A DNA stretch of 64,000 bases from Oikopleura dioica (lineage: Eukaryota > Animalia > Chordata), in contig OU015568.1 of the NCBI GenBank assembly GCA_907165135.1, positions 13,082,001 to 13,146,000 of the forward strand, written 5' to 3'. Every line of letters starts with the position of its first letter. Position 1 is the stretch's first letter. Below the pieces are notes generated by a model. That model was given only the letters and a program-made list of their open reading frames with translations, had not been told where the DNA came from and did no database searches. This document shows, piece after piece, positions 1-64,000 of this stretch. The position numbers and the translations under genes were made by a program.

Positions 1-2238
1 TTATGAATATGCAGTAAATCATATTTTTATTACGAAAACTCTGTTTTTTTTTTGTGGGAAAGAATATCCTATTGGCTAAATCAAAGTATCTTACACATAA
101 AGATAGTTCTCTGTGCGGTTTTTGACCATAAAATCTGGTGAAAATTATTTTAAACCCACGAATATAAAAGTTATTGGTCCGGAAATGATGCAGCTCAAGG
201 TTAGAAAACGATACGGGCTAAGTTTTAACTGCTTTTCCTATGCTTACAACGAGTGTCTCCGGGAAAATACATCCGAAGTCGACAATTGTTTCAGTTGTTC
301 GCTCGATAATCCCAATGTGCTCTTTATGCTCGCTAAATGCTGAGATTAGGGCGGCGCAATTATCTGAAAATTACCTGTGAAGGGCATTCTGGTAGATCAA
401 GTGTGTGCCATTGTCTTCATGAGCCATTCCGCAGCCTGTGAGATCGTCGTCAATGACAAATGTGACAGTGTCGTTGTCATAATTCACGAAAGGCTGGCAT
501 CGGGCCGGATTATCAGAAGCCGAGGTTACGCTGTCGTCTGCTGAAAGAAAGAGATCTGGGATCTTTGCGTCTTCAAAGGCGCACTTTAAGACTTTTCAAA
601 AAAACTGTAAATTATCGAAGCAACTATTTGCCCTATTGTCATAAATCTTTTGAAAGTTATTCCTTCGGAAAATGAGCGGAAATTCGTTTTGGATGACAGA
701 AAATCGTCGCTTCCGTTAAATCACAAGTTGTAAACTCGGGCATACGCACACAGCGGTCACCCAAATGGTCGGGGCCGTCGCAGACGCAATCTTCTTCGTC
801 GTCTGGATTTGTGACATATCCGCGGTCGCAAGTGCACGAGTACGTTCCATGAGAGTCGAGACATCGCTGTCCGACTTTGCACGAATTGAACAAATGTGAA
901 CTACATTCGTCAAGGTTCTCGCATACCATGTCTGGAACAGATCCATCATACACAACCTACGATATTGTGAAGCGAAAGTTCAAGTTGTTATGCGTATTTT
1001 TGAAGGTTACGAATCATAACGGACAAAATATGTTAGCGAAGAATATAAAAGGGAGGTTAAAATACAGGAATATATCATACAGTTTTGTGTGCCTACAAAT
1101 CCTTTTAAAACCTTCTTATTGAAGCTTTTTATTGGCAGCCATCAAAAATATTTTGATAGCTTCTGTAGTGGCACTTGTGTTCGAGTATAGATGGTCATAA
1201 AATAGATGTTTTGTACTGCAATACCTTTGACGTTTCATTAAAGAAATTCAGAATATTTTCTGATTGATAAAAATCCTGTAAAATAACAAATAAAATTTTG
1301 CACTCTTTTCTTATCTATAAACTACCAACTTGAATTCAAAACCCACTCAATACCTTCAAATAATAAATAATCTTAATTTCGACTTAGCTTGAGATTTTTA
1401 TTGACTTACTCGTTCGTCTACCTTATTAGAAGTATCGTTGATGCTCACGAAACCACGATCACACACACAATAATTCACTGGTAGGTCATCAGAGTCTTTT
1501 CCGAAGGCGCAGTGTTGGTTGTCTCCGCATGTGACATCGATACACCCCGTACTCGGTCGGCAAGTGACGTCTGTCGCGTCCGTAGCAAAAATTCCAGTGG
1601 CGGATTCAGACCATGTACCATCTGTGAGAACGTAAGCGTCCGTGTTGTCGCTGCAGATGCACTTTGCTTCTCCGTTGTCGTCGAAGCAATCACTGCCGCT
1701 TGTTGAGCAGGTCACACCAAGGCACGGGTTATCCCTTTTCACGGTTTTACCGAAAGGCTGCTCTCAAAAGGGAAATTTAATATTTCGGTGACACCGTGCC
1801 TAACACATCCAACACCGTCCTCCCAGTTGACAAAGCCGTTTTCACAATGGCACTGCGCGCTTCCTGTACTTTCATCACAAAAGGCATGCACGCCACAGTC
1901 TCCCCCAGTCAATGTTTCTTTGTGTCGATCGCAGGCAGTTTCAAACTTGCAAGTGCTGTCGTAGCTGACTCCATTTATAGTTTGTGCGTCGTCGTTCTCC
2001 ACGAAACCATCGTTACAAGTGCAATAGCAAGGATTCTCATCTGAAATTTGAAGGGCATATTCGAAACATCCGACATTGGTATCGCAACTTGCTTGTAAGA
2101 ATCCACAGTCGTTAATATTCTAAAGATTTGCAAAAAGAATATCCGAAAAATGAGGCTTACCCGACAAGTGGTTTCGGAAACCTTTGCTGCCTCTAGGCCT
2201 GTGCCCAGGAGCACAGTGCCCAAAGCGGGCAGTTTCAT
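1..2238 (-). CDS. Secreted multi-EGF + ZP-domain protein (uromodulin/oikosin-like), 3' end runs off the window
   Basis: Signal-like start MKLPALGTVLLGTGLEA (ATG 2238). Several EGF repeats, including calcium-binding DECSSHLFNSCKVGQRCLDSHGTYSCTCDRGY. ZP-N-like exons VTFVIDDDLTGCG..HLIYQNA and IVDFGCIFP near 230-590. Multi-exon. Confidence 0.75.
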
Positions 2239-2493
2239 TTTCTTTCTTTCTCTGTTTTTCTTTTTTCTGGGTGATCTTGATACTAAAGTAGACTTATTTT
2301 GCACGCTTGAAAAGATGATGCTAGCTGCTCGTAAAAAATGATACAACAGCTTAATAGCGCTGTGTTTTGTCGAAGTGATTATTATAGCGTTACGTAGCAG
2401 TGGCTTCTACAATTACAATGTCAGTGGACGGAATTTGACCAGCAGATTGATATTTTGCAATGAAAACGCAATTTTAGTCCTGTCATTTATTGG

Positions 2494-3556
2494 TTACGCG
2501 CAGTATGCTGTCATGAATCGGTTATTTTTGCAGTAAACCTTGATTTTCAGGTCGTAGTCTCTCAGCGTTATCGGGATGCTGGCATCTCGACCTCCAGAAA
2601 GAACCAGAGCGGCGGTATACAAGCCGATTTCAAATTCAGGAGACGTTCCAAGGAGAAATCCTCCTTTAGGCTTTTCAACGTCGATTCCTGAAAGTTTATT
2701 ATCGCATGGCTTGAGAAGTAGTTAACCTTTTGCTTCGCAAGCAAACTTGATCGTGATGGAAACTGGAGAGTCGTCATCTTCATGGCCATATTTTGGCTTA
2801 ATTATGCATTTATGAATTGCTTTTACTTTCTGTGGTTTACATAATAGCCCTTGTAGTCCAAAATACCGTGCTTTTCCAGCTGATAGAATCTCATCCAATT
2901 ATGAAAGCCGAGTACTTCTCCATCCCGTGTTTCACCGACAAAAATGTGCTCGAAGGCGCTCGAGTCTTCTGTTCGTCGTTTTCTTGTTTCGTAGCTTCTT
3001 CCGTACATATTGAACCAGACGTTGTTAAGGCATTCCTTGAACTCATCCATGTCTTCAGGCGCGAGCTCCTTTGAAACCAGCCACTGGTGAATATTCCAAA
3101 TGACATCTGATTCGCAAATTGCGTCCAGGAAGGACCACTGTTCTTCAATTTCTTCCTCGCTTATATCTTCGGCAACGCCCGTCTCACTTTTATTGATTCA
3201 AAAACTGACGGAATCGTAAACATATTTTTTGGGTTTTAAAATCGTTTCCTCGAGTAGTTATCCATCAACCGCATGAAAGTATAGTAGGTCTTTCTGTTGA
3301 TCAAATCCTCAGAAACTGAAGAAAACAACGGGTCTTCAGCCTTATCCTCATCATCGTTGTAGCGTGTTCGTCCCCCAAGATCAATTTCGAAATCTTGACC
3401 AACAATTGCCGCGTTACCGTCATAATTCTAACGCACAATTTTAAAGATAAGAGAAGCTTTAATTACCCAAAGTAAATTCGAAAATTCAGAGAACTCGGCC
3501 CAAAGAGCGTCGCGCTCCTCATCATCCATGTCGCGCACTTTTTCGATAAACTCCAT
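2494..3556 (-). CDS. ENDOU: Poly(U)-specific endoribonuclease, XendoU/EndoU family
   Basis: Catalytic motif SSAFEHIFVGETRDGEVLGFHNWMRFYQLEKHG. ATG 3556 (MEFIEKVRD); last exon ends ...RFMTAYCA* at 2494. Confidence 0.9.
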
Positions 3557-3825
3557 TTTCTCTTTCAGCAAGTCTACCAAATAAATGAACGCGGTCAATA
3601 ATTATCAATAAAAAGGTCAGGTTTAGGGTGGTAGGATCCTTCGCGCTACGTGCCACTTACCTTTGACTCACCTGCCTGTCGAGTGGCAAATATAAAAAGA
3701 CAAACAAAAATTTAATGCCCAATTTCAGTGAACACTTATAACGGGGACTTGCGGTCTCAAACAGAAAACGAAGCCGGTGGAGATACATAGCGACTAGAAA
3801 AATTAAGAACAAAGGATGTTTAAAT

Positions 3826-4466
3826 TTATTCCCAGCCATTCGGAGGACAGGGCATTTGATGAAAATCTTGCAGGATGAACAATGTTTCTCGAAGTTTCAC
3901 TGCGCATAAAACATTTCCGACGTGCCAAAACTAAAAACGTATATAATAATGATAACTTTAGGGTACTTGGTGGCTGGCTCCGAAAACATTAAAGCGCCCC
4001 GGAAAAAATCTCTCCGGAAATTTCGTCAAATAGAAAAAAAGAAAGAAAATTGCCAAAATAAGAAACTCGGCGAATGATTTAACAGATGCCAAATCGTAAG
4101 CTATCCCAACGCCATATTTTCCAAGTGAATGAAAAAATGGAATGATTGAGTAAATTGACAAAATTGCGAATGAGAATGCTCGACAACAGTCGCTTCCGTG
4201 GTGGTAATTCTTCTCATAATTTTTCTATATTTAGGCTATTAAAAGTCTCATGTGTCCAGATATTCATCGTCTCCGTATGGAGGAAAAACCACGAAGAAAT
4301 AAACTCGCTTGCCTTGGTTAGCTCTGGTCTGAAATAATCAGTCAAGAAGTGACGACTATTTGAGTTTCAAAAATCAATTCATCAAACGTTATTCGAAACT
4401 CTTTTAGAACTCTTTGCCGGCCCTTTTTCTCCAAGGGGCGATTTCCGAATATTTCAGGAGTTTCAT
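3826..4466 (-). pseudogene. PAQR (adiponectin/progestin receptor, HlyIII family) copy 1, internally deleted
   Basis: HTETMNIWTH motif is followed, after only 25 nt, by the TM5-7 exon (KFPERFFPGRFNVFGASHQ). TM1-4, present in copy 2, are missing. Confidence 0.75.
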
Positions 4467-4655
4467 TCTCTTGGTCTGTTTAAAAAAGTCACGGGAATAC
4501 TATAGCCGCAATAGTTCTCAAATTAATTATTTTTACAAAAATATGAAAACGGAAGCAGAGCAGAATTTCAAATAACCGCACAGTTACGTCGATTAGGGTT
4601 AGCGTTATGATCATATGAACTATCTTTTAGAATCGAGAACGAAGGGTGTTATAAT

Positions 4656-7600
4656 TTATTCCCAGCTATTCGGAGGACAGGGCATTTTATGAAATTCTTG
4701 CAGGTTGAGCATCGTTTCTCGTAGTTTCACTGCACACAGAACAACTCCAACGTGCCAAATCTCAAAACACATAAAATGATCATTATTTTAAAACTTGATT
4801 TTACCTGATGACTGGCGCCAAAAACATTAAAATGTCCCCGAAAGAATATCTCTGGAAACTTTGTCAAGTAGAAAGAAACCGAAATTATTGCCGTAAGAAG
4901 AAACTCGACAAATGAACTGACAGACGCCCAGTCGTAAGCTTTTCCAAGGCCATATTTTCCGAGAGAATGGAGAAATGGAATGAGTGTGTAAATTGACAAA
5001 ATTGCGAATGAGAATGCACGACAACGGTCGGTTCCGTTGTGGAAATTTTTCTCGTAGTCTTTCTTTTTAGGACTTTTTAGTTTTCTTCCTATTTTTTTGG
5101 TAAAAATCCACTTCACTGTTTACTTTCCTTATTTATCGGTAGGTAAACTTGATGAAAAATGAGCTCTTTTTAGAGCTTATAAATCAGGGAGTATAATACA
5201 GTTTTAGAATCCTCAGAAGCTGGGGATCATTTTGACTATTGACACTTGGGGGTTTTGCTCATGCCCTGAGGGGTTTTAGGCCTTCCAAAGTCCCAAAATT
5301 TGGCCAATCTCGGTTAGAGGCTCATAACTTTTCTTCTCCCCACTTCTGGAGAAAGCCCACTATATGAGCTTGTAGAGGAGGCTCTGACGGTTCAGAATGT
5401 GTATAGAAAACCACCGGACACCCCCCATTCTAGAGCCTCTGGAAGGCCCGGAAGTTGGGGAAGTCAACGGAAAATCAGTATTTTTACGAAAATAGAGTAA
5501 AAGTGCAATATTTTCATCGGACATTGTTAGAAAAACGTTTTCTGACTTTATGACGCACAAAATTTACTCTGGGTTCATTTTAGGTCACGTGGGGTCATAT
5601 TGTGAGAAAAATTGAATTTCGTAAAAACTCACCCCGAAAGGACCCCAGACTAAATTTTGTGCGTCATAAAGTCAGTAAATACGTTTTTCTTACGATTTCC
5701 GATGAAAATGTTGCACTTTTAATCTATTTCCGTAAAAAGTACTGATTTTCCGTTGACTTCTTCAACTTCAGGGCCTTCTAGAGGCTCTAGAATGGGGGGT
5801 GTCCGGTGGTTTTCTATACACATTCTGAACCGTCAGAGCCTTCTCTACAAGCTCATATAGTGGGCTTTCTCCAGAAATGGGGAGAAGAAAAGTTATGAGC
5901 CTGTAACCGAGATTGGCCAAATTTTGGGACTTTAGAAGGCCTTAAACCCTCAGGGCATGAGCAAAACCCCCAAGTGTCTATAGTTAAAATGATCCCCAGC
6001 TTCTGGGGATTCTAAAACTGTATTATACTCCTGATTTATAAGCTCTAAAAAGAGCTCATTTTTCATCAAGTTTACCTATTTATTGGTGATCCCTTCCTGA
6101 AGAGAAAACGCAATCGTGAGCAAAAGAAATATGTAAAAACTCTAAATAATAAATAAGTTTCGTAAATGACTAATTCCGATTACATACGTTCCACAGCGGG
6201 TCGCAGCGGAAAGCAAAGGACACTAGAAATATATTTTTGAGAAAACTGAAAAGTTCTTGTTTCAAGGAACGAGTATGCTCAGGTGAAAGAGCATCCTCGA
6301 TTACGTATGCTGACTCAATCCGGTGGGGGCTGAAAACGGAAATTTTCGAAAAATGGGGTCGAAATCTCGAAAATGGTGGTTCTTATGACGCCAGTTTTGG
6401 GTACTTTTACTTTCCCGTTTTAAAAGGTCAATAGCTCATTTTGTAGCTCAGAGCCTGTGCTTTGCTGCAAGGTATTGATTAGCCGGTCAGTATTAGCCAA
6501 AAAATTTTTCAGGACCTGAGAAGGTTGGGTACTTTTTCGCGATAAGCATGTCCCTTTCTTCTTTGATTTTGGCTAATTTTGTTCTATGTCAGGGTTGGCT
6601 GAATAAAGATTGTTATCATTGCCACTTATTGCCACTCTCTGCCGGAGGACCTCCCGGAGGACCCTTTTCCTGGAAGACCAACTGCTGGAAGACCAATATA
6701 AATAAATGAATAAATAACCTTGCTTGGCCACAAATTGCCACATTTGGACAATTTCGGCAGCTTTATGCCGGAGGACCTCCCGGAGGACCCCTTACTGGAA
6801 GACCAACTGCTGGAAGACCAATATAAATAAATGAATAAATAACCTTGCTTGGCCACAAATTGCCACATTTGGACAATTTCGGCAGCTTTATGCCGGAGGA
6901 CCTCCCGGAGGACCCCTTACTGGAAGACCAACTGCTGGAAGACCAATATAAATAAATGAATAAATAACCTTGCTCGGCCACAAATTGCCACATTTGGACA
7001 ATTTCGGCAGCTTTATGCCGGAGGACCTCCCGGAGGACCCCTTACTGGAAGACCAACTGCTGGAAAACTTGTGGGGAATGAATCTGTCTGGAAGCTCAAG
7101 CACATTAAACTCAGTCAGCCGTAGTTGAGGCCATTCAAGCTCATTAGATTCAGTAAGGCAGGGGCGAAGCCGACCCGAAGGGGAGGCCACGGTCGTTTAT
7201 TTTATTCAATCAGAGTCAGAGCGAAGCCGACCCGAAGGGGAAGCCATGTCCGTTCATTTTATTTAATCAGAGTCAAGGCGAAGCCGACCCGAAGGGGAGC
7301 TCACGTGCGTTCATATTATTCAATCTGAGTCAGGGCGTAAAGGATATAATTTTTTTTAGTCTTTTCTGGTTGGCTTTCGTCTTTTTTAATTTTTGTTCCT
7401 TTTGGAATCCCGAACGTTGAATCTGTTGAAAACGTCCGAGATTATTCGGGAGACTGAAAGATTTGAAAATCTCGAAATATTCGGGATCTTGAAATTTTGA
7501 AAGAGACAACCCTTTCCCTAACTCAGACTTTATCAAATAAACGGGCGTTTATCAAATAAATAATTACTGAATCTAATGAGCTTGAATGGCCTCAACTACG

Positions 7601-8609
7601 GCTGACTGAGTTTAATGTGCTTGAGCTTCCAGACAGATTCATTCCCCACAAGTTTTCCAGCAGTTGGTCTTCCAGTAAGGGGGTCCTCCGGGAGGTCCTC
7701 CGGCAGAGAGTGGCAATAAGTGGCAATGATAACAATCTTTATTCAGCCAACCCTGACATAGAACAAAATTAGCCAAAATCAAAGAAGAAAGGGACATGCT
7801 TATCGCGAAAAAGTACCCAACCTTCTCAGGTCCTGAAAAAATTTTTTGGCTAATACTGACCGGCTAATCAATACCTTGCAGCAAAGCACAGGCTCTGAGC
7901 TACAAAATGAGCTATTGACCTTTTAAAACGGGAAAGTAAAAGTACCCAAAACTGGCGTCATAAGAACCACCATTTTCGAGATTTCGACCCCATTTTTTCG
8001 AAAATTTCCATTTTCAGCCCCCCACCGGATTGAGTCAGCATACGTAATCGAGGATGCTCTTTCACCTGAGCATACTCGTTCCTTGAAACAAGAACTTTTC
8101 AGTTTTCTCAAAAAATATATTTCTAGTGTCCAAAGTGAATGATTGGAATCGTATAAAATACTTGCGAGCACCAAATTCCGATAAAATCCGCTCTTTCGCC
8201 GAAGTGAAAAGTCGGTTTATTTCCGCATTCAGTAGTATGACAGAAAGTCGAGAAAACGACACAAATAATCGAAGAGATGATAAAAAGCGTGACGAGACAG
8301 TTCTCGTAAGTTGAGCTTCCTCTTGGGTTGAAAATTGATTCAATAAGCCAAGGGAGAAAAAAGAATACTGCAAGCCCATGCGTCCAGATATTCATTGTCT
8401 CCGTATGCAGAAAGAACCAAGAAGAAATGAATTCATAAGGCGTTCTTAGCTCTGGCCTGAAACAATCAGTCAACAATTGGCGTCTGGCAATTCGAGTTCC
8501 AAAAGCAAAAAAAAATCAGTAAAATTAATAAACAAAACACTTTGTTTTGGAACCCTAACCCAGCCCTTTTTCTCCAAGGAGAGATTTCTGAATATTTCAG
8601 GAGCTTCAT
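4656..8609 (-). CDS. PAQR copy 2, full length but interrupted by two palindromic elements (possible pseudogene)
   Basis: PAQR motifs ETMNIWTH, STFCHT...ADFIGI and ASHQ/IWH. Removing 6218-8131 plus one AAA restores IPIIHFAFRCDPLWN. The element at 5140-6078 lies in a predicted GA-AG intron. Confidence 0.8.
5140..6078. mobile_element. Palindromic non-autonomous DNA transposon (hAT-type foldback MITE) A
   Basis: Arms ~5140-5576 and ~5641-6078 are near-perfect reverse complements. Ends TAGGTAAAC...GTTTACCTA. Flanks TTTATCGG (5132-5139) and TTTATTGG (6079-6086) form an 8-bp TSD with one mismatch. Confidence 0.9.
6641..7065 (+). repeat. ~125-bp tandem repeat, ~3.4 copies, in the left arm of element B
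   Basis: Unit GCCGGAGGACCTCCCGGAGG... starts at 6641, 6767, 6892 and 7017. Confidence 0.95.
7158..7335 (+). repeat. ~58-bp degenerate tandem repeat, 3 copies, in the spacer of element B
   Basis: GCGAAGCCGACCCGAAGGGG followed by an AT-rich half ending AATCAGAGTCA or a close variant, three times. Confidence 0.85.
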
Positions 8610-8963
8610 TCTCTCTTTGGTCTTTTTGAAGATAAATTCGACTGTTCTTGAATCAATTATTTTCACAAAAATATGAAAACGGAAGCAAAGTAGCATTATA
8701 AATTTTTTTCTTGGACACATGTCACATGTTAGTTACGGACAGTTATCTCGACTACAACATTGATAACAATTTAATTGATTATCAACTGCGTTGTAGACAA
8801 CATAATGCGGCCAAACTTGACCAGGGTGCATAAAACTTGCACAATTTCGATTTCGTCGTGATTGAGCCTTTATTTTGGGTTTTCCTAAGCTCCCCGGCGG
8901 GTTTTCGTGGTGCCTCCTCAACTGACGCATCTGGTGTAGGAATACATGGCTCAGACGAAAAAA

Positions 8964-11883
8964 ATGGTGCCTCTTTTACTTTTCCTTGGCTTTTTTCTTG
9001 GAGTGCGCTCGAAGGAGCTTCCGAATGTGAGAGGATCTTGTAGCGGAGAATTTAGAGAGCCAGAAGGAGAAATCGCCTCGATGAATTTTCCAGCTAATTC
9101 GTATCCTGCGTTGGCCAATTGATAAGGTTTTAACAACGGCGGTATATTTTTGAAGCTAGAAATGTTAAAATCCAAAGTGAGAGTGAATGGACAATAATTG
9201 CGAATTATAAGCAGAAAATCGAAATTACTTTTCTCTTTCTCGAGATAATGGACAGTCCCGGATGTTTCAACGATTACGTGGAGATAATTGATGGAGATCT
9301 AAGTCTTGGTCGCTTCTGTGGAGAAAATCCGGCTCTAGTGCCAATTCTAAGCAGCTCAAACAGACTTGTTTTTAAATTTGTATCAGATGAAAAAAATGAA
9401 GCCAGGGGATTTGCTCTCACGTACAAGTTTCTGTGGGGAGTACCAAATGTGATCAAATGCGACTTCGAGGGACAGGATCTCTGCCGTGGCTGGATACAAG
9501 ACCATTTTGACGAACTCGACTGGAAGATGCGATCAGGGCCGACGTCATCGCCGAATACGGGACCTCAAGAAGGCGTCGATAATTCTAGTTATGCTTATAT
9601 GGAAGCTTCAGCTCCGGCGACATATGGCGACTCAGCGCAACTGATAAGCGCGTTCATGTTCATGGTTCCTGGAGAGCTCTACTGCCTTCGTTTCCATTAT
9701 CACATGTTTGGAAGAGAAATCGGAACATTACAAGTCTACGCGACAGAAAGAGGCTTCAACGTCGGGAAAAGACTGATTTGGAGTCGAACTGGGAATCAGG
9801 GCGATCAGTGGAAAATCGCAACAGTACCAATAACAGGAAGGGTTCAACGCAACGCAAAAGTTTGATCGTTTCTTATAATCGATGCTAATCTTTGCACGAA
9901 CTTTTAAACAGTTGTCATGCCCAATTACAACCAGGTTCTTTTCAAAGCGATCCGAGGAGGGAGTTACGAGGGCGATATCGGCTTAGATAATGTTCATGTT
10001 CGGAAGGGAAGATGCGAAATTGGCGAAAATGTTTCTTTTTGGGAAGAAGAAGAGGAAATTTCAGCAGATGCTTTATCAGAATCAATCCAAACCGAGTCTG
10101 AAGACGACAAAGATCAGAATTCAGAACAGTTAAATGCCTTTTCATTTTCATATTTCAATGCCTAAATTTTAGAGAGGCAGATGATAATAAGTAGGGTAAA
10201 TCACTAATATTTGAGCTCTTTTTTGGGCTTTGTAGAAGAGGCATATAATACCTTTTTATAATCCCCAGAAGCTGAGGATCATTTTGACTATTGATAGTGG
10301 GGGGTCATCTCGTACCCTGAGGGCATTTTGGTACCCCAAAAGTCCCAAAATATGGGTCGCCACTGAAAATGTAACGAATGTAACGAATGTAACGGATGTA
10401 ACGAATGTAACGAATTTACTGAAAATGTAACGAAGACAGAGACATGTTGTTGTTAATCAGCTGATTCTAGAAACTTTTTCCAAAAAGCGATATTCTGGAG
10501 CATCATTTCAAACGACATTAGAACACCTCTAAAAGAGCAAATAAATTAAAAAAAGTGCTCAGTAGTAATTTAAAAAGGTTTATTATCTGATTGAGTTTGT
10601 CTCTTAGAGATAAATCCACTGAAAACGCCCGCTCCGCGGGTGAAATGGTAGGAAACTCAAGGGGTGAAATAAGAAAAACAAAAAATCTCTAGAATTTTAC
10701 TGAAAATGTAACGAGAAAAAGACATGTTTTTGTTGTTTTTGATGTTTTCGTTACATTCGTTACATTCGTTACATTTTCAGTGCCGTCGAAAATATGCCCA
10801 ACTTCGGAAATTCGGATTTTCGAGGCCGTAACTAAGCTTTTTAGACGGAGCTATCTATACCAGCTTGTTGCTCAGGCTCTGACGGTCATTTTGAGGGGTA
10901 GAAAAGTATGTCCCGGGCTACTCTAGAAAGTGGTGGAGGTGGTGCAAAGCTGGGGTCAAGACCAAGAGTCCAGCTAAAATGAACTCTTATATGATTTAAA
11001 TACAGTAACACTTTAAAAAAGCAACTGTAAATACATAATTAATCACCCGAGGTCAACTTGGGGTCACTCGGGGTCATCTGGGGTCAAGTTGGGAGTGTTA
11101 TTTAATTAAAGACGTATTTTTTAAATCTTGACCTTAGATGACCCCGAGTGACCCCAAGTTGACCTCGGGTGACCAATTATGTATTAACAGTTACTTTTTT
11201 AAAGTGTTACTGTATTTAAATCACGTAAGAGTTCATTTTAGCTGTACTTCCGGTCTTGACCCCAGCTTTGCACCACCTCCACCACTTTCTAGAGTAGCCC
11301 GGGACATACTTTTCTACCCCTCAAAATGACCGTCAGAGCCTGAGCTACAAGCTGGTATAGATAGCTCCGTCTAAAAAGCTTAGTTACGGCCTCGAAAATA
11401 GTCAAAATGATCCTCAGCTTCTGGGGATTATAAAAAGGTATTATATGCCTACTCTACTTAGCAAGTAAAAAAGTGGAAAATATTAGTGATTTACCCTAAT
11501 AATAAGAAAGAATTCGAGTGGTTCCTCCCAACAACAACTCAACTCACCACTCAGCCCACTACGCTCGACACGACTGTTTCTTCGAGCTACGAGTACTACA
11601 AGACGTATTCGATTTTGAGAGAGCCAGCAGAAGTTCTTGATTGCGGTGGAACCTCGTATAATTCAACAACTCATTCTTGTTGCGGAGGAAATATTAAAGA
11701 AACGCACCCTTGGGTAAGTGAGAATTCCGATAAAAAATTGAACTAAGAAATTAGCTGAAATGCTGCATCAACGAATTCTACTCGACACAAGTGAAGGGAT
11801 GCTGCGGCAATACAGTTTTCTACCGACGACGAGAAAAATGCTGCTTTGGCTATTTAGTAGACCCTTCAACGAATTGCGGTTAA
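8964..11883 (+). CDS. Secreted CUB + MAM domain protein with acidic/Thr-rich linker and C-terminal di-cysteine (galaxin-like) repeats; one exon interrupted by element C
   Basis: Signal peptide MVPLLLFLGFFLGVRS. CUB domain (CSGEF..IASMNFP..YP; CFNDYVEI..LGRFCG). MAM domain (CDFE..CRGWIQD..DW..TGP..YMEAS..CLRFHYHMFG..IGLDNV). Tail HSCCGG/KCCIN/GCCGN/KCCFG..CG*. Confidence 0.85.
10192..11498. mobile_element. Palindromic hAT-type foldback MITE C (contains a nested insertion)
   Basis: Ends TAGGGTAAATCACTAATA...TATTAGTGATTTACCCTA. Perfect 8-bp TSD ATAATAAG (10184-10191 and 11499-11506). Subterminal blocks shared with elements A and D. Confidence 0.92.
10355..10788. mobile_element. Nested 434-bp TIR element inside MITE C
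   Basis: 8-bp TSD AAAATATG (10347-10354 and 10789-10796). Inverted ends CACTGAAAATGTAACG(AATGTAACG)n, with the outer 6 bp imperfect. Confidence 0.8.
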
Positions 11884-11970
11884 CCTGTTCCCAATTCTGT
11901 TCTCTCATTCATTCGCAAGTAACAATACGGAAAAATAAAATGCTCAAAAATGAAAGTCTCGCCTCTCTAG

Positions 11971-11983
11971 GTCGCCTAGCAAC
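11971..11983. promoter_or_regulatory. RFX X-box upstream of RSPH9
   Basis: GTCGCC-T-AGCAAC matches GTNRCC(N0-3)RGYAAC, about 140 bp before a motile-cilia gene. Confidence 0.65.
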
Positions 11984-12125
11984 GCTGAGTCACATTTGAG
12001 TTGAAAAATCTCAAATTTTGGAAGTTGTTGATTTTCCCATTTTTTCTCTAGAACGCGAGTCCTCATCAGCTGTTATTCTCATTCAAATCAATCAGTTTCA
12101 TTCTAAGTAAGAAAAATAGAGAGAA

Positions 12126-13583
12126 ATGGACGCTGATACGCTACCAGTTGGACTCCAGGAGCTCGCCGGTTTTGGCAGAGGACTTACTCAGGTCAAGGTT
12201 ATTAAATATCTGCTTTGATTGGCGGTCTTTTAGGAAATTTTATTTATAATTTTATAACCTCGTAAAAGTCTCAGAAGTCCTCAATCCACACATCGCTTAT
12301 CATTACTCAATCACAGAACAAATTCAGCGCCATTAGATTCTGGGGTACCATCAGTGGAATCAAAGAGGACTACTTCATCGTATATGGTATAAATAAGGAT
12401 GAACTCAATGGAAGGAAATACATGTACAGGTACCATCAAACTTGGTCTTTCCATCTTTGAGAGCAAATTCAAGCCTTAACTGCATGGACTGGCATTTGCT
12501 CCAGGATCCGTCAGAAGAAACTATGACCAAGACTGACGTTATCCGAGGCCGATTTATTGGAGATCCAAGTTATGAGGTACTAGCAGTTCTCTTTATTATC
12601 TCTAACGATTTTTCAGTATGAACACGTTGACGTCCAGCGAATCGGCGAAGGTGATGACGCTCATGATGAAGAAACTGTTTTCACCATCAAGGTTTGACCA
12701 GCTATTGAAAACAGCCCTATTTCTGTTTTGTAGGAGGAAGATCGACTGTCCGCGATTGTCCACCGAATCACCGCCGAATTCATCGTTCCCCGGGGCGCAC
12801 TCCTCCAAGCTCCCAACGGCGTCGTTTACAAAAACAACGTAAGTTCTAGAGAAATACCTAAAGCCTTGACAAATTATCAAGGGATACTTTGGACACAACG
12901 AATCTGACAGTGCTCATTTGTCGACTTGGTTTCACTTCCGAAAGGACGCCAAGCACGTCGTTCCCAAAGTCACCGACTTTGCTGATGCTGACCCCGCAGT
13001 CGGTAAGTGAAACTCGTTTTGAACATCTCTTAATTTGCCAAAAATGTTAATCCAATGATGAGCTAAACGCGCGGTCGCAGAGTGGCCACAATGTGACATT
13101 GCCGTTTAATAACGGTAATTGTTTAGAGCGATTTTAGAGCCACTAACTCAATCACTAATTCGCTCACTTTTGGAATAATCGCCTTCGCACGCTGCTCAAT
13201 TTTTAATTTTCTCGAACTTGAAATTATCGGCTCATCTGGCCCGATCAGCGGGAGATGATCTGATAGCAAAGTTTGGTCGAAAAGCACGAAACTTGACGGG
13301 TTTATCTTACCCTGAAAAAACAGCGTACTTTAATCGAACCTGTTTAGACTTCTTGGCGACGATCGAAAACGACATTCCAAACGGCATTTGGTCCGTCCAG
13401 AACCAAAATGGCAAGAGCATAATTTTGAAAAACCTTCACTGGATTGGTCTTGTTGCTTACACCGTCCCTGACACTCGGTAAGACTGCGCAAAATTCACTT
13501 ACTTCAGTGTTCTCTTCAGACTTTACGGATGCGCTTACTTCGGAACTGGTGAGCCCAACTACGATCTTCCCTTCATGCTCTGA
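12126..13583 (+). CDS. RSPH9: Radial spoke head protein 9
   Basis: IRFWGTISGIKEDYFIVYG, GRFIGDPSYEYEH, IKEEDRLSAIV..IVPRGA, DIPNGIWSVQ..LKNLHWIG, YFGTGEPNYDLPFML*. Confidence 0.93.
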
Positions 13584-13731
13584 ATTTGAAGAAGAAGAAA
13601 CTGCGAGATTTGAGTAACTTGAGTACCTGTACAAAACCTAAATATATTTTCTTATTATTAAACTTCTCCTTTTACTACTCTCTTTTTTTCAATTTTAATC
13701 ATTTTAGAAGGTATCATCGGAATCGGGAAAA

Positions 13732-16444
13732 ATGCCGAAGAAAGCGCCAAAAATGACTGAAGAGGAGCGACTCCAGTGGGAGCAGGATAAAGCCGCTGCC
13801 GAAGCTGAAGCCGAGGTACTTATTGCTTCAGAATTGCAGTAACGTTCCCAGTAAATCCGTGTCACGTTGAGCAGCAAGCTTCATTCTAATTTGCTCAAGA
13901 ATCCATGGGAGCGAATTTTAAAAATTCAGAGTTTACCAGTTTGGAATTAATCGGAATGTTTCTAGCGCGCGGAAAAGGAAATGATCCTCAATTACATGAA
14001 GGACAAGTTCGCCAGAGAGGAGAAATACTCAAAGCTCAACAATAAAAAACTCATTGGTAAGTCTATTATCTGATATCTATCAGTTTCAGTTTCAAAGAAA
14101 AATAATTTCTTATTTTTTCTAAAATCATTATTCGCGACAGTTTTTCGTGTTGTCTAACTAAGAAAGTCGCCTTTGCATCTGGGCAGAAACACATAAACAA
14201 ACAACAAAAACGAAACGATTAAATATAAATGTTTGACGTGGAACTAGCCTCACCTGACAGCTTCGGAAAAGTAGGGCGACTAATTGAGCCCTTGAAACTG
14301 GTTATTAAAAGTCGTCTTATCGAATGCTCATTGATGAATTTTCTTAAGAAAAATGGAGGAGCATAATGCGCCAGTCAAAGTCGGCAGAATTGAAGAAAGA
14401 GCTGGAGATTCTGTCGCACACTTTTGAGCGAATCATGGACAGGAAAGATGCAGTAATTCAGCAGCTAGCTCGTGATCTGGAAGAATCAGAAGAGCAGAGT
14501 AGAATTGCTACTCGAGCTCATCAAAGGCACGGTTGAAAAGCTCGCGAATGACCCTTGCGCGAATGTTTATAAATCTAGATCCAAATATTTTTAAATTCTT
14601 AAAGCTGCGAATCTCCTCTTAAGCAGAGTTGAAGTGACACTTTTGCCAAGGTTTAATTCCTTTCCTAAGACCGGCCGGATGGCGACTGGATCCTCGGACA
14701 GCTCAGTTTTTCGTTGAGCTTTCTGACGAAACGAGCTTTCGAGGATTTACACAGGCAGTTTTTAATCGTGAAAAAGGAACCTGCAAAAGCTGATTTCAAT
14801 CCAGAACGCGGCTGTCAATGACCAGCAGGATCGCTACAACGAGGAGATCAACATGGAAACGAGCAATTTCGATGAAACGGCGCAGACCTACGTTGACAAG
14901 GTATTTTCCTAATACATTTAACAACGTGCCCGCAAAACGGAATTCGCGGCAATAAGTGTTTGTTTGTAGACGGAGAAGTCGGATCATGACTTCGACACGA
15001 TGATGTGCGCGCTTGAACAAACTCATATTGATAAAACGAGCAAGTTAAAACAAGGTCGGCTTTTGAATTCAAACTTTAATAAAAGTGATGATCTTTTAGA
15101 ATTTCAATCGCTGCGTGATGAAATTAAAAACAACACTCAAGATGAGAAACACGCGCTGCGCATTTCCTTGGAGGCGGCGGTGGAGAAGCTCTTCAAAATG
15201 TTCCAACAAGCACAAAAGGTGAGTTTGATTTCATTCGCCCATGCCAAAACACGTCGGCCGGCTAATGCGACGCGAACGAAATTTAATTTCAGCGACTCGT
15301 ATACGCAAAGCGTTCAATAGAATTCTCAATTTAGGACTATGACAACTCGACCTTGGAGCGACGCAAAGAATTCGAAAAACTCCAAGCCAAAGATGCAAAG
15401 TCCTCAGCGGAGATTGAGCTGCAAATGAACAAACTCGCCAAAATTCAAGAAAATATAAACATCGTCAAGCAAAAAATGGTCAATAACACTAAAGGTAACT
15501 GGGATTAAATATCTTGCTTCTTAGCGACATCATCATAATTCGTTGTATGTTTTGAACATCGTAACAGCAAGGCGTTTTACAGGATTATGAGTAGACGAGC
15601 AACAACAAACGTGTGCTTAACCTTAATAAAGAGAGAGCAATTTGCTTAATTAATAATTATAGACAGATATGTATATCTAAATATTCGATAAGAAATGTAT
15701 TCTTAATTTAGCTGTTTTTATCAATAAAACTGATAAAAACGTGAGCAGGCCAACTGACAATCTCTTTTCAGAATATGAAGAAAAACATGCCGGTCTGAAA
15801 GAAAACAAGGATCATCTGCAAACGCATTTCCGCGTCCTGCGAACCGAAATGAGCAAGCAGCGAAATAAAGAACGGGAAATGCTAACGAAATTAACCCTTG
15901 CATCAGAAGAAGCACTCAAAAGGCAGAAAAGCATTGACGAAAAGGTATTTTTATAAATTTTATTTTTTGTTTGAAGATTATTTTAGGCTTCTAAAATCTT
16001 GAAAATAGGCGAAATGTGCCGAAAACTCGAGACAGAGGAAGAGCAAGTTCTTCCATTTGGCATCGTTCCACCTACTCCTCGTTCTGAAGAGGAGGACAAG
16101 TCGTTAGACGATGGCAAGCCGAACCCCTCACTGAAATCGTCAAAGATTATGAGCAGCTCGAGGGCTTCTGGAGAAGATACAACAAGGTCAAGCTTGATAG
16201 ACTTGCTTTAGAAGCCGAAAAGGTTTCTCTCGAAGAGGAAAACATGACATTGAGAAGCGTGCTCAAGCAGTATCTCGATGGCGTTTCGGTCAACTCAGAG
16301 ACGCTGAAGGAGCCTAATCCGTTGTTCGTCGTGAATCAAAGGACGAATGTCAAATTCGAAGTACCACAAGTCGACCCACGGGTCAAGAAGCCAGTGGTCA
16401 CTGTCGTCGAAGCGGCCCACGCTGTCAAGCACACGCATTCCTGA
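13732..16444 (+). CDS. DRC2: Dynein regulatory complex subunit 2 (CCDC65)
   Basis: MPKKAPKMTEEERL; KWRSIMRQSKSAELKKELEILSHTFERIMDRKDAVI; EMCRKLETEEEQVLPF; LKQYLDGVSVNSETLKEPNPLFVVN. Confidence 0.9.
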
Positions 16445-16893
16445 ATCCAACCTGTATCATAACTTTATATTTATAAATAAAAGATATATTTTTGTAACGC
16501 CTAGCGATGTTCGTCCCGTGTTATCTTTTGGGCGGTTAAATGTGAGAGGTCTAAGATGGCATCGTGGAGAAATATTTTAGAAATAAGAAATGCATGTTTA
16601 CGTTTTATGAAAAGCAGGAACCAATTATCCCTCATGCCAAGAGCAAGTTCCGTAAAAATTACTCCCAATTTGCATAAGCATTTTTCTTCCGTGAAGTAGA
16701 GGCCGTCTTGAGAATTCCTACTGAATATTTCGTTCCACGTCTTTTAGGTTAGCAAAATTTTTAAAACGCAGCAAATTCTTAATCGTTGTAATTGATTTTG
16801 ACTTTTCGAGGGGCGACGAGAGCGCTAGAAATCAGAATAATTATGTGTTCGCCGAAAGATGCTCAATATTATCCTTATCAGAGCGAGGTTGGC

Positions 16894-16907
16894 GTTGTTA
16901 TGGCAAC
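16894..16907. promoter_or_regulatory. X-box-like motif upstream of the DnaJ gene
   Basis: GTTGTTATGGCAAC, about 90 bp before the ATG at 16994. Confidence 0.5.
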
Positions 16908-16993
16908 AGGATGACTAACAATTTCGAGAACGTGGTCTTATTTTCTTTGCACTAGTTTTTATTCCTACAGTTCTTGCCCTTCCTCGACGAAAA

Positions 16994-18325
16994 ATGACCC
17001 ATTACGACACCCTTGGGGTGCGGAAGACAGCCTCCGATCAGGATATAAAGGTCTGAATTTCTTAAAAACCGCTGTTTGATTTTGAAATTAAGAGAGCGTA
17101 CAGGAGACTCGCACTTGAATTTCACCCTGATAAAAACAAGGGTTCTCTCAGGTATTGTCGAATTGTCCAAAAGTATTGTATCAGAATGTAGCGCCGAGCG
17201 AAAATTCAAAGAAATCTCGGAAGCGTACCAAGTACTTTCGGATGAAGGCAGACGGAGGGAATATGATGAGGAGATACGATCAGCACCGTTTGGGCGGGCT
17301 CCTCCGCCAAGGCGAAACTTCTCTTCCCCCGACGAGATGCCTAGTTTCCGCGCGAGACGTAATCCAAACCACCGTTTCACCATGTTAGACCCGATGGACT
17401 TGTTCAAAAGTTTCTTCGGAGCAGATTTCGGCTCTACTTTTTTCAAGAGCGATCCCTTCTTCAGCGATGTTCGAGAGTCTTTTAATCCCCAAGGGTCTAC
17501 TTCACGATTCCCAACTCGGGATCCATTCGATGATCCTTTCTTTCGGGACCCGTTTATGTCTTCATTTCGCGAGGTCGAGAGTCAACTTCAAGGGAGGGTT
17601 GTCAAAACATACCGCCTATATGATGATCACAAATCTCATTCAGTTATAATTCAGAGGAAATCGCGTTTTCACACGAAATAAAAAAATCGAAAAATTAGAC
17701 AACTTTCGTTAGGGGCAAATTGGCCGACAATGTCTAAGGGCCTCGAAAATCCACAGTATCACTCTGATGCGCCAGGTTAGTGAGCTTTAGGTAAAGTGAA
17801 CAGAAGTATGAGTACATTTTTGAGATTAGTGAAAAGTGATACTACTAATAGTCTACAATTGTCGGCGCAAAACTGAGTAACGTCCTTTTCTAGTGAAGCG
17901 TTCGGAGGGAGCTTTAGGATCAATCGGCGGCGGCTTTTCTAGGTAATTTGGCCTCTTAGCTTGAACGCTTCTGATTGCCGGGCTCAGTTTCAGCTCCTCC
18001 TTTGATGACGACTTTTTCAACTCAATCAAAAGACAAACTACTTCCGGAGACAAGGGTGAGCCCCCACGTGGAAGCTTCCAATCCTACTCCTACCACTACT
18101 CGAATATCAACGGCGACAAGAAGGAAGTAAAGGTTTGTTTAACAACACACAGAAACGCTGGACGTTATCTATTCTGTTCCTCTTATGCTAATTTTTCAGG
18201 CGAAAAATATTAATGGAAAGAAATCGTTTCAAAAAATTCATAACGGAGAGGTTGTTGATGAGCGATTTGAGGATCAAGGAGCATCGTCGATTCATGGAAG
18301 ATCACGTGGAAATGCTCTTCGATAA
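16994..18325 (+). CDS. DnaJ/Hsp40 class B protein (DNAJB6/B8/B2-like)
   Basis: J-domain MTHYDTLGV..AYRRLALEFHPDKN..KFKEISEAYQVLSD. F/D/P-rich linker (DPFF repeats). Spliced C-terminal exons (17715-17775, 17894-17942, 17994-18132, 18200-18325) give SFQSYSYHYSNINGDKKEVK. Confidence 0.8.
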
Positions 18326-18555
18326 ATAATCTGATTGAATTTCACTTGAATAAAGGATTTCTCTGTTTTTTATTTTGTTTTAAAAAGTCTCTAAAACATC
18401 GATTTTTCACCTTTGAAAATTTAGAAATTACCGCGCAGATAATCAGATTTCTGTCATCATCGTCGTATCTAAATTCTGAAAAGGGTCTGATTCTCTCGGC
18501 GCCCTGATTGGCCACGGGAAGAAAGACACCTCGGTAGATTGGCTCGAGGTGGAAA

Positions 18556-21500
18556 ATGTTCAGGCAGCGGCTCAAGAGAAAGCACTAGAAAATTAATGAT
18601 TATCTGAAACAATCGTAGAGATTTAGGCTAAGTTAAAAAAAAAATATATATATTTTGAACATTTATTATCAAAAATGTAATAGGTACGCACTGTTCTGTG
18701 TATTTTTTTCAAGAATAAAGAACTACCGTACATGAGCCGCAAAAAGACTACCTCGTCCGAATGCAATTCTTTCCATCGGTGTGCGCCATGTTCGCGGAGG
18801 TCGCGCTCCGTCGACAATGGACGAGATCCGCGCCCAAGATCCGTCCTTCGAAGTGAAAGGCTCAATCTCCCGAGAGCAGGTGGATCGGATTGTGCGAGCC
18901 CTACCAAAAGCCACCCGCATCCAAGCTTTAGAAAACACGGAGAAATACATTAACCAAAATTACCCCCAATCCGGATGGTCGGACCGCGAGAAGAGGCACA
19001 TTGCCAGAGAAACAATAGGTGAATTTCTAATTCTCAAATTGTTGATCATTCAAATTTTTCGAAATTGATCTCATTTCCTTTTCACTTGAAAAACTACATA
19101 AACTTGTCTTTTCCCGAAACACTTGCGGAGAGAATATTTCCTCCGACAATGCCAATTGCTGTATTTCCTATTAAACTCATCAGTATTCTAATAACGGTAA
19201 TCGTAACTCCTATAAAATAGCGCGTGCTGTGGTTGCTGAACGGCGTCAGCCCTGGCTCAAGGAATACCTTCTCACGAATGACGAGCGACTTCTTGGGTGA
19301 TTATTCAATAACTGTGGTTTCGGCTTTCTTAAGACGTCTCTTTTAGAAAAGAGAAGGATTACATCGAGCGCACGATAAAAACCATGGCACTGCAAGCTTG
19401 CATAGGAACCGTTCTCACTTAAATTCATGTTCTCAATTTTAAGAATCGAACACAGTTTTCAACAGGTGTTTCGCTCATAAAATCCACGAATTAAAACAAA
19501 CAATCGGGGACCATAAATCCTTTATTATTTCCGAGAATAAGGAATTATTTTCTGCTCGAAGAAAGTATTCACAATGCTGATAAGCTAGCCCGTTATAGCA
19601 ATTTTTAAGTGTATATATTATTTTTAAAACTCAGGCAAAGACCTGGGTGGTTAGATTTGAATATATTGATAATGGCAAATTCTCTGTCGACCATTGGCAA
19701 GAAAAACTCTTGATGATAGTCCAAGGATTGTGGAATTTTGGACTTCCTAGAGTCAACAGAATTGGAGTATTTTTTTCCTTAGCCTTATTTTCACTTCTCG
19801 ACGGACAATGCCAGGTCTAGTCGTCAATCTTTGGGATGTGGTAACGGCTGCGTTACGTTTAATTTGAGAACAAAGATAAAAAGAAGACGCTCATCATTCC
19901 CTGATCCGAGACGGTCTAGCAACAAACAAGCCAGTATCCTCCGTGAGTCGGAAACCCTTCGAGCCCGCGATGAAATATTTCGACCGTCTAACAATTGACC
20001 CCATCGTGGACGGCTTATTAAATCGGCAATTCCACGCGGACCCGTCCAACATTGAAATTCGATTTTGGAGCGCGAAAATTCCACTTTTGGGCGAATATTA
20101 CATCTCTAAACTCTTTCTAGGTAGACGAACGAGCCTTAATTGCCGCTTTTAGAGGTGGCGATAAGGGAAACACAAGTCGGATCACGTTTCTTGTACTTAG
20201 AAATTTTTCAGCTGCCATTTTCTGGGTCTTATTGAGTTGGCTTTGTATGCAACTGATGCCAGAAGGTGTAACGGAAAACGAATTCTATAACGCGCTTCGA
20301 ATGCCCTTGACTCGCGTATTCGACCCTAAAGGAGCGGATATTTGTTTTACTAATTTAAAGCTAGAATTGATTGGTGAAGATTAGACGCAACCACCGTATA
20401 TAACCACTTGAAAGTATTGAAAACTGCTTTCGTTTTGAGAGTGAGTGGTTTTCCTGTTTAGTTTAAAAATATCCACTGGAAAGACCGAGCCTCCCTGCCA
20501 ATCGGAAATGGCAGTTATCTGAATCCGGTGCTCATCGGCAATTTACCCGCGGACACTGAAATGCCTGGTCTGAGGTAAGCGAGTTAACAAAACGAGGAAA
20601 CTCAATACATGAACATTTGAAATAGAAATCTCTTTTTAACGAACATGTTACCGGCAAAAATGATTACCTAACAATGCACGAATGCGTATTTCTATAATAG
20701 AGTTTCGTTTGTTTTCTATCAGAGCTAAAAGCAGCTCCACTAACTCTCTCCCAACTTTCTTGTTAACAAGGTTGAAGGATTTGCATGATTCTATTCAAAG
20801 ACTACTGACGCATCGAAAAATAGAACTCCTCTTTTCTATTTGCTTGTTTCATCCCAAAATTGAATGAAATTGGAACCGCATACAATTAAAATTACTTCAA
20901 TACCAAATTAGATTCCCCAAATCTAATAATAATATTTGGATCTTGACCAAACAAGCAATTATTTCAGGAAAATCGAACGTGAAAGTCTTCCCGTAATTGA
21001 TGACTCTTGGTTTCACCAGGTTCAGTCTCGACTGCTCGTGGAATTCTACAAGCTTCAAAACGCTCTGGGAATCGGCGACAACAAAGGAATGGACGAAGAG
21101 AAGCTGCTTCAAGTGGAAAGGGACATTCCTGATTGGGTTGGCAATAGATACCTTTATTTTAACAGAGGGCTCAATCGACTTCAAGCTGAGAAAGCTTTGT
21201 TATCAGGTAAATATTTTCCGAAACGTGGTCGAAGTGATGAGCCCCTTGAAAATACATTAAAACTTAAATTAAACTAATCGTATTTGGAGACGAACGTGAT
21301 CCGATAATATTAATCCGATATGGCGAAAATACAGAAGCATATACTTTCTTGATCCTCGAGTCATTTTGAGAACAACAAGCTGACTTCCAGGGCGGGGCGT
21401 ATTTTTATATAAATCTGGCAGCTCTTTTAGGTATACGTAGCTTGGCATCCGCGACGCAAAATAGCATCCTCGAGCTCAATTCAAAAACCATGACTGATAT

Positions 21501-21613
21501 TTTGAGTTTATATAAACATAGTAATTTCAGGCTCCTCTCAGGAGCGAATGAGATTTAATAAGATACCTTGTAATTGAGTCTGAGGTGGACTCTTTCTGGA
21601 AGCTCTCCTCTAA
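18556..21613 (+). CDS. Multi-exon protein with Arg-rich presequence; weak resemblance to mitochondrial phosphatidate cytidylyltransferase Tam41/TAMM41
   Basis: MFRQRLK...RHVRG start; segments RIGVFF, NFSAAIF..LMPEGVTENEFY and NINPIWRKYRSIY recall Tam41. Exon structure uncertain. Confidence 0.35.
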
Positions 21614-21814
21614 ACTTTAGAGTCTAAAGTCTTTATGTTTTCAATTCTAGCTTTTGAAGTTTTGATCCAATTCTGAATCCAATCATTTTTAAAATAATCA
21701 ATTTGAGACTCGAGGATTCTTCGATGCTTTAAAATTTCTGAAAAGACGCTGAGAAATATGTTTTCGTAAATATTTTATATCGCAGCTTGTGACGCGAAAA
21801 TTACGGGTTAATCG

Positions 21815-23526
21815 ATGTTTAACATTATCGCTAAATTTCAAGCATGTAGGATTGGCCGATGTGAACCAGCGGCGCCTCTTCAATTGGCAAGAAATTGCGA
21901 ACTCGCCCATCGCCACCCAGTGCGACTTGAACACGTTGAAGGATATGCAGAAACATGCCGCGAAGGTAAGATATCAAAAGAAAAGCGTGTCGTCGGCGAT
22001 AAATGAAGGGAGAAATGAAGAAGTGCGTTGCTGTCAAAATTTTTCGTTAAAAAGTGCACGATGAGGGTTCTAGCAAAGTATTTCGTGAATTTCAGCGGTA
22101 CTCTTTTCACTAAAATTACTGTGTCTCGTTGACAGAACGACAAAATCACGGCGCAACATTCTTGTCGTAACCAAGCGCGTTAGCATTCTTGCCTCGAATT
22201 AATCGGCCTTAATTGCTCTAGAATATCTTTTAACTTTTCATCGTGAGCTGGTAAAGATGTTTATTGATGATGACATGGCGCATTCCGTCACATGTTTCAA
22301 AATTGACCAATTTAATTTTTAAAAAATTTAGCTTGATACGATTCCGTTTCGACAGTCGTTTGTTCAAAGTTCATTCTACCAAGCCTGGCGAGACCGGAAG
22401 AAAGAACTCGAGAGCCAAGGAATACCATTTGAAGATTACGTTATCGACAAGCAGTATGAAGATTTCCTTCGTGGTCCGAACCCGGATGTGGCGCGCGCCG
22501 AGCTCACCAAAGTCCTTGGTTTGTCATTATATGCTTTCCTAGCTGCCCGAATGACTTACGCGAGGCTCAAGATTGTCAGTTACATAAAGGTAAAAATTTC
22601 GCCTTTCTAAAGGTTTCATACAGTATTTTTCGTGTGTTGCGTATTTTGTTTACATAAATCGAGATTTTCCAGTAAATTTTCGGCGCGTGTGAAGCTAAGC
22701 TACTAATTTGGCGTGAATCGAATACGTGTTAATTTTTTCTTAGCATCCTGCGGAGAGACGCGCTAATAAATTTCGCTATTTCGGCCGCGCCGACCGCGTT
22801 TTTGTGGATTCGGCGACCACCAGGTTTATCAACTCCACATTCGCGACACAACAAGGAACGGGTTTCCAGCGGTCATGTTCAAAACGTCGATCTTAATTTC
22901 ATCCTCGCTACAAATGAGAAACTCGTGTTAGGTCTTCTTTTGCTCAAGTTGTTAAACATGGGTCTCCTTGGGAGTTCTCTTTATTTCTGGATCTGGTATT
23001 TGTCAACAAACCGTTCTTCTTGTCTAAACGATAGCGCAGATGGCTGGTTCGCCACGTATTTTTCCTGGTGGAGGAGCGTCACCGGAACTCATGATCCAGT
23101 CAAACAACTAGAAACGGTTTTCAAAACACAAGAATTCGATGCAATCTTCGCATTCTATTTTTAGAAATTGACGCGTTATAACAAGGGGTAGCTAGTATCT
23201 ACCTGATGCTATCGATAGTCGTTCATTAGGGCAGATGTGTATGTGTTAGGCCCCGCTAAATTGGTGCTCTCGTCGAGCAAGAGTCTCTTGAATTCTTTCA
23301 CGCGAAACATTGATTTTAAAACCGTGAGACAGCTAACTTAACAGAACGCGTGCTGATAAAGGACCTGTATATCAAGGATGGCTACGTGTACTTTTATGAG
23401 GACGGCGGCCCACTGCTGAATTGCAACTCCACACAGTTCAATCACATGGCTTCGCACAAACACTGGTTTTTATCTGTTAACGATAAGCATTGGTCACCGG
23501 ACGGTGTTTATGAAGAAAGAGAGTAA
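21815..23526 (+). CDS. Hypothetical multi-exon protein with one probable TM segment
   Basis: Chain of open exons bounded by AG/GT (QCDLNTLKDMQKHAAK; QAWRDRKKELESQGIPFEDY; GLLGSSLYFWIWYL; ...WSPDGVYEERE*). No family recognised. Confidence 0.45.
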
Positions 23527-24361
23527 AATATTCTGCATTTTCTGTTGACACAATAAAGGATAGCTTATGTGCATTCCAGGAAATAACTATGCTTACGGAT
23601 CCATAGAGTATGGACCATACTTCAAGAGTCACGGTGAAACTAAAACACCGTTCAAATCGAAACTTTCAATTTCCTGATTCAACTGGAACTCTTCCAAATT
23701 GGAACTTCATATTTGTAAAAACTGTCATTTTTTCATTGTTCTCGGCTTTTAATTGTCGGCAAAACAATGAACATAACCTGCCAATGTAAATTGATTTTTA
23801 TCAGGATCTTTTTATGGTACCGGATATCAAAAATGGTTCGAAGCTTTGACCCTTAATAGTTGAATCCGCTTCTTGGTTTTTGAACGACAAAAGTCGGCGG
23901 AAAAGTCCTAATTATATAGATCATAAAATTTCATTTTTGCCTTTATAGGGAGAAAAAATCGTATTCAAGCAAAGTCGCATTTTGTTCAACCGGAAGTCGA
24001 AAAGATAATCTTCTATGTTATTAAGACAAAAGAGGAAAGAGAGATAATACAGGTTTGACTTATTGGCACTCAACTTTTATCATTTATGAACGAGAAATAT
24101 AAGATTTCATCTAAAATAATTTCAAAAAACAATTCAAACTCTTAGACCTTCACATTCATAAACTTTATTTGTAAATATCGGTTGAGGAACCTGTTGCGTC
24201 ATCTGAAATCCCTTGAGACAACACAGTCATAGGTGCAAGGAACTCCGATTCATCTTTTTTACCCCGTCACCAGTGCATCCCTTCTCGAAGGTTAACATCG
24301 ACGTAACAACAGAGACCAACCTCAAAGTTTCCGGACATCAGCCAGTCTAAACCTGCAGAAA

Positions 24362-25537
24362 ATGGAGACAAAGTTTCGATTTTTATTTGTGAATCTCTCC
24401 ATCATCCTGCCGCTAATAGTTTTTGGATACTTTCAAGAGACAGTAACTAAATCAAGTACTTTGCTGATTGACGGAAATGATGAAATTCTCATAAGATGGG
24501 AGAGCATGATAACATACTCATTCGTAAGTACTTTATAAGTCATAAATTATAATTAAGCGATATTTCTTAAAGAAAATCTTTTAAAGCGACGCAATCTATT
24601 CTTGTTTAAATTCTAGGTCTGCTTTGTCATCAATACGGCAACCTGCTTCATTGTGAAACTCTTCTTCGCCAAAGGGAGTCGACTATTGATCCCAACGATC
24701 TCATTCAATCACGTCGCTGCTTCATTTTTGATGATGTCCGCGTTGGTACTGACGAATATGTCCCTCGAGTTCGTCCCGTACCCGGCAAAGATTCTCATCA
24801 AATCCTGCAGACCAATTCCAGTTTTCTTTGCTACACTTTGTCTTGCTAATACCCGTCATTCGCTCATGAAGATACTGTCTGTTTTGCTTCTTCTGGTTGG
24901 AATACTCATCTACATGATTGACGAAAGAGGTGCCTTCAACAACAGCGCTCTTTTTGGCAATATCATACTCTTTGTTTCCATCTGCCTTGATGGACTGGCC
25001 GCATTCTTCTTTGAAAAAATCCGTTCAAAAGTTCAAGAAAAAAATTCTGAAAGCTCTATCGAAGCAACTCTTCAACTAGTTGCATCCATCAACTTCATCG
25101 CTATCTTCCTCTCCATACCTGCCCTCTTCATTAACAACGATGTTTACAAAGCATATCAATATCTACAGCTGAACTCGAACATCGTGATGCCAATCTTCAC
25201 CTCAACGTTTTCCTATGCACTCGGGCAGATTGCCATCGGCGCTTCCTATCTGCAGTTTGGCACTCTATCCACTTCCATGGCTCAAACTCTCCGGATTATG
25301 ATCACGCTGATCGGAACTGTAGTGCTCTTTCACGATCCATTCAGCGGGCTGCAAATGATCGGAACCAGTTTCATGCTCCTTGGAATTTTCATCAACTTTG
25401 CCCAGAGTTTTCGATCGTCAAGATCGGAAGAAGAGATGCTTCGAACAGTTTCCTTTCTGGATGATCCCGAGAAGATCCCTCTTGTCGACTCAGATGACGA
25501 AAGTGTCTCTAGTCAAAGCAGTTCAACTGAGCTATAA
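24362..25537 (+). CDS. Nucleotide-sugar/UAA-family transporter, SLC35B1-like
   Basis: FGYFQET; SLEFVPYPAKILIKSCRPIPV; SICLDGL; about 10 TM segments; 2 exons. Confidence 0.85.
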
Positions 25538-25873
25538 TTTAAATTCTTGACTTCCACCACAACAAATGCTTGTATTTCTTTGCTTACATGCTAATTTATA
25601 AACAGAATAAATAATATCTGACCAAGTTTATTTGAGCTTAATGTTGCCATTACCATTCTCGCCAATAGAAGCTTTGCTACTTGCTCTCGAATTTCGACTT
25701 GCTCGACTTGCTCTTCTGGAGTAGCCAGGAATATAAGCGCTGAGGAATTCTTCTGTGGCCGTGGATGGGGTCGGAGTAGGTAGAAGAGATGTTGATGAGT
25801 AAACTGAACGGGCTGTTCACAGAAATGGCCGAGGTGCAATAACAACAGATCACTCCGCGTGCACTTGTACTAA

Positions 25874-28800
25874 CTACGGGTTCTGTCTTTTGTGAAAAAA
25901 TGACATGCTTTTGAGATCTGTAAAAAGAAACAAAGCGCGTCGAAGGTGAGTGCAGAGGGGATGATCCCCTTCCCGCGAAAAAATGGAAGTAACGAAGTCT
26001 CGGCAGGGGCTGAGGCAATTATATTTTGGTTTTTGGAAGGCTCGCCGCCGAGCGAGATTTTCCGCGTTTTCGCACGTCGGCCAATTAACGACATCATACC
26101 TGTGGGAGGACGCAGGCTCAGCGACTTTGGGCGGAACATGTCTTTGATGGAAACGTTGTCCTAAGAGGAACATCAGTTTTTGCAGTAAATTTCGATAAAA
26201 TTTGCGTTATTTGAAGTTTTTTTTGATTAATTTGTCAACAAGTTTGATCTGTCCATTATAATTGTAATCAAGAGACTCTTAGTCAAAATAAAGCTGGAAA
26301 GGATTGACTTACAAATATAATTTTATTATTACTAGTCAGAAAAAACGTGACGCGACTTGCATATTTTTCATGTTTCCCACAAATCGCAGGTTTGGGTTCA
26401 AGAACGCGTGAAAAATGGGAAGAATTTGAGAGTGAATCTAGTGGCCACTTACAACTAGATCATATTTGGCAAGTGTTTAGAAGGACGCGTGAGGGTAATC
26501 GCCGATCATTGATCACCCGCGAGGATACAAATTTTAGAGCATTAGACACCCTCCTCTTCAACTTGAAACTAACTTGCGCAAATTAACCTGCACGTTAATG
26601 CATGCGAAGATTTTGAATATGCCTTGAATTTTTGGATATCTTGAAATATTACTTACATCAGCATCGCGCCAGTGGAATGTCGACGAGATGTTTTCAGTGA
26701 CAGTGGCCCTCGATTCCGACGGATTCAGCCGTTCCCTAACAGCCTTTTCAATTTATCATTAAAAAAGAACTATAATTTTGAAAGTCACCGCTCGTCGATT
26801 TGAAATTCGCCGCTGGAGGCCGTAAAATTTTCGCTTTTTGCAAGTTCAATTGAAGATTAAAGACAAAGCGACTGTCTAACCGCTTTAAAAAGAGGTAGCC
26901 TAGATATTTAATGCGGGTATACTGCGAAAAGAAGCTATCAGTAATCCCTTTTGACGCGTAGTGAGTTATTTCGAACTGGTAGCTTGAGATGGCGCTGTGT
27001 TTCAGAATTGAAGAAGCAATAGAATATTGACACAAAGGCCCCTTGAAATCCGGATAAGACCGAGTTTATGTAAGCAAATACGTGAAATCCTAAACAAGAT
27101 ACACTACTTATCGCCTGAATTAAAAAAAAAACCTGAGGTTTCCGGGTCTGTATTTGGATTCACGAGAAAGATCACATACGTCATCCCCAGTAGCGGAGAA
27201 AGCAGGAGAGTGGCTTTCAGGGCCTTTTTGAGTGGTTAGCGAAGCTTGATAAAGACAGATTTGAAAGTAATTATGGGAAGATGATAAATCATTACCGCCC
27301 TTACGTGGGGTCAGAATTACGGATCCTGTATTATTTGCCTTATCATTATTGAAAGCTTCAAAAACCACATTGCCTGTTGGACCTGTGGCTTATTCTGATT
27401 AATCATTCTCGTATTGCCTGTTCTAGCGTTGAGCACCTTCTGTCACATGTAAAATTTAAGGTTCAATTTCTATCTTTTTCAGCGAAATGCAACGCGTTCC
27501 TTGCGTCATGAGGATTCTGATGATGTTGAGAAGAATAAACAGATTGGTCGCTAGAATCAGTAAAATCGGTGTGCGGCGGATCCACTCGATCGGCGAATGG
27601 CTCATCCAGCACTAGATTTAGATTCGTTAGTCCAAGTTGGACACGTTACGTTTGTCCGGTTTTGCAAACAATCTCTGTGTATCATAAACAGTATTGCAAG
27701 AGAAAAGTAGTTGTCTAACCGACTTTTCAAACAACTGCCTTTTCACGGAATACCTGATCCTCCATGACATTGGACGCAAAAACAGCCCACAGCGCGACGA
27801 TAATTCCGGGCACTCCCCAGCCGAGGATTTTGTACATCCACATTTTAACTCTGGCGGTGTTGTAAACAACGCCGACCATCACATACAGGTAAATTCCCTC
27901 GACTAGGAGCCAGTGATACATGCACAATTGGAAATAGTTCTACCAACGGACTGATCTTTTTTGTTTTATGATGATAATCACTTCGAAGGATTTGATTGAA
28001 CCCCCTGTTTTAGAATAATCAAGCCCAGGCCTGAGCAGCATAAAGTGAGCGGCAAATCCATGGATACGATCTGAATCATAACTATAAATAGAGCGTTTCG
28101 TTTGAAATAGGTCTCAGTTGAAAATCAGTCAAGTTTCTTACTTGGTGATTTCTAAATGTTTGCGGACGAGGTAAGTGAGAATCGACTCTGTCGAAATTTG
28201 GCAAATAAGTGAGGTGATAAGGTTCCAGTGAATTGTATTCCGCCAGCACCTAAAGATATTGCAACACGAAAAATCCTTGTTTTTAGAAAATGTTCTAATC
28301 TAAAGTGCTGGCTTCTAATAATTATTTCTTCAAAGACAAATTCAATTTTGACTGCTACCAACAAATGCTTCTATTATAAATTTAGTGTTCAAGAGTACCT
28401 GACGGTCCGAATGAGAAAAAATATAATAAAGGCAGTGAGAAGTAGAAGAAAGGAGAAGCCCTTTCCAATAAAGTGAATCTGTCCCATTCGCTTGTTAATT
28501 AATAACTCGGGGCACGCAGTGATGTTGTAACCGAGGGCGTCGCCGAACACGTGGTAGTCTTCGATCATCGCGGTGCATTCCTAGAAGAAAAATTGAATCT
28601 TCGAATTCATGCAAATGAGCATTCTCTAAATGCTTTTAATGGTGGCATTGATTGTCTCACTGCCAAAATGCTACTTTGGTCACACGTGCCAACCGTTTAT
28701 GATGACTACTCTCAGCCTTGAAAATAATGGACCATTATTAATGGTCTGTCACACGATTCATGTGATTTTACCGTATTTGACGATTCCAGCTTATGACACA

Positions 28801-30600
28801 AGCTCTCATTATAGTTGGTACGTCCGCTTTTAAAAGCTCCACATTCGACCCCTCACGTGACCCGTATCCGGCCATGAGTCGGTGAGAATGTGGAGCTCCT
28901 TCCTTTCAGCATCACAGGAAACAGTTATGTTACCGCTATACGAGCCTGTAATGGGACAAATATCGAGATAACTTCATAAATAGATATTTTAGAAGTAAGC
29001 ATTCTTGTCAAGTTTGAGCCCAATCTGTGCAGCTTATTTCGTACTCGTCGATCGGCGAAATCACTCCAAAACAAAGAGAAGGCTCTGAGTGGGGATCATC
29101 AACTGATCAGAGAAACTCGCGTTACCCATACTCTAACTCGATAATCTACAACACCTTGATAGAACAGCGGATTCTTGTAAAATGCCTTGACGAACAATTA
29201 CAACGCAGCAGGTTACTTCTAAGCACTCGCAGCCAAAATATTGTAAAAATATTTTGCGCGAAATATAAAAGTTGATTATGCTCTCCAAATTCAAAAGATC
29301 GTTAAATATTATCAATGCAGGATCATGTTTTCGGAGTTAGTCAAAACATTTCGCTAAAAAAACGTGTTTTCCTATTTTTGAAAGGTATCGTTGACCTTTT
29401 ATCGCATTCTAGCTTCTCGAACTAAGCCATATTTCCATCGATCAGTAATAAATAAGCTGATAGATTGAAGTCTACTATTTATAGCCTCTTTCGGATGTTT
29501 GCGCAAATCATACTGTACGTCAAGCACTGTATAAAATTATATAAAGATCCCCTTCACAATAGCGTGGCGTACTGGATAGCACTGTTCTGGCGTCAATAGA
29601 TTGGTTAGATTGCACGCCAAGTCAGTCGAGTCTTCTTGAACCGCAGTCATCATTTTACACTAAAAAGATTTGGAAAATTTCAACCTCATAAAGATACTTG
29701 AATGTCTTCTCGGCGATCTTCAATGGCGATTTCATACGGAAGCTCGTCCAAAAACGCGTTCAAAAGGCGGATACCGTAGTCTTGCTTTCGCTCGGGCAGT
29801 CAGTACTAGGGTCGGCTCGTTTTTATGATAATTCAAACTCGAAATTATCAAGAAAAACCGCAAAGTAAAGATTAAATTGCTCAAAGTTTCTTCCTTCTGC
29901 AGAATAAGCAAATTTGAAAGAAAAACGAGATTTTTATCAGCGAAATTTTCCGCAAAAGGAAAAGCATTATGTTGAGTGCGGCGATAAGCTCTACAAACCC
30001 AGTGCTGGATAAAAACAACTGGTTAAGAGAAACGGCCATCGGTTAAATCTCTTGATAGCAGTTGGATTAATGGAACCAGAGCTCGCCTTTCACGGTGTTT
30101 TAACGGCACTTATTCGATCAAGCTATGAAATTGAAGACGGCAATGTGACTTTTGCGCAAATTCTTTTTAATTGATCGTTGACGATTTTTGAGCGATTGCC
30201 TTTTTTGAAATGAGTCGACCCTAGTCTGTATTTTTTGCAGATAGCTAAACGTGAGCATTAGATAACTAGAGACGTAGCAACAAGATTCCTTTGATGGCGA
30301 GGGCATATTTTACCTATCAGATAGTTGTCCAGACATCGTACCTTCAAAAAACGGTTTAAAACGTCTACAGAAGCAAAATTAACCTTGCAATAGTTAAGAT
30401 CGCGAGCCCTATTGAATTCTTCAAACGGCTGGCCATCGACATAGAGCGTCTCAACCACGTAGGAATTGTCGTTAGATGAAGTGTCAGGGTACTCGTCGTA
30501 ATTCTCCACAGTAGCGTTCCATTCCAACTGATAATTAAAAAAGGCGATGCGGTTCGTGCACTCCTGTTGACATTCTACGGAACAGGGGTCAAACTCGAAA
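25874..30600 (-). CDS. Class B (secretin/glucagon family) G-protein-coupled receptor; 5' end uncertain
   Basis: TM3 YHWLLVEGIYLY, TM4 ILGWGVPGIIV, CW, TM5 TPILLILATNLFILLNIIRIL, TM7 CFFNSE-type exon. Cys-rich N-terminal exons extend to about 30600. Confidence 0.85.
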
Positions 30601-32659
30601 TCTAATTTAGCGGATACTCGATACTCATTTTATTTTGATTGAATTACCGACTTTAATTGAGACGACTAAAAAATTATTCAAAGATAAATATGTTAATTGC
30701 TCTGTCTAAATAGCGAGAACAATGAGGGAAAAATCCGTTGATATAGAAGGTATCAAAATAGTTGATTTTCTTTCTGCTCTTGTTTTATTATTACTCAGTG
30801 ATCCCCTTATTTTTATTTATTAAAATGAAAGTTTGGACCTTTGTATTTTCCTTCTTAGAGTAAAAGTTCTAGTTCTGAGCCCTTCCTATCCATTGCTGGG
30901 TGATCTTTGGAGCAGTGTGGCTCATTACTCCTCCTTGAATGCTCATCTTCTTTTCCTTCTTCTAAATTTGCCATGCATCTCTTTGGATCGACGAATTCAC
31001 GAGTGAAAAATAGCAGTTGTAAATTTTAAGCGAAAGTACTAAGAGAGGGCAAGAAGGAGTCCAGGAAGAAGGATCTCGGTGATTAAGGCTGAGCGAGAAC
31101 CACAAATTTATTGACAAGACAAATAACTCCCCACGATCACACAGGCCGCCCTTAAAAGTATCCCAGTTTTTTCGTCTTTCCAAAAACTGGTTTCCAGCCA
31201 ACCTTCAATTTCCTCCCTGATAGATTTTATAGTTTCAAAGAGATATTTCAAAACAAAAGTGAATAAATAAAAATCATTTTTTTTTTCTTTCAAATTTATT
31301 GGCAGTTTGGAGTGATTGGCAGCGTTTTTGGCACCGTTGGTACGCTTGGCAAAATAAGATGAAAAAATTGAAAATTTCAAAATATGCTAGAATAGAAAGA
31401 GCAATAAGGGAATGAGGACACAAAATAAGTTTGTCAAAGTTCTTCTGCTTGATGATGGATTCACTTCCTCGCAAAGTTTTCCTTTGTATTTGGGCTGAAA
31501 AAAATAGAGATTATTTGATGAGACAGAGGCGATATCTTGTTTCTTTATAAAAGAGGCTTACTTACGGGGAAAGCTTTCTTACGCACCCGGCTTATTGCCG
31601 ATTAATTTTTTGCGACGTTTCTCAAACCCAGGTTTACGCGACTCTAACCCTGGGCAGAGTTTTATACGGGGATGCTAGCCGTTTCTTTAGAAAAAAACAT
31701 TATAAAACATGATCAAAATATTATTAATAATATGTTAGAGTAGTTCAAAATGCATTTTAGACAGTTATTAATTTGAAATCAAACATCGACATTTCTGCCT
31801 ACTATGAATGTGAGCTAATTCTAATAAATTGTTCAAAAGAATGAAACGCAGCTTATATATAAAACTACGTGCAGATAAATAATTTATGATGAGCCACGCT
31901 AGGCCAATTGGAAAATCGTAGCTTCTGCGATGGAACATCGAGATTTTCAAAAAATCATTATTCTGGAGAGGAGCTACATCGGCTTACAAGAAAAAAGAGG
32001 GGTTGGAACATTAGAAGTTTAATTGTCAAACAATGCTCTAGCGAGAATGATAGTGTCATAGAACTAATGTCCAGAATTGAGAATCGTTTGAAAGGCGAAT
32101 CAGTCTTTAGAATTATAATTTTAACATACCGTGCATTGGCATCTATCTTCTGAATCGACGCACGTCCCGTTGTTTTGGCAGAAAAACCCGACGATTGTCG
32201 AGGAGCAAATTTTCTCATAAACGATGAAGAAATGGCGCTTTTATGTTGATTTAGATGGATTGAAAACTTCCGAAAACCACCGGTGACAAAGTTGTGGTAT
32301 CCCGATAGCTGCGGCAAAAGTGTGTTTTATGAACGTTTTGATAGCGCTGTTTGGTAAACGAGCTCTAAATTAACTAGAGCTAAGGAAGACCACGTGATAA
32401 GCTTCGTTATCAAGCCCGGAAAACAATTAAGCAAGGACTGATTTAAAATATCCGAAAACGGTAATTTAAAAGGTTCATTGGAAAATAACTTCGAATTACG
32501 TAGACGTAGGTTAAAATACGCTGCAGTTTATGCAATGGATAATTTGATAAAAATAAGCATCGAAAGTATCAAAATATCGAGCCCAAGATAATAACAGCCC
32601 GCTATGAAAGTTCAATAGTCGATAAGTCAAGCGTTAAGCTGCAAATTCAAATATTTTCT

Positions 32660-35600
32660 TCACATTTCCTGTTTACACGTTGAAGTTGCCTGCTCCCAAA
32701 CATAGTTTTTGGCGGCATCACACTCGCCACACGTTCTTCCGACGTATCCGACCTGGCACGAGCAAATTCCATTCGTGCAGCTTTAAAATTATCAATTGAC
32801 AGCTTCGACTGAAACAGCCGCCTCTCTTATTTCATAAAATAACAAAATTCAATTTTTGTAATTTTTCTAAAGCATTCTTTTCGAGTTTCATTTTCGATAA
32901 CTTTCCTGTCGTCAAGGCGTCCTTTAGGATTACAGTTGCAAGGCTGGCAGTAGTCAATTGCGCTCACAGGTCTGAACTTGAATGTAAGATATTTTCTTAG
33001 TGATGTTATCCGGTTTTTCTTGTTTTCTTCTAACTTACCGATTCTTATTTGGATAATATCCTCTTCTGCATGTTTCACAATTGGGCCCTGTCGGAATGAA
33101 TATTTCAAAATTGCCAGAAAAGTCTTTTCGCAACACGGAACTTTGCGGTGAATAAATTCTAGTGCGCATCCCGGTCCTAATGTATTGTGAAGGCAGGCAG
33201 CGCAGATCGTCTGCGTTCCAACTCCTTCGCATCGGTCAGAATGTCTTTAATAAAGTCAGAAATGATTCTCGCTGATTTTTTACTACCCGTTGCAATCACA
33301 GCTACTCGATCCGTAGGGCGAGAGCAGTCTGCTTGTTTGATTGCATGAATTCGCATTCTGCGGCGAGTATGAGATTCCAGAGCCCAGACTAGAGCTTCTT
33401 TGGGACCGGAAATGTCATCCGAAAGGGTTGAATATGTTAATCGAGCTTGGACAAACAGGGACGTGGGGGACACCGAGGCCGATTACCGCACGATTCCGAC
33501 GGTCCATCCCGTAAAACTTCCTTTCATAATTGTTTTTATTGGAAAATCGAATCAGGCGAGAATTCCAGGTCTGCTTTGTTGTGACATGTTAGATTAGAGC
33601 TGGGTTCTGTTATGGGGTGATTTATAAATCCCTGTTAACGCCCCGTATTCTCGATCCGTTCCTTTGTCTGGTAAAGCCGTTTTTGCACGTGTCGCACTCC
33701 ACCCCGCTCGTATCGTGGGAGCAAGCACAAGTTAATTGACCTGTGCTGCTGTCGATAGTGCAGCTACCCGCATGTCCGTAGCAGTAACACCTGTCCACGA
33801 GTTAATGACTTCCCTTGTTGTTTGGGGAAGAACATCTCCCGTCCAGAAGAAAAAATTATTAATGGTTAATCATAAACCATTTTGCCAGCTCATAATGATC
33901 TGTTTTTCGATTTTCGTGTTCCGAGGAGCAAAAGTATAGCAAATATTTCTCAAGAATCTATTTGGCTACTATGCAAATCTGGTAAAAGAGGGAAAGTTTT
34001 TGGGGAGGGTAAAAGTCTTATTGAATATTTATCGCAAGGAACTTATTTTGAAATTTGTTTTGTTTGTCAGGAAATGAAATCATTTTAAAGCTAATCAAAG
34101 TGGATTAGAAACGGGCGTTGTGCATAACGCAAAACATAAAATTCCGATTATGTTCCGAGAAAAATCATATTATGAGCGGTTTTTTATGTAAATTATGGAA
34201 ATCGATTGTTCAACTCGTCGCTGCCCGAGAAATTGATGTTCGAAATCCCATAATGAAGACTCTGCCAGTTGGTTCTTTTGTTTTTAAAGCCAGGTCGCAG
34301 CAATCTAAAATAACGGTTCTTTTTATTGCCCGTTAAATTGAATTTTCTTATGAGCTGTTATTGTAGTTACTAAAAAACCCCTTGAGATAGATAGTGCAAA
34401 CTTTAGACCTTCATCTTCAAATGCTAATAACTTGTCTATCTAGTATTGCCTAGAGCTACTTGAAGTCCTCTTGAAGATAAACCCTAGAATGCAGATTAAC
34501 TTTCTAACGCGCAAAATACCCGATTTTTTTATTCTATAGCATTTGGGCGTGTTGTTGCACAGCATTTCCCTCGCGAATCAAGAATTGATATTCAAGAGCA
34601 AATGAATAGTTTAGCACGCACCTGATTCTAATTTTGTTGGCAAGGAAGAACTTGATAGCAGGCTCTGGATCCTTCGTATCTGACGCGTTGCCATTGTACA
34701 GCGTCTTGCAGGTCTTTTTCGCACGTGACAACACAGTCTCTGATTAATTATTTCACTCAAAACCCAAAATACAGAGCCCCAAAATACCGCATTTTTCACT
34801 AGAGAAAGGGTCGAGTCTGAGTCTCAGAATTTGAGGTTTCGGAGAACTCAAGGCCAAAATTCTTTGCTAGGCAGTTTGATAAGAGACTGTATTTGTCGCG
34901 TTTTCCTGAGCAACTGACCAACCTCGCATGGCCCTGATTTTGTCCGCGATGTGCACCGTCAAGTCCCTAGAAAAGGATGATCCAATAATATTTATAGACC
35001 GAACTACGATGATCAATCCAGCTGCATAATTAATTCCCCAGACGCATATTATTCAATTCCCAATTAATAATTGGCAATTATTCAATTCAACTGTAGCTAT
35101 CGATAAGCAAACGTCAAAAATATAAAACGCTTGTTAATAATTGTTAACTTAGAACTCCGCCGATTATGATAAAATAGAAATGCCGCGAATATTTGCGATA
35201 ACGTTTGATAACAGGGCCGTAGACAACCACGGTTATTTGAAAAATTATAGTGCTTTGCAAAATGTGAAGTAAAATCATCGTGGAGTGATTCTAGTGCAGA
35301 AAATGGCTTGATTGTTATCAGATAGCGTTATCAGCTCGGATAGAATCTCTCAATAATCGACGGAAGTTCTGATCTCCTGATACTTAAAATACCTTCCCGT
35401 CGAAATTGCATCCCAGGACGCTACGTCCTCGCTGCAATTCGGCCTCTTCCAAATCGAGCTGCCGAATTTGCTGCTCCATTCGTTCTCGTAAAGACCGTTA
35501 ATTTTCGAGCAGTTTCTTGAGAAGAATTCGATCGGGGACCAGGAAACGCCATCGTTTGAGCTTTTCTCGACGACCATCTCCGCCGGTTTTGCCTCCGTAA

Positions 35601-37109
35601 ATGTGATAATTATATCGCTAGTGAGTAGGACGAGGCGCTTGAGATCCAGGGTGATATTTATTTGGTACTAAAGAGAGATATTCAAAAAACTGCTGTCAAA
35701 TTGAATAGACAACCCAAGAATCGCATGTTAGAAACTATTTGAAAGCAAAACAAATTCGTGTCTTGTTCATAGACTTCATTAATGGGGTAATAAGGATTAA
35801 GCGTATTTCTAAATAAATTCGTATCTAGCGGATTTCGGTTTCGTTTGATCTTTGATTTCCAAAACAAGGGTAAACGAATTCACGGTCAACATAAAAATTA
35901 TTCAAAATAAACATCTGAATCCTAATCAATACGGATAAATAATTCTAAATTATGGTTAACCTTACTATGCATGTTTATCAAACCTCAAAGTGATCAATAA
36001 AAACTCGAAATTATACTAATTTTCTACTAATTTTTGATTCCAACTTTTTATGTCATGATTTGCTTTACCTCTTTTGTGTACCCACTTCTTTCGTCTGCAA
36101 TGTAATCATACTTGGACAGTTTCACTAATAGCTCCTACAGACTGTCAGTGACTGATTATTGAGGATCCTCGATTTGTGACCGCTAAAACGTGAATTCTAG
36201 AGGAGCCCTCTCGACAAGCTCCTCAAAGCCGCTTCTCACGTTGCGTGGTCAGGAAATTCGAATTAAATGGAACACTTATTTTGATCACGTGTTACCGAGG
36301 TCGCGAAATTTGTTACGCCCGTGTAAGCGCTGTATTAAGTCGCGACCGACGGAAAAGGGAACATTTTTTCAGCGGTCGAATTCGATTTTTTTGCGAATTT
36401 TGGATTTTATCTTTTGAAACTGTTTCTTGGGCCAGGGCTCGGAATGCCAGAAAGTGTCGGGGTAGGGGTCGTTCATTTTGTCCGGGAAGCGATTCAACGC
36501 ACTTGAGGCATCTTTTTGGCAAATCGAACACGAGCCTTGATTGTAATAGCTAGAAATAGAATTACTCAAATGTTGATTTCCGACAAAGTATGATTCTAAA
36601 CTTGGACAAGAGACATAAGAGCTTTTTCCTCCAAAATTTGCGGAAAGGGATGGGCGCCAAGAAGTGCCAAAATTGTTTGACTTTTGAAATGAACAGTCAT
36701 TCTATTTACTTCCGTCCTGGCGAGCCCGATTTCTCGAGGTACGTCACGGGACAACCGCACGCTGGATTTTTCGTTGATAGTAAGTAAGATCTGTGGCCTC
36801 CTCTTTTCTTAGGGAATGAAGAGGAGATCATTATCAACCAAAGACCAGCAGCGGGAGGGTAAGTCGGCTTAGTTCAAAACCAGCGCCGTAAAACTCTAGT
36901 TATAATATTTTACTACGTCGCCATAAGTACCCGCAGTATTTTGATTCGTCTTTTCCATCTTCGGACGGCATTTTTGCGCAAGTTGCTTCATCTGGCGACA
37001 CTCTGAATGATTAACTGAATAATGGACAATTATCGATAGTTTAAACTTGCGAGGTCAAAAACAAGGAAACCGCACTTTTTAGCAGCGAAAAGAAAGCGTT
37101 AATATTCAT
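32660..37109 (-). CDS. Laminin N-terminal domain + laminin-EGF protein (netrin-G-like)
   Basis: DTFWHSEPW; INITLDL..LTSDIIITFTEAKPAEMVVEKSSNDGVSWSPIEFFSRNC; RCYCYGHA..CACSHDTSGVECDTC; GPNCETCRRGYY..CQPCNCNPKG; ends ...CKQEM* with no NTR domain. Confidence 0.82.
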
Positions 37110-40100
37110 CGAGTACTTAGTCGAGAGAACTCACAAAATATACATCTACCGTATGCACGGAATACTGTCAGACAACTTCCATCCCGAAGTACTTTCGCTC
37201 ATCAATTTTTTAACCGGTTGTCTCGGTGCGGAATCTTTCACATTTCAGGGCCCGCGATTTCCACGAAAATGCAATGTTTTAGAAAAAAAAATATGGCACG
37301 TATTCGAGATATGAAAATATCTCCTTCACACGTGGCTTGACTTCTATATCTACATGTATCACAATTAAGGAGCAACTCACGTGACGGTGGCGATTCGCGC
37401 CAGGTTGAGTTCAGAATCTTCTGGTTCACAAGGCTTTGGGCGGCTTGTCTTTGAAGATTTCGGGTTTTCTTCACATCTAAAATATTTCGTTTTCATTAGA
37501 ATTTTCAATTTATTTAGGTCGCCAAAGTAAGAAATAGAAAATATTCCGCTATTTTTCTTCATTCTTGACCTTCTTCCTACCAAATTTGACCTGAATTTGG
37601 TAGATATAAATATCCCAAAAGAACATCTTGTTTAGCCAAAGTCATTGAGTATCCGAGTGAATATTTAATTGTTACAAAAGTCAAGTACAACAGAAAGCCA
37701 GGAAGAATTAAAATATAAAAGTATCGAGTTTTACTTGAACTGCAACTTGATCAACTTGCTACGTCGCCCTAATCGGGCCCCTAAACTCGCCTAGCACTTC
37801 GAAATCAGCTCGCGGCTTAGCGCACCGTGGAATTGGACTCAAGGGACTTTAATTTTGCAAAATCACTAATTGAAGATCGAGAGTTATTACGAGTTTAAAC
37901 TTTTGGGCCTTATAATTGTTAAAAACAAGCCGCATTCTTACGCACAGATAAAAAAGAGCTTTGCGGGGTCCCAGGAACGAGTACTGCAGCCTCGCATATT
38001 GTATCTGATGCGTGGTAAATTAATCTTGAGAATTTTATGCTGCAAGGGTTTGTTTTATCAGCGAGATATCTCCCTTGCGGTTCGAGGGTTCATGGGCGCG
38101 GTGCAACAGTGGTTACATCATACAGAAGGGGCATTACACCCTAGGACCTCTGATTTGATAGGTCAAAGCTGTCATTTTAAGGGGGTTAGGGTGTAAAGAG
38201 GGGTTTTTCTTCGAGAAGTCAAAAATCTACTAGTCTAGTTCTCTAAGAGAAAAAGTACGACGTAGGTGATTCATAAGAAGAAAATGATGTGGAGATGGAA
38301 AAGCGATGCCTTGTTTAATCTGCTAGCTTTTATAAAAATAAACCGTAATATGAATAGCAATGATATGATTTGGTAAAAAAAGTCTCATGTTCTGCGGGAG
38401 GAGTTGCATCAAGTTTTAGTAACTGGTTTAAATAAACGCTTATTACACGAAAAAGTGGCCACATAGTTGAGAAATGATGAGCTCCTTAATTTGATTCTCA
38501 TGGATCTTGTCTTTTGAACGAGTTTGCATTGATTGCGCGAATCGGATTTTAAGTTGATTAAGGAGTTTTCTAAATTGGGTTTGATTTTTATTTGGAGCTA
38601 GAATAATGGATTTTGTTTGATCAGTTAATTCTCAAAAGCGTCGTAGAACAGGGGGGCCGTTGACGTGATGCGACTCAAGTTGACATTTTGAATTTTGATT
38701 GATTGGAATCAAATAATCACTCTTCGCAAGAAAAACAGTAGGATCGCACCGTATGTTCTTTTAATTATTTCGCGTAATGAATGAAATTGATTCGGGGGTA
38801 TTTTGTCTTCAAGCTGATAGAGCTGGCATTAAAATTATTTCAAGAACGTGTGATAACTGATAAGGGAAGGGACTGATAAGAAATCTCACCTCGTTTGAAA
38901 ACACTGTGGAAAGACTTGCAATAATTCAATACTGTCTTCATTTAGGGAAGTTTAGGAGGGAAGATTATGAAAAAAAAAACTAGTAAATAGAAATAATAAA
39001 AAAGAAAGCATTCCTCGGAAATCTGATCGACTCCAACGGTGACCATCTAATTAATGATTCGTCAGATTCATTTGCAGTAGCGACTAAACATGTAGGCCAG
39101 CGCATTTAATTAGGTTTCATTAAACACGATAAGAAGCCTTGTAATCCGCTAATCAAAAGACTGATCGTGTGAATATGTTCATTCAACACACCACCTTTCT
39201 GGTCTCTTCTAGAGTTCAAGAAGGCTTTAGAATTAGAATCCCTGTGTTTTTCGTTTTTGTTTAGTTTGAATTATTCCTGACGTTTTCTTCTGCCCAGCGA
39301 CGGAGTAAATTCCCACCAGTGTAATTAATCTCTTCATAATTTATTTCTCTCCGAATATAGTATGTTAGAACGCGAGAATGCTCTATGCATTTGCAGCGGC
39401 GTAAAAAATGGCCTGGAGCGCGAGTCCGCGGATTTTTTCACACGAGCGCGCCTCACCGGAGCGCCATCGTCCTCGACTTAAAAACCGCCGAACTCCACAC
39501 CTTTTTCTCCCGAAAGTGCCTCTTTCTGATTAATATTAAAATCTGACTTGACAAAGGAGACTTTGTTTTTCTTTATTTCTATCATTTTTTCTTCTTGTAC
39601 AGATTTAGATGAAAGGGATAATTGATTTCAATGCCGATCTGGAACGTCCTCAAATTTGAACAAAAAAAAAAGGTTGAAACACATTCTTTTTTTTTCGCCG
39701 AATTCGAAATGCAATTGGGACAGCTTCGACTTATCCACCTAAGCCACTCTTTCTCTTTTTTCCTCAGCTGATGATAATTTCGTTCAAGTTAAAAAATCAA
39801 ATAAATTTCAATTGAACAAACAGGCGAATTCGTTTTCCGGTTCTTCCGAGAAAAGGTTCTTTCGGGAAGATAACGGGCTTATAATTCTAGCTTTTAGAAC
39901 GTTTAAAGTAATTGAGGCGAAAATCGCCATTTTAAAAATGTCAGACTCGTGCTTATTCCAATTTTCCATAGCTGGTAGCTGATGCTTTCGACGTCTTGAG
40001 ATTTGAAATTTGAAATTTTGGAAATTTTCATTCTTCAATATTGAAAATGCAGATATTGAACTTTTCTGTAGCGGAAACTAATGGCCAGTAGATTGATTGA

Positions 40101-42997
40101 ATAAGTCGTTTACCGGAGAATGAAAATTTAATTCGCGAGTTGAACAACGATTTGTTTTAGAACTTTTTTGTGCTGAATGCATTATTGAATCGCAAATGCG
40201 CAAAATATTTATAAAGGCGCGCGAAATGTACTTCCACGAATTATAGACAATCAAATATCTAACGCCGCTACTCTGATCTCAGTCTAGTCATTTTAAAAAT
40301 AGATGATCATCAGGTCGATGGGTTCGCTTTTTATGTCAACACTAGTTGCTTATTCTTGTAAATTTGGAGCTCTCATTTTATTTTAAGAAATTGTTCGAAT
40401 TTGGCTTTATTAATTAACCAGAAACGAGTAAAATAATTCCGTCAACGAGCGTAGTTTGGCGGTCAAATTTTCTGCCAAATTTAGAATGAATGTTCAAAAA
40501 GTCAAGGATTTCCAATAATCTTAACAAGAGAACAATAGAAAAGAATCAAGCGGAGAAGGTGGCGCAGACGGAATCGTGAAATCGTGAAAACTCTCGATTT
40601 CAGCTCGTGCGCGCCCTCGCGCTCCCGCTGAGCCCGACGCGCCGCGCTGAACCGCTTGGTCTTTTTCGACAAAGAGATTTTTGAAAAAAGAGACCCTGCA
40701 TGGGCGACTGAAAAATTTTGGGTAATGCACTAAAAAGGTGAGTTCAATTACTGTAAAATATCTCAGAAAAAAAAACTATAATTATGAAAAAGATATTCAA
40801 GAGTTATAATTTAAAATTTATCTTCTACTATTTTTTCCTAAGTTAATGTTTTTTTAATATATTATTTATCTTGATAGCGTTTGCTGAACTTTCATTCTGT
40901 AATTTTTAATTTATCAAACTCAGTGGTATTATTGTGCTCCTAGTTGGAAAGTGTTGTTTATATGACTTTATAAATGGTTTCTTTTGCGGTTATTATTGAC
41001 CTTATCTAGTGTCGTCAGTCGAATAAAATATTCAAAAATGCTTCTCCGAAGTTCAAAATTTGATTTTCTCCGAAACTGATTCAACCAACCAACTTAATGC
41101 ATTGAGACTTTCTCAAAGGCACTCAAAAATACTGAAACAAATTTAAATTGTATTGAGCAAAGCCTCGAAACTTTAAACAACTTCACTTTTTCTACCCCTT
41201 TTTTAACCCTTTGAACACAAGTTTGTGGATGCAAAATTATTGTAGAAACACGCTTTATAATACAAAACCCTTCACAAGTACAAACATCAAATATACAGCG
41301 CTATTGACTTTTCCCGAAAAGTGAAAAAGCGGATTAGTAGTCCGCTAATGGCCTCTCGGAAATGAGCTCTTCGCCGTTTTAGATGAACAGCTTCTTACAG
41401 GCGTTTTTAAGCCGGATTGATAAATCGCCGCGCGAGTAATGGAACGTCTGGATTAAGCGCAAAAACGTCAAATTAAGGACTCGAACTGTTATCACGGCTA
41501 AGAGCTCATCAAGGACGGATTACGACACGTTTTTTTTCGCCACCTCTAATGGACAGTCCAAACATTAGAAATCCCTTTTCCCTTTTTTCTCTGAAAAAAT
41601 ACCAAAAAATTTTATTAAAATTTTTCTTTCATGAAAGTAATTTCAAATGAAAAATTTGCTCCTACTTTCTTGATTCAATCAAATGTACTGTATTACTGTA
41701 TTAGTGGTACAGTAATCAAATTTACCAATTCAAAGTTTAATGCTAACTCGCAGATCGTTCTCATGAAAACCTGTTTTGAAAACAGAAACATTATGCACCG
41801 AGGAGATTTATGTCAAAAAAGTACTGCACGTGGTAGTTCAAAAAAATAAATCGCGCCTCTACAAGTTTTGTAGACCAAGTATTATCATTTTTGCAAAACG
41901 CTCGTTTTCAATTTTCAATTCTTCCTCCAATTTTCGGCCTTTGCTTTTTCGCTCCATGAAAACGTCACCTTGGGTAATCAAATTTGTTGCCACGAAATTT
42001 GGATTACAAATAGTTTATGAATTTCTTTTCTTTCTCCAACCTTTTTCTACAAATTCCACATTTTTCACTTCACCGAACGGGTTTTTGTTTAGGGATTCTA
42101 AAGGGGGATAAGGGATTGCACAGCTTTCAAGATAGTACTATCGAAATGAAGGCACAGAAGGTTTATACTTAAAGTATTTACTTTAAAATGCTCGCACCTA
42201 TCAGGCTGGCAAATATTTTTGATAAAAATAGATTCAGTTTTTTAGAAAATGATTTTTTTACTTCGAAGATTTATTTTCCTTCTCCCTTGTTTGATTCTTT
42301 ATTATTGGTAATTCAAATCAAAGTATCTTTCTTTTTTTTCTATTTCAAAATAGAATTCTGGGTCGAAAACGTGGTCACGTGGTTCTGACAGCTTATGGAG
42401 TGCAAAAGATAAAAGTGTCGAGCGGAAATGAGCAGAACGCTAATGACTTTTATCTGAAAACAGGCGACGATTTGGGAGATTGAAATTTAAATTCGAGCAG
42501 CGACCTTGTTGATTATCGACGAAATGCGAAAGTCGTAATTTCTCTCAAAATGTCAAAAACGACCATTTCATTTCCGGGCTTGGTTTTTACAAATTCTTTG
42601 GATCAACATTTTTCTGCTTGTTTTTAATTGATGCTTCTCTCCTAAGAATTTTCCTGGTATTTTATTAGATCTACGGTCAATCAAATTTAGAAGCGTAATC
42701 TTAAGGGTGTCAAAGGCTGATCAGAAAAGCTCGCGAAATTAACTTCTTTGTTTTAGAAGTTTCAAACCTTATATTAAATTTTAGCTGCGATTTGTGATTG
42801 AACGAACCTGAGCCGATCATCAATCCCGACACGATTCTCAACGGAATTTCTTAGGAACTCTGCGACCCCCTGCAGATCGTTGGAATTTCGATAAATTATA
42901 AATTTTAAATTTAAAATAGTAACTAATTTCACGAGAAATTGCGCGGGAAAGCGAAAGAGCGCACGAATTTTTTTCTAATTGAGATAGAAATTTAAAA

Positions 42998-43977
42998 ATG
43001 ACGATAAAATTGAAGAAATTCTTCAAATGGCTGCGGAAAGGGGGCGCTAAAGAGCAAGAAACAGCTGAAATCGCGAAGATTGATAATTTGTCGAACAGCG
43101 AAGAACTGGTCCTCTGTTCGCTTCCAGTGCGCGCCCAGTTCGCGTTTAACCCGACGCTGTCGAGAGCGCCGAGCTTGGCGCAGTGCGGGCCATTGCGGGA
43201 CACAGCTGTGCGCAAAAGGGTTATGCGTCACACGTCCGACGTCTCCCACCGCCACCGCACTGCACGTCACTTTGATTTTATTAAAAGTATGTAGCGCGTT
43301 TTAGAAATATTACAAAAAAAAACAACTCACGAGCATTTCCCCTAAATCTCGTTTCAAGCGCGCCTTGACGAGCTGCACGAGTTAGCAGAGCTCGACCGCC
43401 ATCCAATCGTGTCACCTCGCACGCGTCCTGGACGAACAGGCCTTCTTAAATTTGCGAAGACAGAACACGTTTCTGGCGGAAGCAATAGAAGCACCTCATT
43501 GATGGATCTAAGGATGCCACCGGTGCCCAGTTCGCCGCTTATGCCACTTTGGAAGCGCAGTAATCCAAGTTTGAGTGGCGATGCAGATGAATCCGGCTTC
43601 TCGGAAACGTCTGAGACAGATTCAAACATTTCAGGACCAGGTCAAATATGCCAAACTGGAAACTGGTTTCTTATAGCCCCTAGTTCTCGAGTTTTGGTCA
43701 ATTTTTTTGGCTTGTGTTGACTTGAAAATCAGACTCTTCCAAATGCTTGAGTTCAGCAAGTAGCTCAAAGGAAGACTCTTGTTTGAAAGAAAAGGTAAAA
43801 AAGGTAGATAGTTTGGACGACTTGGCGTTCTTCGCCGCGGGTGGAACGCCTTTTACGCGTCGCCGCGACGGCCCCATCAGGAGAGATCGCAAAACCGTTC
43901 TGTTGAACAGGTCCTTGAGCTGCGCTAATGCAGGTAAGCGACTTCATCGCGTTGGAAAATTGTTAACAACGTTCTAG
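42998..43977 (+). CDS. Uncharacterised Ser/Arg-rich, probably disordered protein
   Basis: Three consecutive GC-rich ORFs (42998, 43409, 43747) separated by intron-like gaps. No recognisable domain. Confidence 0.5.
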
Positions 43978-44260
43978 TGCACCGAAGCCAGCTGAATATA
44001 TGTTGGTCGGGAATCGTCGTTTGAAGAGACGATCTCGCGTTTTCTATTTCTGTAAATACATGTTTGACTTGACCACTTCCACAAATCTGCTGATTCTTTT
44101 GTACAAAGGTGCCAGTTATGATTATTTGAGTCATCGTAAAGACCGACAGAGGAATATTTAATTGGACAGACTATATTTGCATGTCATTGAGAATAATGGT
44201 GGTGCCCACGGGCGAATTCATTTAGTAAATTTCATTAAATTTTTTTTTGGTTGAAGAAAG

Positions 44261-46052
44261 ATGAATCCAGCTGCTGTTGCTCATCTGAGTATGTTTGTTT
44301 TGAAAGAGAAAGTTACTTTAAACATGGCGTAGGTCGGGCGAGTCGAGTCAGTAAAGTGGTGAAAGCTGCTCTTGGCAAGAATCTGCTCAATGATGAAAGT
44401 CCAGTTTTGGATCTTTATGATTTAGAAGGCCTTCGAGGAAGATTTCGGGAGGTCCAAGGTAAAATTAAGGGTATTTCCTTTTTATTGAAAACAAGGAGGA
44501 TATCGTCTTTGTTGACTTTTGCATTGAAATCATTTCCCAGAAGCGTTGCCATCATGGAATCACGCATTTGCGATCAAGACGAACCCGATTCGAGGGGTAA
44601 TGTTAGAGGCGAAAAAGTGCGGCCTTGGAGCGGAAGCAGCTTCAATCGGTGAACTTGAGCACGCGTTGCAGCTTGGCTTCGATCGATCAAAGATCGTCTA
44701 CGATTCTCCTGTTAAAACGAAAGCCCATCTCAAACACGCGCTCAACGCAGGAGTTGTCATTAACCTCGACAATCTGGAAGAAGTTGAGAAAGTGAATGAA
44801 ATTTTACCCGACTTAAATGTCGATGTGACCGGTAAAATTGGCATGCGAGTGAATCCTAACGTCGGAGCTGGAAAAATTGCCATGTCTTCGACTGCTGGGA
44901 AATCGTCGAAGTTTGGACTGCCGATGACCGGGGAATTCGAAGAAGAAGTGATCAAGATCATCCTCGACAACTCTTGGATTCAAGGTCTTCATCAGCATAT
45001 CGGAAGCCAGGGTATCTCGCTCGACCAGCTTACTCTTGGAGTGGAACGACTTGTCAAATTAGGAATCGGTTTTTATCATTTTACCCTGATTTTACCTTGT
45101 CTCAATGGTAAAATCGTTTGATAGCAAGGAAGATAAACGACCTCGCTGGAAAGAAGCAAATCAAATACATCGATGTCGGTGGAGGAATCCCAACAGACTA
45201 TGAATCTGACGATGAAAAAGTTGCATTCGCAGAATATGCAAAGTTGATTACAGATCGAGTGCCCAATCTTGCAGAATTTTCGTTTCACTCAGAGTTTGGC
45301 CGCTCTTTAGTGACGAAATACGCTTTTTCTGTTTCAAAAGTTGAGACTGTCAAAACATGGGGTGATAGAATTACTGTTTTGACACATTTCGGATCAAATC
45401 AGTTCTTGAGAGAGGTCTATCTTCCCGATACGTGGTTTCACCGGATGTCTGTATTGGATAAGGTACCTGGCTAGATACAGTTTCAACGCTTAGCTTTAAA
45501 GTTTTTCGTTTAAATTGTGGCATCAATTTTGAACCCAAGCTTCAGCCTTTTTAGAACGGAGATCCAAAGACAGGCGACTTAATCGAGCAAGACGTCGGTG
45601 GCCCCCTTTGTTTCCAAGGTTTCTTTATAACTTTTCCTATCATTAGATAGCCAGCAATATCGGTATATAATTAAATATATTAAAGGGGACTATCTTGCTA
45701 AAGCACGAGCGTTGCCTGAAATCAAGCCTGGCGATTACATCGTGATGCATGATATCGGTGGCTATACATATGCGCTCTACTCGCGCTTCAATTCTATCCA
45801 GGTAGGTTCATTTGATATCAAAAATAAGCTGAGCGTAAAGCAACAACATATCTGCTCCTTTGATATTCAGAATATCATATTCTGTAATTATATTATCATC
45901 AAATAGTCTTACGATGTCAATTTAAAATGTTACTTAAGGCCCCCGCTGTTTATGGTTACGATGAGTCGCATAACTTCTACGAATACAAATCTCGAGAAAG
46001 TTTGGCGGAAACCCTCTCTTTCTGGGGCCATCGAGAGCCGAAAAATATCTAA
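44261..46052 (+). CDS. Diaminopimelate decarboxylase-like, fold-type III (Orn/DAP/Arg class II) PLP enzyme
   Basis: PLP lysine HAFAIKTNP; EAASIGE; DSPVKT; SKFG; HIGSQ; IDVGGG; EFGRSL; GPLCFQGD; DIGGY..YSRFNS. Six introns predicted. Confidence 0.9.
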
Positions 46053-46268
46053 AAAGCAATCTGTTGGGGCGTTAATTGCCCCCTTCTGTTCTGCTTTCTT
46101 GTTGTACCACTCGTAATGTACGATTGGGGTCGGCATGGTTACTCCATTGTTTGAACTGCTCCTAATAAACACAGAATATCTACATATGTCCGAGTTCCGC
46201 CTCAGTAAATGTCATTCCTAGAGGTTTGATTAGCTCCAAGGAGAGAGGTTTTCGTAATAGAGAGGCTT

Positions 46269-49378
<3,110 letters not shown>

Positions 49379-49939
49379 GATCAAAAGAACGCCTCAACTT
49401 GTTCAAAATGTTCACCGGATATGGGCGAGAAATGCAATTTTACCAAACAGGAAATCATTCGAAATTCTTATAAATAATAAGCCTAATTGAACTAAGAAAA
49501 AAATCGTAATAAAATGGATTAGTAAAAATTGAAATTGTAATTTTGAATGAAATTAAAAGCACAACAACAACTCTGCCTGCTCTCTAGATTTTGTACAACC
49601 CTTTTTTACACAAATAAACAACACAATTCAAAAACTGTTCATTCCTTCAGAGATTCTTTCTCGTTCAGGAACCCAGAATTCGAGTGGTTCGATCTGTTTT
49701 CCGGGCAGCGCGATTGGCTGAGCCTGGAAAGCAATTTTTTCGCTTGGTTTCCGACTTTTTATCGAGAGAAAAAGCGGTTCTGCGTGAATAAAGAGAATTC
49801 TGTTTGGAAATTTTGCAATTCTTTCTAGAATCCTGTTTAATTTTCAGGGGATGATTCATTTAAACGTTAATAAGTGGTATTTGAAGAATCCTCGACTGTG
49901 CTTTTTTACGATTCATATAGGAAAATTGTATTTTTAGAG

Positions 49940-53098
<3,159 letters not shown>

Positions 53099-53289
53099 CT
53101 CCAGAGCCATGCTTTTCACACATTCCTGACACTCACTTACTCCTAGGCCCTTTTCTACTACTGCGGCGTAATAACCTGGACTTTGACTGTTCAGAAAATT
53201 GGTTTTGTGGTAATTTTCAATCGTTGTTACGAAGCCAGCGTGAATCCAAACACGCGCGGTCTTTATTCCAACTTTTGTATAATCATGTC

Positions 53290-54248
53290 TAGGGGAAATC
53301 ACTAATAATTTGACTTTTTGTAGGGCTTAGTAGGGTGGGCATATAATACAGTTTTAGAAAGCCCAGAAGCTGGGGAACATTTTGACTATTGACACTTGGG
53401 GGTGATCTCGTACCCTGAGGGCATTTAGGTACCTCCAAAGTCCCAAAATCTGGCCAATTCCGGAAATGGGAAATTTTGAGGCAATAACTCGACCTTTCAG
53501 AAGGTGCCGTCTATCCTAGATTGTAGACCAGGCTCTGACGGTCATTTTGAGATATAGAAAAGTACTGAGACCCTGGGGTTCCTGAGGAGCTAGAGGCTCT
53601 TGAAGTCGGGGAACTCGAGAAAAATTCCGTACTTTTCTACAAAAAGTACACCATTTGTGTCACAAATACCTCCCAAAGACTTTTTATCTATGTTTCTTCA
53701 CTAAAAAATGTTTAAGAAATCATTTGGGGTCATCCGAGGTCAGATCGGGTCACTCATGACAGTTTTCTAAATTTCTTATAATTTCTGACCTAGAGTGACC
53801 TCAGATGACCCCAAATGATTTCTTGAACATTTTTTCATGAAGAAACATAGATAAAAAGTCCTTGGGACGCATTTGTGACACAAATGGTGTACTTTTTGTA
53901 AAAAAGTACTCAATTTTTGTCGAGTTCCCCGACTTCAAGAGCCTCTAGCTCCTCAGGAACCCCAGGGTCTCAGTACTTTTCTATATCTCAAAATGACCGT
54001 CAGAGCCTGGGCTACAATCTAGGATAGACGGTACCTTCTGAAAGGTCGAGTTATTGCCTCAAAATTTCCCATTTCCGGAATTGGCCAGATTTTGGGACTT
54101 TGGAGGTACCTAAATGCCCTCAGGGTACGAGATCACCCCCAAGTGTCAATAGTCAAAATGTTCCCCAGCTTCTGGGCTTTCTAAAACTGTATTATACGCT
54201 CACCCTACTAAGCCCTACAAAAAGTCAAATTATTAGTGATTTCCCCTA
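53290..54248. mobile_element. Palindromic hAT-type foldback MITE D
   Basis: Ends TAGGGGAAATCACTAATA...TATTAGTGATTTCCCCTA. 8-bp TSD ATCATGTC (53282-53289 and 54249-54256). Arms ~460 bp, loop ~30 bp. Confidence 0.93.
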
Positions 54249-55153
54249 ATCATGTCTTTCATTTCTTTTAGTTCACAACCGCTTTATAAACTGCCATTTA
54301 TTTTTTATAATAATAAAATCGAAGAAGACATGAAATTGATAGTCAGTGCATGTTTTTCTTTCAAAGATTTGCTCTGACTAAACTTTCTTGCAGAGGGATT
54401 TTTATTCTCAATTATTTTTTCAATGACCGTACACAGACTAATGCATGCATAATGAGTTTAATTTCCTTACTTGGATAAAAATTGAGATTCTTATAATGTT
54501 TAATTATTCCGTCGCTGGCTCTCCAGTAATGGCAGCTTAGTAGAGCAGAGAATTATTCGTGCTCGTGTCGAGAATCTTTCGAGAGTGTTCTAAGTAATTG
54601 GGACGTCTTTACACTACAATAGCACACATTACTTTCATTGCCTTTCGCTACAACCGTTTACATGGTTTTTGACGAACACGTCCACAAGAATCTGATGAAC
54701 TATTCGAGCAGAGGAGATCTCCCGTTTTGAATCCTGTCAAGAATCAACAGCAAGGGTTGAGTTTCAACATGGCTAGACATATGAAAATAGAATGAAATTA
54801 CACGAGAAAATCTGACGAAAGCGCTCAACACGCGAGTGAGACGGAAACCTGATCCAGAATGAATGGGTCTTCCCAATATCACGAGAGAAATGTATAAGAA
54901 TATTTTCTCATTTTGTATTTACGAAAATTTCGATACAATGAAGGTTGAACCATTCGTCTTCATGTTGTCAATCCGCCCTTTCTGTAAAGGATAATGAACG
55001 CCAAAAACATGGCTGATTTTAAACTATTGAATTGTACATCCGAGCGAGGAAAGCGCGACATCACGCGGAGTCGCCTTCATATAAACCGGTCTCGGCTAAA
55101 ATTAAACTTATACTCATATCATCTCCGGTCAAATAGTAATTTTTCTCGAAACC

Positions 55154-55381
55154 ATGCGGACTTTGGTATTTTTATGTATGTTCTGCATTTTACAGATAGA
55201 AGCGCGCAGAGGATCATCGAATAGAAGACGAACCAGAGGATCCCGTCGAAGACCTGTGCCAGAGAATAGACAAATCAACCATGAGTACTTTAACTGTGTT
55301 GCAAATTTTCTTTGTCCAAATGATGTCTCGCTCGACACTTGCAGACACGAAGCTGTCCGCACTTGCTCAGCAAAGTATTAA
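55154..55381 (+). CDS. Small secreted Arg-rich, 4-Cys peptide precursor (75 aa)
   Basis: Signal peptide MRTLVFLCMFCILQIEA, basic stretch, C-x5-C-x8-C-x7-C; TATAAA at 55080-55085. Confidence 0.65.
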   Translation: MRTLVFLCMFCILQIEARRGSSNRRRTRGSRRRPVPENRQINHEYFNCVANFLCPNDVSLDTCRHEAVRTCSAKY

Positions 55382-55929
55382 ATGCTCACAGTCCATAAAC
55401 GAAACGCTTAAAACGTCCGAGTATATCCGTAAATGTTGTATCATAGTAGCAGCTAGCGTTTTCAAAAGACCTGCCTTTCATTACCACTTCAACTGTATCA
55501 TAACTTTCACGAGAAGACTGTAGAAAAAAAGCTTTTCTATAAGCCTCACATTCTGTAGTATTACTATGTAAATACACTGTACAGGGGGCGCTCCATCGCA
55601 CCATCCCGGCTTTCTGAGTTCAAATTCTTATTTAATTGCTTAATAAACTCTAACATTCACTGCGAGACAAATTACTTCCGGATTTTTATTTTTGTTGATA
55701 AGCAGGTAAAGGCGATAATTAGAGTCAAGAGAATTCACTCTTCTGGGTATGCTAACTGCTGGGTTCGATCCTTTCCAGTAAATCTTTCAAGGAGACAAGT
55801 TTCTATCGTATAGCAGACAAAAGTGTTGAACTTTGATAGATATTGATGAAAACAGAATTATGATGCTGTTTATTTATTCAGGAACATATTAAGAGGGGTG
55901 AACAAATAAGCGATAGTCTATTTTTGAGT

Positions 55930-56970
55930 TCATTCATCCGTTAGATTTTTCATAGCATTAAAATTATCGCATAATAAGTAAGCAAACGAACATTTTCCTG
56001 ATAAACTCGTTTTAATTCACATAACGCTTCCAATCTCCTTGTTGATTTCAGTCATTGTGTTGAGCAACAAGTTATGGCCCTTCTCAGCAGCCTTAACAAA
56101 TGGTAAAACGTAAATTTCGATAAATGAACGACCTGAATGATGTTCATCAGTTGTCGATTCGCGGTTTTCAGCGGTTCCATTTCAACATTTGCCTTGGCAA
56201 TATCCTTTTCCATAAGTTCAGCGGTTTCTTTTTGAAATTTAACATTGTTCTTGAGCTCAGTAATTCGTTGATTGTTTGCTTTCTTCTGCGCTTAAATTAT
56301 ATTTAATTGACTTGTCTTAAAGATCTCTAAGATAATATGTCTTCGAGTATTTTAAGAAATATTTAACTACCGATTTATTTAAAGCCTAACTTTGCCGGCT
56401 ACCTGTAAGATCGTTGACAATTTCAGAATGCACATTGCAAGTTCCTTTCAAACTGGAAAGTTGCTTGTTCAAATCCCTGATGTGATTCTTTGAAGCTTCA
56501 AGTGTATTTTCCATCGAGTTTATCTGCAAGCTCGCAGCTAACACCTAAAGTTAAGCTCTCTAAAAATAGTTCTACAAGAATTGAACCTTGTCCATCAGAC
56601 GTTTTCGAATTTCTTTTTCTTCCTCTGTAAACCCAAGCTCTTCTTCGACGGCAAGGTGAAGCTGTCTTCTGATGAGGCGGATGTCATGCTCTCCGAATCT
56701 TGAAGACGTTTTTCAGCAAGTTTTTAGAGTATTATTAATCAGATAGTTTTACGCCTAATGTTTTGACTAAAATGCATGTAGAAGTTGCTGACAGAATCAT
56801 CAGATAATATATTGACAAATTTGATAACGATTAATTGGCGAATATTTTAATCGACAGGCAAACAACTACTAAGTTAGTAGTCACCTCAATATTTGACCGC
56901 GTTTGCCGTCTTTGATAATTGGCTTGTTCTCATCATCTGCTTTCGCGTCCTTCTTCGGCGCATCTGCCAT
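55930..56970 (-). CDS. Coiled-coil hypothetical protein; 3' end approximate
   Basis: ATG 56970 (MADAPKKDAKADD); spliced exons with heptad character (INSMENTLEASKNHIRDLNKQLSSLK; ITELKNNVKFQKETAELMEKDI). Confidence 0.55.
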
Positions 56971-57168
56971 TATTTGTTTTCTTTAAGTCTCTCCTTTTTA
57001 TTTTTTCTTTGCACGTTTTCTAGTTCTGCGAGATCTGCGCCCTCGTGCAAAGCCTTTTGATATTTTATTGAGTCAGTGTGCGTCCCCGCACTTGAACCTT
57101 TCTCATCACTCATACGACCTTTTTGATAGTAAGCAGTTTATTAATAAATATTGTGCAGTGTATAGAAA

Positions 57169-60100
57169 TCAAGCATTTAATCCGTAGAGATCATCAGATT
57201 GTTGGATAGCCTCGTCAATAACTCGTTCGTATGTGGCGAAGTGATCCTGAACATTTCATGTCCTTCTCTATTTTTGAGTCCCTTTTTCGTACCTCAAATA
57301 GAAAAAGGTGCTTTTCGATCGCTGGAAGAACTTTGAAGTACCACTCGTGAATGTCTTTTTGTGTTTCCGTCTTGTCTTCAACGAATTCTTCAAACTCTTC
57401 TGCGTGGTTTTTCTTTTGAATATCATGTGATGAGAATTCATCATCACTAAAGCCAAGATACAGAGTGTTGGGTAAGGTAAGTACCTTTCATCGTCAGATA
57501 AGTTCATATTATCAATCGCTGTCAGGAAGTTTTTCTGTTCATCTGCTGATGCCGATTCCTTGTATTTCGCCTGTTCGAATGAAACTTGAAATTCGTCGAC
57601 GAGAACAGCAATGATCAAGTTCAAAAATACCATCGACATAACGAAGATGTAAGCTGAAAGATTATAAAATCGTTTTCTGATCGATGTCTATTCTACCAAT
57701 CAAGTAAGCAAGAAGAGGTTTGTTGATAGTCTCGCCATTAGAGCTCGGATTGAACCTGTTTACAGAACCTTCCTGAACACGAGGTCAAGAAAAGGATAAA
57801 CTTTAGAATCTAAAGTTTAGATAGACCTCAAAAGTGTTGACCTTTCCTGAAGAATTTCAAACCAATCGTCAAGAGTTAAAAGTTGAAAGAGGGTGAAAAA
57901 CGTGAGCATCATGTTTCCAAATTGTGATGGGAGAATTCTTCCAAAAAGAGAACAGCCGATGATTCCGAAAATGATGAGGATTCCTCCCATAAGTTTGAGA
58001 AAGGGTTTAAGATTCCACATTGCTTTGATGATGGTCGTAATGTATGTTTCTATAAATTTTGGTTACCAAGCGAAATTCATCCAACTCTCACCAAGTTTTT
58101 TCACCCACTTGAGAGCTCGAACAACTCGAAGAATTCTCACAGATCTAAGAAGTCTGAGCAATTTTGCTGTTCGCGCTACATTAGCCGCATCAGCTGCTCC
58201 ACCACCGCTTGTATTAGTTTTTCCATCGCTGGTTTTTTCCATGTAAATTGGATACACCAAATCGAAGACTGAAAAGCGTCTTAGTCTTGAAAAGAGGTAA
58301 TTGTCGGAGGAGATTAGTTCTTTCTTGTCGCGCGGGTCTTTTTTTACCTGAAATGAGTACGAGGATGAAATCGATGCGATCCCACCAGCTTTCGACAAAG
58401 TAGGACCACCGGAAAATGTACACCTTTATCAAGCATTCGACGATATAGGCAGCAACGAATATGTTTTCCAATGTTGAAATCAAGTTGCCATGGCTTTGAA
58501 CGAGGTTTCCTAACAAAATCAAGTCGATAAAACGTTCTTTTGAGATTTAGAAATCCGATTCCTAGCGACAAAGTCTCTTGACTGGGGAATATGGGGCATG
58601 ATTGGGGTTGCGCTCGTGGGATTTTGGCCCGAAACGACTTGTTTTCAAAAAACGCTGAAACCACGAGACCATAGGTGAAAATAGGCATAAATTCCATAAA
58701 AATTAGTAAAAATTAAAAATTTTTGATTTTTGGTCGCAAAATAGCGATTTAAAAAAAAAAACCACGAGTTTCGGACATTTGGTCAAATTACTCATGCCCA
58801 CAACGACCAACAACCAAACCGACACCACCACAAGATAGCTCAGACGATGCTCTCTATAAATCAATTGAAACCTCGTCCGGTAGTGCCCGGTAACGAAAAT
58901 GCGGCCCATTTGAAAATTTCCGTTTTGGCGTAAAAATCGCCATTTTAGATTATCGGATTTAATATGCTAATAAAATGAACAAAAGGGGCCGTCTCAGCCC
59001 CGTTCCTTGATTATTTAATTTAAGGGGCTTGCCGGCCCTTCGGGCCGTCTCAGCCCCGTTCCTTGATTATTTAATTTAAGGGGCTTGCCGGCCCTTCGGG
59101 CCGTCTCAGCCCCGTTCCTTGATTATTTAATTTAAGGGGCTTGCCGGCCCTTCGGGCCGTCTCAGCCCCGTTCCTTGATTATTTAATTTAAGGGGCTTGC
59201 CGGCCCTTCGGGCCGTCTCAGCCCCGTTCCTTGATTATTTAATTTAAGGGGCTTGCCGGCCCTTCGGGCCGTCTCAGCCCCGTTCCTTGATTATTTAATT
59301 TAAGGGGCTTGCCGGCCCTTCGGGCCGTCTCAGCCCCGTTCCTTGATTATTTAATTTAAGGGGCTTGCCGGCCCTTCGGGCCGTCTCAGCCCCGTTCCTT
59401 GATTATTTAATTTAAGGGGCTTGCCGGCCCTTCGGGCCGTCTCAGCCCCGTTCCTTGATTATTTAATTTAAGGGGCTTGCCGGCCCTTCGGGCCGTCTCA
59501 GCCCCGTTCCTTGATTATTTAATTTAAGGGGCTTGCCGGCCCTTCGGGCCGTCTCAGCCCCGTTCCTTGATTATTTAATTTAAGGGGCTTGCCGGCCCTT
59601 CGGGCCGTCTCAGCCCCGTTCCTTGATTATTTAATTTAAGGGGCTTGCCGGCCCTTCGGGCCGTCTCAGCCCCGTTCCTTGATTATTTAATTTAAGGGGC
59701 TTGCCGGCCCTTCGGGCCGTCTCAGCCCCGTTCCTTGATTATTTAATTTAAGGGGCTTTCCGGCCCTTCGGGCCGTCTCAGCCCCGTTCCTTGATTATTT
59801 AATTTAAGGGCTTGCCGGCCCTTCGGGCCGTCTCAGCCCCGTTCCTTGATTATTTAATTTAAGGGGCTTGCCGGCCCTTCGGGCCGTCTCAGCCCCGTTC
59901 CTTGATTATTTAATTTAAGGGGCTTGCCGGCCCTTCGGGCCGTCTCAGCCCCGTTCCTTGATTATTTAATTTAAGGGGCTTGCCGGCCCTTCGGGCCGTC
60001 TCAGCCCCGTTCCTTGATTATTTAATTTAAGGGGCTTGCCGGCCCTTCGGGCCGTCTCAGCCCCGTTCCTTGATTATTTAATTTAAGGGGCTTGCCGGCC

Positions 60101-62223
60101 CTTCGGGCCGTCTCAGCCCCGTTCCTTGATTATTTAATTTAAGGGGCTTGCCGGCCCTTCGGGCCGTCTCAGCCCCGTTCCTTGATTATTTAATTTAAGG
60201 GCTTGCCGGCCCTTCGGGCCGTCTCAGCCCCGTTCCTTGATTATTTAATTTAAGGGGCTTGCCGGCCCTTCGGGCCGTCTCAGCCCCGTTCCTTGATTAT
60301 TTAATTTAAGGGCTTGCCGGCCCTTCGGGCCGTCTCAGCCCCGTTCCTTGATTATTTAATTTAAGGGCTTGCCGGCCCTTCGGGCCGTCTCAGCCCCGTT
60401 CCTTGATTATTTAATTTAAGGGCTTGCCGGCCCTTCGGGCCGTCTCAGCCCCGTTCCTTGATTATTTAATTTAAGGGGCTTGCCGGCCCTTCGGGCCGTC
60501 TCAGCCCCGTTCCTTGATTATTTAATTTAAGGGGCTTGCCGGCCCTTCGGGCCGTCTCAGCCCCGTTCCTTGATTATTTAATTTAAGGGGCTTGCCGGCC
60601 CTTCGGGCCGTCTCAGCCCCGTTCCTTGATTATTTAATTTAAGGGGCTTGCCGGCCCTTCGGGCCGTCTCAGCCCCGTTCCTTGATTATTTAATTTAAGG
60701 GGCTTGCCGGCCCTTCGGGCCGTCTCAGCCCCGTTCCTTGATTATTTAATTTAAGGGGCTTGCCGGCCCTTCGGGCCGTCTCAGCCCCGTTCCTTGATTA
60801 TTTAATTTAAGGGGCTTGCCGGCCCTTCGGGCCGTCTCAGCCCCGTTCCTTGATTATTTAATTTAAGGGGCTTGCCGGCCCTTCGGGCCGTCTCAGCCCC
60901 GTTCCTTGATTATTTAATTTAAGGGGCTTGCCGGCCCTTCGGGCCGTCTCAGCCCCGTTCCTTGATTATTTAATTTAAGGGGCTTGCCGGCCCTTCGGGC
61001 CGTCTCAGCCCCGTTCCTTGATTATTTAATTTAAGGGCTTGCCGGCCCTTCGGGCCGTCTCAGCCCCGTTCCTTGATTATTTAATTTAAGGGCTTGCCGG
61101 CCCTTCGGGCCGTCTCAGCCCCGTTCCTTGATTATTTAATTTAAGGGCTTGCCGGCCCTTCGGGCCGTCTCAGCCCCGTTCCTTGATTATTTAATTTAAG
61201 GGCTTGCCGGCCCTTCGGGCCGTCTCAGCCCCGTTCCTTGATTATTTAATTTAAGGGGCTTGCCGGCCCTTCGGGCCGTCTCAGCCCCGTTCCTTGATTA
61301 TTTAATTTAAGGGGCTTGCCGGCCCTTCGGGCCGTCTCAGCCCCGTTCCTTGATTATTTAATTTAAGGGGCTTGCCGGCCCTTCGGGCCGTCTCAGCCCC
61401 GTTCCTTGATTATTTAATTTAAGGGCTTGCCGGCCCTTCGGGCCGTCTCAGCCCCGTTCCTTGATTATTTAATTTAAGGGGCTTGCCGGCCCTTCGGGCC
61501 GTCTCAGCCCCGTTCCTTGATTATTTAATTTAAGGGGCTTGCCGGCCCTTCGGGCCGTCTCAGCCCCGTTCCTTGATTATTTAATTTAAGGGGCTTGCCG
61601 GCCCTTCGGGCCGTCTCAGCCCCGTTCCTTGATTATTTAATTTAAGGGGCTTGACATAGGCGTGGGACTCTGAGGTGATCATTCTCAGTTACGTCCCCAA
61701 CCCCGCCCACACCCATTTGGTACAAAAATACAAATTAGGCAAGTCTTCCGCTCAATTATGGTTTCAATATAAATTTTTAAAAATAATTTTTTTTTTGATT
61801 TGCAAATTAAATATCCTACTTCGACTTTTTTCGACTCGAAAAAATCATTATTGAGCTTATAAAATGGTTGTCTAGGTTCGCTCAGGCTTAGTTTTGCAAA
61901 AATAAAAAAATCGATTTTTCGACACCTAAACCCTTAATTTTTCGTATTTTTTTTTATTTTTTTCTTGATTAGGACCTCAGAAATATGTCCACAAAATTTC
62001 ATTCCTCCAACTCAAGTGCAAAAAAAGTCGATTTTCCCACTGGCGCAACCCCAGGCATGATGAGTAGAACGATATTGATGAGAACGCAAAACTGAATCGT
62101 TGCGTTTAGAGTTGGTAGCCATTCGAATAAGATGCGCTGCGTTGTCGATCCTCCGTCCACTATTTTTTCGATCTTTTTGTTTGCTGCTTCTTCTTTTTTT
62201 ACTTCGTTTAGGCCGATTGTCAT
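57169..62223 (-). CDS. CATSPER1: Cation channel sperm-associated alpha subunit, CatSper1-like
   Basis: Single 6-TM domain; S4 LLRLLRSVRILRVVR; pore FTLFQLLTLDDW; S6 FLNLIIAVLVDEFQ. The S1 exon (~62040-62223) is separated by a ~3.5-kb intron. Confidence 0.8.
58986..61653. repeat. 56-bp tandem satellite, ~48 near-identical copies
   Basis: Unit GGGCCGTCTCAGCCCCGTTCCTTGATTATTTAATTTAAGGGGCTTGCCGGCCCTTC; about ten 55-bp variants (GGG vs GGGG) and one substitution variant. Confidence 0.98.
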
Positions 62224-62852
62224 TCTTCGAAGGTGACTTACAGAGGTTCAAAATGACATGAATGATTGTTTCTTATCTTAGTATGATATCCTCGAAAATC
62301 TTGAAAAATTCATGTATATAACTTATATAATATAAGGAAACATAATGAAACTGATTTGATAAAAATGCTTTGGAACCTAAAATATGTGCCTCCTGATCTA
62401 AGGTCATTCGCCGAGAAGCTGTTCCAAATGCAGAAGCTCGTTGACTTGACCTGATTGATATGTTGGTGCTCCGTCTTCTATCTGCGAGCTGTTGCTGCTC
62501 ATAATTCTAGCGCGAAATCAACACATAAGGAAAAATCTCTGAGTCTTACCAAGCCTCCGAACACGTTTTTGACCATTTACACGTTCTTTCTTGCGGAATT
62601 TACGTGTAAGAAAGAAAATGCTAATTTTCATAAACATTTCTTACGATCTAGAGACTGGTTCTCGAGACGAGCCGTAATGTTCTGAGTGATTTTTCGATGT
62701 TGATAATTACTGACTAAAGTGATGAATGCATATTTGTGCCTTAAATTTGCTACTATGAAATAACAGCTTGATTTCGCCCGGGGGCGATTTTCGACCGCGG
62801 TGGAGGTGCCCGGTACGCTCGACCCTGGTTGAAAAAAACTAACAAATTCCAT

Positions 62853-63935
62853 ATGGATTTTCTTCTTGAGCAGCCATGGGGGCTGATAGCCTTCGCAGAG
62901 TTTATCCTCGTCCTTCTGTCAACTTACATGATTCTGCCGATGTATCTTCGAGTGTCGAACACCTTTTACGGCGCCTTTTATAGAGAGATGATAGCAGGTA
63001 CTTTTCTCACAAACATCATTATATTTTACACTTTATTGTCTCATTTCAATCCACATCTGTGTTTCTCACAAGATCATACCACCTAGGGAGTTCATCTTGC
63101 AATATTGTCGAACTAATCTGACCCAGCATAATTTATATACACGTAATCGTTCATTTTTTCTTCATAAGAATACGCTAGAACAAAAGATTACCGACTAAAA
63201 CTTAAAATAAGATGACGAGATGAACGATCAAGACGATGCCAACATTCTAATTCATTCCAACTCCAGAATCTCCTGCTTCGTCCAATCCTTCTTTGTGACA
63301 GTCGGCGCCTACTATCTCTGGTGGGTTGGTGCGCTCAATCTCTACGAGCCGGCACAAACTGGAAACGATCTCGTGAAACTTCTTCTTGCCGTGCATCTTG
63401 GACACACGGGCACGGAGTTCGTAAACGTTTACATCAAATCAGATTGGAAACAAAGAAACTATGACTTCTTCACTAACTACCACATGTACATCAAAATCAT
63501 TAAATGTTTATGCTTCATTGATGCTTTGGTAAGATATCATTTCGAGGCAAAAGAACGACGTTTAAGTTTAGAAAACTGCGAATTATGGGCTTATTCTCGC
63601 CTGGCGATTGATGATGGAGCTTCAAACCTTCTGGGAATGCCCTCTGTAAGTCCCGTATTTTATTGCCCTCAATTTAGTCAAAAATTTTCAGCTATTTCTA
63701 CTCCACTGCCTACTGCATGTTCGAAGATGACATTTTCAGCACAATAAGCACCTTCGCTTTCATGGGCTCAATCGTTCTTGGAGCTATCACTAGAATTTGG
63801 TTCTGGTGGTGCTTTTTCGGATTCTTCCCCGCACTCGATATTGGATTTTATTCCAGCTCGCTACTTTTCCTTAACTGTTTCCTTCTTGATGGATGTTTCT
63901 TTGCACGCGTTGTGGCCACCCAGTTGGGTGAGTAG
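62853..63935 (+). CDS. Multi-pass membrane protein, TLC (TRAM/LAG1/CLN8)-domain-like
   Basis: About 6-7 hydrophobic segments; RISCFVQS, LMMELQT and ITRI motifs resemble TLC-domain proteins. Transcribed divergently from CatSper. Confidence 0.55.
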
Positions 63936-64000
63936 ATATTCCTGAGTTCAGGCAAAGCAATTTCTGTACTTAGAGAAAATATAGCCCCAACCAATTCAAT

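Follow-up and report, generated by a model that had tools for sequence, protein, structure and literature searches.

Do the phased nuclear-receptor-type half-sites carried by palindromic elements of the Oikopleura dioica genome serve the host or the elements themselves? In mammals it is well established that transposons, mostly retroelements, can carry transcription-factor sites, and the usual question is what the host gains from them. The window analysed here, a 64-kb stretch of DNA, contains three such elements, named A, C and D (Table 1). The initial annotation had described them as members of a mobile hAT-type family of about 0.95 kb, which spreads receptor sites placed beside the centre of a hairpin.

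Structure of the three elements

Each of the three elements is a palindrome over its whole length, starting with TAGG and ending with CCTA. The annotated hairpins, ends and 8-bp duplications were all found at the expected places, the duplication flanking A (tttatcgg versus tttattgg) being imperfect. D has arms of 459 nt each, 96% complementary and separated by 53 nt, and its DNA folded into a single hairpin (-535 kcal/mol, z = -82). In C, inner arms of 273 nt at 95% are accompanied by additional outer arms of 77 nt, and the palindrome of A is made of five collinear arm blocks (89–100%). The size of 0.95 kb applied to A and D but not to C, which is longer because an unrelated TIR element, whose 37-nt inverted ends are made of AATGTAACG repeats, is nested in its left arm. 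With 0.94–0.96 kb, A and D are slightly over the usual MITE range (under about 800 bp, a loose definition). No ORF of at least 70 aa was present inside A, C or D. The termini correspond to the YARNG type, with TAGGG in C and D, and TAGGT, which differs at the last position, in A. The arms are unique sequence except for a three-unit array, which separates them from foldback-type elements, whose long ends are mostly tandem subrepeats. The sequence blocks said to be common to the three elements were present in all of them and absent from shuffles. The best conserved of these, the subterminal block CAGAAGCTG.GGA.CATTTTGACTATTGA, is likely a cis site for the transposase.

Table 1. Location of the elements, arrays and conserved blocks in the 64-kb window
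Feature	Position	Strand	Remarks
Element A, 939-bp whole-element palindrome, hAT-type MITE (A subfamily)	5140–6078	.	7/8 duplication match at 5132–5139 and 6079–6086
Element C, 1307-bp palindromic MITE (C subfamily)	10192–11498	.	perfect duplication ataataag at 10184–10191 and 11499–11506
Element D, 959-bp palindromic MITE (D subfamily)	53290–54248	.	perfect duplication atcatgtc at 53282–53289 and 54249–54256
Unrelated 428-bp TIR element nested in C left arm	10358–10785	.	arms 10358–10394 and 10749–10785, 97% complementary
A array GGTTCA-n4-AGGTCA-n4-GGGTCA	5572–5597	+	mirror on other arm decayed (GGGTCC, GGGTGA)
C left array, with four half-sites spaced 5, 4 and 4 bp apart	11050–11086	+	
C right array, mirror of C left array	11129–11165	-	
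D left array GGGTCA-tccg-AGGTCA-gatc-GGGTCA	53727–53752	+	
D loop, AT-rich, asymmetric, poorly conserved	53753–53785	.	
D right array	53786–53811	-	innermost half-site with spacer ctct instead of gatc, A replacing G
Best-conserved subterminal block CAGAAGCTG.GGA.CATTTTGACTATTGA	53364–53392	+	also 5214–5242, 10266–10294, 54146–54174 (-)
Conserved block GGCTCTGACGGT	53531–53542	+	also 5380, 5829 (-), 10875, 11329 (-), 53996 (-)

The half-site arrays were found where they had been annotated, and they contain the only RGKTCA pairs in phase within the window, in which single half-sites were about as frequent as chance predicts (67 on one strand and 56 on the other, for about 62 expected). They are RGKTCA direct repeats with 4-bp spacers, that is, of the DR4 type. 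Their position on both sides of the hairpin centre was confirmed for C and D, in which the arrays are mirrored, but A has good half-sites on one arm only. The innermost site of the right array of D lies outside the arm symmetry and is still a half-site. Genome-wide, 198 triple arrays were counted versus 0 in the control, the calculated expectation being about 0.015. The array is built of TGRGGTCA units that repeat with a 10-bp phase (logo T G R GGTCA N N), and the number of sites per arm differs among subfamilies, from 1 to 5, with a 5-bp spacing occasionally observed, in C and in locus L045.

Family size and mobility

The subterminal block gave 198 matches (arms) in the 64.3-Mb genome versus 0 in the control, from which the family is estimated at about 100 non-coding hAT-type elements. 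The density of one element per 20 kb that had been proposed is therefore that of the window, not of the genome. Approximately 74 arms, an estimate obtained by collapsing overlapping rows among 102 raw matches, had two half-sites in phase at the canonical distance. The 38 full-length copies measured 884–969 bp; non-coding, uniform in size and provided with TIRs and a duplication, they have the characters of MITEs. The A subfamily had 11 further genomic copies, with 92–96% identity. As expected of hAT elements, a perfect 8-bp duplication was seen in 41 of 50 genomic copies and a duplication with one mismatch in two others. Five of the seven remaining copies belong to two clusters, in which the copies adjoin or are nested and have reverse-complement flanks, which suggests rearrangement. 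The target site was nTnATnAn, with an invariant AT at positions 4–5, a T at position 2 in 25 of 43 cases and an A at position 7 in the same proportion (25/43). It fits the hAT target consensus, nTnnnnAn.

In one DNA run, an empty-site-like contig was obtained for D, in which position 53279 was joined to 54247 and 967 bases were skipped, corresponding to the element plus one copy of the duplication. Its depth was 203, with only 29 nt on its shorter side, compared with approximately 155–256 for the filled allele and 298–337 for the flanks. The D insertion appears polymorphic, with an apparent empty allele in this run. The proposal of a mobile hAT-type family agrees with the duplications, the target site and the YARNG-type termini, and on these sequence features we consider A, C and D to be real, recently mobile, non-coding hAT-type transposons. 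The two arms of a copy differed from each other by 2.7%, versus about 11.5% from the family consensus. This indicates that the arms are kept alike within each copy, a strong homogenisation which is a further point worth study.

A hAT transposase gene with the same termini had been suggested as a check on the family, but the candidates had nothing in common with the MITE ends. A profile search of the genome for PF05699, the hAT dimerisation domain, produced nine matches. The MITE ends had no counterpart within 1.5 kb of seven near-identical copies of a hAT gene, and a protein search with this gene gave no further copy near the array pairs. Two arrays on C2, inverted and separated by 3.8 kb, were considered as a possible autonomous element and rejected, no hAT-type tip being present at the canonical distance. 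Among the PF05699 matches, their gene and the array pairs, no autonomous hAT element with the MITE termini was found.

Conservation of the half-sites

Conservation was compared in 25 D-type copies, by base counts per site and by parsimony on a tree constructed from the other columns. The number of non-majority bases per site was 0.67 in the half-sites, 2.87 in the rest, 4.25 in the spacers and 3.94 in the loop. On the internal branches, half-sites underwent 0.14 changes per site versus 0.68 elsewhere (P = 2e-6). The corresponding values were 0.31 versus 0.86 (P = 3e-5) on the terminal branches, which are long and mix change in the source lineage with change after insertion. Half-site changes on the tree were 3–5 times below the rest, and no such reduction was seen in the spacers and the loop. 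The half-sites also persisted in copies with 73–79% identity in which the neighbouring sequence could not be aligned, and across the cores of A, C and D. The initial annotation had held that half-sites are kept while spacers vary. The half-sites are indeed far better kept than spacers, loop and arms, but the two spacer bases preceding each of them are not free (T 78%, G 78%).

Could the arrays be devoid of function, having arisen as a short tandem repeat by slippage at the palindrome centre, or having been carried by recombination between transposons? The variation from 1 to 5 sites per arm and the occasional 5-bp spacing would be compatible with this origin, and repeat modules are commonly shared among the transposons of this genome. 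The 3–5-fold lower number of substitutions as compared with flanks, spacers and loop, over lineages diverged by 25%, speaks against it, as do the third site kept in D outside the arm symmetry with a different spacer, and the recurrence of the identical 8-mer in unrelated elements (see below). We consider an absence of function to be very improbable.

Recent mutations, seen as mismatches on a single arm, affected 11 of 299 half-site positions (3.7%) versus 292 of 10,880 elsewhere (2.7%, p = 0.28). The arm mismatches rise toward the centre, to 6–7% at positions 401–440, so an approximately two-fold local depletion of the half-sites relative to their neighbours is possible. Half-sites conserved on the tree, yet not depleted in single-arm mutations, point to selection acting on the transposon lineage rather than on each inserted copy. 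In an A-like subfamily, represented by several copies, each arm has a single half-site, which indicates that movement does not strictly require the array. Eight short copies were considered as amplifying array-less derivatives; all had unique deletion breakpoints and were uninformative either way.

The distinction between lineage and copy bears on the idea of a platform spreading functional nuclear-receptor response elements, whose inserted copies the host would keep as regulatory sites. The motif fits RGKTCA direct repeats with 4-bp spacing, receptor genes are present in the genome (PMC4245547 for NR1I) and half-site changes are depleted on terminal branches as well; precedents are reported in the Alu DR2/DR4 and SINE B1/NR5A2 systems (PMC1785376, PMC5159539, PMC11577042). 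This is countered by the lack of depletion of recent single-arm mutations in the half-sites, by the apparent polymorphism of D and by the persistence of unique internal-deletion copies without the centre. Furthermore, where the elements lie with respect to genes follows no consistent pattern: A is flanked by exons of one gene, C directly follows an exon of another, within which it probably lies, and D is located about 600 bp on the 3' side of a third. Such a platform, with host retention of the inserted copies, is in our opinion unlikely. In one polyA RNA run, two poor reads were seen on D and none on its flanks, too few to be informative.

A shared array and its putative reader

The analysis also revealed, as a new finding, that the phased array is not confined to the MITEs: it occurs in other repeats and in the long inverted ends of a 13.6-kb transposon of this genome that is unrelated to them. 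This transposon is coding and present in six young copies flanked by 3-bp duplications. It has GGTAGAAG termini, its inverted ends measure about 500 bp, and it possesses five phased sites approximately 385–435 bp from each tip. Its phased TGAGGTCA array resembles that of the MITEs by its location at the inner edge of the inverted ends, its orientation and its distance from the tip, and the transposon has only this array in common with the MITE arms. The MITEs, with 8-bp duplications and TAGG termini, do not belong to this family, and the 13.6-kb transposon cannot be their mobiliser. Further arrays were observed in a MITE-like repeat (at least 12 copies), in a cluster of five arrays and in a composite repeat. 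The cluster (L100), in which no tRNA and no clear coding sequence was found, was considered as a single-copy host enhancer. This was rejected, as a second copy exists at 67% identity and part of the cluster is a repeat of at least 12 copies. Scanning metagenome data for the family block brought up 13 single matches, and no in-phase half-site pair accompanied any of them. They were read as chance rather than as relatives, the only arm similarity being a stretch of 27 nt in L103 overlapping the pattern used for the search. The array is thus a transposon module common to unrelated families, and it is probably read by a host factor.

The short subterminal repeats of Ac/Ds (AAACGG) and Hermes (GTGGC) are bound by the transposase and needed in cis. 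The arrays might similarly bind their own transposase or another transposon-encoded DNA-binding protein: they too consist of short motifs repeated within hAT ends, they point inward in both element types, and conservation at the level of the lineage is expected of a cis-acting transposition signal. However, each of the Ac/Ds and Hermes repeats is specific to a single element and its enzyme, and they are found no further than about 250 bp from the tips, whereas the O. dioica motif is about 430 bp in and also occurs in a non-hAT element. Blocks nearer the ends are equally conserved and family-specific, and the array-poor subfamily is still multi-copy. Since the array is common to families with different termini and with 8-bp versus 3-bp duplications, hence different enzymes, and to other repeats, a site for the hAT transposase alone is unlikely, and we also regard any transposon-encoded reader as improbable. 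Considered on its own, the MITE family, for which these searches gave no autonomous partner, may still use the array as a transposase-binding site.

A host reader is more in line with the sharing of the array. Matches to receptor DNA-binding domains numbered 55 at the exon level and, from their positions, were assigned to about 37 loci; for O. dioica, PMC4245547 reports six NR1I genes. Judged by the motif, the putative reader would best fit a nuclear receptor of the RXR-partner type. The half-site variants, considered as a receptor fingerprint, showed too little variation (AGGTCA in 60 of 65 internal slots). Full-text literature searches on Oikopleura transposons, MITEs and nuclear receptors gave no publication describing receptor sites in the repeats of this genus.

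We propose that A, C and D are non-autonomous hAT-type transposons in which two inverted ends of about 450 bp form nearly the whole element, their most likely origin being internal deletion of a long-TIR element. A hAT transposase acting in trans would mobilise them and produce the 8-bp duplications at nTnATnAn targets. In this model, the inner edge of each inverted end holds an accessory module of about three TGRGGTCA sites placed one helical turn apart. The module would be hit by mutation at the normal rate, and lineages losing it would leave few descendants. The reader would most likely be a sequence-specific DNA-binding protein of the host, exploited by several unrelated transposon families and, for example, keeping the element accessible or active in the germline. 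We hold this model, taken as a whole, to have an even chance of being correct.

Related situations are known in other animals. Primate Alu SINEs also multiply RGKTCA direct repeats (DR2/DR4) across a genome, but they are retrotransposed, and receptor binding is reported for them (PMC1785376, PMC5159539). The O. dioica elements, described here from their sequence, move by cut-and-paste, have phased triple arrays mirrored on two arms and show a pattern pointing to a benefit for the element. SINE B1, reported to be linked to NR5A2 in mouse zygotic genome activation (PMC11577042, PMC10709309), likewise associates a receptor motif in a repeat family with an early-embryo factor. Although it concerns another element class and organism, it offers a model for why a transposon would keep receptor sites. 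MITE-derived liver enhancers of Xenopus tropicalis, including a hAT MITE (PMC12676858), are also non-autonomous DNA transposons enriched for transcription-factor sites. They are associated with open chromatin and tissue-specific gene links, whereas the sequence evidence in O. dioica argues against constraint on individual copies.

The pattern found here is a clean signature of sites kept for the element's own propagation in a cut-and-paste family. If one host factor reads the arrays, they would offer a tractable example of transposons that rely on a DNA-binding protein of the host. The finding also opens a concrete, testable ligand–receptor angle on transposon activity. More tentatively, and with less confidence than in the model itself, several unrelated DNA-transposon families of O. 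dioica may rely on a single host factor reading AGGTCA, for which a nuclear receptor is the most plausible candidate, each family retaining phased sites for it where its long inverted ends finish on the inner side. The approximately 100–200 dispersed, partly polymorphic arrays would then also represent a ready-made, transposon-delivered receptor cistrome in a genome that is among the most compact known in animals. In an animal whose genome is 64 Mb, whose life cycle is short and whose insertions are polymorphic, what each insertion does to nearby genes could be measured directly.

Structure and gene context of elements A, C and D

The coordinates proposed in the initial annotation for the palindromic non-coding hAT-type MITEs A, C and D proved exact, and inverted arms were found in all three, in agreement with the description of each as one long palindrome. 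The arms of D measure 459 nt each, are 96% complementary and leave 53 nt between them. Those of C consist of an inner 273 nt and an outer 77 nt, and those of A form a chain of five collinear blocks. Folding of D as single-stranded DNA gave a single hairpin at -535 kcal/mol, against a shuffle mean of -104 kcal/mol. The termini are TAGG and CCTA in all three elements, as had been noticed, and the blocks said to be common to them were all present, with no occurrence in shuffles. The 8-bp duplications reported for all three are perfect in C and D, but only seven of the eight positions match in A. C is longer than A and D solely because an unrelated TIR element sits in its left arm. No ORF of at least 70 aa was found inside A, C or D.

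The three elements share no position relative to genes (see table). A and C start at most about 25 bp from the ends of coding ORFs (PAQR exon, window 5116-5140; MAM exon, 10165-10192), so that each almost fills the gap between exons. A fourth palindromic element, unrelated to the others, lies beside A.

Locations of the elements, arrays and associated repeats
Feature	Position	Description
A	5140-6078	Shares with the adjoining 1.9-kb palindrome the interval separating two exons of a minus-strand PAQR/HlyIII gene (8476-8123 and 5116-4727)
1.9-kb palindrome	6234-8114	Contains tandem repeats whose units carry GGAGGACC motifs
C	10192-11498	After a MAM-domain exon of a CUB/MAM gene
428-bp TIR element	10358-10785	Nested in C left arm; ends of 37 nt built of AATGTAACG repeats
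D	53290-54248	3' of MCM6, about 600 bp beyond its last coding match
Neighbouring or nested MITE copies	L013; L019; L021 (G000:C4:1142832-1145175); L042 (G000:C4:4336508-4338423)	Flanking 8-mers mutually reverse-complementary
Split D-type copy	L033:955-1151 (G000:C5:1565426 onward)	Right arm split by about 4.9 kb of inserted sequence starting TGTAGTGG; outer part resumes near C5:1570402
hAT-transposase-like gene	L081-L087 (G000:C1:636-739 kb, C4:379-394 kb, C5:13.846 Mb)	Seven near-identical copies, spliced, open frames
13.6-kb element	C1:9120147-9133763 (L092/L093)	Five other copies
Cluster of five AGGTCA arrays	L100:1370-1925 (G000:C4:8396829-8397384)	Unique linkers; within about 550 bp
Array-bearing MITE-like repeat	L100:1882-2056	At least 12 copies; last part of the five-array cluster region
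Apparent composite repeat	L059:1-484 and 870-915	Perfect 56-bp tandem array, GGTCCTCCG repeats with CACGTG and four-site AGGTCA array

Family size, target sites and mobility

The genome searched comprised 19 pieces totalling 64,281,565 bases; the two largest measure 17.09 and 16.16 Mb. The D arm gave at least 40 scored matches of 73-97% identity, and the A arm gave another set. The best-conserved subterminal block occurred 198 times (93 forward, 105 reverse) against none in the control, indicating a family of about 100 elements. In-phase half-site pairs spaced canonically from the conserved block were present in approximately 74 arms, an estimate obtained by merging overlapping rows among 102 raw matches. 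A perfect 8-bp duplication flanked 41 of the 50 extracted copies having TAGG/CCTA ends, and the target consensus, nTnATnAn with an invariant central AT, agrees with the hAT target rule.

D is apparently polymorphic for presence and absence, as judged from a joint whose shorter flank spans only 29 nt. A contig from one DNA run joins position 53279 to 54247 and skips 967 bases, which correspond to D plus one copy of the duplication. The depth of this contig was 203, compared with approximately 155-256 for the exact filled-allele contigs and 298-337 for the flanks.

No autonomous partner of the MITE family was found among the genomic loci read, and a metagenome scan for relatives returned chance matches only. 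The copies of a hAT-transposase-like gene (L081-L087) showed no MITE-like ends; some are in tandem, 4.87 kb apart, and 30-bp and 60-bp tandem repeats adjoin. Among the neighbouring or nested MITE copies on C4, the reverse-complementary flanks (CTAATAAG / CTTATTAG; ATAATCTT / AAGATTAT) suggest inversion by recombination between copies.

Conservation of the half-site arrays

Single RGKTCA half-sites occurred in the window at the frequency expected by chance; all the in-phase pairs lay within A, C or D. Genome-wide, 198 triple arrays (RGGTCA-n4-RGGTCA-n4-RGGTCA) were counted against none for the reversed pattern, with a calculated chance expectation of about 0.015. The logo of 215 in-phase units from distinct contexts read T (78%) G (78%) R GGTCA N N. 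The repeat unit is thus the 8-mer TGRGGTCA, recurring at one helical turn. The initial view that spacers vary while half-sites are kept stands in its second part, the half-sites being far better conserved, but only two spacer positions are free.

Conservation was measured in an alignment of 25 full copies of the D subfamily. Non-majority bases per site amounted to 0.67 in half-sites, 4.25 in spacers, 3.94 in the loop and 2.87 in the rest. On a tree built from columns other than half-sites, parsimony changes per site on internal branches were 0.14 in half-sites versus 0.68 elsewhere (P = 2e-6), and on terminal branches 0.31 versus 0.86 (P = 3e-5); permutation with random 6-mer sets gave 0.001 for both. 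Half-sites were retained in copies of 73-79% identity whose adjoining sequence has stopped aligning, and across the otherwise unalignable cores of A, C and D. Although the innermost half-site of D is not part of the arm symmetry, having another spacer and A replacing G, it is retained on both sides. Judged by these sequence comparisons, the arrays are non-random and constrained.

Within one copy the two arms differ by 2.7%, versus a difference of about 11.5% between copy and family consensus, indicating that most of the divergence is concerted, with both arms changing together. Long-term two-arm change was absent from the half-sites. Single-arm mismatches affected 11 of 299 half-site positions (3.7%) and 292 of 10880 positions elsewhere (2.7%; Fisher p 0.28), small counts that are compatible with a two-fold local half-site depletion since the mismatch rate climbs towards the centre. 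Mutations thus seem to strike half-sites normally and not to be passed on. The conservation of the array would reflect selection on the transposon lineage as it propagates, not on every inserted copy.

The two arms of a D-type copy differ about four times less from each other than the copies do from the family consensus, which implies arm-to-arm conversion or repeated regeneration; the homogenised zone ends at the second half-site.

The array in other repeats and its candidate reader

One exact array variant had 13 occurrences, one of them solo and the others forming six inverted pairs whose members lie about 10-12.8 kb apart. The pairs mark a separate long-TIR transposon of 13.6 kb, with inverted ends of about 500 bp (89% identity) and GGTAGAAG termini. 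Its copies are about 99% alike and young. Each end bears four to five phased TGAGGTCA sites at the inner TIR edge, approximately 385-435 bp from the tip and facing inward as in the MITEs. BLAST revealed no likeness to the MITE arms beyond the array, and the duplications are of 3 bp (AGA, TCA, ACT, CAT, TTT) whereas those of the MITEs are of 8 bp. The presence of one motif under different enzymes argues against a single-transposase site and for a host-supplied factor. Arrays were also seen in other repeats: the five-array cluster has a second copy on C3 (67% identity), and the 56-bp unit beside the L059 array is a hairpin satellite.

We propose that the MITEs derive by deletion from a long-TIR hAT element and are moved in trans. 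The transposase would more likely bind the family-specific subterminal blocks than the array. The phased array would act as an accessory module to which a DNA-binding factor is recruited to the element's benefit; such a factor might, for instance, maintain the accessibility or activity of the element in the settings that matter for transposition. The module would be helpful without being essential, since several copies exist of an A-like subfamily that has a single half-site in each arm.

The array motif corresponds to the classical nuclear-receptor half-site, repeated directly at 4-bp spacing, and its 5' TG extension is one that thyroid-receptor-type partners favour. The receptor DNA-binding domain gave 55 exon-level matches in the genome, grouped by position into about 37 loci, and six NR1I genes have been reported in O. 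dioica (PMC4245547). Motif and gene presence make a nuclear receptor a candidate reader of the array.

The spreading of receptor sites by repeats is as such already known, from Alu DR2/DR4 sites (PMC1785376, PMC5159539) and SINE B1 with NR5A2 (PMC11577042, PMC10709309), and from Xenopus MITE enhancers (PMC12676858). In the literature on Oikopleura transposons, MITEs and nuclear receptors, no report of receptor sites spread by repeats was found. What is new is the type of carrier, the signature of selection at the level of the lineage, and a module that two superfamilies carry in common at the inner edge of their TIRs.
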